From positions 1 through 64,000 of the IMG/VR virus record IMGVR_UViG_3300025141_016306: a stretch of 64,000 bases of DNA; one strand, given 5' to 3'. Origin of the DNA: a virus. This document shows positions 1 through 64,000 of this stretch, one piece after another. Below the pieces are notes generated by a model. The model searched no databases and was not told the origin of the DNA. It saw nothing but the letters and a program-made list of their open reading frames with translations. Made by a program: the position numbers and the translations under genes. Each line of letters begins with the position of its first letter. Position 1 is the first letter of the stretch.

Positions 1-160
1 GTTGGGGCTCGAAGTCGGGCCTGCCGCGCTTCATCTCCCCCACAGCTCCATTCCAGGCCTCTAACCCGCTTAGGTAGTTGTCGAACTGTCCCTCTGTGCG
101 CAACGTCGTCTCGTGTAAAAAATACCGGGGATTAATTCTTTTTTTGTTCTTTTTTCTCAT
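1..160 (-). CDS. Hypothetical phage protein, partial (runs off window start); basic N-terminus MRKKNKKRINPRYFLHE
   Basis: Not in the ORF track. Translated by hand from the ATG at 160: MRKKNKKRINPRYFLHETTLRTEGQFDNYLSGLEAWNGAVGEMKRGRPDFEPQ, with no stop before the edge. GGAGG Shine-Dalgarno just upstream; overlaps the 3' end of the preceding gene. Confidence 0.75.
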   Translation of the reverse strand, partial: MRKKNKKRINPRYFLHETTLRTEGQFDNYLSGLEAWNGAVGEMKRGRPDFEPQ

Positions 161-536
161 TTGGAGGCCTCCAACCTTTTAACCATCTTTCTTCGCGACC
201 TTCCACCCATTGAATATAGCATTCAAAGCAACACTCAAATTTGTTCATGTAAAGGTCGTCTTTTATCTCGAAAGAAAACGTTCCGCAAGTGGGGCATTTT
301 CTTTTATTTTTCCTAGTAATTAGATTTTTAGATACTAAAAAACCATCTTCTTCGATTTTCTCTGAATCTTCGAGCGATTTTCTTTTTTTATTATAAAACT
401 CTTTGGACTGCTTGAGATACTCTTTCTCTTTTTCATCGTCCCATAATGAGCGCGGATTTGTGATGGCCTCTTCGCCGAACTTTTTAACTATCGCCTTTTC
501 AATAGAGGCTATTTTATTGGGATCCTTTTTGCTCAT
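132..536 (-). CDS. Conserved-looking hypothetical phage protein with Cys motifs (CPTC...CCFEC), possibly Zn-binding
   Basis: ORF 132..644. Start moved to the ATG at 536 (MSKKDP) because the upstream part overlaps the previous gene. CxxC and CxxC-like motifs; C-terminal GWRP. Confidence 0.7.
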   Translation of the reverse strand: MSKKDPNKIASIEKAIVKKFGEEAITNPRSLWDDEKEKEYLKQSKEFYNKKRKSLEDSEKIEEDGFLVSKNLITRKNKRKCPTCGTFSFEIKDDLYMNKFECCFECYIQWVEGREERWLKGWRPPNEKKEQKKN

Positions 537-568
537 ATGCGTACAATTATAATTATGAAGCCGCCAAT

Positions 569-1027
569 TTAATTTACCTGATTTACAGCATAGACGATAA
601 CAATGGACGTAACAATCCCAGCTACTACTCCGCCGGCAAACCATAGAGACGAATAATCGTTTGTTTCGGTAGCTATCTTGCTAAGCCTTTCGATTTCCTG
701 GTCTTTTATATCTAGAAGCGCCGTATATTTTTTATCCATGGAGTCCATGGATGCCTGGCTTGTTTCAAGAAGCAAATTTAAACGAAGAATTTCCTTTTGC
801 ACCGCATATTCGATGCGCAATTCACATTCCATGTCGACGAACTCTTTCTCTGTAAAAATCTTAGCTGCAGCCACTGTGTTAAGGAGGACGCCGCTATAAG
901 GGGCGGGTTGGTCCTTTGCTATGCTTGTTATTTGAGGTTGGGGTGGGACCTCGGGTGGGTCCGCCATGGCGGCGGTTGGGATGGCCATTAACAAGACCGC
1001 TATCAATACTATAAACTTATTCAACAT
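569..1027 (-). CDS. Exported protein: signal peptide, coiled coil and C-terminal TM helix (spanin-like candidate)
   Basis: MLNKFIVLIAVLLMAIPTAAMA-DP looks like an SPase I signal; Pro-rich linker, heptad-like middle, C-terminal hydrophobic WFAGGVVAGIVTSIVIVYAV. Overlaps the upstream TM/coiled-coil gene. Confidence 0.55.
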   Translation of the reverse strand: MLNKFIVLIAVLLMAIPTAAMADPPEVPPQPQITSIAKDQPAPYSGVLLNTVAAAKIFTEKEFVDMECELRIEYAVQKEILRLNLLLETSQASMDSMDKKYTALLDIKDQEIERLSKIATETNDYSSLWFAGGVVAGIVTSIVIVYAVNQVN

Positions 1028-1424
1028 ACTCCAACCCATATTTGTCGGCTAGCAATTGCGCCAACTCATCAGGTTTATCATAATACTTTTCAATCATTTC
1101 TTTAAGCTCTTTCTTTTTTTGCGCGTCCAACTCTTCTTGATCTTCTGAATGTTTTTCTTCCAACTTGGAGGCAAGGTCGTTATACTTCTTTAAGATCTTG
1201 TCTCGCTTTTCAAGCTCTTCTCTGTGCGCTTCATTAATGGCCTCGATCTGTTTGCGATAAGATTCATTGCGAACTTCTAGTACCTCCTGGGCGGCGCCTT
1301 TTCTCCGAAAAAAGGACCATAACACAATTGTATAAAGCACAATGGCGGGCACATACCAATTATGCTTAAGCCATATGCCAATCTTTTTTAATGTAACCCA
1401 TGCGGTTTTAAGGAACATATTCAT
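1017..1424 (-). CDS. N-terminal TM plus long charged coiled coil (i-spanin-like)
   Basis: Single hydrophobic segment WYVPAIVLYTIVLWSFF followed by E/K-rich helical sequence, the topology of Rz-like inner-membrane spanins. Confidence 0.5.
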   Translation of the reverse strand: MNMFLKTAWVTLKKIGIWLKHNWYVPAIVLYTIVLWSFFRRKGAAQEVLEVRNESYRKQIEAINEAHREELEKRDKILKKYNDLASKLEEKHSEDQEELDAQKKKELKEMIEKYYDKPDELAQLLADKYGLEYVE

Positions 1425-1773
1425 CCTTTAACTCTTTAAGCTCGTCGTGGATGGCCTCTTCAAGCCATTCTGTGGTTGTTCCAAGTTTGTCTGCATGACC
1501 CTTGGCGTCACCAAAATAATCATTCATGTAAGGCATCAACACCTTTTCGAACTCTGCGACAACATCGCTAGCGACGCCTGCTATGCCTTCATCATGATCC
1601 TCGATGGCGATGTAATGATTTTGCACAATAAGCGCGCCTATTTCGTTGGTGATCTCCACCAAATCCATCGAATTTCTGCCTTGCTCAATGACATCAGCTA
1701 TCTCGGGCATCTGCCGTAAAGCGCGCAGTTCTTCGCGAATTATCTGCTTTAAACGTGATTGTGTAATTTTCAT
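1408..1773 (-). CDS. Small acidic protein with MKITxSxLKQIIREE leader (probable internal head protein)
   Basis: N-terminus MKITQSRLKQIIREEL, a leader I recall from small proteins of large marine and freshwater myoviruses; acidic body; ATGA overlap with the upstream gene. Confidence 0.6.
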   Translation of the reverse strand: MKITQSRLKQIIREELRALRQMPEIADVIEQGRNSMDLVEITNEIGALIVQNHYIAIEDHDEGIAGVASDVVAEFEKVLMPYMNDYFGDAKGHADKLGTTTEWLEEAIHDELKELKDEYVP

Positions 1774-1961
1774 CGGCCGTGTCTCCAGCGGCTGGCGATA
1801 TCAGCAAGACCCTCTAGCCCGATATAGGCCAAAGAAATAGCCACCCAGTCTTCAGAAGCTAATGGTACGTTGTCCATAAACATAAAAATAGTGGCAGTAC
1901 CCCATACCATCAGCTTCCGCGACATTATCTTACTTAAAGCCGTATCTAAAACTTGCTTCAT
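1770..1961 (-). CDS. Small two-TM membrane protein (holin-like candidate)
   Basis: 63 aa, two hydrophobic segments, basic C-terminus SRWRHGR. Confidence 0.5.
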   Translation of the reverse strand: MKQVLDTALSKIMSRKLMVWGTATIFMFMDNVPLASEDWVAISLAYIGLEGLADIASRWRHGR

Positions 1962-1972
1962 AAAAACTTACC

Positions 1973-2209
1973 TCACGGCTCGGATTTTCTAGAAAGGATG
2001 GTCAACAATACCCATGCGGCTACGAGGCCAACAAGACCTTCGCTTCCAAGAGTTTTGGTGATGGCTACCACATTTCCAACAACATCCACTGGGAAAAATG
2101 CCGTCTGTGTGCCAAAGAGAACTTGCAATACGACTGCTAACGCTAAAATCGAAACACTGAGGTCCACTAGCTGTTTTGCCCAGCCGGTTGCTTTTTGTAA
2201 ATATTCCAT
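1973..2209 (-). CDS. Small hydrophobic membrane protein (holin-like candidate)
   Basis: 78 aa with 2-3 hydrophobic segments; strong SD (AAAGGAG) and ACTAATTA motif upstream. Confidence 0.55.
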   Translation of the reverse strand: MEYLQKATGWAKQLVDLSVSILALAVVLQVLFGTQTAFFPVDVVGNVVAITKTLGSEGLVGLVAAWVLLTILSRKSEP

Positions 2210-2233
2210 ATTGATTCTCCTTTATGGTTAGTT

Positions 2234-2241
2234 TAATTAGT
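2234..2241 (-). promoter_or_regulatory. Putative phage late promoter ACTAATTA
   Basis: Exact octamer in a short intergenic gap about 25 nt before the ATG at 2209; recurs before other structural genes. Confidence 0.6.
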
Positions 2242-2250
2242 CCATAAATT

Positions 2251-3582
2251 TTATTCTATCACGGTTTTAGGATCGGTGCCCTGAGTGGCCACGTAAGCCA
2301 CTGTTCGCCTTCTTATTCCGGGTGGCCCAGCCACTGCGTAAGAGAAAGGAAGATTGCCAGGATCGGATGTCAATATCCCGTCATATGCGCCGGCATCGCC
2401 GGATCCTTCTGACATTCCCGTAAAGCATCCCATATAATAAGAAGCATCCTCACCTTCGGGGGCATATTGGTATTGTGAAGGTTGTTGGAGATATTTGTTA
2501 ATAACGAAGGTGTCTGAAAAGTCGGGGTAACTTGAGACCGTTTCAGAGTTCCATGCTTGGTTGGTGACTGTTCGGCTGCTTCCGCTTATATCAGTGGTTA
2601 TGCCCTCGTAAGCTGAGCCGCGCTGCGAAAGTACGCTGTCGCTTTGAAGAATATAACTTCCTATGACTGCAGACATTGGATTGGCGTTAATAGCGCTGGA
2701 ATCCTGAAACCCTACGTCTCCAATATCGTTCAATTCAAGATCCCCTGTGCCGGCTGAACCGTTTGCATCGTTGGCCTGGTTTCTCCATCGTGCGGTTCCC
2801 GCGTATACGGCGCAATAGGAGTGATCGTCTGATGCAACTCCGTAATCTGCATATGAACTCGTGGCGACGACTATAGAATTAATTATTTTCCCGATTCGCA
2901 CGATAGGGATCGCATCGATGTCGCCTGTGGGTCTCGCAATGAAAGTGCAAAAGCTAGCTGTGCAGGTAAGGTCATTAAAGGAGTTGAGGAGCATGTCATC
3001 ATATGGCAATGTGCCCGTTATAAGACAATTGTTGAATTTGGCGAATTGGTTGACGCGAATGGCGTCGGTGCCGGCGGTCTTAAAAAAGAAGGCACAGCCT
3101 TCAAAGCTGGAACTCTCGTTGGTGTCCCAAGACTTTCCTTCAAGGCTGACATAAGTAAGCCTAGGGACGCTGTGGGTAAAACATCCGGACATGCTTACAA
3201 CGCGGCGGTCATCGACGGCGCTTTGATCTCCGTTGTGAAAGATATAAGAGGCGAAGTCCCCCGTCTCCAACCCTTGAAAATACGCGCCCGCCGTTATATT
3301 ACCAAATCGAACGAAATATTGCAATTGGCCCGGGCCGAGATCGGTGCCAAGAATCTGGGGCCGGCCGCGCTCACTAGCGGTATGTCGAACGGTCCAGCCA
3401 TTATAACTGAATGTGAACTCGCCTTCATAATAACGCCCCTCATCGGTAATCTCGATAATTTGATCGTGACCGCCGGCGCTGGCGCTTGTAACGGCGGCGC
3501 CGATTGTTGCAAGGGGGGTGGCCATATTTGAGGCATCGCCGGTGGCGTCCGAACCGAATGAAGAATTTACATACCAAACCAT
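2251..3582 (-). CDS. Putative virion-associated beta-rich protein (pectin-lyase-like/beta-helix; DUF1565-like N-terminus)
   Basis: N-terminal WYVNSSFGSDATGDAS...PLATIGAAV is typical of the start of parallel beta-helix proteins; FxNC/FCT-type repeats; own ACTAATTA promoter. Confidence 0.5.
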   Translation of the reverse strand: MVWYVNSSFGSDATGDASNMATPLATIGAAVTSASAGGHDQIIEITDEGRYYEGEFTFSYNGWTVRHTASERGRPQILGTDLGPGQLQYFVRFGNITAGAYFQGLETGDFASYIFHNGDQSAVDDRRVVSMSGCFTHSVPRLTYVSLEGKSWDTNESSSFEGCAFFFKTAGTDAIRVNQFAKFNNCLITGTLPYDDMLLNSFNDLTCTASFCTFIARPTGDIDAIPIVRIGKIINSIVVATSSYADYGVASDDHSYCAVYAGTARWRNQANDANGSAGTGDLELNDIGDVGFQDSSAINANPMSAVIGSYILQSDSVLSQRGSAYEGITTDISGSSRTVTNQAWNSETVSSYPDFSDTFVINKYLQQPSQYQYAPEGEDASYYMGCFTGMSEGSGDAGAYDGILTSDPGNLPFSYAVAGPPGIRRRTVAYVATQGTDPKTVIE

Positions 3583-3587
3583 AAGAT

Positions 3588-3595
3588 TAATTAGT
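3588..3595 (-). promoter_or_regulatory. Putative phage late promoter ACTAATTA
   Basis: Exact octamer 5 nt before the ATG at 3582. Confidence 0.55.
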
Positions 3596-3617
3596 TTTTA
3601 AAGCAATTATCGCTCTT

Positions 3618-6600
3618 TTAAATTTCCATGACACGGGCATAACCGTCTTGCTTATCGATGGTTATTTGCATGTCGACGCAATCTTTTAGAGAGTCCAAAT
3701 GGGAGATGAGCAGCACCGTTTTAAAGTAAGACTTAACCAATTCTAAAATAGAAATGAACCCCTCCATATTGTCCGCGTCAAGAGCGGTTCCTGGTTCATC
3801 TAAAATAAATAAATCTGACTTTGGCAAATTGGAAACTGTCAAAAGAGCCAGGCGGATGGCCATGGCTGCAATTGTCTTTTCTGCGCCGCTTCCCATTTCT
3901 AATGGACGCGGTTCGTGACGCGGGTGTTTAATGTAAATCTTTAAGTGGCGGCCGTCATTCTCAAAAAAGACCTCAAACTCTACAACATTGGCTAGCACCT
4001 TTGCTATTTCATTGTTGATAAGAGGAAGCTTCTTCTTGATAATATCATAAGAGATGCCGTTGCTGTGTGTACATCTCATGAAAAGATCGTAAGCCGCGTA
4101 TTCTTCGCGGAGATTTAATAGCTCTTCTTTTTGCTCTTCCAATGCTGCGACCTTTTGTTCGAGAGAGCCATGCTCTTTATAAAGTTCTAGCAACTCCTGC
4201 TCGCACCCTTCCAGGTCCTTGGCGTTAATAGTGGCTGTAGCTTGTAAATCGGCCAATTGCTTAACAAGCGCCTCTTTCCCTTCGATTATCTCCTTGTTTT
4301 CATTGTATTCTTCTTCTTTTTGCTTTAGATTGTCTATTTCTTTCTCCAGAGAGCTTTTTTGAGTTTCGTCGCGCTCTAACTTAAGAGAAAGATTGAGTAT
4401 CTCCCCATCCAGGGCTTGTTTTTTCTCCAGCAGTGAATTATAGTTTGCTTGGTATTCCTCTACCTTTGTAGGGTTTAACTTCTCGATTTCATTAAGAATC
4501 GTTCCTTTTTTATCCTCCAAAGACTCTTTAATATTCTGCGTAATACTCAGGTTGTCCACAGCCACATAAGCGTCTTTGATAAACTTGCAATGAGAAAACT
4601 CGGATCCGCAAGGCACTTCCTTTAGAAGGTTGCTCTTCTTTTCTTGATTTTTTCGCTGTATGTCTAGGCTGCCGATTTCATTAATGATTTCATCGAATTC
4701 TTTCCTTTTGTCCTCGATAATCTCTTGCTTTTCTTTGACCTCTTCGATATCAAAAACATCCACAAAAGAGGTAATCTTGGTAAGCAACTCGTTGTTTTCT
4801 TCAAGGGTTGTCCCATTGGAAGCAAGGTTTCTAACAATCTCTTCTAATTCTTCGATCCGTTTCTCCAGATTCTCATGAATTTCGTCGACATCAATGATCT
4901 CGGCAGGAATTGCATCAATACGCCTTGTTAAATCGCTTGTTTCGCTCGTGAGCGCCCCAAGGTCCTTTTTGAGCTTTGCGCACTTTTTAGCATGCCTCTT
5001 CGTCTCATTTTCGTTATATAAGAGGTTCTTATAAGCCTCCGTGATCTCCTCGTTAAAGTCCCGACCTTCCAATCTTTTTAGAGCACCGCGCAAATCGGAA
5101 GCGTCGTCTTTTGCAGCTTTGTGTTTAATATCAAACATTTCCAAGTCCAAGAACTTGGCCAGGATCTCTTTGCGCTTTGTTGATCCTTCGCTGATAAAAG
5201 CAAGAGAGCCAAGCTGAGAAGACATCGACGTAAGCAGAAAATCGTCCATTGCGCCGAAATACTTGCGAATATTCCTATCGGTGTCTGAGCGCGTGAGACC
5301 ATTGAGGCTTCTGGTTTCGTCCGTCACCTCATCATAAACTTCAAAATTCAAGTCAGTCTTGGCTTCGAGCGTTTCTTCACCCTTAAGCTTTTTGACATAC
5401 TTTTCGGACTCACGAACAACTGAATATCTCTTGTTCCCGATTGAAACCGTCACAGATCCTTTGCCGGAGTCTTTATTCTGATTAATAATATTGAGGTTTT
5501 TCCTCTCATTCTTTGAAGTGCTATTAAAGAGAGTGTATAAAACACTGTCCACAATACTAGATTTTCCAGAGAAGTTTTTACCAAAGACGCCCACGATTCC
5601 GGAGAACTTTGTAAAATCAATTCCATTGTCAGCGCCATAGTTAAAAAGATTGTCCCATTCGAGACGCTCCAAACGCCAATTAATATTGCGATGAATTTCT
5701 TCTTTGTCCTCGATAAGAGAATTATACTTGGAATTTAATTTTAAAACCCGCTCCATTAATTCGTCTTCAGGTTGAAAGTCTTTTAGATACTCTTTGATAA
5801 GCTTCTTTTGCACCACCGAGTCGCGCAAGTTATCCGCCTCAATATTAGTGGCCATAGACTCGACGCTTCCGCCGGTACCGGCTGCGCGGTTCAAGAAAGT
5901 GATGTGTTCTGGCTTAAAACGATGCTTGGCGATCTCCACCGCCTTTTTCATGGCATCCAGCGATAAGTTGTTATTAGAGACAAGGCGCAGCCGCGCCTGT
6001 TCCGGAAGCTTAGTATTTCTGGGGAGGCGCCCTTTGGGAGTAAGCTCAATCGTTATAAAGGGGCGCGGATTTTCTAAAACATGATGAGTGCAGGTAAAGG
6101 TATCCCGATCTTTGATATCCCAAATCAAAAAACCCTTGTCGTTAGTCTCTCCGTGATTTTGCTGCACGGTAGAGCCTGCATAACGAATTTTTCCTTTGTG
6201 ATCTAGAATCTGGTTCGTCTTGTGGATATCCCCAAGAAACGCAAAATCGTGGCCTTCAAAGATCGATAGGTCGTCCTCGCCGTGCTCCATGACCCAACCA
6301 AGATCAGTCCTACTGTTAGATATAGCGCCATGGTAAAGAGCGATATTGATCTTTCCACTGTCTGAAGGTGAAACCCAATTATCACGATCAAACACGCTAA
6401 GAACGTTAAGGCTGTAGCTTCCATCTAAATCCTCCTCTCCGCTATTCTTTAACAAGAATAGATTTGGATTGTCTAACGCCTCTACAATGGGCGTGATGGC
6501 ATCCTGCCTGCTGCTGTTCTTGAGGTTTCCGTCATGGTTCCCCAAGATTACATAAGTAGGGGCTATAGCGGCTAACTCCACCAAAAAATGCGAACAAAGA

Positions 6601-6773
6601 TCAACAAATTCGGGAGACAGTTGCGTTTTGGTATGAGCTATGTCCCCGCAATGAATAATGTAATCTACCTTCTCTTCTCTAAGCATTTTATAAAGCTTTT
6701 CGAAGACTTTTTTGTACTCATAATGATATTTTAAATTTTTTATGTGTGTATCTGCAATGTGTGCAAATTTCAT
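3618..6773 (-). CDS. Fused recombination nuclease-ATPase: Mre11/SbcD (gp47-like) plus Rad50/SbcC (gp46-like)
   Basis: Metallophosphoesterase motifs HIADTH, GDIAH, LGNHD, YHG, LGDIH; then Walker A GKNFSGKSS, Q-loop MSSQ, long coiled coil with PCGSEFSHC hook, signature GSGAE, Walker B ILDEP and H-loop ISH. Confidence 0.93.
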   Translation of the reverse strand: MKFAHIADTHIKNLKYHYEYKKVFEKLYKMLREEKVDYIIHCGDIAHTKTQLSPEFVDLCSHFLVELAAIAPTYVILGNHDGNLKNSSRQDAITPIVEALDNPNLFLLKNSGEEDLDGSYSLNVLSVFDRDNWVSPSDSGKINIALYHGAISNSRTDLGWVMEHGEDDLSIFEGHDFAFLGDIHKTNQILDHKGKIRYAGSTVQQNHGETNDKGFLIWDIKDRDTFTCTHHVLENPRPFITIELTPKGRLPRNTKLPEQARLRLVSNNNLSLDAMKKAVEIAKHRFKPEHITFLNRAAGTGGSVESMATNIEADNLRDSVVQKKLIKEYLKDFQPEDELMERVLKLNSKYNSLIEDKEEIHRNINWRLERLEWDNLFNYGADNGIDFTKFSGIVGVFGKNFSGKSSIVDSVLYTLFNSTSKNERKNLNIINQNKDSGKGSVTVSIGNKRYSVVRESEKYVKKLKGEETLEAKTDLNFEVYDEVTDETRSLNGLTRSDTDRNIRKYFGAMDDFLLTSMSSQLGSLAFISEGSTKRKEILAKFLDLEMFDIKHKAAKDDASDLRGALKRLEGRDFNEEITEAYKNLLYNENETKRHAKKCAKLKKDLGALTSETSDLTRRIDAIPAEIIDVDEIHENLEKRIEELEEIVRNLASNGTTLEENNELLTKITSFVDVFDIEEVKEKQEIIEDKRKEFDEIINEIGSLDIQRKNQEKKSNLLKEVPCGSEFSHCKFIKDAYVAVDNLSITQNIKESLEDKKGTILNEIEKLNPTKVEEYQANYNSLLEKKQALDGEILNLSLKLERDETQKSSLEKEIDNLKQKEEEYNENKEIIEGKEALVKQLADLQATATINAKDLEGCEQELLELYKEHGSLEQKVAALEEQKEELLNLREEYAAYDLFMRCTHSNGISYDIIKKKLPLINNEIAKVLANVVEFEVFFENDGRHLKIYIKHPRHEPRPLEMGSGAEKTIAAMAIRLALLTVSNLPKSDLFILDEPGTALDADNMEGFISILELVKSYFKTVLLISHLDSLKDCVDMQITIDKQDGYARVMEI

Positions 6774-6783
6774 ATTTTCCCCA

Positions 6784-7707
6784 CTATCGGCACGATGAAA
6801 AAATAAAATTTTCGAAACTCATCGGTACCGCTCCTTCTCTTAGTTTCTCGACCTCTGCTGGGCTAAGAGACCCTATATCTTCAACGTCGGAGGTATCCAT
6901 CTGGTAAACCTCCAGCCCATATTCTAACATATTTTTAATCACTCGTAAAGACTTTTGTAGCGCATCATCGTCGAAGCCTACATAGACCGGTGGCTGTTTC
7001 TCCACGAGCCTAGAAAACAATTTTGATTTAATGTTTATTGTTGAACCTAGAATGCAAATTGAGTTCCGCGCTTTGAGCGCGTCGAACGGTCCCTCTACTA
7101 AAATTACGGGCTTGTTCCAGTCGACTAAAAGCTCGTTAAAGACCACGTTTTTGGACACGCGTGGGTTTTTATATTTATAACTGTCGCCGGTGTAGGTGCG
7201 CCCAACAAAGTAATTGCAGTAGCCCTCCTCGTCAAAAGAGGGGATAATGATACGATTGCGATACTCACCGCTAGCGCAGAATCCCAACTTATAATAGCGG
7301 ATCGACTCCATCGTAATACCGCGATCAGCCAGATATCCCATGGGGCGCACGGCTTCGCGAGAAAGGTTCGAAGCACCCAGGAAGACAAATTCTTCCGGAA
7401 GCTCAAGTCGTTGATTTTCTTCGACTATCTCTTCTTTTTCGAAAAGAGAGCCCATTTCTGACATGTCAATTTGATTAGTCAACTGGTACCATTTTTTAAG
7501 GAGATCCCCGTGACCGAAGCGACGAACGAGACGTTGAAGGCTCTTGCCCTTGCTATCGCACACCCAACACTTATAGACTCCCAAGTTTAAATTAATTGAA
7601 AGCTTTTTCTTGTAGTGTTTGCAATACGGACACTCAAACAAATACTCTTCGCGAGATTTGTAATAAGGGCCAAGGATTTCTTTAAGTATATTAAGCTTTT
7701 CTTTCAT
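6784..7707 (-). CDS. Phage DNA primase (Zn finger + TOPRIM)
   Basis: CPYC...CWVC zinc finger, RIIIP, VGR, KYKNP, LVEGPFDA and the DxD motif FDDDA. Confidence 0.92.
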   Translation of the reverse strand: MKEKLNILKEILGPYYKSREEYLFECPYCKHYKKKLSINLNLGVYKCWVCDSKGKSLQRLVRRFGHGDLLKKWYQLTNQIDMSEMGSLFEKEEIVEENQRLELPEEFVFLGASNLSREAVRPMGYLADRGITMESIRYYKLGFCASGEYRNRIIIPSFDEEGYCNYFVGRTYTGDSYKYKNPRVSKNVVFNELLVDWNKPVILVEGPFDALKARNSICILGSTINIKSKLFSRLVEKQPPVYVGFDDDALQKSLRVIKNMLEYGLEVYQMDTSDVEDIGSLSPAEVEKLREGAVPMSFENFIFSSCR

Positions 7708-7742
7708 ATGGAATCGTGCTCGTTCTAAACATATTGTTTAAT

Positions 7743-7771
7743 ACTTTACACTATTGATTCATTAAAGTCAA
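7743..7771 (-). promoter_or_regulatory. Sigma70-type (early/middle) promoter TTGACT-N17-TAAAGT for primase and Mre11-Rad50
   Basis: Minus strand: TTGACT at 7771-7766, exactly 17-nt spacer, TAAAGT at 7748-7743, A-tract upstream of the -35; about 35 nt before the primase ATG. Confidence 0.65.
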
Positions 7772-8302
7772 GCTTTTTTTGGATTGTAGTAGTTTAAGGC
7801 CTGCTTTGGCGATTACGGTGGCATCAGCGATGTCAAAATACTTGGGCTTGGGATTCCCGTGAGAGGTATATTCCACTGCAAAATTGGGGACATGTTCGAG
7901 AAGCCATGCGACAACTTGCTTTTTGGTATTTTGTCCTCTTTCCACCTTAATTCCTAATTGTTTTCGAGAATGGGATGCGGTGATATGCTGGGGTTGTTTG
8001 TCAAAGATTTCGTATGTCAACCATGATACCACCCCGTTAAACCTCTGGAGGACGGCCATTGTATTGGCTGTTGAGCCGCCGGCTTTAAAGAAGGTAAGAG
8101 GCTTCTCAATATAGATCTTTTCAATCGGGTATTGAACCTTAAGGCGGGTAAGTTCTTCTTTGATGAAGGACGCTTTGTCAAATTCATTTTTAAACTTCTT
8201 CTTGTTTCTCATATCCCAAGCATCGCATGTTATAATCTCGCTCTCGGCGTCGATTACACAGAAGCCTGTAATGCTTGTGCTTATGTCTAAACCCAATATC
8301 AT
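7751..8302 (-). CDS. RuvC-like Holliday junction resolvase
   Basis: ILGLDIS...TG, IYIE, KKQV and DIADA motifs of the RuvC/RNase H fold. Confidence 0.85.
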   Translation of the reverse strand: MILGLDISTSITGFCVIDAESEIITCDAWDMRNKKKFKNEFDKASFIKEELTRLKVQYPIEKIYIEKPLTFFKAGGSTANTMAVLQRFNGVVSWLTYEIFDKQPQHITASHSRKQLGIKVERGQNTKKQVVAWLLEHVPNFAVEYTSHGNPKPKYFDIADATVIAKAGLKLLQSKKSLTLMNQ

Positions 8303-8312
8303 AATTTATTTC

Positions 8313-9491
8313 CTATATGTCTAATTTTAACTTAAATGTGAAATCTCGTAAAGCAGTTTTTTTGATGGGGGTGGCTAGATTGGCCACTGCGATGAGATTT
8401 TTATTCTTATCGTAAATTCCTATTTTATTTATAAACGTTTGATGTTTAAAGTCTGATTCAAAACGGTAAAACGAACTGCTCACAGTATTGAATATTTCAA
8501 CCTCTTCGGATTCCTGAAATCGATTTGATCCGGTTACCACCGTTCCAGACAAGTAGGACGCATGGTCTAATAGTGTCTGGTTGGTGGAAAAATTCAATTC
8601 CGATTTTGGCGCTGTTGCAAACATGGTGATGGTCTCAATATTGTTCTGACCTTCGAAGTTAACTCTAAAGCTGGCTGACGGCGTTACGCCTCCGATATTG
8701 TCATTTGCGCCGGCTGCGAAATCAATCCAGCGAAACTCCCCGGTATCGGCGCCGCGATCATGGGTAGCCTCAGAAAGGCCCCAGCTTCCTGTCAAGACAA
8801 CGACACCTTCTTTATATAAAACCACACCGGCAACAGCGCCGGCGCCATTAGTCTGTGCGTATGTGTTGCCAGAAACTTGGATAAGCTCTCCGTTGCGATA
8901 GAGATCTTGAGCTTCGGCGACTAGTGTGCCCGAAATATAGAACTTAAGGCTTGTGGTGCCTGGGTATATTTTGCTCCCATAGAAAATAGAAGGTATATAA
9001 AGCAGAGAAAGTTCCTGTGTCGCTTTATTCCACAAAGACGACGAGAACGCATAATGATTGGACATCGGCTGATAGTAGTTAAGGGTTTCCCGCAGAGCCA
9101 ACACGTGCGAGCCGGTGGGGAATAAGGTGCCGTGATCCACCGCAAAGTGCTCCCGGCCTAATGAAGCCGTTAGCGGATATGTTCCCGAAACCACGTTCCC
9201 ATATTCAAAAGCGCTAAAATAGTCCTTTTGGGAAACGCCGCCGAGTGCTTCAAAACTCCCCTCTTTCGTGACAAAAGGATATACCAGGGAGTCGCTTGGG
9301 CGATCTACATTTATTTCGTATAGGCTTAAATTACCTACATCCATGCAGCCGACGTTTGAGACAAACGCTCCCGACTCAGCATTTTTATTATTGAGGTAGA
9401 CCTTATTCTCGTTTATATCAAATTGTACTTCGGGATATGTCTCCATAGTGTTACGGAGAATCTCGTTCTTTTTAAACTTATAATAAGGCAT
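8313..9491 (-). CDS. Virion structural protein (baseplate/tail-fibre attachment family); paralog of 9524..10609
   Basis: C-terminal FINKIGIYDKNKNLIAVANLATPIKK...FKLKLD; central GVVLYKEGVVVLT shared with the neighbour's GHVYYQAGIMVLT. Confidence 0.7.
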   Translation of the reverse strand: MPYYKFKKNEILRNTMETYPEVQFDINENKVYLNNKNAESGAFVSNVGCMDVGNLSLYEINVDRPSDSLVYPFVTKEGSFEALGGVSQKDYFSAFEYGNVVSGTYPLTASLGREHFAVDHGTLFPTGSHVLALRETLNYYQPMSNHYAFSSSLWNKATQELSLLYIPSIFYGSKIYPGTTSLKFYISGTLVAEAQDLYRNGELIQVSGNTYAQTNGAGAVAGVVLYKEGVVVLTGSWGLSEATHDRGADTGEFRWIDFAAGANDNIGGVTPSASFRVNFEGQNNIETITMFATAPKSELNFSTNQTLLDHASYLSGTVVTGSNRFQESEEVEIFNTVSSSFYRFESDFKHQTFINKIGIYDKNKNLIAVANLATPIKKTALRDFTFKLKLDI

Positions 9492-9502
9492 CTATTTTTC
9501 TC

Positions 9503-9520
9503 TAAGTAATTGTAATTACT
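9503..9520 (-). promoter_or_regulatory. Putative late promoter variants (AGTAATTA / ATTACTTA)
   Basis: Intergenic AGTAATTACAATTACTTA before the ATG at 9491; the 11-mer ACAATTACTTA is also found at 33136-33146. Confidence 0.4.
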
Positions 9521-9523
9521 AGT

Positions 9524-10609
9524 TTAGTAATCAAGCCGTACCCGTAGAGTAATCTCGTTTGAAGGAGTTTTCTTCAGGGGCTCGGATAACTTCGCAACAG
9601 CCAAAAGTTCATTGTCGGGTGAATATAGCCCCACAGATGTGATGTAGGCCACTGGATCTGCCGCTGGGTTGTTGCCCTTGACAACGATTTCAGAGCCCGA
9701 CAAATAGGTTGTATTTGCAGAATAGTTAAATTCAGTATTGTGTGCGCGAGCAAAATAAATGGTAGAATTGAGTTCGGTCGTATTGTTAAACGATATATTA
9801 TCAAATGCATATCGCAGACCGTCGGAAAGTTGATCAATGGTGCCGCTTTTCAGCATCTGGTTCATAGATGACGTCATCCAGCCCGCGTCGGAATCTGGGC
9901 CTGGTGTGTCCGTTCCGGCGCCGGTATTATCTCCGCCGCCGAACTGACCCGTAAAGAACGAAGCAGTGAGGACCATGATGCCCGCTTGATAATAAACGTG
10001 CCCCACTGGGCTATTGTCTGTAATATCGGTCGATGAGGTGTAGAGAAGACCGTATTCGCCGGCGGGGCTGTTAGTTTTATAATTGGTGGCTGCGTTATAA
10101 TCTGAGATCGTGGTCTCTGTTCCGCGCGCGGTTCCCACAGCGCTGCTGGTGGCATACAAATCAATTGAGAACGATTCCTTTTTGATCTCATCCTTATTCA
10201 GCAATCGTGCGAACGAAACGAAAACGACTTCTCGCAGGTCATCGCTGGTATCGTAGTCCTCGGCGCCGTTTTTATCAAAATCCTTAATGTTTCCGCTGAT
10301 GTCAGTGTTGTTAAGCACGAGACACATTTGTTGGTAAATGTTTATCTTCTTAGTATTCTGTTCGTAATCGGGGTTGTTCAGACCAGACCCGGTGGCATAT
10401 CCCCACGTAATATCAAAAATATGGTTAGCAGAAGAACTTAAGTACGGATAGTCATAGACCGACTGGAACATCCCATGTGCGTATCCCTTAATGTTGTTGT
10501 CTGAATAGGTTCCGGAAACGATGGTACCGGTGATTGGAATCGCCTCGTGCAATAGTGTCCGAGTGTTCGCGATGTCTTCTGGTAAGAAGGTCTTGAATGA
10601 GTTAGCCAT
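9524..10609 (-). CDS. Virion structural protein (baseplate/tail-fibre attachment family)
   Basis: C-terminal YITSVGLYSPDNELLAVAKLSEPLKK...RVRLDY; S/T/G/N-rich; SD AGGAG. Confidence 0.7.
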   Translation of the reverse strand: MANSFKTFLPEDIANTRTLLHEAIPITGTIVSGTYSDNNIKGYAHGMFQSVYDYPYLSSSANHIFDITWGYATGSGLNNPDYEQNTKKINIYQQMCLVLNNTDISGNIKDFDKNGAEDYDTSDDLREVVFVSFARLLNKDEIKKESFSIDLYATSSAVGTARGTETTISDYNAATNYKTNSPAGEYGLLYTSSTDITDNSPVGHVYYQAGIMVLTASFFTGQFGGGDNTGAGTDTPGPDSDAGWMTSSMNQMLKSGTIDQLSDGLRYAFDNISFNNTTELNSTIYFARAHNTEFNYSANTTYLSGSEIVVKGNNPAADPVAYITSVGLYSPDNELLAVAKLSEPLKKTPSNEITLRVRLDY

Positions 10610-10625
10610 TATATTCTCCTAAATC

Positions 10626-11606
10626 TTAGCTTGTTGTGCTCTTTACATACGCCACGGGGATATCTATTCTATAGCCAGTGGTGACACCATATACGCGTAT
10701 CGTTGAACTAATAACTAAATAGTTCTGGTTGTCGCCGAAAGGATCGGGTTTGGATTCGCCAATGGTATTGAAGAGATAGTCGCTTTGACGTAATGCATCT
10801 TTCGCAAATATTGAAAACCCGAGCTTAGTACCGCGAGGTCCTGAAATCGATTCCCAGTTGGGCGGGAGCTGAGCGCCGGCACCGTCGTTATCGGAAGTGA
10901 GCGCTCCGGGTGCCGAGGATTTAATATAGCCGCCCACATTTTGAGTGAGATAATACGTTGCAATCTGATCGTCGTCAACAAAGGCTGGCGATGCGAGGCC
11001 CGTCGAGGTTCCGCCGGCGAACGCGATGTCTACTAGTTGACCGAGGCGGTTATCCATCTCGATCATATATTGTTGTTCTGTAAGTTCCGGGCTCAAGTTA
11101 GCATCTGCGGAGATCTTTGTGGTGTTGAGCCCCTGATCAACCCGGATAAAGCCGTTCGGTGACGAATTCTGCGTTGTGGTACCATCCAGAGCGCGTGTCC
11201 CCGTGTCCAGGGCAAGGTTCTGGACCGCGGTCGTATCAACCGTGATAATAAAAGAACCTGTGCCAAAAGCTTGTAGTTGAGGTAGCATCGCTTGAGGTTG
11301 GATTTGATTTAATTTCAATTCGGGCAAAAAGAGCAGATTGTTGTTTGTGAGACTGATGAGCCGGCTTTTCAGGGAAGAGCGATTGTTGGTGAACGCCTCA
11401 AGAATTGGCGTTTGCAAGATTTCTAAGTCATAGTAAGCGGAACCGCTAGCGTTGGTTGAATCGTACTTCGCGTAGTCAATTTCATCGTCCCCAAACGCAT
11501 ATTTCGTTACTTTAAAGGTGCCGTCGCCGCGGGCCAATCTTTTTCTCCCCGCATCCGTTAACACTGCATCTAAGATGATGTCGCCAGAATTATCTAAAAA
11601 CCCCAT
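10626..11606 (-). CDS. Virion structural protein with tail-collar/gpH-like N-terminal motif
   Basis: MGFLDNSGDIILDAVLTDAGRKRLARG...KVTKYAFGDDEIDY; SD AAGGAG; late promoter upstream. Confidence 0.7.
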   Translation of the reverse strand: MGFLDNSGDIILDAVLTDAGRKRLARGDGTFKVTKYAFGDDEIDYAKYDSTNASGSAYYDLEILQTPILEAFTNNRSSLKSRLISLTNNNLLFLPELKLNQIQPQAMLPQLQAFGTGSFIITVDTTAVQNLALDTGTRALDGTTTQNSSPNGFIRVDQGLNTTKISADANLSPELTEQQYMIEMDNRLGQLVDIAFAGGTSTGLASPAFVDDDQIATYYLTQNVGGYIKSSAPGALTSDNDGAGAQLPPNWESISGPRGTKLGFSIFAKDALRQSDYLFNTIGESKPDPFGDNQNYLVISSTIRVYGVTTGYRIDIPVAYVKSTTS

Positions 11607-11624
11607 AATTTTGCTCCTTTTTAT

Positions 11625-11632
11625 TAATTAGT
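11625..11632 (-). promoter_or_regulatory. Putative phage late promoter ACTAATTA
   Basis: Exact octamer 18 nt before the ATG at 11606. Confidence 0.6.
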
Positions 11633-11678
11633 CTCTTTTATAGTATATTGATCTATTATCTACGCATTCCGCGCTATT

Positions 11679-14600
11679 TTAGTCCCCACACAACGTATCA
11701 GAACTATTAACGATATTGGCATTATTAAGTAGTCCCTCGGACTCTTTATAGACCTCTGAGCCCGTTGGCTTGCCCGGGCTGGCTACAGGCGCTCCGGTAG
11801 TGTCTCCGCCGACCGCGTTCATGTTCGAGGAGACAAATTTGTTGATGATTTGATTGTTCATATCCACATTGATGTCTATCTTCTTTCCTGTCTTCTTTGA
11901 TATTATCCTAAACTTGTATTTTTTGAAAGCATCACCCGCCAACGGCTGGTAGGCCACATCTGCGGTTTCGGCGCTTTGGCCGACCGCTTTTCTCAAGTTA
12001 TCACTAAGCGCAATTTTAATATACTTTTTAAACGGAACGCTTGTGATTGCTGTCGGCCTCTTAAAGTGAAAAGGCTTCAAAACCATAAAGGGAGGCGAAG
12101 CCTCTTCTTTCACAATGCGCACTGAAAAAATGTTCGTTGGATTGGATATATTCCCATGAACGTCTATAAATCGTGCAAAATAATAATAAGTAACGTTTGA
12201 AGATATGATATCATCTGTGCCGCTTTGTTTTAAAGAATTCAAAGTAATTTTTTTGACATTGGCCTCGTCTCTAAAGTCCGACCACTGTTCAGGCTTCTTG
12301 TTAAGCCTATAGACTTCATACGTTCCCCGGTTATCATCCGTCTTGTAAAGTATGTGCCCTTGAGGTTTGGCCTCGGCCTTTTGCGCTTTCTTATATTCAG
12401 CCACTTTGGCTGCGTCTGTGCTAAATATTTGTGTGTTTGGAATCAAAGGTCTTTCCCCATAATTTTGATTCAGCAGCATTAAAACCCGATTAGCTGATCC
12501 CTGATAAGGGTGAAATGCGATATCGGGGGGTAGCGGTGGTTTATCGGTAACAAAAGTTTCGTGGTGTTCTTCGCCGCCCGGGCGGATCAATTCCTCGTTA
12601 TTATAATAGGGCGCGCGGACAATTAGCGCGTAGGGTTCTATGATCGGCGCAATCAGCCGCGGCGGCTTATATTCATAAAGCCCCTCTTCCAGGGAGATAT
12701 ACCCATCATATGTGTCGCCTTGTGTGCCGGCTGGCGGGGGCTGCGGGGTTCCTCGGTTGTAACGATAAACAGCGCCGACAACAAGCGTGTGAGCATAAAC
12801 CTCATAAACGTACTTCTGCTCATAAAAAACCTGCGTATCGAGATAGCTGAGCGGAGTGTCTTTGTCAAACATGTTGGGGATGAATATGCTCTGGATTCTT
12901 TTCTTTTGGCGGCCCGGGAGAGTGCCAGCCGCGTCGTCGTATTTATATTTGACTATCTCATAGGCGATAACCTCCGTGTGGCATTTTTTCCCCTCGTAGG
13001 CTTCTTTGAGTGACGGTGCTCGATTGAAAAGATATTCCATGATGTCGTCATTAATTGTATTAAGTGCCGAGTGAAATACTTCCATTGAATCGGCATAGCC
13101 GTGCTTCACCTCGTGAATATTCAACAAATTAGAGAGTTTTACATTCTTTTCATCATTAATATAGGGGCCATAAGTATTATTAAAAGTCTCAAGCGAGTCC
13201 ATATTAAGTAATTGAGAGAGGTCAAAAATTTGTGTGTCGACCATCGCCACATTGTTATGGAGAGTTTGCAATGCAGAATCACTAAGAGTCGCATCTTCCA
13301 TCATAAAATTCACAAAATCATGATACATTACAAACCGGTGCGCAAAACTAATATCGCCTCCGGAAGGATTATAAGTGTTATAGTAAGTGGTGTTATTAGC
13401 CAACAGCGTCATTAACATATTGACCATGCCTCCAGTGGGGCTTCGGCGATTAATCGTGTCCATAAGTCCAGAAGAAAATTGAGTGCCTAAATCGATTTCA
13501 ACACCATATGGGAATGCCTTTTTCAATGCTTTAGTCGAATTCAATAGCCCCTTGTCCGTCAACACAATTGTGTCAAATCGCGCAGCCGTGTGATATCGCT
13601 CAACCCCGGTTGCGACGGCACTCAGATCGGAATATGCCCATGGCCACCCTTCATGGATTAAAACAGAACTATTGCGCGTTAACTTAACATAATCCTTTAC
13701 AGTTAGCTTGTCCTTCGAGATTGGAGTTTTATTTCCCAAATCAATAAGCTGGTGGAAATAACCACTGGTGCTTTTTGGGGAACTCTTATAAGCATTGTAG
13801 ACATAAGGGTTGGGCAATTGCCATTCCGAAACCACGTTCTGGGGGCTAAGTTCAAAAAGTTCGTTATAGAAGTTATAATATGGTGTTACTTTCACATTTC
13901 GCGCGACAGTGTGCTCGTCTTCCATGCTTTTTTCGCTAAATGGCGTTGCAACGTTAAAATCGGCAACGAAATATGTATGAAAGGGATACGAGGCAAACAC
14001 TTCGTCCATGGTCTGCACCATCGGGAACATTAATTGATAGATCATGCGAAAGAAAAACGTTTGTTCGCGAGTCTTGGTGAAATGTTTCCAACTCTCCGGG
14101 TCCACGCCAGTATCATATAGTGCCTTAGTGAGCCCGGTACCGGGCCACGCGTTGAGCTTAGCCTGCTCATTGTAGGGTGCGACGCTGAGAGTGGAGAGGG
14201 GCATTATGTCCAACCCAGCCGGGGGCATCTTCGGCCATTGAAGTTGGTGGTCTCTAAAAGCATGCGCGCTTAAGCCTTCTGGGACTGTATAGGGTGTATC
14301 GGCTTCTTGCCACTCAGTAAAAAAATCTTTGACGGCCTGGGTAGTTTTATCCCACCGGAGAAGCGAATCTGTGGGTAACTCGGGCGCAATAATGGGGTTG
14401 GAGAGCCCCCACCATGGCTGGTGGGTGCGGTCATCTCTCACAGTCAAATTTGTGAAATAATCTGTGAATTTAAAACTTGCGGAAAAGTTGGCAAAATTAG
14501 TATCAATAATTTGCTGGGCGTCAAGCAAGTTGATTTTAGGGGCGTCGCTTGTTTTGAACTCTACGGAGCTTCCCGCAATTTGCTGCGAAGGTGGAGGTGC

Positions 14601-14855
14601 TAGAGTCCACTGTGTCTCCATGCCAGCGGCGGGCTTCACGAGGTGAAATTGGCGTCCCACCAAAAACCGAAAGAGATCTGGAAGAAACTTGTAGTCCAAA
14701 GAACGTGGAAGAAACTTGTAGTCCAGGGCGCCCTTTTTTACCGCAGAAGCTATAAACTTGGTGAGGGCGAGAGATTTTCGCTTCGTAAACGGAGAAAGAT
14801 CTAGCTTGTCAAAGCCGTCAATCAAAGTGTATTTTTTTGTTTTTCCTTTAGACAT
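11679..14855 (-). CDS. Large hypothetical structural protein, beta-sandwich/FN3-like C-terminal region
   Basis: 1058 aa within the baseplate block; YLDTQV...YVYEVYA and YYYFARFIDVHGNISNP resemble FN3 strands. Confidence 0.55.
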   Translation of the reverse strand: MSKGKTKKYTLIDGFDKLDLSPFTKRKSLALTKFIASAVKKGALDYKFLPRSLDYKFLPDLFRFLVGRQFHLVKPAAGMETQWTLAPPPSQQIAGSSVEFKTSDAPKINLLDAQQIIDTNFANFSASFKFTDYFTNLTVRDDRTHQPWWGLSNPIIAPELPTDSLLRWDKTTQAVKDFFTEWQEADTPYTVPEGLSAHAFRDHQLQWPKMPPAGLDIMPLSTLSVAPYNEQAKLNAWPGTGLTKALYDTGVDPESWKHFTKTREQTFFFRMIYQLMFPMVQTMDEVFASYPFHTYFVADFNVATPFSEKSMEDEHTVARNVKVTPYYNFYNELFELSPQNVVSEWQLPNPYVYNAYKSSPKSTSGYFHQLIDLGNKTPISKDKLTVKDYVKLTRNSSVLIHEGWPWAYSDLSAVATGVERYHTAARFDTIVLTDKGLLNSTKALKKAFPYGVEIDLGTQFSSGLMDTINRRSPTGGMVNMLMTLLANNTTYYNTYNPSGGDISFAHRFVMYHDFVNFMMEDATLSDSALQTLHNNVAMVDTQIFDLSQLLNMDSLETFNNTYGPYINDEKNVKLSNLLNIHEVKHGYADSMEVFHSALNTINDDIMEYLFNRAPSLKEAYEGKKCHTEVIAYEIVKYKYDDAAGTLPGRQKKRIQSIFIPNMFDKDTPLSYLDTQVFYEQKYVYEVYAHTLVVGAVYRYNRGTPQPPPAGTQGDTYDGYISLEEGLYEYKPPRLIAPIIEPYALIVRAPYYNNEELIRPGGEEHHETFVTDKPPLPPDIAFHPYQGSANRVLMLLNQNYGERPLIPNTQIFSTDAAKVAEYKKAQKAEAKPQGHILYKTDDNRGTYEVYRLNKKPEQWSDFRDEANVKKITLNSLKQSGTDDIISSNVTYYYFARFIDVHGNISNPTNIFSVRIVKEEASPPFMVLKPFHFKRPTAITSVPFKKYIKIALSDNLRKAVGQSAETADVAYQPLAGDAFKKYKFRIISKKTGKKIDINVDMNNQIINKFVSSNMNAVGGDTTGAPVASPGKPTGSEVYKESEGLLNNANIVNSSDTLCGD
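14679..14725. repeat. Perfect 20-bp direct repeat with 27-bp period (in-frame duplication LDYKFLP-RS-LDYKFLP)
   Basis: tggaagaaacttgtagtcca at 14679-14698 and 14706-14725. Confidence 0.9.
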
Positions 14856-14863
14856 GGTTTACC

Positions 14864-15169
14864 TTAATTTCCACTAGTGCCGCCGCCCGGGCCGCCGGCG
14901 GGTGTGCCGCCCGGCTGGGTTGGCTCATCACATTCCGATGTGCCCCCCGTATCTTTAGCTGTGTCTTGTACTCCCGTTGCGATGCTTGGCTGTGTTGGCG
15001 GCGTCTCATTGAAAAGGCCGGCCAACTTTGGAGCGGCGGCGATTACGGTCGGTACGCCGTTCGCGAGCAGTTGAATAAGCGCTGTTGTTTGAGAAGACGG
15101 TATCATAGCCTTCTCATAGCCTTCTAAAACCAAGTAAGCATTAGTATAATAGTCTGTTTCATAGCCCAT
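14864..15169 (-). CDS. Small hypothetical protein with Gly/Pro/Thr-rich tail
   Basis: 101 aa ORF that exactly fills the gap between two large genes; GAGGG SD and ACTAATTA upstream. Confidence 0.6.
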   Translation of the reverse strand: MGYETDYYTNAYLVLEGYEKAMIPSSQTTALIQLLANGVPTVIAAAPKLAGLFNETPPTQPSIATGVQDTAKDTGGTSECDEPTQPGGTPAGGPGGGTSGN

Positions 15170-15170
15170 A

Positions 15171-18100
15171 TTATATACCCTCTATAATTAGTCCCGTGCC
15201 ACCATTTAAGTTAGGTGGCAAGGAGGTTCCCACCGCCGCGTTTGATGCAGGGGTGGTGATTGCGTTGCCGATAGTTGTGCCCAAAGTTGTTCCCGGTGTG
15301 CCCGCGACAGTTCCGCGTAAATAAAAGAATTGATTATAAGTTTCAAAATCTGCAAATAGCGCAGCGAACTTTCGATCAATAAGCTTATTATCTAGGCAAA
15401 GCTCCACTTTGCAATACAATTGCTCGCCCGGGCCTATCGACGCTAGCGTTTGTTGAGTCAGGGGTTTCCAGCGCTTGGCAATAACTTGATTGGTATAGTT
15501 ATACGCAGTGGGGCTTTTGGCAGATGTGACGACGGCATTTTCAAACCCATCAAAATACTGTACTTTTCCGAAGAGACCCAGAAATAGAACGTATAAAGGA
15601 TAATTTTCCAATCTTAAGTGTCCCAAATTGTCAAACAATTTTCCGAATGTATCGGGCGATAGTTTGCCCGGATCATAAAAGCCGCCCTGCTTCGTCTCGC
15701 TTGCAATCTGTGCCAATAAATTTAAAGCTGCGGGATTTTGAATGGCGCGCTTTTGGATCAGATCCGTTAGGAAGTGTTCGGCCGGCCATGCCATTTTTTT
15801 GCCTAAGAAGAAGGGGCTTTCTTGAACATTATACAAGCTCAACTCTCTGTAATTATTAAGATTATCAGAAAACAGGAGCGTTAAAAGGCTTTTAGCAGTC
15901 TTAAGGGGATACTTCTCTAAAGGTCCGCCTTGCCACAAATAGCGCGGATCAAAAACGGACCCAAAGGGGTTCTGCTTCGTTACCGCGCTGGGGTCTACAC
16001 CAAATATAGAATTAAAGCCTCCTGGAGCGGTGATCACCGGGGTGTAGCTGATCCCAAAGTTATCATCATAAAATTCATTTTGATAATAGTTGCCGCCCGT
16101 CGATGACTCGTCGGCCCAGAATAAATTATCAACCGCGGCGGCTTGAAGAATGTCGCCTGGTTGCGCGAGGATTTTGGCGATATCATCGTCAGTGTTCAAC
16201 TGAAACCTCACGCCAAAAAAGCTTAGCGTTTCTGGAATGGAAATGGGGAGACCCTTCGCTGAGGCTCTCGTATAAAGTTTTCTTCGCATGGCTTGGTAAA
16301 CCTTTTGTTCGAAGGGCGCCTTATTTTTCTGATTGAAAAGATTTAGGCCGGCGCTGTTTATAAGGGGCAGGTAGGCCGGCGATCCGCCGGTTTCGATTTG
16401 CCCTAAAGGTACCGCGCTTGGATCTTTATATAGAGATCGCGCGTAGTGAGTCACAGCGTCGGTATAAGAAGGCACGGGGACCATTTTTACAAACTGAGTG
16501 TCGGAATCGGCGCTGGTGCCCGGCAAACCTGCAAACCAATCGAAATGGTTTCTCATTTTTTCTAAACTAAGCTTCTCTTTAAAAGTATGCGAAAACGTAA
16601 TAAGGCCAGGGTTATTTCCCGGGGCGGCCTTCCAGTAAACGTTCCCGTTGCTCTTTTCATAATCGGTATACGAAAAATTGCTCGTCCCCTTGGTTTTTTG
16701 CGCAGAGTCATAAAGGCTTAACAACTTCCTCAACCGGTCTTCCAGGAGTCCCAATACAGTACGGGCACGAGTTAACAAGGTCGGGGTGGTGGTGCTTAAT
16801 GAAAGGCTGTTCTTCAAGAAAGCTGCCAGGGCAAAAAGAACACCAGAGAGGGCGACACCATCAAAACTAGAGACTGATTCGGCCTCATTCTGCACATTTA
16901 AAGCCGCAAATGCAAAAAGCAAGCTATCCGGAGTGAGAGATGCTCCGCTGAATTCGGTCGCGGCGGCGACTGGCATGCCTTCTTGTATACCAAAGGTAAA
17001 GAAGCCCGCGTTAGAAAGAGCCTTTTCTAGAAATTGAGGATGGTATTTGTTTAAATGGGAGTTAAAGGCCGCTGCCGACGGATTGCCTAACGCTGTCGCG
17101 CCTTGCGCCCCGTAGCGCGCTGCGCTGGATGGGTCGGGCTGTGGGCCGGCGAGCATAATCTTTGAATTGGAACGTTGAAGAAGCTCGTCTAGATTAGCTA
17201 GGATTGTACGTAACTTCCCCTGCTTTTCAGCAAGATAGCTGACAAAAGGATCTTGGAACTTTACAGCGACCTGATAAGTATAGGTCGCATCGTCGTAGCT
17301 CCGCACGTCCAGTTCTCCGTCCCTAAACTCATAATAGGTTATATTTGGCGCGTTGCCTTTGTTCTTAAAGTTGGTTGCCGTTTTGAGTGTATGCCCTTTG
17401 CTTATAGAGACCCCCAACTCGTTAACTTCTCCTTTGTCGGTGGCATATGCCTCGTTGCGGGAAGTCAACAATAGGGTTTTTTGGCCGGTTGTTGTGTTGA
17501 CCCGGGAAACCTGAATGTCTAAGATGTTTAGCCGATCAACAAAAAATTGGGGGGCGTCAGAGTCAAACATTGTAAGTTTATCCAAGAGGGGAGCCAGCGT
17601 GGATGTCTCTTTTATCAACAAGAGCTTGTCTATGGCAAACCATAAGTTAACTTTGGCCTTGGCCGAGTCGCCTATTTCCCATTTGGAGGGTGCTATCTTT
17701 TTAATCGAATAGTCGGCCTCGGAAAATATAGCAGTTTTACTGTTGTAAGCATCAAGTGTGCTTTTTGTATTATTGGCCGTACGATTAAGCACTTGCGTTG
17801 TTGTGTTCAATAGCTTTTCAAAATTTGACGAATTGTATGCGAACATGTTCTCAATTTGGCCAACGACCCGGTTGTCCACGATCTTTGTGTTGGATACGGG
17901 AACGGCAAGAACATAGGGATGCGGCGCGGATGAGTGCTTTTCTCCGGCCATGTATCTATATGCACCGTTGACATAGTGCCGATGCACGGGGCCGCACCAC
18001 ATATCTCCAGGGAGCCCATATTTTAAAACTACGTATTCGTCATCGTTACCTGGCTGCTGGGTATCAGGTAAGGATCTGCGCATGGGGAATTCTTCTCCAT

Positions 18101-18752
18101 TCGCTCTATAATATTTATCAATACTGAACCAGAAGGTGTTAGTGGGGGGCTTTCCTCCGCGGAAGATAATTTCCGCGGTAAAAGATATGTTGCTTGTGTT
18201 GATAGTAGGAGTGAGAGAAGAATACATAAAAACGCATGCCAGGAAAGAGGGGCTGCCTTCATATTTATAAGATACCTGTGCCTTAAGTGGCATGTTAACG
18301 ATGTCAATGCCCTTCTCCTCATACAAGAATCTACTTACATCGCTGGCCTTGAGGACGGCGGTTGGGGTGGCGCTAGCCTCGACAAACTGGGTTTTACCCG
18401 GAATCTTGTTAAGAAAATAAGCCAATTTGTTCTCGGCCAAGAGGAAGTCTGCAAGAGTCGATTCATCCGTAATAAGCTTATACCACAAGACATTGTCATT
18501 TAGCATTTGGGCTACTTGCTCAATTTTAAAATTACCACAAGGGCCTGCACCGGTGCGTGGACTCGGATAAAGCGATTTTAAAGCCATATCAAAAGTCACC
18601 TTAATTTGATTTTCACTAATGGAGGCGCTCGGTTTTCCCGGCTGTTCGGTGTAAAGATCAGTAAACCCGGGCTGTTTTTGCCCTTCCGACTTGCTGTCCT
18701 CTATCAAAACCTTGCTTATGTATGGCTTCGGTACTTGTGTTAATCCTTTCAT
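15171..18752 (-). CDS. Large hypothetical structural protein
   Basis: About 1193 aa; ATG at 18752 overlaps the upstream stop (TGATG); lies in the baseplate block; contains WCGPVH...YMAGEKH. Confidence 0.6.
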   Translation of the reverse strand: MKGLTQVPKPYISKVLIEDSKSEGQKQPGFTDLYTEQPGKPSASISENQIKVTFDMALKSLYPSPRTGAGPCGNFKIEQVAQMLNDNVLWYKLITDESTLADFLLAENKLAYFLNKIPGKTQFVEASATPTAVLKASDVSRFLYEEKGIDIVNMPLKAQVSYKYEGSPSFLACVFMYSSLTPTINTSNISFTAEIIFRGGKPPTNTFWFSIDKYYRANGEEFPMRRSLPDTQQPGNDDEYVVLKYGLPGDMWCGPVHRHYVNGAYRYMAGEKHSSAPHPYVLAVPVSNTKIVDNRVVGQIENMFAYNSSNFEKLLNTTTQVLNRTANNTKSTLDAYNSKTAIFSEADYSIKKIAPSKWEIGDSAKAKVNLWFAIDKLLLIKETSTLAPLLDKLTMFDSDAPQFFVDRLNILDIQVSRVNTTTGQKTLLLTSRNEAYATDKGEVNELGVSISKGHTLKTATNFKNKGNAPNITYYEFRDGELDVRSYDDATYTYQVAVKFQDPFVSYLAEKQGKLRTILANLDELLQRSNSKIMLAGPQPDPSSAARYGAQGATALGNPSAAAFNSHLNKYHPQFLEKALSNAGFFTFGIQEGMPVAAATEFSGASLTPDSLLFAFAALNVQNEAESVSSFDGVALSGVLFALAAFLKNSLSLSTTTPTLLTRARTVLGLLEDRLRKLLSLYDSAQKTKGTSNFSYTDYEKSNGNVYWKAAPGNNPGLITFSHTFKEKLSLEKMRNHFDWFAGLPGTSADSDTQFVKMVPVPSYTDAVTHYARSLYKDPSAVPLGQIETGGSPAYLPLINSAGLNLFNQKNKAPFEQKVYQAMRRKLYTRASAKGLPISIPETLSFFGVRFQLNTDDDIAKILAQPGDILQAAAVDNLFWADESSTGGNYYQNEFYDDNFGISYTPVITAPGGFNSIFGVDPSAVTKQNPFGSVFDPRYLWQGGPLEKYPLKTAKSLLTLLFSDNLNNYRELSLYNVQESPFFLGKKMAWPAEHFLTDLIQKRAIQNPAALNLLAQIASETKQGGFYDPGKLSPDTFGKLFDNLGHLRLENYPLYVLFLGLFGKVQYFDGFENAVVTSAKSPTAYNYTNQVIAKRWKPLTQQTLASIGPGEQLYCKVELCLDNKLIDRKFAALFADFETYNQFFYLRGTVAGTPGTTLGTTIGNAITTPASNAAVGTSLPPNLNGGTGLIIEGI
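15185..15192 (-). promoter_or_regulatory. Putative phage late promoter ACTAATTA (inside the 3' end of the upstream gene)
   Basis: Exact octamer 15 nt before the ATG at 15169. Confidence 0.45.
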
Positions 18753-19876
18753 CAGCAAACATCCTCTGTGTCGACGGGTTCTAAGTCATAAATGCCGGTA
18801 TCCGCGGACCCCGGGAGATCCGAGCCGGCGCAATCAAAGACGTCAGTAGTATAAATATTCTTAGTTTTAAGATCTTTTGCTTTATTGATATGAAAACATG
18901 CCAGGGACCGGTCGATTTCAGTGTCAAGTTGGATGTCAAACATATCATCTACTGCATCGGATGTAAGTCCTGTGGTGTCTTCCCCGTTAAACGTCATCTT
19001 TTTAAGACCCTGGATATCGTCAGTTTCAGTTATCTCATAGACTTCCAATAAAAAGTTCTCTTCTTCAAAGTCGACGTTCGCCTCCTCAAAAGACACAAGC
19101 AAGTAATCTTTTTCGATCACTACGGATCCGGTGGGAAGTTCGGCTGTCCACACAAGATCGTCAAACATCTCCATGTTCCCAACCCCATGGGGCGTCTCGA
19201 TGCCGCCGGTGGTGTCCAGGTCGTCCAATTCGTCTGCGCCGAGCGCTAGCTCTAGCTTTGTTCTTAGAGTTGGCTCCACTTCATATATATCCATCTCCGG
19301 CGGGACGCGATAAAGGGTGTCCTTAATCGAGGCGCTTAATTGGGGAATTGGGGCAGCAATACCGTTGTGCTGGTAGGCGCGTGCAGAGCTTGAAATCTGC
19401 CCGTTATAGAAGAGCACATTCCACGCCGGCGCCTTATTATTAAAGTAGCGCTTTTGGCCGAGGAGATTGATTAAAAGCTTCTCATTGTCCGCGAAGTCAG
19501 GGTCTAATTTCAATCTTCCGGTTTTATATTCTTCTAGCTCTTTTAAATCTTGCAGGTCTCCGCCCAGATTAAACAAATCAATCATATTTTTTTCAAGGGC
19601 ATATGAAGAAATATCCGCCGTGTTAAATATTGTACGTTCGGAGCCGACTTTGGAATTGAGAGTTTCAATTCGGGGGGTTTCTTCCTGAATTCTTTTTTCA
19701 ACGAGCCACTGCTCTTCAGTGTGAGTTGATCCTGATACCCAGCGCGTGTCATAAATGATGCCGTCATCAGAGAAAGCATAGAAAACCGGGTTGAACTCGC
19801 CGACGGAGAGGAGTTGGCGGCCATAACGCGTCAGCTTAAGGTTTATAACATCTTGTTTTTTATCAAAAAATTCCAT
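18752..19876 (-). CDS. Virion structural protein with tail-collar/gpH-like N-terminal motif (paralogous to 10626..11606)
   Basis: MEFFDKKQDVINLKLTRYGRQLLSVG...FYAFSDDGIIYD aligns with the N-terminus of the 326-aa protein. Confidence 0.65.
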   Translation of the reverse strand: MEFFDKKQDVINLKLTRYGRQLLSVGEFNPVFYAFSDDGIIYDTRWVSGSTHTEEQWLVEKRIQEETPRIETLNSKVGSERTIFNTADISSYALEKNMIDLFNLGGDLQDLKELEEYKTGRLKLDPDFADNEKLLINLLGQKRYFNNKAPAWNVLFYNGQISSSARAYQHNGIAAPIPQLSASIKDTLYRVPPEMDIYEVEPTLRTKLELALGADELDDLDTTGGIETPHGVGNMEMFDDLVWTAELPTGSVVIEKDYLLVSFEEANVDFEEENFLLEVYEITETDDIQGLKKMTFNGEDTTGLTSDAVDDMFDIQLDTEIDRSLACFHINKAKDLKTKNIYTTDVFDCAGSDLPGSADTGIYDLEPVDTEDVC

Positions 19877-19914
19877 TGTCTATGCTGCTCCTACGCTATA
19901 CCTCCTAGGGTTAT

Positions 19915-22900
19915 TTAAAGGCCGCCTTTTCCCATCCACTCCGCGAATGCTTTGGAGACACATTGAAGCTGACCCTTCTTGGGCCCGGACTTCGGAATCC
20001 AGGCCACTAGGCCGTCCGGACATGGCGATTGTACCATGCCAGTGGTGTAGTTATTGGCTCCTAATGCCGCGGCAATAGAGCTAACTACGCCGGCTGGCGT
20101 GGCCGTTAGGGTTCCTGCGTCTTCTGCAAGGGCGGCGGCGACGGCAGAAAGATTATTGGGTGCTAAAGCTGCCGCGGCGCCACCTTCCGCGCGCGGGTTA
20201 AACACCGTGGTTGCTGTTGTCTTGCTTAACTCTATCAGCGAGAAAAAGTCATTCGGCCAGTTATAAGAAAAGGCAAAGTCATGGGGGTGAGCCACATCGC
20301 TGCGCACATACTCTTTGCCGTCAATTGACTGTCGTCCCACCACGTTCGCATAATTATTTCGCGCCCGTTTCTTAACCTTAAAGACTGCCCATCTCGTTTT
20401 GTCAGGATCGAAGATCTCTTCAAAATACGGATGCGGGGGGACGCCCTTCTGTGACGCCTCGGGTCCAGTATCTGCTTCTAATGCACGAGTTGGGAGCACA
20501 TGTGTAATTACATCGCTGGTAGCTTTTATTGCTTTTCTTGCCATCGTTGGCTCGATGCCCTGCCAGATGTTTTGTAGGTCCTCTGTTCCTAGTTTAACCT
20601 CAAACTCCCACATATAAGCCACAAATGGCTCTACATCCTCAAAATGTAAAAAGTCAAACTGGGGCGGCATCACATATTTTCTCATTAATCTCAATAGGTT
20701 ATAAATCCCCTGATCAACTCCCGCGGGGGCTTCTAGTGGTATCTGTTTTCTGTAGTCCTTAACCAGACCTTGGGTGGCTGCGATGGCTGTGCTCTCCTTG
20801 AAGATCGGCTCTTTCACAGTGGTATTGGTCGTTGTGGCTTCGCAGTTCTTTGCCGCATCTACCGCGCTCTTGTTCATTTTATAAAGCATTGTGCGGTTAG
20901 TGTTATTGAAATATTTAAAGGGTATCGCCACAATAGCTTCGGAGAGCATGCGCTCTGTGGCCAAGCTCCCAATTTTGGACTCGCGGTTAGATGGGCCAAA
21001 GCTTAAAAGACTTGCAAGAGATTGAGCGTCGGCATCTTCGCCGGCAGCGCGCATATAAAAGCTCGGGTCTTGCACAGCCATGGTGATTCCCTCCGACGCG
21101 GAAGGAAGTGCTCCGTATTGATGCCACATGCCCACTGGGGCGTTACCGCTCACCGTTTGAGGGGTCGGGGTAAGCGAGGAGGTCGCATGGCTAGAGAAAT
21201 CCAGGACGGGTGTTTCAAACTTGGGATGGACGATGAGGCGTTGGTCGGTCTTGTCCCTCTCATTGTAAAAAATCCATTCGCCCGTGGCGGAGTCGCCTTG
21301 CAATCCCTTGGGTTGCCCAAAATTCAAAGATGCGGATATTTGCATGGCGTTTGCTTGCGCGCAAGATCCGCCGCCCCAATTGGCCACGTTTTGGGCGGCG
21401 CCGGTGGGGCCTTTTGCAAAGATAGACATGCCCGGGTTCCAAGTTTTCATTCTATCATATGACTGAGATATCTCAGCCATAAGCTCGCTAACAAGTTTTG
21501 AACCTTTATCTAGGCCCACCATCAAGCGGCAATAACTATAGCCATCATAATATGGAGGAGTGTAAGGCTCAAAAGAGGCAACGTTGCCTAGCCAATTATC
21601 AAGACCTCCCGTAGGCGCGAGACCCGACGGTCCAGCAAACCAAAGTGAAAACGGGCCCGAATTAACTGGTGGGCCGAATGAGGATCCATATGTATGAACG
21701 TCTGTTGTATATCCACTATTGGCGCGCGAATACATTGTGATACTAGAAGTATTATAAAGAAGACTTGAGCCCCACAGATACGTAGCTGTGCCATATACCC
21801 AATTTGATGCATCAGAGTGAAAAAAGCTGCTCGTTTCATAATATGACTGGTAATCTACCATATTGCGAGAATTTCTCAGCACCACATCGAGATAGTAATT
21901 TCCAGAGACAGGAACCGCGACAGTATCCTGGATTGGGAGAGGCATGCTAGTAATAGAAGACACCGCCCCCTCTTCTAAGAAAAAGTCTACGCTCTCGGCC
22001 AAAAAGTTGTTCATTGCAAATTTATAGGCCGGTGCCACGACGCGGTAGCTAGCTGTCGAATCCAGACGCGCGTCCATCATTCCTTCCATGTCGCGCAGGG
22101 CCAAGGCGGGGGCTGGATCGTAAATCTGCTCAAAGTTAATCCGCTGATTAAAGTTTCCGCTAATCATTGAATTCGAGCCCCATACGTCCCTATCGCTTCC
22201 CACCCAGTCCAAGGTCGTCGAATCCGCGTTGTGAACCGGGTAGTCCACAGCCAGGCCTGACTTAACACTGTTGTATAAAATGCCGGGGGCGAAGAAGGGC
22301 TGCAACAGCGTGCGCAGCTTCCCGTTGTCCGCAGGTGCGCCCGCGGACTCTAATTTAACGCCTTGCAACGATGAGGAGAAAAGCGTGCCCAATTGAACTG
22401 TTCTTTCTGATGGATAAAAGCCATTATAGGGTAAAAACTTTATGATTGCTTCGCAGCCTAGGCTGAGACGCGGCGTTTTTATTTTGCCAAAAGTTTGGCC
22501 GGCGCTGGTATCTCCGAACCCCTTCTGGAAAAGCTTAAAATGTTCGTAGAAGTCCGAGTATACGTGTCTCTTCAAGAAATCGTCTACTCGATTAGATGAG
22601 TCCGTGGCAGCGCCGGTGAGTGACAACATTCCATTTTTAACGCCAAGACCTGTAGTGTTGGTTAGATTTTTAAAGTACGGGTAAGTGGGCTTCTCTAAAC
22701 TCCAATTAGATCCCTTGCGCGCAGCGATAAAGTCTCCCATTTTTTCCGAAATTCTAAACTCTGGAAGAATCGTAGAATCTTGGGCCATGGCCGAAAGACC
22801 ATCGGCGTAATCATCGTAAGTATCATAAAATGGAGCGGTGCCAGCGTTGTTGCTTCCTGTAGCGACCCATTGGCCGTGGCCAACAGACGCCGTGAATTGG

Positions 22901-25900
22901 ATTAAGTAGGCAACCTCTCGGGCCCGGGCGGTGTCCACAACGCTCCCTTGCCACCCGACGTAGCCTAGGGAACCGGCGTAGCTATACGGAAGTCCAAACG
23001 AGGCTGTTCGAGAATAACTGCCAGACCAAATTGGAAGCTGGTCGGAAGAGCCAAAATCCGAACTCCACGCAGTCGTCGGAGAAGCGGCGAGGAGCGGGAT
23101 TCGACGAATATAACTGCATGCCGGCATAATATTGGAGGCGGTGCCGTAATGGAACAAGCTATATGTATTCTGAAGTTCGCCAACTCCGCTGCCTGTGGGC
23201 ATTGAAGCAGAATAGGGGGCGTGCGAACCGTAAGTGATGTAGTCGAGCGCTTGGTCTGCGCCGTATTCGCTTGTTGCGTCCAGCTTCCAAAGGCTGGCTG
23301 TCCCGATAAGTTCTCCCATCGAATTGGGAAGGCCGGTGACGCTAGCCCCGCCTGTTCGGTTTCGATTCGCGCGCGTTGATCTCCAGAAGTCATTAACAAA
23401 TGTCTCTCTCTTTCGACTGCCTGAAAGATATGTAAATTGTTCTTTCGGGTAAATAACCTCTGTGTAGGCGGCTTGTGTGTCTGCCTTCTTCCCGGTTTTC
23501 TCCACCAATGTCTTGATGGCCAAATACGGGGAATAGGTTTTTGTGAATAGATTTTTATTGTTTGGGTCGTGTTTCGTCAACAGGACATCTAGGGCAGCGC
23601 CATCTTGACTGTGGTCGGTAAATAGCACATTCTGGTTGCCATAAGTCATGACAATCTTAGCGTAATCGTTTTCATTATCGCCTGTCGGTAGATATATCTG
23701 CAAGGGCTTATATTTGCCGCTAGCTACCGGTTCCGTATAGTTAACGATTGTCTTCGAAAATAAACCTGAGAATCCGGGGGTCCCTAGGGGATTCTCTCTG
23801 TCTTGGCCAACCATGGCCGTAACCGCCTCTTCTTTAACGTATCCAATTTCATTATATCTTCTCTGGTATCTTACAATCGGATGTTGATCGCCTCGAATTT
23901 GTTTCCAAGAAGGCCATCCGTAAGGGCCTTGACGGTGAAGAATTAATCCATTTAAAACTCTTGGGAAACCTCCGCCTGGTAAACTCCCCACAGAAGTGGC
24001 CCGAGTAACAAGGCCTCCTTTATAGGGATATGTAGCCCTGTCGGTGGCGTCCAATGGATTGAGGTTGACCATTCCGCCCGGATATCCCAACATATTCGTA
24101 CTCGCAGTAAGCGCTTCCTGAATATTCATGTTTAATCCTGCAAAGTCTACAGGAATAAAGTTTGGAGAGTCGGGTGCCATCCCTGCTATGGCGCCGGCCA
24201 ACTCCTCACCATAATATCGATTCGCGCCGCCCCACGAGCCGACCGTGCTAGCGCTACAAAAAGTAATATCAGTTGACGCCTCATCTCCGCGGGCAAAGTT
24301 TCTTTGTTCATATCCCAATAAGATGTCGCCAGTTTGCAATACGCTGGCCGTGATCCAAGAATATTGAAAGTCTGACTGTGGAATCGGATGCGAAACCATG
24401 GCGTTATCGTAATGGGAGGCAGTAATAATTGTTGCTTGATCTCCCTCGTATTGATTTCCATATTGGACTCTTTTCCGGGCATTTCGATTAACTTTGTGGA
24501 AAGAAGCCGTCGCATCCGTATAGCCAACCATGGCGTAATACGACCCCGCGTTGACGGAACCGCTTGTGCCGGGATAGGCCTGCCCCGCGCGGACATAACT
24601 GGCCGAGTTAAAAGCGTCACTGAAATATCCGAACTGCTTTGAGTGATCCGAAAGAAGCACATCTAAAGGCTGTCGCACTTCAAGGTTTCTGAAGGGAAGC
24701 GCATTGTAAACCGAATATTCGGCGGCCTCGATGTCAAGGAATCCTAAACTATTGACCTCTGGGCCGCCGGGAGCAGAGAAGCGATTCACAATCACAAACT
24801 GATTGCGTGCGCGCACGGGAAGCGTATAATCAACGGTGCCGCTAATCAGGCTCTCCACAGAAGATCCAGTAATACTTCCTGTCTCCACCAAATATATGTT
24901 GTTAGCCGTACGGCTATTTGTCAACACTACATCATAGTCATTACTATAGTTGCCAATATTGGTAATGTTAGACGCTGTAGTCTGTTGGATATTCTTAATG
25001 TTTATGGGGCGCTTAGCCATTGGCTCGCGGAAAAAGACGGCGCGTGGGAGGTTATTATTTATATTCCCCACAGGATCACCGGGTCGGGATGCCGGATTAA
25101 GAAGCGTTATGCCGTTATCCGTGAACGCGCCGCCCTCTTGATCAACCGTCCACACTTCACCTCGATTTGTTTGATTGGCGCTGCCAGTGTTTAATTTTTG
25201 GTGTCTATGTTGATTACCACCCACATATTTTTCTGTAAACAACCCTTGCATGGGGTGTTCATAGTCGGGCCCGTAGACGTCATGGTGGATATTGGTCAGA
25301 CGCGCGTTGCTGGGCAAGTCCGCAAGTCCGCTTTGAGGCCCCAGCGAAGAACTGATGATGTTGAATGGTGCCAACAAACTCGCATCGGCGCGATTGTATG
25401 TATCGTTGTTGAAAGACCAATTTACGGTGCCCGCTGGCAGAATCGTTTTTTGGTTTGACCCTGAGAGCCATGGCTTCTGTGTCCCTTCTATACAGTCGGC
25501 GGAACTGCTTAATGTTGTAACGATGGCAAGATCGGCAGATCCGCCGCCTGCTGCATAGAAGCGCTTCATCGTTTCTTTGTAATAGGTCACTTTTTTATTG
25601 CGATGAAAATTGATGCCGCCTTTATAGTGCTCACTTATATCACCCGCAGTTCGATAAGGTTTGGCGTGCCTTAAGGCATATGTTGAACCAGAATATTGTG
25701 TAGACGAGCCGCTATCATATAAAGTATAGTTGGGGGCGTTGTTTTCGTTATTAATAGAATCTAATATATCTTGCTTGTTGGTATTGACTCCAGTAACTGC
25801 CGAGTAAATAACCGTATTGGTTCGGAGCGCTCTATTCCGCCACCACAAACATTTCTCTTTTTGAGAGCTATTCAGCGGGGCATGCCCAAGCCTCCAATTG

Positions 25901-28900
25901 TATAGAAGCTCGTTAACACCGAGCACTTGCGCATTAAAATCTGGAATTTCTTCGCGGATGACTGGCGCCTTGTGCTGAAATTTATTGCGATCCCCAAGGA
26001 CAAAGTTTTCCACAATGGTGGAAACGCCCTCTTTGAGCACTCCCATCGAAGCTGGGATTAAATTGGCAATATATTGGCTCATTGCATAATCAATAAACTT
26101 GAAGTATTCTACATACTTATCGAAATCATAGTCATTGTCAACCTTCTCGAAGAACAGGTCTGACATCTTAATAAGTTCTTTATAATTGCCGCGGAAACGA
26201 TTGACGTTGGCACCGATGAGGGTGTTTAAGTACCCGGCCGTGGCGAACATTCCGAGCATTTCTTCGGATACATCTTGAAATAAGTTTTTCTCTATTGAAA
26301 GATTATAAGTGGTCGGTCGCGCGTTGCGCGTATAAAAATCGTCTGATTGGTTCTCCACAATATTAACTAAGTTGGAATCCAGAAGAACTTCTGGTACTTG
26401 CTGTTGCAGGGTGCCGCGAGACAGCTTCTGTACAGGCGCACTGCTCGATATGCTAAAAAAGCTGCCGCTAGCTGTGTGGCGACGGCTGACAAGGCCGCTA
26501 AACCAATCAAAACGATCATCAGTGGCGCTTCCAGAGGAGGCATCTTCAACTGAAAACTGGCCATACGCGTCCGATCCCGTGACCGAGGCAAAATTCCAGC
26601 GCAAAGCAAGCGTTTCTATTTCTGATACATCGGTGCCCTTAATTGCGTCTTGGTAGAGGAACGCCCTCCTAGAAGGAGACGCCGGGCCGTAGCTGCCAAT
26701 TTTCATATTGTGCTGGTCAATAGAGGATGTTGCAATATCGGCATACCATGCTTTAACTTCGCTTATTTTTGTATCTGCGAACTGCAGCACAGCGCCTGTA
26801 AAGTTAGTTCTATGCGCTCCGGCGTAAACTCTTTTATGACTAGCTAAAATTTTGCGCCCTTCTTCAACACTGAGGGAAGCTGTCAATATAAATTCGTTCC
26901 GCTTTAAATCGCCAATATGATTAGAACCGTAAAATCGGACCTTGTATCCGTTCAATTCAGAGCCGTCTGGCTCGTTAATCTGAGGATAGGTGTTCGGCTT
27001 GACGGTTACAGCAAATGTCCAGAGATCATCGTCGTAGACATTCTCAAAAAACGAGGAGGTTAGCTCGGGGGTGATGAAGCCGCCGGCGGATCCCGTTAAG
27101 ACAAATTTAGCGTTGCTAGAGAATCTATTGTCTTTGACGGCAAAGACCTGGAAGTTGGCGTAGTCATTTGTTGCCCATGTTAGGTCATTTTCTGTACCAT
27201 TAGCGGTGTGTAAACCGAAGAGAGAAGAAGAAACGACGAGAGGATACAGATTCTCATAAGAACTGCTTGTGCCTCGCTTAAGTGTCGCATACTCACCAAT
27301 TGAAACTCGATTGGGTAGCACTATATCGCTCTCTAGGGTAAAAGAGAGTCCTGAGCCTTCATAGTCACCATCATAATCGGAGGTGCCAGAGATGAAGGAA
27401 GTAGCATTTGAGTCGGTGCGATACTGGTAGACGCTCGCATCCTGGCTGCCTGTTTTATTGAAATTTATATAATTTGTAACCTTTGTTATTTCGCGCGTGT
27501 TGTCTTGGAGTTTGTAGGCTCCGTTGTTCGCGTAAATATTGAATTTTAAGGCATTGTCTCCTAGCCCGAAACAGCGGAAAAGGTTTCTCATCGCCTTTTC
27601 GGTGCCCTTGGCCTTGTTAATATAAGTGAGATTGTTGTAAATGTTCTGGTAAATGGTGTTTTTAATCTCTTGGAGCGTTTCCTCGAACTTTAAAGTATCA
27701 CTGCGATTTTCAAATTGCTCCAAGAGATCTGCGTTTATGAACAAGTCAGAAGCAATCATGCCCCGTGACTCTATAAAGTGCTTATTAAATGGCGGCGGGT
27801 TTGTGTCGCCGGCGTAGTATTTCTCGTGTTTCAGTTCTGGAAGTTTTTGAACAAGAAGCGCTGCTGAGTCAAAATAACTTCCCATAATTTGCAACGCATT
27901 TAATAGTTCATTTTTATTTAGATTGGACGGATCCGTTTCGTTCTCGCTCAACATCCACTGCGGAACAAACGAATCCATTTTGTTTGCGTTTACATCATCA
28001 TGGACGCGCCCTTCCAGTTTTTTCTCGTTCTTGTAGCCCAAAACGGTTGGATGGAAAGAATATAAAATGGGATCCTGGAATTCCGTTGGGCTCGCAGATG
28101 AAGAAACAATCGCCGATCCCGTGTTACGAGAATAGGTAGCGGAATATCCTGTCCATGCGCCATTGGTGATACGACCGGAATAGTCAAGCACCACCGCATC
28201 AATTGAAGCTGTTTGCGTGATTCCTGCATTAAACTTATAATAAACACCTAGATCGGTGTTGGCAGGGTCGCTATTGGTGCCGCCGCCGACTTGGCCAAAC
28301 CAATATCGTTGAAGCTTCTCAGAACTTCTGTATGTCTTCCAATATCGGAGTTCATCCAATGATCCCGATAACTTAGCATAACCGCGGTCTGGTCCATCGT
28401 GATAAATATTTCCCGAGGGAGACTGCCCCAATGCAGCGATGGTGGCGCACAGAGCGCCGCTCACGTAGCCAACGGACGAACCGGTAACAATCCTATCGTT
28501 GTGTTCGCCATCTATAAAGAGATCTGCGACAACCGTGCTGCCCGTATTCTTTAACCTAAAAGCATAATGATGCCACGTGTCATCTGCGACAGTGGCTGCT
28601 GTTATGGAGTCACCGATGCTTTGCGTTGCAAAACCCGTGGCTCCGGACATATAGGTGAGCAAGAAGGGGCTACCGGTGGCGGCGCCTGTCATCTCAATGC
28701 GGAAGCGTCCATAGTCGACTGAACTGCTTAGGGTACCCGTAACAAAGACGTCAAGAATTACCTCTTTTTCGGTTGCCGCGGCGGAAAAAGCATCTTTGGA
28801 AAGCCAAAACTCGACTGTGTTTCCGTCGATGCCGCCAATTTTAAGATTGTTTTCACGATTATTGTCTAAATCATATATATTTGCATCTTTCCGATAAACC

Positions 28901-29385
28901 GCCTTATCCTGTTTATAGTCATAGTAAACCTTTAGACCGGTACCGGCGTTGGGTCCGCCTTTGACAAGAATGTATTCATAGGAGGAGGTTCCGGCGGCGC
29001 CGTAACCATTGTACATGTCGGTGGCAGTTAAACTGGCCGTCGTGAATGTTGCATAGCCAGTAGTGCGGGGATACCCATTTTCAAAAATGTATAAATCTAG
29101 GTAGGAGGAACTAATTTCCCATTGGATCTTTTCTTTTAATGATCCGTCATAAGGATACGTATCATATATTCTCGTGATCGTATCTTCGTAGTATTTTTCA
29201 GCGGAACCGAAACGAGCAAAAGATTTTGGTTCAGAGAAGTGCTCAAGGGGTAGAAAACGCGCGTTGTTTTCCTTGACGGCTCGCATATAATCAAATGATT
29301 CTACCTGGCTATCAATCTCTTGTTTGGTTAGAGGCTCAGCACCGCTGTTGCCCTTCCCCTCATTAAATAAATCTTTAAGTGACAT
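19915..29385 (-). CDS. Giant (3156 aa) baseplate wedge protein, gp7/P2 gpI-like core with LamG/ConA-like domains
   Basis: TVEFWL...WHHYAF...LFIDG...LSGSLDELRYWK (LamG-like); IYNNLTYINKAKGTEKAMRNLFRCFG (KGT motif of gpI/gp7); position downstream of the gp25 and gp6 homologs. Confidence 0.7.
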   Translation of the reverse strand: MSLKDLFNEGKGNSGAEPLTKQEIDSQVESFDYMRAVKENNARFLPLEHFSEPKSFARFGSAEKYYEDTITRIYDTYPYDGSLKEKIQWEISSSYLDLYIFENGYPRTTGYATFTTASLTATDMYNGYGAAGTSSYEYILVKGGPNAGTGLKVYYDYKQDKAVYRKDANIYDLDNNRENNLKIGGIDGNTVEFWLSKDAFSAAATEKEVILDVFVTGTLSSSVDYGRFRIEMTGAATGSPFLLTYMSGATGFATQSIGDSITAATVADDTWHHYAFRLKNTGSTVVADLFIDGEHNDRIVTGSSVGYVSGALCATIAALGQSPSGNIYHDGPDRGYAKLSGSLDELRYWKTYRSSEKLQRYWFGQVGGGTNSDPANTDLGVYYKFNAGITQTASIDAVVLDYSGRITNGAWTGYSATYSRNTGSAIVSSSASPTEFQDPILYSFHPTVLGYKNEKKLEGRVHDDVNANKMDSFVPQWMLSENETDPSNLNKNELLNALQIMGSYFDSAALLVQKLPELKHEKYYAGDTNPPPFNKHFIESRGMIASDLFINADLLEQFENRSDTLKFEETLQEIKNTIYQNIYNNLTYINKAKGTEKAMRNLFRCFGLGDNALKFNIYANNGAYKLQDNTREITKVTNYINFNKTGSQDASVYQYRTDSNATSFISGTSDYDGDYEGSGLSFTLESDIVLPNRVSIGEYATLKRGTSSSYENLYPLVVSSSLFGLHTANGTENDLTWATNDYANFQVFAVKDNRFSSNAKFVLTGSAGGFITPELTSSFFENVYDDDLWTFAVTVKPNTYPQINEPDGSELNGYKVRFYGSNHIGDLKRNEFILTASLSVEEGRKILASHKRVYAGAHRTNFTGAVLQFADTKISEVKAWYADIATSSIDQHNMKIGSYGPASPSRRAFLYQDAIKGTDVSEIETLALRWNFASVTGSDAYGQFSVEDASSGSATDDRFDWFSGLVSRRHTASGSFFSISSSAPVQKLSRGTLQQQVPEVLLDSNLVNIVENQSDDFYTRNARPTTYNLSIEKNLFQDVSEEMLGMFATAGYLNTLIGANVNRFRGNYKELIKMSDLFFEKVDNDYDFDKYVEYFKFIDYAMSQYIANLIPASMGVLKEGVSTIVENFVLGDRNKFQHKAPVIREEIPDFNAQVLGVNELLYNWRLGHAPLNSSQKEKCLWWRNRALRTNTVIYSAVTGVNTNKQDILDSINNENNAPNYTLYDSGSSTQYSGSTYALRHAKPYRTAGDISEHYKGGINFHRNKKVTYYKETMKRFYAAGGGSADLAIVTTLSSSADCIEGTQKPWLSGSNQKTILPAGTVNWSFNNDTYNRADASLLAPFNIISSSLGPQSGLADLPSNARLTNIHHDVYGPDYEHPMQGLFTEKYVGGNQHRHQKLNTGSANQTNRGEVWTVDQEGGAFTDNGITLLNPASRPGDPVGNINNNLPRAVFFREPMAKRPINIKNIQQTTASNITNIGNYSNDYDVVLTNSRTANNIYLVETGSITGSSVESLISGTVDYTLPVRARNQFVIVNRFSAPGGPEVNSLGFLDIEAAEYSVYNALPFRNLEVRQPLDVLLSDHSKQFGYFSDAFNSASYVRAGQAYPGTSGSVNAGSYYAMVGYTDATASFHKVNRNARKRVQYGNQYEGDQATIITASHYDNAMVSHPIPQSDFQYSWITASVLQTGDILLGYEQRNFARGDEASTDITFCSASTVGSWGGANRYYGEELAGAIAGMAPDSPNFIPVDFAGLNMNIQEALTASTNMLGYPGGMVNLNPLDATDRATYPYKGGLVTRATSVGSLPGGGFPRVLNGLILHRQGPYGWPSWKQIRGDQHPIVRYQRRYNEIGYVKEEAVTAMVGQDRENPLGTPGFSGLFSKTIVNYTEPVASGKYKPLQIYLPTGDNENDYAKIVMTYGNQNVLFTDHSQDGAALDVLLTKHDPNNKNLFTKTYSPYLAIKTLVEKTGKKADTQAAYTEVIYPKEQFTYLSGSRKRETFVNDFWRSTRANRNRTGGASVTGLPNSMGELIGTASLWKLDATSEYGADQALDYITYGSHAPYSASMPTGSGVGELQNTYSLFHYGTASNIMPACSYIRRIPLLAASPTTAWSSDFGSSDQLPIWSGSYSRTASFGLPYSYAGSLGYVGWQGSVVDTARAREVAYLIQFTASVGHGQWVATGSNNAGTAPFYDTYDDYADGLSAMAQDSTILPEFRISEKMGDFIAARKGSNWSLEKPTYPYFKNLTNTTGLGVKNGMLSLTGAATDSSNRVDDFLKRHVYSDFYEHFKLFQKGFGDTSAGQTFGKIKTPRLSLGCEAIIKFLPYNGFYPSERTVQLGTLFSSSLQGVKLESAGAPADNGKLRTLLQPFFAPGILYNSVKSGLAVDYPVHNADSTTLDWVGSDRDVWGSNSMISGNFNQRINFEQIYDPAPALALRDMEGMMDARLDSTASYRVVAPAYKFAMNNFLAESVDFFLEEGAVSSITSMPLPIQDTVAVPVSGNYYLDVVLRNSRNMVDYQSYYETSSFFHSDASNWVYGTATYLWGSSLLYNTSSITMYSRANSGYTTDVHTYGSSFGPPVNSGPFSLWFAGPSGLAPTGGLDNWLGNVASFEPYTPPYYDGYSYCRLMVGLDKGSKLVSELMAEISQSYDRMKTWNPGMSIFAKGPTGAAQNVANWGGGSCAQANAMQISASLNFGQPKGLQGDSATGEWIFYNERDKTDQRLIVHPKFETPVLDFSSHATSSLTPTPQTVSGNAPVGMWHQYGALPSASEGITMAVQDPSFYMRAAGEDADAQSLASLLSFGPSNRESKIGSLATERMLSEAIVAIPFKYFNNTNRTMLYKMNKSAVDAAKNCEATTTNTTVKEPIFKESTAIAATQGLVKDYRKQIPLEAPAGVDQGIYNLLRLMRKYVMPPQFDFLHFEDVEPFVAYMWEFEVKLGTEDLQNIWQGIEPTMARKAIKATSDVITHVLPTRALEADTGPEASQKGVPPHPYFEEIFDPDKTRWAVFKVKKRARNNYANVVGRQSIDGKEYVRSDVAHPHDFAFSYNWPNDFFSLIELSKTTATTVFNPRAEGGAAAALAPNNLSAVAAALAEDAGTLTATPAGVVSSIAAALGANNYTTGMVQSPCPDGLVAWIPKSGPKKGQLQCVSKAFAEWMGKGGL

Positions 29386-29388
29386 GTT

Positions 29389-30870
29389 TTATTCTTCAAC
29401 TCTAAATCTAAACGTTTCCGGTTGCTCCGCGTATTTGCCATTAATTTTGTAAGCGAGACCAATAGAATAAACCGTATCTGTCTCTAACATCCCCATATCA
29501 AAAGTAAAATAGCTGCCGCTCGCATCGTAAGACATTTTAGTTTGATTTAAACTACCGGTGCCAAAAGGCGCCACTTTAAACTCATCCGACACTCTTTCTA
29601 TTTGATAATAGGCATTTTCGATAAGGTAGTTGGGGATGGCTTTGCTAGCCTTCACATAAATATTAGGAGACCAATTCTTTTTGCGCGTATACACCCTAAA
29701 GAAGGCATTTCTCTCTTGCTGGGTATATGAGCTTTTCATATTTGTAATATTTGATACAAACGTTGGATTGGCGTTATAATCTTCTGAATCAAAAGTTTTA
29801 AGAGTTATCGCCGAACCAGTGTGGTATTCTACCGAAGCACTGTGCCATAGATCAAAAAGCGTCGTGATGCTCGAAGATGCATATGCAAATGATGCGGTGT
29901 AGATTCCTGTTTGAGACCATCCACCGGTGACATTAACATCTCCGGTTGTCGCGATGCCTCCACCCACCGGGAGAAATAACTGCGAACCGGAAGGTGTGGT
30001 GTTTGTAGCTGAGCCCGAGTAAATGCTTACATTTATAGTCCCGGTGCCTACATCGGGGATATCCGTCAGTTGTCCTTTCACTATATTGTAAAGATATAGG
30101 GTCATGAGATTGTCCGCGGCGGGGAGAAGCGAAGAACTTAGATAGAAATTTCCTCTATTATCGGTCTTAGAGCTGTCCCAGCGAGCCTCGATAATGGGTC
30201 TTTTGAAGAAATACTGCGATTCTCGCGCAAAGAACATTTTGGTATAATAAGAAACCTCTGCGTCCTCTTGGCTAGCTGTGAGGAAAATACCCAAACCGTT
30301 ATTGGTTTTGCTTCCTAGAATATTGCCTGCAGTGTCGAGCCATTGTTCAACAAGAGGGGTAATATTTATTTCCATATCCTCAAAACCTGTGTCAAACGTC
30401 TGCTGAAAGGATGAGGAATTATCGGTGAAATAGTCGCCGCCTTGGGTCGACCACTTTACGGTGGGGCCGTCACTTGCAGTAATCCAGTTGGATGCGTCAA
30501 TGTCCGAATAGTTTTCCATGTCAAGACCAAGACCTTCCTGCCAAGCCGTAGAAACCGCGGAGGCGGTCAGCGTAAAATCTTTTGGGGTTGGCTGGGAATG
30601 TTCCGCGTTAAACATCCGCAGATAAAAAGAAACGCTACCGCTAGCTGGTACATCGCCCGCTGTGCGGTCTGTGGCAATATCAGTAATTGGAAATTGAACG
30701 AGAATTCGGGCGTTCTCCGAAGAAGATGAGGCGGCCTGCCCATAAATATGGAACACTTCCAAAATGTCGGATTGGCCCATATTTCCAGAAACGCCGCGCG
30801 TGGTAAGATTGGCCTTATACGCGTTTGTGATCGTGTTATCTTGGTTTGCTGTGTATCTTTTTATAGCCAT
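29389..30870 (-). CDS. Virion structural protein (DNRLRE-like carbohydrate-binding-type domain)
   Basis: DNTI, ARILVQF, WQEGLG, NW...W...GGDY, INITPLVEQWL, NNGL and FFARES...P motifs typical of DNRLRE-like domains. Confidence 0.6.
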   Translation of the reverse strand: MAIKRYTANQDNTITNAYKANLTTRGVSGNMGQSDILEVFHIYGQAASSSSENARILVQFPITDIATDRTAGDVPASGSVSFYLRMFNAEHSQPTPKDFTLTASAVSTAWQEGLGLDMENYSDIDASNWITASDGPTVKWSTQGGDYFTDNSSSFQQTFDTGFEDMEINITPLVEQWLDTAGNILGSKTNNGLGIFLTASQEDAEVSYYTKMFFARESQYFFKRPIIEARWDSSKTDNRGNFYLSSSLLPAADNLMTLYLYNIVKGQLTDIPDVGTGTINVSIYSGSATNTTPSGSQLFLPVGGGIATTGDVNVTGGWSQTGIYTASFAYASSSITTLFDLWHSASVEYHTGSAITLKTFDSEDYNANPTFVSNITNMKSSYTQQERNAFFRVYTRKKNWSPNIYVKASKAIPNYLIENAYYQIERVSDEFKVAPFGTGSLNQTKMSYDASGSYFTFDMGMLETDTVYSIGLAYKINGKYAEQPETFRFRVEE

Positions 30871-32660
30871 TATAATACTTCTCCGTCAATATCGGTAAGG
30901 GGAGACTTAATTTCGAAAATAACATTTGATGGTGCCGACAAAAAGCGGCCGCCGTTGCTTATTAATTGGCTATAGGGAAGGCTAAAAGCCGAATAGGCGC
31001 CGCCACTTACGGGCTCCACTATAACATTTTTTACATCCGCGACCGCAGGAATGTTGTTGAGTAATTTATATACTGTTGTAATCTGGAAAGGTTCCCCAAT
31101 GTCCAGGTACCGAGTTCCAAAATATTGAGAGAGCGTGCTCAAGCATGTTTCCAAGACATCGTATTTGTTAACGTTCATATTGGCGATGACGCTAAATTGA
31201 ATCTTTATGTTTTGGATATTGGCGTCTAAGATGTCTATGGTATCGCCCAGCATTTTATATTTACTGATCCAAGTTTTTAGATTCTGTTTAATCGTAGAGT
31301 TTGTTTGGGTCAGGAGTCCTGCCTGATCTGTCGAGATTACATACAAATTAAGGTTCTTTCCGTTAAACGAATCCGTGTCGCGCTCAACTTTAGCCTTTTT
31401 AACTTGGCCAAAGTTAGACGGCATATTATAGATCATGTTAACGTAATCTTGCTTTGTAACTGCACGATTCTGCGTACCGTATGCCCCATAGCCTCTCATT
31501 TTTATCTCATCAAGAGACATATCCGAAACATCCCCTGTTATTGGTGATTCGTTGGTGACCTCCAAACTAGCTCTCACAGTCGCCATTTTTGTGCCAGTGA
31601 GGGTGCCCTCGTTGAGAAACTTGTAAAGAGGGGTCGCCACTTTGGATAAAGCGCCTACGCCCACATTCACCGTAAGAGCGCTATTTCTTCTATAAAGCAC
31701 TGTTAGAACTGTATTGGTGGGGGGGACACCCATCTTATCTGTTTGGACAAGAACTGTTGGATCAAAGGCTTTATCGGTGATATAATTTTTCCCAAATATA
31801 TCCAGTATCACCTCTGTGGGATCTAGCTCTCGTTCGATGTTGTTATCTGTGCCCGAGCCAAATTGGAGGGTGGTCTTGGAAAAGGTCTGCTCCATCACAA
31901 ATCGGCGTGGCACTGCTACGGGTTTTAAAATGTTTTCTACTGTTTTTTTGTTGGCTTTGGTGTTCAGTACCGGCACATACACTGTATCTTGGGTGAGATA
32001 ATCTACTTCATAGTAGTTGTTTCCGTCTGCGTCAAAAACAGATATAACTTCGGTCAAGTTGGGGTCCTCTATTTCGATGCGCAAAAACTTTTGATAGTTG
32101 CCCACCTCAAATGTTTCAGACATTAGCTCTCCGGACATTACGAGACCCTTTAATTTGACAGCGTATCGAGAAGGAGTGGTTCCATCAGTATTGGCCGCTG
32201 CCACAACTATATCAGTGGACTCGCTAAAATCTAAGTCGTTAATTAGGGTAAACATTTGGTTAGCCGTGGTGCTAATAGTCGTTCCGCGTTTTAAAATGGG
32301 CGCGTATGTCCAATCAGGGGCGGTGGCGTCGGCTTGGGAAGGTAGCGAGATAAAAAAGCTCGCCTCTCCATGGGATGCGGCATTAGCGCGAAATTTATAA
32401 CCCAATGCTTTGGAAAGTTTAATAACGCTCTCAGTTTCGATAGCTGTATTCAAAAACGACTCGTTGGCCTGGTAGTCAACATAGAAAGAAAGCATGTCAC
32501 CAATATAAGACACCATGTCGACCATCAAAGACCCGAACGAAGATTCATTGAAATCTCGATATGTTTCCGGGTAATACTTTTGAGCGTAGTTGAGAAGATC
32601 TTCTTTGATAGAGGCAAAATCTCTAGAGGTGTAGTTTATTAAAGGTTTTTTAATTTTCAT
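30870..32660 (-). CDS. Baseplate wedge subunit, T4 gp6 / baseplate J-like
   Basis: INYTSRDFASIK...SYIGDMLSFYVDYQANESFL.TA, LGYK, LQFGSG, QNRAVTKQDY. Confidence 0.92.
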   Translation of the reverse strand: MKIKKPLINYTSRDFASIKEDLLNYAQKYYPETYRDFNESSFGSLMVDMVSYIGDMLSFYVDYQANESFLNTAIETESVIKLSKALGYKFRANAASHGEASFFISLPSQADATAPDWTYAPILKRGTTISTTANQMFTLINDLDFSESTDIVVAAANTDGTTPSRYAVKLKGLVMSGELMSETFEVGNYQKFLRIEIEDPNLTEVISVFDADGNNYYEVDYLTQDTVYVPVLNTKANKKTVENILKPVAVPRRFVMEQTFSKTTLQFGSGTDNNIERELDPTEVILDIFGKNYITDKAFDPTVLVQTDKMGVPPTNTVLTVLYRRNSALTVNVGVGALSKVATPLYKFLNEGTLTGTKMATVRASLEVTNESPITGDVSDMSLDEIKMRGYGAYGTQNRAVTKQDYVNMIYNMPSNFGQVKKAKVERDTDSFNGKNLNLYVISTDQAGLLTQTNSTIKQNLKTWISKYKMLGDTIDILDANIQNIKIQFSVIANMNVNKYDVLETCLSTLSQYFGTRYLDIGEPFQITTVYKLLNNIPAVADVKNVIVEPVSGGAYSAFSLPYSQLISNGGRFLSAPSNVIFEIKSPLTDIDGEVL

Positions 32661-32675
32661 CGTTTAAAAATCTTC

Positions 32676-33080
32676 CTATGCAAATTGTATTTTGGTTACT
32701 TCTAATATGTCTGAAAAATTGAATGCAGGCACTGAATAGTATATCGCCAAATCTAAAGTATACTGTGTCTCCGAAGCCGCATAGTTAGGATTGTGACGCG
32801 TAAACTCAATGTTACTCACTTCAATATAGGGCAAATAGGTTGCGACCTGATTCTCGATTCTGGAAGAGATCTCTGCCTCCACCGTATCATGTTGGTTGCT
32901 GAACAAATAGTTTCTCAGACCCACTCCAAACTCAGGGATCATGACCCTTTCACCGGGAGAGGTCAGCAAGAGATTTTTAAAATTTTGCTTGCTATTGGCG
33001 GCGATGGTTTTCGTTAAAGCGTAATAGCCGTCCTCTTCGCTTCTCTGTAATGGTATAATTGGTGAAAATCCGAAAGCCAA
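32676..33080 (-). CDS. Baseplate wedge subunit, T4 gp25 / P2 gpW-like
   Basis: KQNFKNLLLTSPGERVMIPEFGVGLRNYLF...YLPYI; TTG start with a purine-rich SD. Confidence 0.92.
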   Translation of the reverse strand: MAFGFSPIIPLQRSEEDGYYALTKTIAANSKQNFKNLLLTSPGERVMIPEFGVGLRNYLFSNQHDTVEAEISSRIENQVATYLPYIEVSNIEFTRHNPNYAASETQYTLDLAIYYSVPAFNFSDILEVTKIQFA

Positions 33081-33101
33081 TGTTCTTTCCCTCTCAAGAT
33101 A

Positions 33102-33146
33102 TAATTAGGTTTCTTGCCTAGAAATCACTTCATTTTAAGTAATTGT
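33102..33146 (-). promoter_or_regulatory. Putative late promoter variants (ATTACTTA at 33136-33143; CCTAATTA at 33102-33109)
   Basis: Two near-consensus copies in the 82-bp gap before the gp25-like gene. Confidence 0.45.
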
Positions 33147-33162
33147 TATTTTGGGCCTTTCT

Positions 33163-36100
33163 CTACGTTTCCTCCGCGGTTGGCGGTGGCGTTTCGTTCG
33201 GCGGTTCTGGGGGCGTCTCTGTGCTGGGTGGCAGCAGAAGGGGTCCGTACTTGATTTGCTTGGCTTCGCCGGCGACTAAGTGGTCGCACGACGGCGGCTC
33301 CACTCTCATATCCTGTGCTGAAGAAAAGTTTGGGTTATAGCCGTTCAGAAGTTTAGCTGCGACACCAATGGGAGTGAAGGGCCCAGGGCCCCCTTTCCAT
33401 ATCCATGGGGTTTTCCAGAAGGGATCAACAGTATTGGCCATGGCACCTAAAAATGATTTAAGTATGCCTAGACCGATGGCCCCCAGATCAATATTAAACG
33501 CCGGCGACCCATCCCCCGCGGCGGGGGTTCTTTGGTAATCTCCGGTCGCGACCGCGACTGCTGACAAGAGTGTTTCTGTGGCCGCGGCGGTGGTGCCATC
33601 AAAATTGTATTCGACAGCGGGGTAGTATTTTTCAAGCAAAATTCGGAACATGAGCGTTAAAATTGTTGACTGTTCCTTCACGAAAAAGCTTTGCAGCAGT
33701 TTCGTAAAGAATTCTCTTTTTTCGCAGGGGGCGCCTTCGATCATTTTGCCCATAAACTCTTCGGGTCCTACCTTTTTGTCCGCAAACTTAGCAGTTAATG
33801 TATAGATATCTTTTTTAATTTCATTTTTGTCAAATAATACATCTTTAATATCGGCAATTTGGTCAAAAGCCGGAGCGTTGTATTCGTAAGGATAAACGCG
33901 GGTGTTGCCCAGGACATCAAGCAGTGTCCCCTCTGCATTCTGGAACCCAAAAAACTCTGCTAGAGTGTTAGACTTCCAGGTCAGGAGGTCGGCGCCCCCG
34001 CCTACGTTCGCATCCCAAGCGTTGCCACCGGTGCCTGTGGTTGACCAGTCGCTCTTTTTAATATATTGCAATTCATTATAAGCAGTGAGCGATGTTACCT
34101 CCTCATCGTCGAGGTCTTTCCAAGTTTCCCATTGAGCCCCTGGTCGTATTTTGGCGCACAGGTCAGCCGAGCCCCAATTAGCTTTGGGGTCTGCAAAGTC
34201 GGGGAGCGCGACCTTCATCAACTCTTCGCCGAACTCGTTCAGTGACAATTGATAGAGGAAATCTTGCACAACTTTGGCATATACGTGCTGGTGGATTGTG
34301 AAATCGTACCCATTATAGCCCGTTTGCCCCGGCTCGTTGCCTTCGCCATCACCGGGATACCATGGGGCAATTTTGGCCGCGGATACACCATGAGCGCCGA
34401 CATGTTCAATCATCGCTAGCTGTTCGTCTATCCATCCGTTTAAACCGTTAATATTAAGGGTCTGCAGATACGAAATGATCTGCACTGCATGCGGTTTGAG
34501 GAAATCGAATGACTCTTTGCCATAAAGAGTTTTACCTAGCGCAGCTAAATAAGCGGTTTTCATATTCTTAAAAATGGCCTCCTTTTTGGCCGATTTTGAG
34601 CCGTCGTATCCAGTCGCGGCGCCGTTGGCCGATGCCCGGATTACATCGTCATTAAAGAAGCAAAGGTTGTTGAGTTTACCCTCGTCGACAATATGGAGCC
34701 AGTGCCTCCACCACCATTGCGTAAAACGATGATAACCGCGGTATCCGCCATCATAATGGCCACCCGCGTCGTGAGAGGGGGCCAAGTGGAAGTCCGCAGT
34801 ACTGCTGGACTTCGCTGGGCCCCAGCCGCTTGTTTTAGAATACGCTACTTCGCGCCATTTCGTCTTTTCTGCCCACCGCGTAATTTGCCGGCCGCGGGGC
34901 CAATCCAACTTGCGAATCACATCGCTATACCCATAAGGCCCTCTTCGGGTCACAGAATTTAATATGTCCATATGGACACCGGTGGCGTCGTTGTCTTTGC
35001 GTTGATCATGCCACTTCCATTCCACTCCGAACAGCCATGGCCATTCGAATGACACGTCACCGCGGGGATTTTCTTTGTAATTGGCGGCTGAATAGGTGTC
35101 ATAGATGTTTTTAAAGTCTTCGTAGTCGGTCTTTTCGATGCCGATAGATTTCATTTTAGCCTCGGAAAAGAAATCATTCCATGTGGGATGCTTGTAGGTC
35201 TCTTGGGCGCTCTGTGTATTTTTCTTATAAATTTTATAAGCAAAATCAAACCAGTTGGACTGAAAGTCGGGCGCTATTTGGGTTTGCACTGTGTAGACTG
35301 GAAACGTCACATAGCGGTGCGGTTTTCCGCCGTCAATTGTGGTCCGGGAATCGATAAGGTCGACCTTTCCTGTCTTTTCGCGCAAAAGGAACATGGCCAA
35401 TTCGGCTGAGGATTTTTCGTCGACTGCACCGGCGAGATCCGCGCCAAGAGCGGATGCATCAAAATTATCTCGGATGTCGGGTCGATCAATTTCGGATACG
35501 TATTGAGCAACTCTTGTAGTGAACTTAATCTCCAAAATATCATTTACCGGTTGAGATAAAAACCATGTAAAAAAGTTCACCCGGGTGTGGTGTTCAAGCC
35601 CCGGTATTGATTCGATTTTATTTTTCTCTTCGTCTGAAAGATATTTCCACCAGGAGCGGTCCTTGTCCGTCTGCGCGGAATGTAGCGCTTCGTCTCCATA
35701 CTGCTGGAATAAAAGGGTGTAGAGCGCCTGGGTCTCGGAGTTGGCGTTAGCTGCAGCGAAGCTGGGGTCGAGAATGTTGGTGCCCATCCCGACGGCGCCG
35801 ACAATGTCCTGTTTGCGCGGCAGCAAGCTGCCAATATCGCTTAGCGTAAACCCATTTGCATAAGCGTCGCGGAACTTCCAGGCCGTTGAATGGGTTCTAA
35901 ACAAGTCCGGAGCGTGGGCCACTCCAGCGGCGTCCACTCCCTTCCCCGCTCTCCATGGGTAAAGAAATTGACTCACCATGGTCTCGAAATCATTAATATA
36001 AATCTTGCCCGTCATCGCCCATTCCATCTCAGGGTATTGTTTCATAAGAGCTACCTTGTCGTCGTCCGTGAAATCAGGGTCAAAATTATACCGGAACACT

Positions 36101-39100
36101 TTCCAAAACAATGAATGTTCGCGGAGCGGCTCAAACGCGTTCTCCCATCGTCCTCCCGCCAGTCCTCCCTGGGCATAGTTCCATGCAGACCCTAGTGGGG
36201 TATAATAATGCCTGTCCGACTCGATGCTGCCATTGGTTTCGATTAACGTATAATCTTTATGCAAAAGAGGCCTAATCTGAGGGAAAAGCAGTATTAGCTT
36301 CGTTTCATTAAGAAAGTTTGCCACTTGTTTGCGCGGCAGCGCTTGGTTCGAGACGGCTGCGCTTTCCCACATTGCGAATTCGTTACGTAACAGGTTTCTC
36401 TGCTTTTCCGTCAACTTGGTGAAAAAGTTTTGCCTATAATTCAATTCTACAAGCTTCTCGGTTACAAAGCCCGAATTGACTCCGCCCAACGCCTTTTCTA
36501 GATCATTGGTTTTTATTGCAGTGGGGGGATTTGCTGAGAAATTGCGCATGGGTTCATGATGGCGTCTTTGGAATGTAAATTGATTGGACGTTTTGGTCTG
36601 ACCGGCGGTCTCATCTATCAGGTCAAAAAAGAGCATCGTTTCTTCGTGGTGCCATGCCGAAAGGCCTACCCCGCCCTCCTCCGTGAGATCTTTCGAGGTG
36701 CTGTCGGCGACGGCTTCCATGGCGTCGCCGATGTCGGCCCAAAGGCCCCCAAACGCGCCTTCATCCAGCACGGTGTCGAGCAGCTCACTCGCTTCCAGCT
36801 CGAAGCTGCCTAATTCTTCGGCATATGGGCTCTTTGTGCCGGTGTGGAGAGCGTACGCTCCGCCATGGCCATCTTCCAAGGGCACCGTGAGATCGATTTC
36901 CCATGCGTCTCCCATTCCGTTGAGATAAGAGGTTAATTGTTCGTTTTGCAAAACCTTTAATTGGTCGGATTTTTCAATCACATCCAACAACTTCAAATGA
37001 GTCTCGTTCGCGGTTGTCCCTGCTTTGGTACCCGGGTCTGTGATTGCCACCTGCTGAACCAATCGTCTATCAAAATATCCGGGAGTGTTGTCAAGTTCTT
37101 CAGGCATGCCTTTGAAAAGCATATTTTTCACATACTGCACCTGCTCATGAATGAGAATGTCCAAGGCCGTTCGAGTGCTCATCGTTTCGTCCATATAGAC
37201 AATACGGGAAATGTCGCGAATGAACTCTTCCATAATTTCAGTATAAAAGTCGTCAATACCGCTGCCGGCAACTGTTTTAAACTGTCTTTGCAAGGCTCTC
37301 TCAATTTCTTCAAAAAGATAGACATCAAAGAAGGCCTGACGTTTTAACGGCGAGCCTGCTACGGATTTGGCCATCTCGGTGGCGTATTGACCCTCTGTGT
37401 TGGCAAAGCCAAAGATAAAAAGACTTTTCATTACCTCTTTAACGACGATGGAGCGCACCACGCAATCCAATGCAATTTTAATATAGGCAAGATTGGTTGC
37501 GTTTTTCTGGACCGCCATTGGGTTGACGCACTTGAGCGCATCAGTCAAATTTTGAACCTGGGCGTTTAGCACCTTGTGATTGAAAAACCCGAGGAAACAT
37601 TCCCCTGCGGCGGTTTGTGGAATTGCCTTTGTTAGCCTCAATTTCTCAAATATTTGAAGATTGAGGTTGATGGGCTGCCCCTGCTGTTGACGCACATCTA
37701 AAAATAAACCGTTCCGGGACGTTGAAGTCAACAAGTCATGAAACATGTCATTTAATGCTGACATATAAAGATCATTGTCTCGAACAAACTTTTCCAAATT
37801 TATTGAATGTGTGTTGGTTGAGTCACTCATACGACGTCCCGCATAAAACGAGCCTGAAACATATTTGCTCTGGAAATGTTCAAGAACAGGCGGTTTTTCT
37901 GTGGCGTATGTATACACAGACGAGCCCTCGGCGCCTAGAACAGATAAAACCAAATTCGCCTGATTCGACTCTGGGAAGTAAAGATCCAACTCCGCAACAG
38001 CGTCTTCCGCTAGCGCGGCGGCGGATTCGGCGGCAGCTTCTGCTGCAACCTCCGCTTTGGATGGCGCGCCGGGAAGCCAAGATTCCGATTGATTGTGAAG
38101 GTAGAGGCAGACAGCGTTCATTTTTGCCCAGCGCTCTTCTTTAATTTTCTTCCTTCGTATGGCCTCCCACAGAGTGTCGCTGTATGGTGAGCCCATGCCC
38201 TCAAAATATTCTATATCTAGAGGGCCGGTGTTTATCCAGGCTTTGACCTGATCATAAATCTCCAGCATGACCGGCCAATCCTCGTAGGTAATGCCCGTCA
38301 CCGCGGTGGAGTCCTCGGGGTAGAGAACGCTGCCCCATTTGGATGCTGGGTTTACCGCAAGCTTGTTTGCGCATGCTGCGAATTTTTGTTTATATTCTGT
38401 TTGCAATGTGGGCAGTGATTCCTGAAAGTCGCTTATCTGCGTGGCCGTCGGAACATACTCATCCAGCGGGACGTCTACGGTGACGTTATAATACGTCTGT
38501 GTCGACTGGTTGAGGGCCTCCACCTGCTTTTTGGGGTCCAAGTGCATATGCATCGCTTTTCGAATCTTTTCGGTATCAGAAGGGGGGGAGCCAGGAACAG
38601 AAGAGGCGTCGACAATGAGTTTTGCATTCTCCCAGCGCCTAACGCAGCTGCTGTCCTGGTCCGCGATGCCCATCAGCACGAAATTTTTGCCGTACCAAAT
38701 CTGGTGTACTGAGGCTGCTATAGCGAAGCCCCATTTTTGCGCCTCTTCGTCATCCCAGCCCGTCTCCGAATCCAACAGATATTGGAATTGGCTGACCTGT
38801 GGGTCTTGAAACACATATGAGCCGACTTGCATCGTCAGGGTCGTCTGCAACAGCGGCGCAATCGCAGGGAAGGGTGTATTCGCGTAGAAAAACTGAATGC
38901 GTCTATCGATATCCATGCCATCAGGAAGCGCGCTAGGGTCAAAACTGAACATGATGCGTTTGCCGTCGGGAGACGCCGTAAAAAAGGCTGTTTTTGCTGC
39001 CGCATCTTCAGGGTTAAGCATAGAAATAATAGCACTTTGAAGCCTTGAGGCTGCAATGCCTGAATTTCTGCGCTCTGCGGTAGGCAAAAGCGCGATGCGC

Positions 39101-42100
39101 ATCGCCTCGATTTCATCGTCATCCGAGTCCGGGCCGGCAATCCTATTCGCGTTATATGGGGGCACCACGGATATCCCACCTTGTTCCCCGATAAACCCAT
39201 ATAAGTCTCTATATATATCTTTGATGCGACTTATTTCTATCTCAAAAACATTCTCCAAGTTCCCAAAAATAGCGTTGGCCGCCTGGGCGCTGGCAAACTT
39301 TTGGGATTCATGGTATGGATCAATAGACGGTTTGCTTTCGTCGTTATCATCATCGGAACAAGTCTGAGTGGGCGTCATTGGACCGCCCAAAATGTCCCCA
39401 ACGTTGTTAAGTGCTTGATTTAACAGGCTTCTGCGGTTTGCGTCTGCATCCGACATGGCTTTCATAAGCTCTTCTGGGGTCATGTATTTCGACAACTCTA
39501 ACTTCTTGATGTCTTCGTTTGTTGCCCCGCAGAGGTTTAAAATTATTTTTCTCTGCCTATCGTATGCGTTTCTAGCTGCAATGAGCAGAGCGGGATCGAT
39601 GTCTTTGGCAAGCATCTCAACAAAAGCATATACACCGTTCTCGTTAACATAGTATTCATAAAACTGCGTGCCTTGAAGGTATTGCAAAGATTTCAACAAA
39701 TCCAACAATTTATAATGGAGGCGGTTGGAGCCCGTTTGACGCAGCAATGCCACCATTTCGTTAATGGTAAAAGCAGCCGAGATATCAGCCAATAATTTCT
39801 TGTATTCTGCCAAGGTTAACTTTGTGGCGGCGGAGATCTCAATGAACCCTTTGCTGTTTTTAACGCTGCCGGAGCGGGCGCTAGCGTTCATAAACTCGCT
39901 AAGATCTATTTTTCCGAGGGGAGTTTCAGGTGCATTGGCTTTTTCTGAATCTGAACACGCTGACATTAAACTTCTCATAATATACATGATGCCATTTACG
40001 ATCAGATCTCGAACCAAATTCATGGCCAAGTCATAAAGCGCTTCTTTGAACCCCTCCAGGATATCCAGAACAGGGAAATCAGTCTGCAAGAACATCTCCA
40101 CCCTGCGCTCTGCCGCTTCCGCAACCTTTTCGGCATCTTCTCCGATCTTTTTGGCAACTTCCTCTGCATTAGAGATTAAGTAATAGAGTGCATAAAGCGC
40201 GGCGGGTACAATAGCAAAAATCGCTGCGCAGATCAAAAGGCCGTCGTCCGGATCGTTAAAGAGATCGTCCAAGACCCCCTCTGCCGCTTGTTTGCCGCCC
40301 TTCATTTCAAAGCTTTTCTTAAAGGTGGCCATGGCACCTGTGTCGATCTTTTCAATATGCGCCAAAATTAGACCGCAAAGAGGGCGCAAATCGTTTTGGA
40401 AATGCTTCTGCCGCTCTTTCTTTTTCAGACCGGTCCAGTAGCCCGTCAATCCCAGTGTCTTTTTTGCGTCGTTGTATTTTGTGAGCACTTCTGGTCCGAA
40501 AGTTGTAATTGCGCGATGGGATGATGCGCCACCGTCGCCTAATTTTAGAAAACGTTCGATTGCGCCGACTTCGTTGGTTTGGCTCAGCGCAACACCGGGC
40601 GGTGCTTCAGAAAAGGGATTCACTGTGGCCAAAATGGGGATGAACGTGTTGATGAGGAATTCATAGGCGTCGACTTGTTTCTGAATTGCGCCTGACGCTT
40701 CTTCTAATTCGTCAATCTCCCCTGTTAACTCAGAAAGTTCTGCTTGGTAGGTCTCTAAGAGATGGCGCTCGTTGGGTGGCACTTTATTTTTACCCAGTAA
40801 TTTCTCTCGTTCCTGCTGCTCGGTGATTCGAGCTTCGAGCGCTTGCACGCGTTTTGCCTTGCGCGCAATTTTATTATCCAAATTTGGGCTGACAAAAGAG
40901 TCGTCGGCTGGTTTGTCTTGACGCGCGGCTTGTGCCCTTTTCGCGGCCCATTGTTCGTTCAAGTCTACAAGAAAAAGTTCCAAATTCTCTTTCTTTTGCC
41001 ATGTGGACAGTTGATTACCGACAGAGATGGATTCCCCGATTTTCTTCGCGCCCCAAGCTGCTGCGCTAGCGACGCCATCTTGCAGCCCTTTATCCAAAGT
41101 TTCCATGGCAGCAGATAATTTCGCTGCTATCGCTTGGCCCTGCGGGCCCTGTTTTGCGACAGCGTCGACAATTTCATCCTGATAAGACCGATACTTCATA
41201 ATGGCGCTGCGGCAAAATTGCCTCTTAAGTTCATCAATGCCCAAAAGCTGCATGAGGCATTGCGCCGACATTTTTATCAAGTGTGGGATCGAAATATGAT
41301 TTAGCACCGACTTATAAAGATCATCGATGTCATCAATATTCTCAAATTTCCCCATCATAAAATTGTCGCCAAGGACATCGCCAATTTTCTCATATTGCGT
41401 GGCGACTTCTGCCCGGGCATTTTGTTTCGCCATCTCGTTTATGCTAGCCTTCGAGGGGCGCGTCTTTTTATAAAAATCATCATCCAAAAGCCGCACATCC
41501 CCAATAAGAAACTCTTCAATTATCGTTTTGGTTACCGCGGAGTGAGTAAAATAAGGCATCGGATAGATATATTTCCGAAGAAACTTTTCGCAATCTTCCG
41601 GCTTTTTAAAAGGAGAATTCGCCGTGACAGTGTATTTTGCAAAAATTTCTTTTAAATGTACAATCAGCGCGTTGGTGGTTGGGTTGAGGAAAAGCCGATG
41701 GTTGACGAGAGAGTCCTGTCGCAAGGATTGTGCAAATTCCTCCTCTGATTTCCAGGCGCCGGCGGAAAGGCGTTGCCATTCCCATGTTTTCTTCGAATCT
41801 TTGGGCTCAAACACTGCGATGGGGGCGCCTGGATGTCGATGGCTGCCTACTTTTAGATCAGTTAAACTGAAGCTCATGTCGAATTTAAAGTTTATCATTG
41901 TTGAGGGAGGGATCTTTGGCTTCCCGCTGGCACCTGCTGGGAGCGCGTTTCTCACAACCGTCCCAATATCCGTTTGTAATGCGACTAATCGGTCAATTTG
42001 AAGTTGCAAGTTAAGGGGCTTTTCAAGCTTTATACCATAAGCCCTTATTCTATTATCCAAGTCGGTGAGAACTTTAGTCGCGAGATCTGCGTATGCTTTT

Positions 42101-42861
42101 AACCCTTGAAGAGAGTAATTAACCGAATAGTAGTCATAGACCTCTTTGCCGACTTTCTTAGATATTTTTCTTGAACTTTCCTTTTTCATTGTTACGGTTT
42201 GGGGGGGCGCTGTGCTTTGTATCGTCTTTTTCTGTTTTACCGTATTTGTCCGCGGATCGTCCTTCGCGGCTTTCTGAATCTTTTCTTGTTTTTTCTGGTT
42301 GGTGGCAGCCTCTGCATATTGACCAGCGTCGGAAGGGTTGTTCTCAAGCAGCGCTTTCTTATTCCAATATCTCATGAAAACGGCTGGTAAAATAGACACT
42401 TCGTACATGATATCAGAAGGCGTGATGCCGGGGTGAACCGGCGCAATCTTTTGAAGATTTAGTATGCTGGAGGCCGCTTTAAGGTCGTTGAATGCGGCGG
42501 TTGTGAGTTTCTTTTTAGATTTGGCTTTCAAATAGTTGCCATCGATCAAATCAAGAATGAATTTTTCCAACACCATTTCGATACGGCCATATTCCCCTTC
42601 TGTCGGGCTCGTGTCAATTTTTGATGCTTTATCATAATCTTTTTGATCAAATTCAAGGACTCCCAACATAATGAAGGGAGTCGGCTTTTTAAGCCCTCCT
42701 GACCAGCCTTTGCCCTCGGTGTATCCTACGTCATACTCGGATCGCCAAAGTTGCTTATAAAAAGGAAAATTGTGGAACCGATTGTTCTGCGCAAACACCG
42801 CGAAAGCCTCAAATTTGGGCTCGCGGCTGGCTGCATACATTTTTATTACAGGAGGTTTCAT
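33163..42861 (-). CDS. Giant (3232 aa) hypothetical, largely helical protein in the baseplate-hub region
   Basis: Uninterrupted ORF between the gp5-like and gp25-like genes; coiled-coil segments, Pro/Glu-rich tail; no motif recognised. Confidence 0.75.
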   Translation of the reverse strand: MKPPVIKMYAASREPKFEAFAVFAQNNRFHNFPFYKQLWRSEYDVGYTEGKGWSGGLKKPTPFIMLGVLEFDQKDYDKASKIDTSPTEGEYGRIEMVLEKFILDLIDGNYLKAKSKKKLTTAAFNDLKAASSILNLQKIAPVHPGITPSDIMYEVSILPAVFMRYWNKKALLENNPSDAGQYAEAATNQKKQEKIQKAAKDDPRTNTVKQKKTIQSTAPPQTVTMKKESSRKISKKVGKEVYDYYSVNYSLQGLKAYADLATKVLTDLDNRIRAYGIKLEKPLNLQLQIDRLVALQTDIGTVVRNALPAGASGKPKIPPSTMINFKFDMSFSLTDLKVGSHRHPGAPIAVFEPKDSKKTWEWQRLSAGAWKSEEEFAQSLRQDSLVNHRLFLNPTTNALIVHLKEIFAKYTVTANSPFKKPEDCEKFLRKYIYPMPYFTHSAVTKTIIEEFLIGDVRLLDDDFYKKTRPSKASINEMAKQNARAEVATQYEKIGDVLGDNFMMGKFENIDDIDDLYKSVLNHISIPHLIKMSAQCLMQLLGIDELKRQFCRSAIMKYRSYQDEIVDAVAKQGPQGQAIAAKLSAAMETLDKGLQDGVASAAAWGAKKIGESISVGNQLSTWQKKENLELFLVDLNEQWAAKRAQAARQDKPADDSFVSPNLDNKIARKAKRVQALEARITEQQEREKLLGKNKVPPNERHLLETYQAELSELTGEIDELEEASGAIQKQVDAYEFLINTFIPILATVNPFSEAPPGVALSQTNEVGAIERFLKLGDGGASSHRAITTFGPEVLTKYNDAKKTLGLTGYWTGLKKKERQKHFQNDLRPLCGLILAHIEKIDTGAMATFKKSFEMKGGKQAAEGVLDDLFNDPDDGLLICAAIFAIVPAALYALYYLISNAEEVAKKIGEDAEKVAEAAERRVEMFLQTDFPVLDILEGFKEALYDLAMNLVRDLIVNGIMYIMRSLMSACSDSEKANAPETPLGKIDLSEFMNASARSGSVKNSKGFIEISAATKLTLAEYKKLLADISAAFTINEMVALLRQTGSNRLHYKLLDLLKSLQYLQGTQFYEYYVNENGVYAFVEMLAKDIDPALLIAARNAYDRQRKIILNLCGATNEDIKKLELSKYMTPEELMKAMSDADANRRSLLNQALNNVGDILGGPMTPTQTCSDDDNDESKPSIDPYHESQKFASAQAANAIFGNLENVFEIEISRIKDIYRDLYGFIGEQGGISVVPPYNANRIAGPDSDDDEIEAMRIALLPTAERRNSGIAASRLQSAIISMLNPEDAAAKTAFFTASPDGKRIMFSFDPSALPDGMDIDRRIQFFYANTPFPAIAPLLQTTLTMQVGSYVFQDPQVSQFQYLLDSETGWDDEEAQKWGFAIAASVHQIWYGKNFVLMGIADQDSSCVRRWENAKLIVDASSVPGSPPSDTEKIRKAMHMHLDPKKQVEALNQSTQTYYNVTVDVPLDEYVPTATQISDFQESLPTLQTEYKQKFAACANKLAVNPASKWGSVLYPEDSTAVTGITYEDWPVMLEIYDQVKAWINTGPLDIEYFEGMGSPYSDTLWEAIRRKKIKEERWAKMNAVCLYLHNQSESWLPGAPSKAEVAAEAAAESAAALAEDAVAELDLYFPESNQANLVLSVLGAEGSSVYTYATEKPPVLEHFQSKYVSGSFYAGRRMSDSTNTHSINLEKFVRDNDLYMSALNDMFHDLLTSTSRNGLFLDVRQQQGQPINLNLQIFEKLRLTKAIPQTAAGECFLGFFNHKVLNAQVQNLTDALKCVNPMAVQKNATNLAYIKIALDCVVRSIVVKEVMKSLFIFGFANTEGQYATEMAKSVAGSPLKRQAFFDVYLFEEIERALQRQFKTVAGSGIDDFYTEIMEEFIRDISRIVYMDETMSTRTALDILIHEQVQYVKNMLFKGMPEELDNTPGYFDRRLVQQVAITDPGTKAGTTANETHLKLLDVIEKSDQLKVLQNEQLTSYLNGMGDAWEIDLTVPLEDGHGGAYALHTGTKSPYAEELGSFELEASELLDTVLDEGAFGGLWADIGDAMEAVADSTSKDLTEEGGVGLSAWHHEETMLFFDLIDETAGQTKTSNQFTFQRRHHEPMRNFSANPPTAIKTNDLEKALGGVNSGFVTEKLVELNYRQNFFTKLTEKQRNLLRNEFAMWESAAVSNQALPRKQVANFLNETKLILLFPQIRPLLHKDYTLIETNGSIESDRHYYTPLGSAWNYAQGGLAGGRWENAFEPLREHSLFWKVFRYNFDPDFTDDDKVALMKQYPEMEWAMTGKIYINDFETMVSQFLYPWRAGKGVDAAGVAHAPDLFRTHSTAWKFRDAYANGFTLSDIGSLLPRKQDIVGAVGMGTNILDPSFAAANANSETQALYTLLFQQYGDEALHSAQTDKDRSWWKYLSDEEKNKIESIPGLEHHTRVNFFTWFLSQPVNDILEIKFTTRVAQYVSEIDRPDIRDNFDASALGADLAGAVDEKSSAELAMFLLREKTGKVDLIDSRTTIDGGKPHRYVTFPVYTVQTQIAPDFQSNWFDFAYKIYKKNTQSAQETYKHPTWNDFFSEAKMKSIGIEKTDYEDFKNIYDTYSAANYKENPRGDVSFEWPWLFGVEWKWHDQRKDNDATGVHMDILNSVTRRGPYGYSDVIRKLDWPRGRQITRWAEKTKWREVAYSKTSGWGPAKSSSTADFHLAPSHDAGGHYDGGYRGYHRFTQWWWRHWLHIVDEGKLNNLCFFNDDVIRASANGAATGYDGSKSAKKEAIFKNMKTAYLAALGKTLYGKESFDFLKPHAVQIISYLQTLNINGLNGWIDEQLAMIEHVGAHGVSAAKIAPWYPGDGEGNEPGQTGYNGYDFTIHQHVYAKVVQDFLYQLSLNEFGEELMKVALPDFADPKANWGSADLCAKIRPGAQWETWKDLDDEEVTSLTAYNELQYIKKSDWSTTGTGGNAWDANVGGGADLLTWKSNTLAEFFGFQNAEGTLLDVLGNTRVYPYEYNAPAFDQIADIKDVLFDKNEIKKDIYTLTAKFADKKVGPEEFMGKMIEGAPCEKREFFTKLLQSFFVKEQSTILTLMFRILLEKYYPAVEYNFDGTTAAATETLLSAVAVATGDYQRTPAAGDGSPAFNIDLGAIGLGILKSFLGAMANTVDPFWKTPWIWKGGPGPFTPIGVAAKLLNGYNPNFSSAQDMRVEPPSCDHLVAGEAKQIKYGPLLLPPSTETPPEPPNETPPPTAEET

Positions 42862-42877
42862 TTTTTATTCCTTCGAA

Positions 42878-44392
42878 TTAATTGGTTCTATTCTTCTCGC
42901 TAAGAATGCTGTAGGCTCCGATCTTCTCTAGTGCGTTGAAATCATTATTAATTCTATTAAAAGTTTGGCTTATTGCGCCTTGCATTTGCTGTAGACCCTC
43001 TAGAAGAACTTTGGCGCCGCCCATCATCCCGCCTTGAGACGGTAGGTTTTGACCGCCCAAGACGGCCGTTGGGTTGCCAGTGCCCATCGTGCCGAGCAAA
43101 ATTGTAAAAGGATCATAATGGCGGTGCATGGCCATTTGCCCATTAAACACTCCTTGCGCAGTAATATGCTGATATACCACAGACGAGAGATTGTCGACGA
43201 CCTTGGAGAGGGATTTTAAATATTGCAGCAAATTATAGCCCTTTACGAGCGGCTGCAAGTCTCTGTCGTTATTGCCGGCGATTAAATCGATGCCGTAGTG
43301 CGCAGCAATATCACCTCCTCTAGAATTTGTAGAGTTTGTTCCGGTGATCAAGCGGATACCGGATTCGCGAGACATCAAAACAACGTCATCGGCTTTGATA
43401 GCTGCTAAAGATTGGGGTCGGCGTTTGCCGGCAACCTTTTTATAAGTGCCACCGGTAACGCCGAGCAGTGTTTTTGAATCTGACTTCTGAGATAGATAAA
43501 CGTATGCAGCATCTTCTTTCAAGTTGTTAGGGGTCCGTAAAACAATATCATCTCCGGCTGGTTCGCCGGCTTCTTCGGTTCCGGCATCCGTGCTTTTGCC
43601 GGCATAGAGATAACATGAACCGCAACTGGTGTGACCTTTAAAGCGATATATTTCGTCGCGACTTACTTGTAGGCCGGCGTTTGCCTCTCCGGATACCAAT
43701 TTGTCTCCAGGGTAGAGCATGGGCACAGGAACTTTTTCGATTAAGCGGTCCCCGTTGATTCCGTCGAATTTGGAAGAAACATCGGATGGGAGACCCCCAA
43801 TTTGGGCTTTTTGACGCTCCGTTAGATTTTTTTCTTGTACCGCGCGGTTTTTCTTATCACTAGGCTTTGTCGAGGAACGGGCCTGCGCGGCGGGGTTGAA
43901 ACTGCTCGCTCCGGGATCGCTGACGGCGGTGCTTATATCCTCGTCCGCCGCGTCGGCGGGCAATTTTACGAAGCGCTCATTGTATTCTTCCAGCCGTTGT
44001 TGGGCCGCGGCCCTTCTTTGGGCCGCAAAAGCCTTAAAATCTTCTTCCTGTTGTTGGATTATGTCGGCGATGGCCGCGGTGTCATATTTAAATATAGAAT
44101 CATATTGTGTGTTGATTTCCTCAACGTTCGCCAAGCGATAATTCAGACTCAGCGTATAATCCAGGAACTCTTTTTTGAATTCTTTCTTGCCGGCGGCACC
44201 GCTAAATCTTGAAGGTATGATATCTTCTTCGCGGTTGTAGATCTCGTCGAGCAAGTTAACAAAAGCTGCGCGGTCGTTGGGAAGAAGGAAGTACTTCTTC
44301 TCCTGCGATGCAAGGTCATGATTAATATTAAAAATTATATTTAAATTATTCTGTCCTACTTTTTCTGCTTCGCAGTCTAATATTAAAGTCAT
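42878..44392 (-). CDS. Baseplate spike-related protein (gp5 C-terminal beta-helix-like)
   Basis: DAAYVYLSQKSD...AAIKADDVVLMSRESGIRLITG...IDLIAGN...LQPLVKG repeats, and a late HRH motif like the metal-binding tip of spikes. Confidence 0.6.
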   Translation of the reverse strand: MTLILDCEAEKVGQNNLNIIFNINHDLASQEKKYFLLPNDRAAFVNLLDEIYNREEDIIPSRFSGAAGKKEFKKEFLDYTLSLNYRLANVEEINTQYDSIFKYDTAAIADIIQQQEEDFKAFAAQRRAAAQQRLEEYNERFVKLPADAADEDISTAVSDPGASSFNPAAQARSSTKPSDKKNRAVQEKNLTERQKAQIGGLPSDVSSKFDGINGDRLIEKVPVPMLYPGDKLVSGEANAGLQVSRDEIYRFKGHTSCGSCYLYAGKSTDAGTEEAGEPAGDDIVLRTPNNLKEDAAYVYLSQKSDSKTLLGVTGGTYKKVAGKRRPQSLAAIKADDVVLMSRESGIRLITGTNSTNSRGGDIAAHYGIDLIAGNNDRDLQPLVKGYNLLQYLKSLSKVVDNLSSVVYQHITAQGVFNGQMAMHRHYDPFTILLGTMGTGNPTAVLGGQNLPSQGGMMGGAKVLLEGLQQMQGAISQTFNRINNDFNALEKIGAYSILSEKNRTN

Positions 44393-44404
44393 AATGGATT
44401 AATC

Positions 44405-45898
44405 CTACAGAAATACGCCGTGGCCCGGCTTTGGACCCGTCGATGCAAGACCCAAGAGGATTGGACCACTCGGTATCGTGCGGCTCGGGTATTTACCGGT
44501 AGAAACCCATTTGGCGGCTAATTGATTCATATTGTCCAGCACGCGATTATAGGCTGCGGCGTGGGACAACCCTTTCACCATGCGCAGCCACAGATAATAT
44601 ACCGTTACGCGGCCATCAGATTTAGCGGCAAGTTGGCCGTGAGCCACAATGCCGGTAGAATTCGCGGGCGCTTTGCCAAAATACATCCCTCCACTTCTGA
44701 CACCTGGAAACTTTAGGGGAATATTTGGCTTGGCTTTTCGGATGGCCTTGACGGTGTTGTATGCAGCTTTCATGGCTATGGCGTTGGGGATAACCAGTTG
44801 TTTGCCCCAGCCAAAGGGAAAAAACGCAACGCGCTGGTTTTTGGGGTCCCTCAATCCGTCGCTCTTTTTTGGCATTGAGGGTGCCTTTTTCATTCCTGGT
44901 TTATAGGAGGTCTTCGTCCATTGGCACCGTACGGCCATATCTATGCCGATTGAGCGCGGATTCCAGTTCCCAGCATGCCAGGTTTGACGATCTATAGAAA
45001 CATATTGTTTCACATTCCCATTGGCGCTTATGCTGAGATGCGTTCCTAATCCTCTGTTGTTCAACACCCTCACCATTCCCTCTGCTGTGGACGTGCAAGA
45101 ATCATGAATAATGATAAGATCAATGTTCCTTCGTCTTTTAGAACTTCCGAACCTCTTCTCTTTCGTTATCCACGAAGCTAAAACTTCCGGGATTTCGTGC
45201 GTTGTTATCTCCGCAACTGTTGGGTGGGGCTTTTCTTTGGGGGTTGATGCTGCCTCTCTCTTTGCTTTGGCGGCCGCTTTGGCTTTCTCTTCCGCTGACG
45301 GCGCAGGATCTAACTCTGGGGCGCCCCAGCCGGCTGAAGTAGGAGCGCGGGGACCCTCCCCGTCATTAGCCGCTTTGCTAACATCCGGATCGTCATGAGG
45401 ATTATCCGGGTTGTCGGTGCCCGCGGGACTGGGAGTAAGAAGACTTATTATACGTATTAATTTGGGCGCTGAAAAATTGGCACTATCGCCGAAGGACACC
45501 TCCACCTCGGAACCGGCCGGGATAGAATCTAGCGCCGTGTGGGTAAGAGGGTCTTTAAGCACGTCGTCCTCAGACGTAAATGCAGGGTACGACATCATAC
45601 GTGCAAAGTCGCGCGGCGATTCTGGTAGCGGCAGAAGGGCATGCAACTCAGGTATTCGGGCTAATACTCGCACCGACGTTTTATCCTCAACCTTGATTGA
45701 GGGAAGCTGTGCCAATACGATGGCCGTGTACTTAGTCTGTGACTTTAATTTGTTGGGTTCAAAAGTGTCAATCATCGCCTTGCGAAGTTGATTTATCGAA
45801 CCCTCCAGTTTGGGATCAAAAAGAATGCGCTCCGACTGGAATTTCGCTATATTGTTGTTCACCGTCTGATTATATATGCTTTCTAATTCCTTGGCCAT
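44405..45898 (-). CDS. Tail-associated N-acetylmuramoyl-L-alanine amidase (Amidase_2) with gp5-OB-like N-terminal domain
   Basis: IDLIIIHDS, LGTHLSI...G, TWHAGNWNPRSIGID, VAHGQL...KSDG. N-terminal VRVLARIPELH...IPAGSEVEVSFGD resembles the gp5 OB fold; Pro/Ala/Asp-rich linker. Confidence 0.8.
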   Translation of the reverse strand: MAKELESIYNQTVNNNIAKFQSERILFDPKLEGSINQLRKAMIDTFEPNKLKSQTKYTAIVLAQLPSIKVEDKTSVRVLARIPELHALLPLPESPRDFARMMSYPAFTSEDDVLKDPLTHTALDSIPAGSEVEVSFGDSANFSAPKLIRIISLLTPSPAGTDNPDNPHDDPDVSKAANDGEGPRAPTSAGWGAPELDPAPSAEEKAKAAAKAKREAASTPKEKPHPTVAEITTHEIPEVLASWITKEKRFGSSKRRRNIDLIIIHDSCTSTAEGMVRVLNNRGLGTHLSISANGNVKQYVSIDRQTWHAGNWNPRSIGIDMAVRCQWTKTSYKPGMKKAPSMPKKSDGLRDPKNQRVAFFPFGWGKQLVIPNAIAMKAAYNTVKAIRKAKPNIPLKFPGVRSGGMYFGKAPANSTGIVAHGQLAAKSDGRVTVYYLWLRMVKGLSHAAAYNRVLDNMNQLAAKWVSTGKYPSRTIPSGPILLGLASTGPKPGHGVFL

Positions 45899-46203
45899 TA
45901 CTTCTTATCTCCCTGAATCATATCGAGAAGTTTTTCTTTATCGGTCTCGCCTAATGAAGCTGGTTCTGATCGATTTTTATTAATTATAGAGGTGAGCTTG
46001 ACAAGCTGCTCGTTCGAGCGCTGAAGGGTCTCCACATATTTCGAGGCAATAAGCCCCAAGTTTTTGTGGGTTTCAATATCGTTATTTTTCTTTAGCTCTT
46101 GGAATAAATCCGTCAAGAGCGCGGAAGTAATTGCGCGGTCGTTGCGAATATTGGAAATCGCTTCACCCACATATTCTTCTAGATCTTTTATATCTCGTCC
46201 CAT
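45898..46203 (-). CDS. Hypothetical helical phage protein
   Basis: 101 aa, translationally coupled to both neighbours. Confidence 0.65.
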   Translation of the reverse strand: MGRDIKDLEEYVGEAISNIRNDRAITSALLTDLFQELKKNNDIETHKNLGLIASKYVETLQRSNEQLVKLTSIINKNRSEPASLGETDKEKLLDMIQGDKK

Positions 46204-46880
46204 CCCTTTTTAAACTCTCTATACCTTTTTCTTATACGATTCAAAGAACTTACAACTTGTTTGGTATTCAAGCCGGTGATCTCGCGTATGTATAGATAAA
46301 TAGCCTTTTTATTGAAAATTTCTATTTTTTCAGCGTCATCAAAAAGCACTTGAATTGCCTGTACTGTTTTCTTTTCATTGGGCTTTAGGGGAAGCGTGTG
46401 CCATGAGTCGATTTCCTTCTTTAGATTCAAAAAAAATTCTAATTTAATGCTGTCTTCAATGATTGTATTTTGTTCGACCAAGGACGGATCTGTTTTTTCG
46501 TCTCCTGATCTTTTATCGATATAGAAGTCTTCCAGCAAAATCTCTTTGCGTGCCTTTTTACTCGTTTTTTTAACCTGGGCGATAAACCAGTTTTTCGTAA
46601 CCACGCTAAAATATGTAAAAGCTTTGGAACCCTTGTTGGGGTCATATTTATTTAAAATTGTAATGAGCCAGTTTTTACAGTCATCTCGCAGGGCGTCACA
46701 ATTGGGTAAAGTGTTGAACTTATAAGTGAAAACAATTTTATCTACCATCTCGTCAAAGACGGGGCCTATAAACTCTTTATATAGGTCATTTCTAATTTTC
46801 GAATCTTCAGTGTTACAGTATCCCACAATCGCGTCTTCATGATCTTGTGTGAAATAATAATTTTTGCGGTTACTCGCCAT
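46188..46880 (-). CDS. Phage late-transcription sigma factor (T4 gp55-like)
   Basis: YYFT..HEDAI, KYDPNKGSKAFTYFSVVTKNWFI (sigma region-2-like, cf. gp55 AFAYFT); start moved to MASNRK at 46880. Confidence 0.75.
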   Translation of the reverse strand: MASNRKNYYFTQDHEDAIVGYCNTEDSKIRNDLYKEFIGPVFDEMVDKIVFTYKFNTLPNCDALRDDCKNWLITILNKYDPNKGSKAFTYFSVVTKNWFIAQVKKTSKKARKEILLEDFYIDKRSGDEKTDPSLVEQNTIIEDSIKLEFFLNLKKEIDSWHTLPLKPNEKKTVQAIQVLFDDAEKIEIFNKKAIYLYIREITGLNTKQVVSSLNRIRKRYREFKKGWDEI

Positions 46881-47196
46881 AATTTGTTTCTTCCTCTGGT
46901 TCTTCTTCTTGAATCTCATCGGTTTCAGTCAAATAAAACTCCTTGAAGCTGTCGCATTCGGCGGCGATACCCTTAGAATGCTCTAAAAGATTTCCGAGTG
47001 TGGGATCTCCCAAAAAGTTCTCCATATTATATACGATATCAACATGCTCAGCGTATTCTTGGATTTTATCCATAAAGCCATCTAGCTGGTCTTGGAAATG
47101 AAGGAAGCGCTTGAGAAGTTGTATAATGTACCACATAAGTACAAAATTCAACAGTCCCGACACGACAAGCAATATTGCAGTAACATCTATAATCAT
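46870..47196 (-). CDS. Hypothetical single-TM protein
   Basis: N-terminal hydrophobic helix, acidic C-terminus; ATGA overlap. Confidence 0.65.
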   Translation of the reverse strand: MIIDVTAILLVVSGLLNFVLMWYIIQLLKRFLHFQDQLDGFMDKIQEYAEHVDIVYNMENFLGDPTLGNLLEHSKGIAAECDSFKEFYLTETDEIQEEEPEEETNYGE

Positions 47197-47441
47197 CTTT
47201 TTTCCTTAAGCTCCTCGATTTGAGTCTTCAAATCATCTTTGGAGTTCTCAATGAACTCTTTGGTTACGTCCCCTACCTTTGCTGCGGCATGCTTTTGTTT
47301 TGAAAGATTGGTGAAGGTGGAGACCTTTCTCTCTATGGTATTCGAACCGCATAAAGTGCAACATTCACAGGTTTCGGACATACCATGTCGCACTTTGAAG
47401 ACTTCTTCACAAGTAGCGCACTCATAGAGATAAATAGGCAT
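47193..47441 (-). CDS. FmdB-family zinc-ribbon protein
   Basis: MPIYLYECATC...H...CTLCGS signature. Confidence 0.85.
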   Translation of the reverse strand: MPIYLYECATCEEVFKVRHGMSETCECCTLCGSNTIERKVSTFTNLSKQKHAAAKVGDVTKEFIENSKDDLKTQIEELKEKR

Positions 47442-47684
47442 TTAAGCGCTCTCAGATGTTGCATTCTGTTGTGTCGATTCCCCTTCTTCCGTCTCATCCT
47501 CAAAATCCACTACTTCCTCATTATATTTAACCAAAGGTGGGTTTAGAACCACCAAACCTTCGTCCGAAAGTTTAACTCTAAAGCCCTCAAAAACTGGTAC
47601 AATGTCTGTTTGTTCCATTAGGCTCTTTTGTAGTGCCATCATGATGGCCCCAATCGCTTGTTTTGATAAATTCATTTCACTCAT
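47442..47684 (-). CDS. Hypothetical phage protein
   Basis: 80 aa, SD AAGGAG, abuts both neighbours. Confidence 0.65.
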   Translation of the reverse strand: MSEMNLSKQAIGAIMMALQKSLMEQTDIVPVFEGFRVKLSDEGLVVLNPPLVKYNEEVVDFEDETEEGESTQQNATSESA

Positions 47685-47685
47685 T

Positions 47686-48045
47686 TTAATCTCCTTTTAT
47701 AATTCTATAGCTATCCGAATCAAAATGTTGAGTAGAAAATTCGAATAACTCAGTGTCTTCTAGTGCGACCATTTGGTGGCGTAAACCGCGGTAAACATGG
47801 AAACTGTCGCCTTTTTCCAATATAAGCTCATTAGCTTCTGCAAGGTCATCATCGTCGGAATATTTAACTACAAGCTTTCCAGACTGAATGTAAAATACCT
47901 CGTCTTTGAGCTTGTGGTGATGCCACGAGCATCGTCGACCCTTCACAAAATATAGCAGCTTTCCGCAATATTCTTCACAGTTGACGATCCACTTTTCAAA
48001 GCCCCAGCCCTTGGGAACTAACTTAGTTTCTAAAGAAGTCTTCAT
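47686..48045 (-). CDS. Cupin, sugar(-phosphate) isomerase-like (KGWGxE family)
   Basis: VPKGWGFEKWIVN...CSWHHHKLKDEVFY...RHQM cupin metal ligands. Confidence 0.8.
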   Translation of the reverse strand: MKTSLETKLVPKGWGFEKWIVNCEEYCGKLLYFVKGRRCSWHHHKLKDEVFYIQSGKLVVKYSDDDDLAEANELILEKGDSFHVYRGLRHQMVALEDTELFEFSTQHFDSDSYRIIKGD

Positions 48046-48754
48046 GGTTTATTCCCTTGTCGTCGATGTAATGATCTCCGGCTGGTTTGCCTAGGATCAA
48101 TCGGTGGTGTTTGATGCCCCATGAGTCGACCTGTTGCAAGGTCATATCAAAAAACATGCGAATGGCTTCTTTGGATTGATTGGCTGTGCGCCCCATTCCG
48201 CGAGCAGTAAATAGTATTATTGTATGACCTTCATCATATAAGCGATTAACTTTTTTTATGCGCGCTTTATGTGGCGACGCGTTTTCATAATTTCCGTCTG
48301 TTAAAGAGCACAAAGTTCCATCAATATCAAAAACATAGGTTTCACCGGTGCCTTCGAACTTTGAGGGGCTTCTTTTTTGATTTTCTAAAATAGAGGTGGT
48401 GGAAAACCCCGTGATATAGTTGAAGATTTGCACATCCGCGATGTCATTTCCAACCACTTCGTGGGGCTTATAATCGCCGCCTTTGACAATTAAGTCGGGC
48501 TGCAGTTCTTTAATCAAGGCGTATGGTGTATCTTCGGAAAACACAATCACGTCATCAACGTATTTGCAAGATCGAAGCATGTATTCTCTATCCTCTTGAG
48601 GGAAGAAGGGGCGGTTTTTTCCTTTTAGCTTGCGCACGCTGCTGTCACTATTAAGCCCTACGACGACTCGGCCGAGTGACTTGCAATGTCTTAAAAGTTC
48701 AACATGGCCTCGATGAAGAATGTCAAAGCACCCATTAGTAAAAATTGTTTTCAT
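48023..48754 (-). CDS. Heptose-1-phosphate adenylyltransferase (HldE/RfaE domain II) fused to a HAD phosphatase
   Basis: TNGCFDILHRGH, VGLNSDSSV..LKG..RP, VKGGDY, GFSTT; C-terminal VFDIDGTL, FTAR, GKP...YIDDK. Start at ATG 48754 (ATGA overlap). Confidence 0.88.
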   Translation of the reverse strand: MKTIFTNGCFDILHRGHVELLRHCKSLGRVVVGLNSDSSVRKLKGKNRPFFPQEDREYMLRSCKYVDDVIVFSEDTPYALIKELQPDLIVKGGDYKPHEVVGNDIADVQIFNYITGFSTTSILENQKRSPSKFEGTGETYVFDIDGTLCSLTDGNYENASPHKARIKKVNRLYDEGHTIILFTARGMGRTANQSKEAIRMFFDMTLQQVDSWGIKHHRLILGKPAGDHYIDDKGINHEDFFRN

Positions 48755-49482
48755 AGAGTGTTGACGCCTCTTCGCTGAACCACATTTGTGGCACAACTAT
48801 TTGCAAAGGTGATTGCTTTCTCTATATCTGTGGTCTGAAGGTATTCTACTGCTAGGCCAGCGATGAAGGTGTCGCCCGCCCCTGAGACATCCTTAATTTC
48901 TACTGAATTAACGGGATAAACTTTTCCCAAGTGTCTGCAACCTTTTTCTCCCAGTGTAACGATTAATTTCGAGCGGATGGTATCTGTTAAATAATCTTCG
49001 GATCTTTGGTATTCTCCATTGTTTATTTTAATATAGGTAACGGTATCGCACCAGGGCCCCAACTGTTTTTTAGTGTCCAAGAATACACACTCGTGATTCT
49101 CTCCGATCCAACGAATATCTTCTTGTGCTAAAAATCCTTTACAGTAATCAGAAACAATCACCATATCGTAATCTTTTAAGGGCAAATCCTTTACATCACA
49201 TCTTTCTATACTATCATCATTTTCGTCAATTCTTAAGAACATTTGATTAGTGATTTTATGAATATAGCGTGTTTTAATAATTTTTTCCCAGTTCTTATTG
49301 GTAACGATATCGCAGTCGCATCCGAGCGAAAGTATATTTTGCTGAACGTTCATGGCCATGCCCGGGTTGGTGACAGTATTAAAAGGTACAAAAACTGGTG
49401 CGGGAGCTTCGGGAGCAAGGCGTTCGCTCTTCCCGTAACAAAAGACATCTTTGCATGTTTCACCGATTACTAAAATTTTCAT
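48751..49482 (-). CDS. Heptose-7-phosphate kinase (HldE/RfaE domain I, PfkB family)
   Basis: RLAPEAPAPV, GMAMNV..N, VSDYCKG, VTLGEKG, DVSGAGDTF. Confidence 0.88.
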   Translation of the reverse strand: MKILVIGETCKDVFCYGKSERLAPEAPAPVFVPFNTVTNPGMAMNVQQNILSLGCDCDIVTNKNWEKIIKTRYIHKITNQMFLRIDENDDSIERCDVKDLPLKDYDMVIVSDYCKGFLAQEDIRWIGENHECVFLDTKKQLGPWCDTVTYIKINNGEYQRSEDYLTDTIRSKLIVTLGEKGCRHLGKVYPVNSVEIKDVSGAGDTFIAGLAVEYLQTTDIEKAITFANSCATNVVQRRGVNTL

Positions 49483-49504
49483 ATATTACTCAATTTGACA
49501 CAAG

Positions 49505-50512
49505 TCATCGAGACATAAAATGATTTTCGTTTTCTACCCTTTTTCTCCAATAGTTTAACAAATCAATCATAGTCTTTTCAAAAGAGATCTGCGGTTCCCA
49601 TCCTGTATGATGTTTAAACTTAGACGTATCTGGTACCTGCAAGTCAGCATCTATCGGTCTCAGGCGAGACGGATCCACTTCTACTTTTATTTCCTCAATA
49701 TTGGCTTGGGAAATAAGAAAATTTAACATATCTCGTACCGAGCACGTATATTGACCTCCGATATTATAATACTCACCCGCTGTGGGGTTAATTGTAACAA
49801 GCATATAATATGCTCTTACGGCGTCCCGGACATCTGCCCAAGTTCGCAAAGAATCTAAATTTCCTACCTTTATAACTGGGGGCAAAAGGCCCTTTTCTAT
49901 CATGGCGATTTGTTTAGCAAAGCTGGACTCCGCAAAAACGTCGCCGCGGCGTGGACCCGTATGGGTGAACATTCGCGTGGTAATCGCTTTAATTCCGTAA
50001 GCCTCTCCATAATAACGCCCTAGGAGATCCGTTCCTACTTTTGATATAGCATAAGGAGATGCAGGGTGAAATGTGCAATCCTCATCGATGGGAAGCTTAT
50101 CTTGAGGAACCCTTCCAAAGACTTCAGAGGAGGCACACACGTGCGCCACTGGGTCGATACCTAAAGTTCTGATAGATTCCAATAGATTGGCTGTGCCGAT
50201 AATATTAGTTTGTAGGGTTTCAAGCGGGGCTGAGAAGCTGGTTTTGGGATAGCTTTGCGCGGCTAAATGAAAAATATAATCGGGATTAGCGTCTTTGAGT
50301 GCGTGCAGGACCGAGGCGTAATCGTTTAGATCTCCGTAGGTTAGGTGTATGCGGTCATGATTGTTTATGCGATCAAAAAGATGTTTGATGTTTGAAAAAT
50401 CATCATTCCATCTACAAAAACCATAAACGTGCCAATCAGTGTTTTCCAGAAGAAAGTCGGACAAATGTGAACCAACCATCCCCGTAATTCCTGTTATAAA
50501 GGCGCTAGTCAT
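49505..50512 (-). CDS. gmd: GDP-mannose 4,6-dehydratase
   Basis: ITGITGMVGSHL, FHLAAQS, ASSEVFG, PASPYAISK, R.FTHTGPRR, GNLDSLR.W.D. Confidence 0.82.
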   Translation of the reverse strand: MTSAFITGITGMVGSHLSDFLLENTDWHVYGFCRWNDDFSNIKHLFDRINNHDRIHLTYGDLNDYASVLHALKDANPDYIFHLAAQSYPKTSFSAPLETLQTNIIGTANLLESIRTLGIDPVAHVCASSEVFGRVPQDKLPIDEDCTFHPASPYAISKVGTDLLGRYYGEAYGIKAITTRMFTHTGPRRGDVFAESSFAKQIAMIEKGLLPPVIKVGNLDSLRTWADVRDAVRAYYMLVTINPTAGEYYNIGGQYTCSVRDMLNFLISQANIEEIKVEVDPSRLRPIDADLQVPDTSKFKHHTGWEPQISFEKTMIDLLNYWRKRVENENHFMSR

Positions 50513-51300
50513 TAAGCAAAATCCTTCGAATCATAACGGCCTAACAACTCTCTTTTGGCCGTCCAGCCGGGCCAAAAGGGCTCACCTTCTCTAATATAGA
50601 CACTATAAATTGTCCTTCGCCAGCGCGTCGGGTGAGTGTTTCTATCGGCTTTATGCAACAAAAGGCCGTTAACCACAAGTACGTCTCCGGCCTTATACTC
50701 AAGCTGAAGGGTTGGAAGATCGTCCGACAGGGGGTTTCCGTCGGAATCCGTATAATCGCTCAGTTTGTAAGCGTCTCCGATCGGGGCAATCTGATATCGG
50801 TTTCCATCTGCGTCGGCTGAAAAGTTTGGGGAGGGGGCAAAGGCCAGCATTCCCAACCTATGACTACCAGGAATAACAATAAGAGATCCATTTGTGGAAT
50901 CGGCGTCGTCGACCACCAAGGCCAAATTCAAATAATGGTTCCCGTTGGGGGCCATAGGAGCGAAATTATCTTGATGCCATATCGATCCCAACTCCTTCTC
51001 ATTGTTAGGTTTGCAAAAAAATGTGGTGGTTGCGAGTGGAATAGCGCGGCCACCGCAAATGGCGTCCCCTATATCACACATCTTTTTACCTCTATGCGCC
51101 TGCTTGATGCTGGCATGATGATGCATATCCAGTCGTACAGTAATATTATCGCGGGCATAATGGTCTAAATCTTGGCGGATAATGTCTACTTCATCTTTAT
51201 TCCACACTCCCGGAATTAGTAAGTACCCGTTTTCATTATAAGAGTTTAGCTGTTCTTCAGTAAGAGTGAAGCTGTCCATGTGAGTCTTGAGTTCGGTCAT
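50512..51300 (-). CDS. Phytanoyl-CoA dioxygenase (PhyH)-family Fe(II)/2OG oxygenase
   Basis: Y.ENGYL, WHQD, NGSL.VIPGSH, AGDVL..N.LLLH...N...WRR. Confidence 0.88.
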   Translation of the reverse strand: MTELKTHMDSFTLTEEQLNSYNENGYLLIPGVWNKDEVDIIRQDLDHYARDNITVRLDMHHHASIKQAHRGKKMCDIGDAICGGRAIPLATTTFFCKPNNEKELGSIWHQDNFAPMAPNGNHYLNLALVVDDADSTNGSLIVIPGSHRLGMLAFAPSPNFSADADGNRYQIAPIGDAYKLSDYTDSDGNPLSDDLPTLQLEYKAGDVLVVNGLLLHKADRNTHPTRWRRTIYSVYIREGEPFWPGWTAKRELLGRYDSKDFA

Positions 51301-52247
51301 TTAATATTCTCCTTATACCAAGATAATGTATTTTTAATACCACTATCTAAAGAAATTTGAGGGTGCCATTTCAACACCTCTTTTGCCTTCGTGATGTCCA
51401 CTGCTAATTTAGTTTTAATAGTTGGTTTGGTTTCGTCATATTTTATTTGCAAATTCTTCCCCGATGCTGTAACAATCGATTGTACAAGATTTGAAATAGA
51501 TATCGACTCCCCTAGGCCAACATTTACTAGTTCATACGGGGTTTCTTGTTTCTCAAGAGCGGCTTCTACACACGTAACCAAATCATTAACGTGGAGCAAA
51601 TCGCGCTCTTCTTCTCCTGTGCCCCATACAATTACCTCTTTCTCCGCTTCCATCACTTTTACCACTGTGGCGCCAAAAACGTGACCCTTTTTTAAATCAT
51701 ACTTATCGTGAGGGCCATAAATGTTAGACTGTCGAAGCACTGTGTGCTTGGTTCTTCCAAAACCTGCGAAAAACTCACACATCTTTTCCAAATAAACTTT
51801 TGTGTTTCCAGCACCAAAATACTTCGGAAGTATGCCAGTAGACTCGTCGAAGTCGGCTTCTCTTACTGGGGAATCGCTCGATTGATACATGATTGTACAA
51901 CTGGGCATTATAAAATGTTCTATCCCTTGCTCGAAAGCCTCTCGCAAAAGTAGAGAGGTCATAACTGCATTATCAGTTACGTGAATATAAGGTTTAGATA
52001 CAATGTCGGCGGCGCCTGTGGTAGTTGCTGCGTAATGAAGGATGACATCCACTCCGTCGATGACTCGGGCGACCTCGCTCGCATTTCGCAAATCGGTGAC
52101 TATCCACTCCACATTTTCAGGACAGTCACCAGGGTGACAGTTGGTGCGAATTTGATCAACCGCTCTTATGTTATAGGTGGACGCAAAATGCCCCACCAAG
52201 TTTCGCCCAATAAAACCATTGGCGCCGCATATTAACATCTTTTTCAT
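51297..52247 (-). CDS. Extended SDR, GDP-fucose-synthase-like epimerase/reductase (atypical active site)
   Basis: GANGFIG, RQSNIYGPHD, HV, VWGTG...RD; the YxxxK position reads AGNTK. Confidence 0.8.
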   Translation of the reverse strand: MKKMLICGANGFIGRNLVGHFASTYNIRAVDQIRTNCHPGDCPENVEWIVTDLRNASEVARVIDGVDVILHYAATTTGAADIVSKPYIHVTDNAVMTSLLLREAFEQGIEHFIMPSCTIMYQSSDSPVREADFDESTGILPKYFGAGNTKVYLEKMCEFFAGFGRTKHTVLRQSNIYGPHDKYDLKKGHVFGATVVKVMEAEKEVIVWGTGEEERDLLHVNDLVTCVEAALEKQETPYELVNVGLGESISISNLVQSIVTASGKNLQIKYDETKPTIKTKLAVDITKAKEVLKWHPQISLDSGIKNTLSWYKENIK

Positions 52248-52825
52248 TGAAGTCTCCCATCCAGTATCAATTCGGATTCATTTAGACTATATGCTTTGTA
52301 GATCTCATTAACTACCATATCAACATCCATTGCATTCTCTCTATCGGGCGTTGTTTTTATATTAGTGGGGTAAACGTCCATGATAGACAACGAAGGGTTT
52401 TCTTTTTTTAAACTATTAGAAAAACCTCGCAGCCCCCACTTTGTTGCAGAATATAAAGTTCGAGGCTGTTTAACCTCCAAACCGACCATTGAATTTATAT
52501 TTATTATCCCTTTCAAGTAGGGTAGCAGATAATGTGTAAGCAATATCGGAGCCTTTAGATTCACTTCTATCATATCACATATTTGCGCAATTGTATAATT
52601 ATTTAATGTAATATTTGGACAAACAATGGCAGCGTTATTTACCAATACCTCGACCCCCTCGCTAATAGCTTCAAAGGCCAAATTTTTAACTCCTTGCACT
52701 CGGGCTAGATTATGATGTTTGTGTCCATTGTGGCGTAAAACAGGATGTCCGCTTTCCTCAAACTTTTTTGCCAAGTGGATACCAAGACCCGATGACGCGC
52801 CTGTTATTAAAACCTTGGGTTTCAT
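52244..52825 (-). CDS. Classical short-chain dehydrogenase/reductase
   Basis: TGASSGLG, VNNAA, NINS, YSATK. Confidence 0.88.
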   Translation of the reverse strand: MKPKVLITGASSGLGIHLAKKFEESGHPVLRHNGHKHHNLARVQGVKNLAFEAISEGVEVLVNNAAIVCPNITLNNYTIAQICDMIEVNLKAPILLTHYLLPYLKGIININSMVGLEVKQPRTLYSATKWGLRGFSNSLKKENPSLSIMDVYPTNIKTTPDRENAMDVDMVVNEIYKAYSLNESELILDGRLQ

Positions 52826-52835
52826 TATAAATTAC

Positions 52836-53720
52836 CTATTGTCCTTTTATGGTAGCCATATGGTGCTCCGGGGCAAACTTGCCAACACCGCGAGGCTCAT
52901 CCATAATATCTTTGTAATGATGAAATATCTGAGTTGCTACTTTTCGTGCTACTGGTTTGATGATAGCAAAATCTTCCTTTCGCGCCCATTGAGCAAAATA
53001 TTGATCGCGGTTCATACCGTTCACTAGGACTTTAACTGTATTATTATCGTTGCTTAGGTCTTTATAGTGTACTCCGGCCTCCATCAGACGTGAATAGCCA
53101 TAAATGCGACTCAAAATATGAGCCAAAGCAGCACAAATAAAGACGTGATCTGGTCCTTTCCAGTTCTCGTCATACAGATCTTTAAGAGCCATTCTCCACT
53201 TTTTCGTGCAGATGGGGAGCATCTCATGATAATGATAGATAAGGAAAGCAGGATCACTCTCAAGGGGTTTTAAGTGGCCATCGAACGGGTGTCGGCCAAT
53301 GCGAAACTGCGTGGTGAGGGCATTCAGATTGCGCCCAACAGGGTTAGTTGTGAACAAGGTAAAGAAGCCGTCGTCATAGACTCCCTTTTTACTCAATATT
53401 GCAGCGTCCCAGCCTTTGGCGAGACCCCAGAAATCGTCACACAGGCACCAATTAAAATAATAATTACTCTGCTCGATAAAATCAAACTGCAGTTGGGTGA
53501 TTCCAGGCGAATTGGGGCCGCCATGAGCAGGATGCTGGTATATAATGTCGGGATATTTTTCCATCACTTCGCCATATAATTCCAATTGATCGTCGTCTAT
53601 GATCGCCAATATATCAAAATTATCTTTGGAATCCGCCGTTGTATAAAGCATGTTAATAGTTTCGTCGAATTTTTCTGGGTTGTCGCGTGTGGGCAACAAA
53701 AGTATTAGATCTTTACTCAT
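52836..53720 (-). CDS. Putative GT-A (GT2-like) glycosyltransferase
   Basis: LLLPTR..P, AIIDDD and LCDDF (DxD-like) spaced as in GT-A folds; sits inside the sugar cluster. Confidence 0.6.
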   Translation of the reverse strand: MSKDLILLLPTRDNPEKFDETINMLYTTADSKDNFDILAIIDDDQLELYGEVMEKYPDIIYQHPAHGGPNSPGITQLQFDFIEQSNYYFNWCLCDDFWGLAKGWDAAILSKKGVYDDGFFTLFTTNPVGRNLNALTTQFRIGRHPFDGHLKPLESDPAFLIYHYHEMLPICTKKWRMALKDLYDENWKGPDHVFICAALAHILSRIYGYSRLMEAGVHYKDLSNDNNTVKVLVNGMNRDQYFAQWARKEDFAIIKPVARKVATQIFHHYKDIMDEPRGVGKFAPEHHMATIKGQ

Positions 53721-53721
53721 A

Positions 53722-54699
53722 TTAGATTGCTCCTTTTAGGGCCTTGAAAACGTCCTTAGAGGTGTTGGCCACCTCTTGGTTCTCAAGATACCACTCAATG
53801 GTATTTTTAATGCCCTCTTCTATCGATATTTGGGGTTTAAAGCCCAGTTTATCGGCGCGGGACATGTCGAATACTCGTCTCGCGTCGCCTGTGGGCTTGC
53901 TTGTGTCCCACTCGATGGGTATATTTGCGGCATGGGCGATGGTTTCCGCGATTCTTTTGATAGAAATTTCGTCCCCAGAACCCAAATTAAGGGGCTCGGT
54001 GATTTTATTTTCTACTACGAACAGCATTCCGCGAGCGACATCTTTGGCATGGATGAAATCGCGGATGGCAGATCCGTCGCCCCAGACCTCAAGCTTGCCA
54101 TTGGTGAAAGCTTTGCGTATCAGAGAGGGAATAACCATGGCGCTGTCGGGATCAAATGTATCATGTGGGCCATAAACGTTGGCTGGTCTTACAATACTGC
54201 ATTTTCCTTGTCCATATTGTCGTTCGTAGGCCTGGCATTGAAGTTCTCCCATGCGTTTGGCCCATCCGCCAAACCAATCGTTTTTTGATGGTTGTGTTTT
54301 CCACACATCGTCTTCACGAAGGACTTCTGCGGGTTCATATACTCCTACGGTGCTTGTATAGAGGTACCACTCGACATTCTGCTTCATCGCAGCTTCAAGC
54401 ATATTGGTGTTGAATTGCAGCATTGGGCCCATAATGCTCGCTGGTTCTTCGATACAGACGCGAGGAGAGCATTTGATGCCCACCAAATTGAAAACAAAGT
54501 CAATATTTTCGCACACTTGTAGGCACGAATCGTAGCTGCGCAGATCGACCTCGTGAAAAAGAATTTTATCCGACATGCCCGTGGGCTTTTTAATATCTGC
54601 CACGTGAACGATGGCGTTTCTCTCAAGAAGCAACGCTACAAGCTGACGTCCAATCATCCCTGCTCCGCCTGTTACTAACACATTTTTATTTTCAAACAT
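53722..54699 (-). CDS. Extended SDR, GDP-fucose-synthase/ColC-like (atypical active site)
   Basis: VTGGAGMIG, RPANVYGP.D, VIPSLI, VWGDGS..RDF; the YxxxK position reads GGWAK. Confidence 0.82.
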   Translation of the reverse strand: MFENKNVLVTGGAGMIGRQLVALLLERNAIVHVADIKKPTGMSDKILFHEVDLRSYDSCLQVCENIDFVFNLVGIKCSPRVCIEEPASIMGPMLQFNTNMLEAAMKQNVEWYLYTSTVGVYEPAEVLREDDVWKTQPSKNDWFGGWAKRMGELQCQAYERQYGQGKCSIVRPANVYGPHDTFDPDSAMVIPSLIRKAFTNGKLEVWGDGSAIRDFIHAKDVARGMLFVVENKITEPLNLGSGDEISIKRIAETIAHAANIPIEWDTSKPTGDARRVFDMSRADKLGFKPQISIEEGIKNTIEWYLENQEVANTSKDVFKALKGAI

Positions 54700-55855
54700 C
54701 GTTTAAACCTCTGCAAAGCGCAACTATTTGCTCTTTGCTTAATTCTGTGTGATTACCAATATATAGACTATTCTCGTGTATATAGTCTGCGTTGGCTAGG
54801 TCGTCGGCCTGTCTAAAAGAATACTTTTTCAAATAAGGCTGGCGCGCCTGGTTTCCTCCGCCGGCGGTACCTAATCTATATTCTACACCTTCTGTCTCCA
54901 AAAAGTTGCATATGTTAGAAAGAGCCATTGCGTCTGGTTTTGCTAAAATCAAAGGGAGGGCGAAATTGCTATTCCCCTTTGTGTCGAAAGCCGTAAAATA
55001 CTTTTCACTATCCAGATTGTCGAGCCAAACAGCCAGATTTTCTTTTCTACAATCGATATTAAAATCAAGCCTGTGCATTTGCTGGAGTCCCAATACTGCA
55101 TTTAACTCCGTGCTTCTCATATTATAGCCGGGAACGCCGAAAGTAAACATAGGGTTGAGGCCTTCTTCATAATAATGGTCATGGGTTTCTTGCGACACTT
55201 CACGCGTCATACCATGAGAGCGGAAAAGCTTGGCGAGTTGGTATATCTCGTAATTATCTGTGCATACCATTCCACCTTCGATGGTGGTTATGTGGTGCCC
55301 AAAATAAAAGGAGAAGCAAGACATGTCTCCCCAGCTACCCACGCGGTCTTCCTTGAAGATGGCGCCATGGGACTCACAGCAATCTTCTATAAGCAATAAA
55401 TTATGAGTTAGCGCAAGCTGAATTATTTTTTCATTTAACCCATTAAAACCCAAACAATGAACCAGCACGATAGCTTTGGTTTCTTCGGTAATGGCATTTT
55501 TAATATTTTCATACGCAATGGACATATTGCTTTTGTCTACGTCCACGAAAACCGGTGTCAACCCTGTATTGATGACGGACGCTACATCGGATACCCACCC
55601 GATGGGGGGTACAATAACTTCCCCCTGTTGTCCTTTTAGTTCGCGAGTGATGGCCATTGTTATATAATTTGCGGAGGCACCAGAATTAACAAAGACGCTA
55701 TGCTTAACGCCCAACCATTCAGACCATTTTTTTTCAAATTCTCGAACTCTTTCTCCTTGTGTAAGACGAACATTCGGAATCTTTAAAAAATCAATTAAGG
55801 CATTTTTATCTTCGGCTGTAATGTTATCATTTATTAAAGGCCACTTAAATGTCAT
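54692..55855 (-). CDS. PLP-dependent GDP-4-keto-6-deoxymannose 3-dehydratase (ColD-type, DegT family)
   Basis: VNSGASAN, EDCCESHG and FSFYFGHHITTIEGG with His replacing the Schiff-base Lys; no obvious E1/DdhC Fe-S Cys cluster. Start moved to MTFKWP. Confidence 0.85.
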   Translation of the reverse strand: MTFKWPLINDNITAEDKNALIDFLKIPNVRLTQGERVREFEKKWSEWLGVKHSVFVNSGASANYITMAITRELKGQQGEVIVPPIGWVSDVASVINTGLTPVFVDVDKSNMSIAYENIKNAITEETKAIVLVHCLGFNGLNEKIIQLALTHNLLLIEDCCESHGAIFKEDRVGSWGDMSCFSFYFGHHITTIEGGMVCTDNYEIYQLAKLFRSHGMTREVSQETHDHYYEEGLNPMFTFGVPGYNMRSTELNAVLGLQQMHRLDFNIDCRKENLAVWLDNLDSEKYFTAFDTKGNSNFALPLILAKPDAMALSNICNFLETEGVEYRLGTAGGGNQARQPYLKKYSFRQADDLANADYIHENSLYIGNHTELSKEQIVALCRGLNDV

Positions 55856-55856
55856 A

Positions 55857-56366
55857 TCATTTATCTCTTTTCTGTAGGGTTGGGTTGTCTGTTGGCCAGT
55901 CAATGTTTAAATTCTCATCATTCCATTTTAAAGTAAACTGGTCTTCAACATCCGGGTATGATCCTTCGTACAACCACTTATAATAAAAAACAGCATCATC
56001 GCTCATGACATAAAAACCGTTTCCATATCCCGGTGGAACCAACACCATTTTTCTGTTTTTTGATGTCAGCATTGTCCAATCCCAGTGATTGTATGTGGAT
56101 GAATTTTTTCTATTGTCAACAACTACAAAATATATTTCTCCATGGAGGCATGTCACTAACTTTGTAGACTTAAAGTCGCCGTGAATTCCTCGAAGAACAT
56201 GCTTTCTAGAAGTCGAAACTTTATCATGGTTAAAATTTATTTCTTTGAAAACTTTTCCCTTCTCCCACAGAGTCCACAAGTCTCCCCTATAGTCAGAATA
56301 ACAATCTGGTGACAGAATTTTAACCTCAGAAAATTTCATGCTTTGTATAACATTGCTGGAATTCAT
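55857..56366 (-). CDS. rmlC: NDP-4-keto-6-deoxyhexose 3,5-epimerase (RmlC family), copy 2
   Basis: DYRG, VLRGIHGD, KLVTCL.G...VVVD.R, VPPGYGNGF. Confidence 0.85.
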   Translation of the reverse strand: MNSSNVIQSMKFSEVKILSPDCYSDYRGDLWTLWEKGKVFKEINFNHDKVSTSRKHVLRGIHGDFKSTKLVTCLHGEIYFVVVDNRKNSSTYNHWDWTMLTSKNRKMVLVPPGYGNGFYVMSDDAVFYYKWLYEGSYPDVEDQFTLKWNDENLNIDWPTDNPTLQKRDK

Positions 56367-57709
56367 TAGCCGTTTTCCTCGTCACTATAACCTACCGGGC
56401 CGTATCCATGACTCTTAACAAGATCTTGAAGCTTTAAATAGTTGTTGATGATTACTTCACTTTTTTCTCCCTTTCCCCAGGGAGTATTTTCATCATATTC
56501 AAAGGTCAGTGTGGGTAGCTCTTCTTCGTATCTACTATACATGTGCATCGTGTTTTCCCATGATGTTTTAACCTCTTTGATTCCGAATTTTTTTGGATTA
56601 TCATAAACAGGAGTGCCTGGGCGGACCGTAAAAAGTGATAAATAAACAGCATCCGGACCGGTCTCTTGTATAAAATCCCAAGTTTTATCAACAATGTCAG
56701 TAGGTTCTCCAGGTAGGCCCAGAATCATATAAATTCGTGTTTCAATTCCAGCTTTTTTAAGAAGTTTTATACTTTTCCTTGCTCTCTCAACTTTGATTTT
56801 TTTATTAATAATGTCCAGCGATTGCTGAGAAACACTCTCAACACCCATGCACATTATAATACAGCCGGCGTCTTTAGACAGGCTGGCTATCTCTGGCGTG
56901 ACCGAATCAACACGACACTGTGCCTTCCAGACCACCCCGGTACTTCCTATCGCCTCTAAGTGAGGTATGGCTTTGCTTTTTTTGAGAGGCATACAAATTT
57001 CATCTACCATACTGATTCCACACACACCATACTCTCGCTTAAGATACTCAATCTCCTCTTTAATGAGTTCCGGGGATCGAAATCTTATACCCGGACTGAA
57101 TTGTTTTGATGCCGGCATTGCGCAAAATGAACAGCTGTACGGACACCCACGACTAAACATTGTAGTTGTTCCTACGATCTTGTCGTATCCGGGAGTATTC
57201 TTTAATGTTAATAATCCTGGTCTAGCTATTGTTAATTTTGGCAAATATTTTCGAAGAGGATACGGATGATCGTTAATGTTCGTGCTTTTGCTAATATACC
57301 TTTTTTTTAACTTTGAATCGCGAATATCTTCAATAACCTGGATGATTGATTGTTCTCCATCACCTAACACAATTGCATCAAAAACCTCTAGTGTCTTCTC
57401 TTGAAAAGCTGTTGCATGCGGACCCCCTGCAATATGAAGTGCTGTCGGGTACCTCTGTTTCAATTGCTCAACAATTGACTCTTGTTCATAGAGGTCTAGG
57501 GTATAAAGAGAATGAAGATAAACATCACATTCTTGAATATGATAAATTGCAAATCTTTTTTTTATGCCCCTTAAATCTATTAAGGATACATCAACCTCAG
57601 AACCGAAATGAGATTCAAGAATTGTGAGTATTTGAAAATGTGTGTGTGGATCTCCCCGGAAGGGATCATGTAAATACTCACTACTTGGAAAAATAAATCC
57701 AATTTTCAT
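56366..57709 (-). CDS. Cobalamin-binding radical SAM enzyme (class B methyltransferase-like)
   Basis: IAGGPHAT, GDGE, SRGCPYSCSFC, GVES, ILGLPGE, PGTP. Confidence 0.9.
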   Translation of the reverse strand: MKIGFIFPSSEYLHDPFRGDPHTHFQILTILESHFGSEVDVSLIDLRGIKKRFAIYHIQECDVYLHSLYTLDLYEQESIVEQLKQRYPTALHIAGGPHATAFQEKTLEVFDAIVLGDGEQSIIQVIEDIRDSKLKKRYISKSTNINDHPYPLRKYLPKLTIARPGLLTLKNTPGYDKIVGTTTMFSRGCPYSCSFCAMPASKQFSPGIRFRSPELIKEEIEYLKREYGVCGISMVDEICMPLKKSKAIPHLEAIGSTGVVWKAQCRVDSVTPEIASLSKDAGCIIMCMGVESVSQQSLDIINKKIKVERARKSIKLLKKAGIETRIYMILGLPGEPTDIVDKTWDFIQETGPDAVYLSLFTVRPGTPVYDNPKKFGIKEVKTSWENTMHMYSRYEEELPTLTFEYDENTPWGKGEKSEVIINNYLKLQDLVKSHGYGPVGYSDEENG

Positions 57710-57722
57710 TTTTATTTCCTCT

Positions 57723-58634
57723 TTATTGTGTCGACGAGCAGCATTCCCTTACTTTCTTTACTATCTCCGACGCAGAAGGTGGCAAGTTATCTACTCTCGG
57801 ATGAAAGCCGGCTGTTCGATGTTTCAGTGCCATTGTGTGAATCGGTTTATTAGATTTCAGCATGATGCGATGTGCTATGCTGCTAGCAGCACCTTCCTCA
57901 TAGTCATCATCTAATACAATTCCTCCAAATTTAGAAGATTTTAATGCTGTCAAAGACTCTTCACTCAAGTTAAAGGGCTTGATCCACAAAATATGATCCA
58001 CATTTACCCTATAACCCTCTGACTCTAAAGATCTGCAGGCTTCTTCTGCAGCAAACCTAGTAATAGATATCGGAAACAAAGTGATGTCTGATTCTTCATG
58101 AAACGTATTCGGTAATTCTTCAGTGTTGTCATAGCTCTTTCGGTGTTCTGAGATGTAATAAACACAGTCGTCTTTCATGAAACTGTTATAAACACTTCTG
58201 TATTCTTCTGGTGTCATTGGAGCTGCTATCTTGACTCCCGGCATTCTTTGATAAATTGAGTGGTGGGAAGAGCCGGCCACCGGGCCGATACCGCCTTCCA
58301 TGGCGATACTTCTAACCATGAGGGGACATGGGCGTTGCCAAATCTCTTGTGATTTCATGGCGTAATTGGCGATAATGGGCGAATTATACCATTGGAATCC
58401 TTGATATCTAACGACATAAATTGGTCGTTCGCCAGCTAGCGCTAAACCGGTGACAATACCTCCGCCTGCAACATCTGCCATTGAAAGTTCAACCATGCCA
58501 TCTTCTTCATAGAGTTCAGGAAGGGTTCCACCAACCCAGCCGACGGCTGTGAGACATTGGCCAAAGCAACGGCTGCCGTTCGCAAGGTGGGTGCGAGTTA
58601 TTTCTTTTATTGTGTCTCTAACTGTTTTTGCCAT
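57723..58634 (-). CDS. ThDP-dependent enzyme, E1 beta/transketolase C-terminal-like subunit
   Basis: GLALAGERPI, HHSIY..MPGVKIAAPMTP, SEHR, WIKPF; adjacent to the alpha subunit. Confidence 0.82.
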   Translation of the reverse strand: MAKTVRDTIKEITRTHLANGSRCFGQCLTAVGWVGGTLPELYEEDGMVELSMADVAGGGIVTGLALAGERPIYVVRYQGFQWYNSPIIANYAMKSQEIWQRPCPLMVRSIAMEGGIGPVAGSSHHSIYQRMPGVKIAAPMTPEEYRSVYNSFMKDDCVYYISEHRKSYDNTEELPNTFHEESDITLFPISITRFAAEEACRSLESEGYRVNVDHILWIKPFNLSEESLTALKSSKFGGIVLDDDYEEGAASSIAHRIMLKSNKPIHTMALKHRTAGFHPRVDNLPPSASEIVKKVRECCSSTQ

Positions 58635-59446
58635 ATCTCTTCTACTTTTTGCTTCGTTTGTTTATCAATCGCGCTGGCCTCTTCGCCTAAATCATCCATT
58701 TCTACCTGATATCTGTCAAAAATGTTCTCGTCGTCGATTCCCGCACCCGAATGCCAAAATTTTCTATGCGTGTTCACATTCAACAGAACAGGGCCATCAG
58801 AGAATGGATTTTTCAGGAAAGATGCCAACTCCAGCGGATCATCGCTGGTGTCAAAACCTTTCATTTTAAACCCCTTCGCCACGTCGGGCAATTCCCAATT
58901 GCGCCGCATCTTCTTTTCGGTTAAAATGGAAAGATTGTTATCCTCCACCACAAAGATCATTGGAAGATTTTTGGTGGAAGCCCAGCCTAGGGCGCCGAAC
59001 ACGTAGTCTTCTTCGGCAGATGCGTCTCCCAAATGCACAATAGTGGGGTGTTGGGTACTGTAACAATGGCCAACGGCGATTGGGGCTTGAGAGCCCATGA
59101 GGCCGTCATGACCAAATATATTTTTTTCTTTGGAGTGAATCGAAGCGGATCCGCCCATCCCGTAAGCGCAGCCTGTAGAGCGCCCAAGCAACTCGTCTAC
59201 AAGCGCTTCAGGCGGTGCGTCATAAGATAAATATGTCGAGTGGCCGCGGTGTTGAATAAAGATATTGGGGTTAATTTTTTTCTGGTGTAGCACCTGGGCT
59301 ATAGTCGCAGAAATATACTCTTGACCCGCAGAGAGGTAGATAGGAAACTTAAACATTTTACTCTGAATTCCGTTAAATACATATTGTTCAAAATTTCGAC
59401 ACAATGACGCCCTTTTGAAAACGTTTATTCTAAAATCCCTGCTCAT
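58607..59446 (-). CDS. ThDP-dependent enzyme, E1 alpha-like subunit
   Basis: YLSAGQE, HRGH, GMGGS, ThDP motif GDAS...EDN, HSG. Confidence 0.87.
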   Translation of the reverse strand: MSRDFRINVFKRASLCRNFEQYVFNGIQSKMFKFPIYLSAGQEYISATIAQVLHQKKINPNIFIQHRGHSTYLSYDAPPEALVDELLGRSTGCAYGMGGSASIHSKEKNIFGHDGLMGSQAPIAVGHCYSTQHPTIVHLGDASAEEDYVFGALGWASTKNLPMIFVVEDNNLSILTEKKMRRNWELPDVAKGFKMKGFDTSDDPLELASFLKNPFSDGPVLLNVNTHRKFWHSGAGIDDENIFDRYQVEMDDLGEEASAIDKQTKQKVEEIWQKQLETQ

Positions 59447-59955
59447 AGAATGCTCTCCCAGCAGTCAAAACTATTGCGATCTATTGCTTTGACGCCCCCT
59501 ATCGAGGCTGCTTCGGTCAAATCTTTTTCATTGTCATCGAAAAAAACGTATTCTCCGCAAACATCCGCAATTTCTTTTATATTATACAGCTTTAGGTCTG
59601 TTTTGTAAAGTAAAATCTTCTTATAATTGAAAAATTCGTATATTCCAAACCTCTTTAACAAGAGGACCGACGGTTGCTTTTCATACTCGACTTCGTATAT
59701 GCCACCGCGGGAAAGAAACCCAATGTTTTTACCCAAAGCCTGTAACTTTTCTAGAACAGGACGGATGCCGGCGTGTAGCGAACATGTGGAGAAAACATCA
59801 TCAATAATAGTATCCGACCATTCTCCCTCAATAGTATAAGGTAAGAGCATTTGTTTTGCCCATATGGGCTCCCCGGTTTTGGAATTTGTATCCCAGACGG
59901 TGCGATCTAAATCAAAAATAAAAGTATCATACCGCGCTGCTAGGTCCGCTATCAT
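59443..59955 (-). CDS. Magnesium-dependent phosphatase-1-like HAD phosphatase (subfamily IIIC)
   Basis: FDLDRTVW motif I, LSR, FFDDNEK; start moved to MIADL. Confidence 0.75.
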   Translation of the reverse strand: MIADLAARYDTFIFDLDRTVWDTNSKTGEPIWAKQMLLPYTIEGEWSDTIIDDVFSTCSLHAGIRPVLEKLQALGKNIGFLSRGGIYEVEYEKQPSVLLLKRFGIYEFFNYKKILLYKTDLKLYNIKEIADVCGEYVFFDDNEKDLTEAASIGGVKAIDRNSFDCWESIL

Positions 59956-60622
59956 TCTTTTTCTCCACAATCATGGTGACGGTGTCGGTGACCACGTCCT
60001 TAAACACAGTCATCAACTTCTTAAGAACTGCTCCGGACACAATGTCGCCCGGGCCAGCGACGGTTGTTGCGTAATCTGTGATGAGACCGCCCCTTAGAAA
60101 AGTAACATGTGTATCGTCGGGCAAATCGGCGAAATAAGAGGAGCTATCAACGCTCGTTAAATGAATATTGCAATTTGCAAAATCATAAGTCACGGTCTGT
60201 GATGGGGGCGGATCTTCAAGCCATAAGCAGTCGTCTTTTTTGGGCGCTTCGAAAGTGTTATCCTCATAAGGCTTTCCCTCGCGACCGTAAAAATCTTTGA
60301 AACGTACCAAATCATGTTTATCGACGGGTGTTTCGATCTCCATTACCCATGCGCCTGGTTGGCTCACCGCCTGAGTGGAGTGAAAAAGGCCTTTTCTAAT
60401 CATCATTTTCCCGCAAGTTTCGACAAAAAACTTATTACTGAGAAATGATATCTGCACATCCCCGTCAAGCACCATCAGTCCAGTGGTTTTGTTGGGGTGA
60501 CAGTGCATTGATGTCGCTTGCTTGTGGGCAATATATAAAAACCAAAGACCTACGTGTTCATTTTCGTAGGCCAGGTATTCATAGCCCCAGGGCTTCTTAA
60601 CTATGGTGTCTTCATAGCTCAT
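59927..60622 (-). CDS. Cupin-domain protein (mannose-6-P isomerase type II-like N-terminus) with C-terminal extension
   Basis: VKKPWGYE, TSMHCHPNK, FHST, DLVRFKDFYGR. Confidence 0.75.
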   Translation of the reverse strand: MSYEDTIVKKPWGYEYLAYENEHVGLWFLYIAHKQATSMHCHPNKTTGLMVLDGDVQISFLSNKFFVETCGKMMIRKGLFHSTQAVSQPGAWVMEIETPVDKHDLVRFKDFYGREGKPYEDNTFEAPKKDDCLWLEDPPPSQTVTYDFANCNIHLTSVDSSSYFADLPDDTHVTFLRGGLITDYATTVAGPGDIVSGAVLKKLMTVFKDVVTDTVTMIVEKKNDSGPSSAV

Positions 60623-61158
60623 TTCCCTCTTTTCTCTAAAACTTCATATCCAGTTCTCATCCACTCGCCCATAAAGTCATAATGAGGGGAGGAAACTATA
60701 TTGCTATCAACAACAACCGGGCCTCTATGATAAGTTGCCCCAGCGTTGTTGATGTCAGCTTCAATGGCATAATAACCCGACACTGTTTTGCCTCTAAGAA
60801 CATCTGCCGTAATCAATAATTGGGCGCCATTGCATAGAGAGAAAATAGTTTTGTCTAACGCATTCCACTCGCGTACAAATTCAACTACCCCCTCCTCTAA
60901 TCTTAATTTTTCCAAAGCCTTAACGCCTCCTGGGACTATCAATAGATCATATTGCAGGTACTTTTCTCTAGTCTCGGAATCATTAAAATCAGACGTCAAT
61001 ACGTCACCAACCATGTGACATCCTAAAATTCCATAGAATCTTCCCAACTGATTGGCTACAATTGTAACCTCAAAGTTGTTTTCCTTTAAGCTGTGATAAG
61101 GGTATATTAACTCGTGGTCTTGAAAACCGGCATGAGTAAGGATAAGTGCTTTTTTCAT
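60619..61158 (-). CDS. DJ-1/PfpI family protein (glyoxalase/deglycase/protease fold)
   Basis: GFQDHELIYP, YDLLIVPGG, nucleophile elbow LCNGAQLL, VVVDSNIVSS. Confidence 0.87.
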   Translation of the reverse strand: MKKALILTHAGFQDHELIYPYHSLKENNFEVTIVANQLGRFYGILGCHMVGDVLTSDFNDSETREKYLQYDLLIVPGGVKALEKLRLEEGVVEFVREWNALDKTIFSLCNGAQLLITADVLRGKTVSGYYAIEADINNAGATYHRGPVVVDSNIVSSPHYDFMGEWMRTGYEVLEKRGK

Positions 61159-61667
61159 ATTTTAATTCCTCTTTTGTCTCTGACCTGTAAGATTGGATTC
61201 TCAATAGGCCAATTAATTCTAAGTGTGGGGTTGTCCCACGATAACGTAAATTGTTCTGACACGTCCGGGTAATCGCCCGGATATGCCCATTTATAGTGAA
61301 AGACGGATTGTTCGCTTAAAACCACAAAGCCGTTGCCCACGCCGGGAGGTATTAAAACCTGTTTGCGAGTGCGATCATCTAATACAATCCAATCCCATTG
61401 TCGAAACGTGTCCGAGTTGGGCCGGTTGTCGGCAACGACGAAATAAAGCTCTCCATATAAGCAGGTTACCAATTTCCAGGACTTAAAATCCCCATGAATC
61501 CCCCGGAGAACGTTTTTCCGCGATGTCGATACTTTATCATGATTGAACTCTAAATTAAAATTGTTTGTGTCTTTGTGCCATAAAGTCCAAAGGTCGCCGC
61601 GGTAATCAGTATATATATCCGGGGTGTACACCTGTACATCTTTTATTTTTTCCAACTGATTTTCCAA
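61155..61667 (-). CDS. rmlC: NDP-4-keto-6-deoxyhexose 3,5-epimerase (RmlC family), copy 1
   Basis: DYRG, VLRGIHGD, KLVTCLYG, IPPGVGNGF. Confidence 0.85.
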   Translation of the reverse strand: MENQLEKIKDVQVYTPDIYTDYRGDLWTLWHKDTNNFNLEFNHDKVSTSRKNVLRGIHGDFKSWKLVTCLYGELYFVVADNRPNSDTFRQWDWIVLDDRTRKQVLIPPGVGNGFVVLSEQSVFHYKWAYPGDYPDVSEQFTLSWDNPTLRINWPIENPILQVRDKRGIKI

Positions 61668-62059
61668 TCTTTAAACTCTGCGGCCAAGCAATCAATTTTA
61701 TAATCCTTTCGGCCGCCAACTACCTCTTGTATGCGATTTTTAGCTGTGTTTCGGATCCCATTTAAACCATGGGTAAGTTCAAGATCGTTGCCGTCCTTGA
61801 TTCCTTTCCGATAGTTGGATTCGTTGTGCCATATATGCAGATTCATTTGCGATAATACAACCACAGCCCGTAACACTTCTGCGTTCAGTATAGCATCTTT
61901 ACTGGTTAAAATTAAATTGATATCGTGCAGAATAGCGGCTATCTCTTCCGCATATTCTTCTTTGTGTTCCGGTATGAAAACTTCTTTAAGTTGGGCTATG
62001 GAGAGTCTGTCAATTAACTCTGATAAGGTGGGAAGGTACTTTCTTTCTGCGCTGCTCAT
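61643..62059 (-). CDS. Hypothetical helical protein (DUF6165/DUF4254-like)
   Basis: ELIDRLSI..LK...NL.IW..E...N..R...K..I pattern, which I recall from small proteins found next to glycosyltransferases. Confidence 0.55.
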   Translation of the reverse strand: MSSAERKYLPTLSELIDRLSIAQLKEVFIPEHKEEYAEEIAAILHDINLILTSKDAILNAEVLRAVVVLSQMNLHIWHNESNYRKGIKDGNDLELTHGLNGIRNTAKNRIQEVVGGRKDYKIDCLAAEFKDWKISWKK

Positions 62060-62077
62060 TTCTTGCCTCTTATTTGG

Positions 62078-62863
62078 TTACTTGGAACAAAGCAGCACAT
62101 AATTTTTTATTTCATTGGTGGGAGGGTTCTCCTCCTCCAGGACCACATTGGAAAATATTTTATTTAACTCGTCGATCATCCACTGCTGTTTGTTCTCGTC
62201 TCTAAAGTTTATCAAAAAATAGCCATAATTGCAAGTTTTAATTACATTATCGATATAAAATTTTATTCCTTTGCGATCCAACTCAGACAAGCACCAGTTA
62301 GAAACAACAAGATCGTATTCTTTAAGCTCGATGGACTCGGTATCATGGAGAGATACATTGGGATGCTTGTACAGGCTTAAATATTTTTTAGCCAACCCCA
62401 AGGTTTGCGCGCGATCAATCAAGTCCATGGATTTAACCCCATATTTCAAAATAATATTGGCTTGGCCGCCATATCCACTCCCAATCTCGCAAACGCTTTT
62501 GCCGTGAGGGTCGACCAATCGAGTCTTGATGTCCTGAAGAACCGACAAGAAGCATAAAGTGCCGGGACTAATCATTCCAGTTTTTTCATAGTGATAAAAC
62601 AATGGGTTGCCGACGGCGTCATTGTTTTTATATTTGTCGATGCTCTCCATTAGTTCTGTGTCTTTAAGGAAATTGTACCATACATCCGCGATATTCTTGT
62701 GCCGGATATCATTCCCAATAACTTTGCAAAAAATATTATTTCTTTTGAAATTCAAAAGCTTTTGTTTATCATGGCAAATATTAACACATTCTTGCAAGAA
62801 TGCATCCTCCAGGTTAGCTACGATCCCGGCATGCCACTCGCCGTCAAATTTTAATTGTGTCAT
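62078..62863 (-). CDS. Putative sugar O-methyltransferase (SAM-dependent)
   Basis: VGNP, EIGSGYGGQ SAM-binding motif, YDLVVSNWCLSEL. Confidence 0.82.
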   Translation of the reverse strand: MTQLKFDGEWHAGIVANLEDAFLQECVNICHDKQKLLNFKRNNIFCKVIGNDIRHKNIADVWYNFLKDTELMESIDKYKNNDAVGNPLFYHYEKTGMISPGTLCFLSVLQDIKTRLVDPHGKSVCEIGSGYGGQANIILKYGVKSMDLIDRAQTLGLAKKYLSLYKHPNVSLHDTESIELKEYDLVVSNWCLSELDRKGIKFYIDNVIKTCNYGYFLINFRDENKQQWMIDELNKIFSNVVLEEENPPTNEIKNYVLLCSK

Positions 62864-64000
62864 TTTACTCCCCTTGCTTGTGGATTTAATTTGTCAAAAT
62901 CAACAACCTTGTGAATCAAATCAGCTAGTTGGTCATCGGCTCTCCAATAATTCTTGGCGAGTTCAAAGTTCTTCTTCACTGATTCTAGACGCGAATAATA
63001 ATCTTCTTCAGTCAAATTCGATAAGATTTCATCCAACTCTTCATAAGTGTCAAAAAAGATAACCCCGTTTTCATCAAAATATTTACCAACTTCACGAGTT
63101 CCCCAAAAAATAGGGATGGTGCCTGTAATTAAAGGATCGATAAAGTCCGTGAAAAAAGTATCCAATTGGCAATTCTGGATTATAATGCTAAACATGTGAT
63201 CTTTTAGGGCCAATATCTTGCCGTGCTGTGGAAAGCGTTTAAACCCGCCGCCCCATAGCTCAATATTGTGCTTTTCAGCCAACTCATCTGCCACGCGATG
63301 TCTTAAAATGTGGCCAGGAGCCCATTTTTTCTCGCTCGCAACCATTGAAACGAGCTTGCTTTTTTCATGGACTCCCCAGTCATCATGGTGTACGCGTAAA
63401 AAACAAAACGGGAAGAGATGGCATTTTTCATATTTGTCCGCGAGTTCTTGGCTGAAAGAGAATAAATAATCTAGTTCTGGTAGCACTTCGGGCACTGCGT
63501 CAAAAGCCCATTGATGGACAACGGGAGGCTCCATAATCCAGCCTATCTTGATGGGGGAATTAACCGCTTTAATAACCCCGGGCCTCAAGAATCGATCCGT
63601 AAAAATAGTAATGCCTGAATATTCGTGAAAGTATCTCTTGCCCTCGACATAGCGCAATTTTTTGCCGCGTGGTGCTTTTTCGCCTTGTGTCGTTATATAG
63701 CCGAAATCCGGATGATCCTGGGTGTGGATAAAGTTGTTGTCAAAAAGATTAACAGTCAGCAACGGTGATTCGGGATCGTCGTATATACAATTATATTCCT
63801 CAAAATGTGTAGGGGAGGTAGGGTGAAAATCTAGAAAGGAGGGGTGAAATTCATAACCCTCTTTTTCAAAAAACCTCGGGGGATTGTTCGCATGTTGACC
63901 CCAAATTAAATCTCTCTCCTCAAGGAACCCTTCTTTTACAAGCTCCTTGATCGTTTCCGGTTGCAGTCCCAATACATTATATTTGTCGGGGTTAAAGCGC
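62860..64000 (-). CDS. GT10 (fucosyltransferase-like) glycosyltransferase, N-terminally truncated by the window edge, probably multidomain
   Basis: EPP, KSKLVSMVAS.K...GH..R, LKDHMFSIII.N...TGTIPIFWG. The frame stays open from 63972 to 64000 (RFNPDKYNVLGLQ), so the true start lies outside the window. Confidence 0.8.
   Translation of the reverse strand, partial: RFNPDKYNVLGLQPETIKELVKEGFLEERDLIWGQHANNPPRFFEKEGYEFHPSFLDFHPTSPTHFEEYNCIYDDPESPLLTVNLFDNNFIHTQDHPDFGYITTQGEKAPRGKKLRYVEGKRYFHEYSGITIFTDRFLRPGVIKAVNSPIKIGWIMEPPVVHQWAFDAVPEVLPELDYLFSFSQELADKYEKCHLFPFCFLRVHHDDWGVHEKSKLVSMVASEKKWAPGHILRHRVADELAEKHNIELWGGGFKRFPQHGKILALKDHMFSIIIQNCQLDTFFTDFIDPLITGTIPIFWGTREVGKYFDENGVIFFDTYEELDEILSNLTEEDYYSRLESVKKNFELAKNYWRADDQLADLIHKVVDFDKLNPQARGVK

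Follow-up and report, generated by a model that had tools for sequence, protein, structure and literature searches.

An ordered serine tripeptide on outward-lying virion proteins of uncultured marine T4-like phages, possibly read by the phages' own glycosyltransferases

Marine phage genomes often carry islands of sugar-nucleotide and glycosyltransferase (GT) genes of unknown purpose. One such island lies on the 82.6-kb contig of an uncultured marine phage (IMG/VR record IMGVR_UViG_3300025141_016306), of which a stretch of 64,000 nt, here called the window, was analyzed. Capsid and tube genes are absent from this contig. An earlier note had proposed that the tripeptide [ST][GAS]S (here called the tag), abundant in particular virion ORFs, is an acceptor sequon for O-glycosylation of the virion by the products of the adjacent sugar cluster. 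Is the tag a real feature of these proteins, and if so, what might read it?

Observed tag counts were compared with those in 2000 composition-preserving shuffles of each protein. The 3156-aa protein contains 57 tags (12.3 expected, z 12.7), the 493-aa protein 16 (2.8 expected, z 8.1), and the 392- and 361-aa proteins seven each (1.4 and 1.7 expected, respectively); the abundance claimed for these four proteins thus holds against shuffling, and the 374-aa protein is similarly rich (4 versus 0.4). The 443-aa protein, also listed as tag-rich, does have six sites but is only weakly enriched (2.7 expected, p 0.04), and it has no ortholog in four compared contigs. Proteins thought to be tag-poor are indeed at background, namely the 3232-aa (5 versus 4.9), 1195-aa (1 versus 3.1), 1058-aa (2 versus 1.8) and gp6-like (0 versus 1.5) proteins, as are the gp25-like protein (0 versus 0.3) and the sugar enzymes of the window (0–1 tags each). 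On the outer baseplate/fibre proteins the tag is about three to six times as frequent as chance would have it (coordinates in Table 1).

Table 1 Features of the window and of the contig just beyond it
Feature	Coordinates	Strand	Remarks
443-aa protein	2251..3582	-	doubtful member; weak enrichment only
392-aa paralog of 361-aa protein	8313..9491	-	tag-rich; C-terminal half in common
361-aa fibre-like protein	9524..10609	-	tag-rich
1058-, 101- and 1195-aa structural proteins	11679..18758	-	tag at background
374-aa protein	18752..19876	-	tag-rich; N-terminus in common with 326-aa protein
3156-aa giant outer baseplate/fibre protein	19915..29385	-	tags dispersed over residues 92–2762; Pfam and PHROG domains absent
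493-aa protein, immediately downstream of gp6-like	29389..30870	-	tag-rich; CBM-like and FN3/Ig-like beta-sandwich modules
gp25-like and gp6-like baseplate wedge genes	30870..33080	-	no tags
3232-aa giant	33163..42861	-	internal negative control; upstream of gp25/gp6
Late-sigma-like gene	46188..46919	-	conserved anchor; proximal edge of variable island
Hypervariable sugar island, 18.6-kb	47686..64000 in window, to about 66.3 kb on contig	-	
GT2	65521-66267		past window end
Module X, divergent GT-like	66270-67145		past window end
GT4a	67099-68403		past window end
GT4b	68404-69669		past window end

The excess persists when shuffling is limited to blocks of 10, 20, 40 or 100 residues, and no tripeptide of the 3156-aa protein is more over-represented than TAS (z 9.1) and TGS (z 8.4). 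Codons at the tag sites vary freely, with both Ser codon families in use, so the signal lies at the protein level and not in a DNA word. As had been stated, the tags are dispersed rather than tandem (BLAST found no internal repeat domain), they are directional (in five target proteins T[GA]S occurs 39 times versus 6 expected, and S[GA]T 11 times versus 5), and they tend to follow hydrophobic residues (Trp 3.8-fold at position −2; Leu 2.0-fold and Ile 1.7-fold at position −1). Neither Thr, Asn or Asp at position 3 nor a large or charged middle residue gives any enrichment. The tag is not enriched in 20 phage T4 virion proteins (z −1.1 to 1.7), and the Bacteroidota O-glycosylation sequon D-[ST]-[AILVMT] shows nothing comparable in the tag-rich proteins of two relatives (11 versus 13 and 19 versus 16). 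Non-target proteins of tag-rich genomes show no depletion of the tripeptide (O/E 0.86–1.32), and therefore the tripeptide alone cannot be sufficient.

Tag enrichment is kept in all 111 orthologs that are at least 43% identical (38/38 plus 73/73, 493-like) and in 57/57 downstream giants of relatives; the same set of orthologs is enriched in each relative at 43% identity or more. In a sister clade, full-length orthologs of about 38% identity have 2 sites versus 9–17 in the tag-rich relatives, and their residues in the tag columns are unrelated and often polar or charged (for example, KDA, EEL, DVS and NGN). The ortholog of the 361-aa protein is the only one flagged as enriched in this tag-poor clade (6 versus 1.7, z 3.3). 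Since tag-poor orthologs have the same folds, the tag is not required by the fold. Gain or loss at the clade level is concerted across non-homologous proteins, in a phylogenetic contrast that amounts to one single clade split. Between orthologs the tag class is retained at 50% of sites in the 493 family and 40% in the giant family, versus 3–12% and 5–26%, respectively, for matched polar tripeptide classes. Within-class swaps amount to 14–17%, and Gly, Ala, Ser and Cys interchange in the same columns. In the giant family, individual tags turn over while their density is maintained: there are 88 tag columns, 36 of them singletons, and 10–25 tags per sequence.

In sequences that lack a given tag, a hydrophobic residue takes position 2 in just 3% and position 3 in just 2% of cases, versus a background of 32%. 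The earlier note expected the sites to map to surface turns. AF2 models of two tag-rich proteins (pLDDT 72.7 and 60.9, which is moderate to low) bear this out in part: where the models are confident, most sites fall at strand ends, in hairpin turns or in loops; strand ends or hairpin turns hold about 12 of the 26 modelled sites, and the rest include mid-strand and helix-cap positions as well as loops. Tags occupy polar or exposed positions. The tag usually follows an aromatic and then an aliphatic residue, and the outermost baseplate and fibre proteins would present it on turns, loops and strand ends that are exposed, apparently throughout a very large lineage of uncultured marine T4-like phages. 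Judged from these comparisons, it is a real, ordered and selected property of a particular set of outward-lying virion proteins, conserved as a class. An acceptor or recognition tag would be expected to behave in this way, and the acceptor-sequon reading is supported to that extent; its proposed tie to the sugar cluster is not supported.

The island encodes an HldE-like kinase, an adenylyltransferase-HAD protein, GMD-like, two Fcl-like, RfbH/PseC-like and two RmlC-like proteins, as well as PhyH, SDR, B12-radical SAM, TPP E1 alpha/beta, HAD, DJ-1 and GT10-like proteins. The ADP-heptose and deoxysugar enzymes named previously are thus correct at the family level, but the HldE-like kinase/adenylyltransferase (the proteins like HldE domains I and II) and the GMD-, Fcl-, RfbH- and RmlC-like enzymes all fall below NCBIfam equivalog cut-offs, and no GmhA was seen. 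Two GTs had been placed in the window; one was confirmed there, the GT10-like ORF that runs off its end and was found in only 3 of 32 related contigs, and four further GT modules lie just beyond. The island of the window has no orthologs in four long relatives (G016, G013, G003 and G033), and tag load is flat across relatives whose islands range from 3.6 kb to 22 kb, which argues against the proposed link between the tag and this cluster.

All GTs encoded on the contig (GT10-like, GT2, module X and the two GT4s) are soluble, as are the sugar enzymes. The GT4 pair is found in 20–21 of 32 related contigs, one of them a complete genome, and GT4b itself has 146 relatives; the E-x7-E motif is kept in both proteins in all five genomes aligned. 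The tag-poor clade also has both GT4 genes with intact E-x7-E, with a GT2 domain fused to its GT4a, and module X is undetectable in several tag-rich contigs. No gene tracks the tag by presence or absence among the compared relatives, and the expected co-occurrence of the motif with the GT/heptose cluster was not seen, the conserved GTs lying outside the window and being intact in the tag-poor clade too. PDB sequence matches of the phage GT4s are generic GT4 enzymes (BshA and chlorovirus B736L, the latter a weak match of GT4b), not GtfA.

The tag behaves like a mark read by another factor, possibly the phage's own sugar-transferases. Our best explanation, to which we give substantial but less than even credence, is a selected tag read by conserved soluble GTs, with the island supplying variable sugars. 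The most likely reader would be the soluble cytoplasmic set of two intact GT4s, the GT-like module and GT2, which may O-glycosylate the invariant Ser, and perhaps the first Ser/Thr too, at many sites, either before assembly or in its course. Lying between the late-sigma gene and this GT set, the hypervariable island would provide strain-specific sugars and extra transferases, varying the glycan and not the tag. Stated in full, and held only tentatively, the proposal is that a three-residue code, [S/T]-small-Ser placed where strands meet loops, steers the phage's own cytoplasmic GTs to tens of sites per outer protein, and that the island diversifies a glycan coat on the adsorption apparatus. 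Sugar attachment, the tag-reading enzyme and the role of the island are what we infer here.

The tag might instead be an intrinsic surface element that carries no covalent modification, either capping strand ends or tight turns, or forming a patch of hydroxyls and aromatics through which the outer baseplate and fibres would better bind host polysaccharide or resist damage, while the GTs and island serve an unrelated purpose. We think this rather unlikely, though strand ends and hairpin turns account for roughly half of the confidently modelled sites, tag-poor orthologs have classic turn tripeptides (NGN, DNG, ADG) at several tag columns, [ND]-G-[ND] is at 0.69-fold in the rich clade versus 1.46-fold in the poor clade, and an aromatic at −2 would share a strand face with both hydroxyls. 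The lack of a co-varying gene and of avoidance in other proteins also fits it. However, no more than about a quarter of the excess can come from turn replacement (per 1000 aa, 11 extra tags versus 2.7 fewer [ND]-G), the Gly/Ala/Ser/Cys swaps are incompatible with a positive-phi turn, and Asn, Asp and Thr are good turn formers yet unenriched at position 3. The mixed structural contexts (turn, loop, mid-strand and helix cap), the same-fold orthologs that do without the tag, and T4 fibres and baseplate that have nothing similar likewise speak against it.

Concerted gain and loss across non-homologous proteins and class-level conservation with swaps do point to a reader, and since no particular GT correlates with the tag, this could be something else: phosphorylation, acylation, a host enzyme, or docking of a phage assembly chaperone. 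The 82.6-kb contig showed no candidate for a kinase, an acyltransferase or a dedicated chaperone, and GTs are the only conserved, soluble enzyme class adjoining the late structural module; we regard such a reader as improbable. Hardly more probable is a coincidental adjacency, in which the island and GT core remodel a non-protein target, be it phage DNA or, on host lipid carriers, the glycan of the host envelope. Island turnover does resemble that of bacterial O-antigen and capsule loci, and there are phage GTs that modify DNA or host serotype (PMC12619734, discussion; PMC13326640). However, the window encodes no polytopic membrane protein, consistent with the earlier statement that it lacks a Wzx/Wzy/ABC exporter, and a crude hydropathy scan of four islands and five contigs found no ORF with at least four hydrophobic segments, any island ORF having at most one; no initiating phosphoglycosyltransferase, Wzx/Wzy flippase or polymerase, or ABC transporter (permease) was found in that scan. 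The hmC, hmU and 5hoC routes of DNA modification alike need a hydroxymethylase or hydroxylase of the thymidylate-synthase (ThyA) family (PMC13326640), and that family (PF00303) had no match in the complete relative G024, in the 78%-complete G016 or in three others; the G024 record is bounded, and weak hits there may have escaped. Because of these absences, Und-P-linked and known DNA-glycosylation routes are unlikely and a soluble acceptor is plausible; a non-protein target would also leave the tag unexplained.

Among known systems, mycobacteriophage GTs O-glycosylate virion proteins, reported for siphoviruses at the C-terminal ends of capsid and tail-tube subunits (Freeman et al. 2023, as cited in PMC12619734). 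As far as that account goes, the likeness lies in the phage's own soluble GTs, virion proteins as proposed acceptors and a proposed shielding or recognition role; unlike those phages, this T4-like myovirus lineage would use, on the sequence evidence, a dispersed internal tripeptide on baseplate/fibre proteins, each of which has tens of sites, together with a sugar island that is hypervariable. Aah and TibC are bacterial heptosyltransferases that act on the autotransporters AIDA-I and TibA (PMC3835316; PMC4358343), and Aah recognizes a strand-loop-strand motif in which the modified residue begins the loop (PMC3835316). The system proposed here would resemble them in a cytoplasmic, soluble enzyme and in many Ser sites per substrate, and perhaps in a strand-loop-strand element; HldE-like candidates for ADP-heptose synthesis are encoded in the window. 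The Aah/TibC-type route suggested earlier nevertheless finds no enzyme, as PF01075 (GT9/BAHT) has no match at E ≤ 0.1 on the contig, which is a fragment; moreover, the acceptor candidates are beta-sandwich modules and not 19-residue beta-helix repeats, and the heptose genes lie in an island without orthologs in four relatives, yet more than 100 relatives are tag-rich. The GtfA/GtfB pair is an O-GlcNAc transferase, with a non-catalytic GtfB, that modifies serine-rich repeat adhesins in the cytoplasm. The phage likewise has a pair of neighbouring GT4-fold proteins, and in both cases acceptor-type Ser-small-Ser sequences occur on adhesin-like proteins of the surface, but both phage GT4s keep the catalytic E-x7-E, leaving no non-catalytic partner, and the tags are dispersed single tripeptides instead of long tandem Ser-rich repeats. 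Chloroviruses encode enzymes for glycosylation of their own capsids (PMC9614988; PMC5408694). They share with this phage virus-encoded sugar-nucleotide enzymes and soluble GTs independent of host export machinery, but they infect a eukaryotic host, their glycans are N-linked at atypical sequons of the major capsid protein, and overall the enzymes of the two are unrelated. A literature search found no paper describing such a tag.

To our knowledge, the only phages shown so far to glycosylate their virions with enzymes of their own are a few mycobacteriophages, and we know of no phage acceptor sequon; among eukaryotic viruses, chloroviruses and giant viruses glycosylate virions with their own enzymes. 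The sites mapped here on the outer baseplate and fibres of hundreds of related phages make a concrete hypothesis, one that recombinant proteins could put to the test although the phages are uncultured. Should the tag not be glycosylated, a surface code that spans a clade, marks only certain proteins and is read by something else would still have to be explained. If it is a sequon for the phages' own GTs, it would be the first defined phage O-glycosylation sequon and would explain the polysaccharide-type gene islands of marine phages; a glycosylated tag would matter for host recognition and virion stability, and for grazing or immune evasion at sea.

The contig is about 26% complete (CheckV), and the window covers the first 64 kb of its 82.6 kb. 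The minus strand carries every gene, and these are listed in transcription order in the table. The 493-aa gene has no matches among cultured phages in the INPHARED copy searched, and Pfam and PHROGs searches give no domains for the target proteins, i.e., those rich in the tripeptide [ST][GAS]S (the "tag"). The 1051-aa Mre11/Rad50 fusion, which corresponds to two separate T4 genes (gp47 and gp46), is kept in relatives at 42–57% identity. Neither the 497-aa amidase-domain protein, which may be a baseplate-hub lysin, nor the 384-aa tubulin-like ORF has an ortholog among the four long related contigs compared (G016, G013, G003 and G033). Otherwise strong matches to the late-sigma gene in relatives G006, G007 and G024 and to module X in G003, G006 and G023 contain one or two TAG or TAA stops in frame; alignment overrun into the ORF that overlaps upstream, a sequencing error or recoding could account for these.

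Gene groups of the contig in transcription order, and coordinates of individual features (window positions unless a contig or locus is named; L049 is a locus on the source contig, and the other L loci belong to a tag-poor sister clade)
Group	Feature	Position	Strand
1st	PhoH, tubulin-like gene, PD-(D/E)XK nuclease		-
1st	384-aa ORF, weak tubulin/FtsZ-family match (PF00091, under cut-off)	contig 75700-76854 = L049:13001-14155	-
2nd	Two GT4 glycosyltransferases, 291-aa module X, GT2		-
2nd	Module X (291 aa) and GT2 (248 aa), separate adjacent ORFs	contig 65521-67145 = L049:2822-4446	-
3rd	Sugar-nucleotide island, 18.6 kb		-
3rd	Island: HldE-like kinase and adenylyltransferase-HAD proteins		-
3rd	Island: GMD-like, two Fcl-like, RfbH/PseC-like and two RmlC-like enzymes		-
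3rd	Island: B12-radical SAM enzyme, TPP E1 pair, PhyH dioxygenase		-
3rd	Island: GT10-like protein, continues past window end		-
3rd	Island: PhyH-family dioxygenase	50512-51300	-
3rd	Island: small cupin, match to phage "cysteine dioxygenase" PHROG (E 1e-58)	47686-48045	-
4th	Late-sigma-like gene		-
5th	497-aa protein with amidase domain, 504-aa protein, 3232-aa giant		-
5th	497-aa protein, central amidase/endolysin-like domain, just upstream of 504-aa, 3232-aa and gp25/gp6 genes	44405-45898	-
6th	gp25-like and gp6-like wedge proteins		-
7th	493-, 3156-, 374-, 1195-, 101-, 1058-, 326-, 361- and 392-aa proteins		-
7th	361-, 392-, 374- and 326-aa proteins (two paralog pairs)	8313-11606, 18752-19876	-
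Last	RuvC-like, primase-like and fused Mre11/Rad50-like genes		-
Last	Mre11/SbcD-type phosphoesterase (N-terminal) and Rad50/SbcC-type ATPase in a single 1051-aa ORF	3618-6773	-
	Tag-poor clade: partial ORF 5' of upstream giant	L041:3-1046, L052:3-992, L054:3-1025, L055:1-945	+

Against composition-preserving shuffles, the tag is over-represented in the 3156-aa giant (57 observed vs 12.3 expected), where no tripeptides are more over-represented than TAS and TGS, and in the 493-aa (16 vs 2.8), 392-aa (7 vs 1.4), 361-aa (7 vs 1.7) and 374-aa (4 vs 0.4) proteins. The enrichment that the earlier note had described from hand counts therefore holds for four of the five proteins it named; the fifth, the 443-aa protein, is borderline (6 vs 2.7). 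The 3232-, 1195- and 1058-aa and gp6-like proteins, said to carry few tags, are indeed at background, as are all enzymes.

The motif was defined on 83 orthologous proteins pooled from related contigs (115,000 residues); these sequences are mutually related and not independent samples. In this pool TGS is enriched 5.9x, SGS 4.4x, TAS 3.5x, SAS 2.8x, SSS 2.6x and TSS 2.2x, and the reversed or Thr-ending SAT, TAT, SST and TST lie at 0.7–1.1x, which bears out the directionality claimed for it. In the target proteins, tripeptides with a branched, acidic or basic middle residue are at or below expectation, and those with Thr or Asn at position 3 are barely enriched. Position −2 prefers Trp, Tyr and Phe, and position −1 prefers Leu, Ile, Val, His and Tyr, in agreement with the hydrophobic residue that had been noted to precede the motif often; the following residue is preferentially Val, Ala, Ile or Phe, and Lys, Arg, Asp, Glu and Pro are under-represented around the motif.

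Several simpler origins for such a pattern were considered. Composition can be ruled out, as the excess survives global shuffles and local ones over 10–100 residues, remaining when shuffling is limited to 10-residue blocks. The tag is not a nucleotide word, such as a methylation site, because every synonymous codon option, from both Ser codon families, occurs at the sites. A repeated domain is likewise excluded by BLAST, which gives no internal repeats and only the 392/361 and 374/326 paralog pairs. (The former pair shares C-terminal halves, E 8e-9, and the latter N-termini, E 6e-4; only three of these four proteins are tagged.) Nor is the tag a generic property of fibers and baseplates: 20 phage T4 virion proteins, including Ser/Thr/Gly/Ala-rich fibers, have tag z values of −1.1 to 1.7. 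Sequon avoidance in non-targets is not seen genome-wide, where non-target proteins of the same genomes show no depletion of the tripeptide; pooled upstream baseplate proteins do show 0.4–0.7x depletion, which is variable and absent from the window's 3232-aa protein. Simple replacement of Asn/Asp-Gly turns can account for no more than roughly one quarter of the excess.

At least 487 relatives of the 493-aa family are present in IMG/VR. Of 41 first-round homologs, 38 are enriched, as are all 73 second-round ones (47–66% identity), with z of 3.1–9.3; all 57 downstream giants scored are enriched too. Each of four long contigs has the same enriched set (493-like protein, downstream giant or giants, 361/392 pair), and the upstream giant and gp6 are enriched in none of them. 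Searches for independent lineages by way of GT4b or the family profile gave, among the matches listed, the same lineage only.

A sister clade (loci L041, L043, L044 and L050–L056) has full-length 493-like orthologs (∼38% identity) with only two tags and giants at background, and only its 361-like protein remains enriched (6 vs 1.7). Unrelated tripeptides, polar or charged, stand in this clade at the roughly 15 tag columns that are well occupied, and the alternative tags sought there (Ala-Thr-Pro, TxT, D[ST]x and N-x-S/T) are all at background. Across the family, sequences that lack the tag have a hydrophobic residue at position 2 in 3% of cases and at position 3 in 2%, vs a 32% background, and at position −1 in 52%. 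These columns and substitutions indicate that the fold does not need the tag and that tag positions are exposed or turn-like. A partial ORF 5′ of the upstream giant in the tag-poor clade holds 3–4 tags vs 0.7–0.8 expected; its counterpart in G033 is a 331-aa homolog of the window's 504-aa protein, which has zero tags, suggesting that clades differ in which proteins are tagged.

The sites are selected as a class. In orthologs at 40–60% identity a tag site stays a tag in 50% of comparisons (14% by within-class swap), vs 3–12% for the controls [ST][GAS]T, S[GA]T, [ST][GAS][ND], [ND][GAS][ST] and [ST][ST][GA]. Within the giant's first 1000 residues, tag sites are retained at 40% (17% swaps) vs 5–26% for polar controls; 25 sequences there have 88 tag columns, of which 12 are occupied in at least half and 36 are singletons, and 10–25 tags are kept per sequence. 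These values indicate a conserved core of sites together with turnover at maintained density.

AlphaFold2 models of the 493-aa protein (pLDDT 72.7) and the N-terminal 1000 residues of the giant (pLDDT 60.9) were examined, with ortholog substitutions at tag columns as a proxy for exposure. The 493-aa protein is predicted to consist of β-sandwich modules resembling FN3/Ig and carbohydrate-binding modules. Among 26 sites, comprising all 15 of the 493-aa model and 11 from confidently modeled parts of the giant, ∼12 occupy strand ends or hairpin turns, 9 are in loops, 4 inside strands and 1 at a helix cap. In the models the contexts are mixed and for the most part exposed.

The earlier note had looked to the sugar cluster and an Aah/TibC-type mechanism. 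Every island enzyme scores under curated equivalog thresholds, and synteny with the four long relatives shows the whole block to be a hypervariable island anchored by the conserved late-sigma gene and GT core. The proposed co-occurrence with the motif is not supported: the island genes have no ortholog in these four relatives, and the GT10-like gene was found in 3 of 32 related contigs. Tag-rich contigs have islands of 3.6–22 kb, and two tag-poor ones have islands of ∼2 kb; within the rich clade tag load is flat (observed/expected 2.6–4.1 over 3.6–22 kb). The contig has no GT9-family protein. There is no support for attributing the proposed glycosylation to the window's heptose/deoxysugar cluster and an Aah/TibC-like mechanism. 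As had been remarked of exporters in the window, ORFs with at least four hydrophobic segments are missing from the four islands and the five contigs, so flippase, polymerase, ABC-permease and initiating-transferase types are absent. All three known DNA-glycosylation routes begin with a thymidylate-synthase-family enzyme (PMC13326640), and no such gene was found in a complete relative and four others.

GT4b and GT4a are present in 20–21 of 32 related contigs, one a complete 183.6-kb genome, and relatives of GT4b number 146, on contigs as long as 204 kb. Virus-specific module X, whose relatives are GT1-like, is either free or fused ahead of GT2 (one protein of ∼540 aa in G001, G003, G004, G013 and G016). 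The tag-poor clade has both GT4 genes with intact E-x7-E signatures, and its GT2 domain is fused to the GT4a C-terminus (644 aa); module X escapes detection in several tag-rich contigs and gives a weak match in one tag-poor contig. With the GT4s and GT2 domain kept in the tag-poor clade and module X patchy, no gene tested tracks the tag: correlations with the GT10-like gene, GT4 pair, GT2 domain and module X did not hold, nor did those with GT4 catalytic integrity or island size.

For aquatic "moraphages", with Bacteroidota as predicted hosts, a 2025 paper reports four core orthogroups of glycosyltransferases alongside gp6, gp25, PhoH and a sigma factor (PMC12619734). Literature searches turned up no account of a tag like this one or of baseplate glycosylation in phages. 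The tag is real and ordered; it is also exposed, under selection as a class, dispensable for the fold and limited to outward-lying proteins of the adsorption apparatus. Such a pattern is more in keeping with a motif recognized by another factor than with a purely structural element. The only conserved, soluble and suitably placed enzymes are the glycosyltransferases, and there is precedent for a cytoplasmic O-glycosyltransferase that reads a strand-loop-strand element in which the acceptor lies where the loop begins (PMC3835316). For these reasons we rank first, tentatively and at somewhat less than an even chance, a reading in which the conserved GT core would O-glycosylate the tag sites and the island would diversify the glycan.
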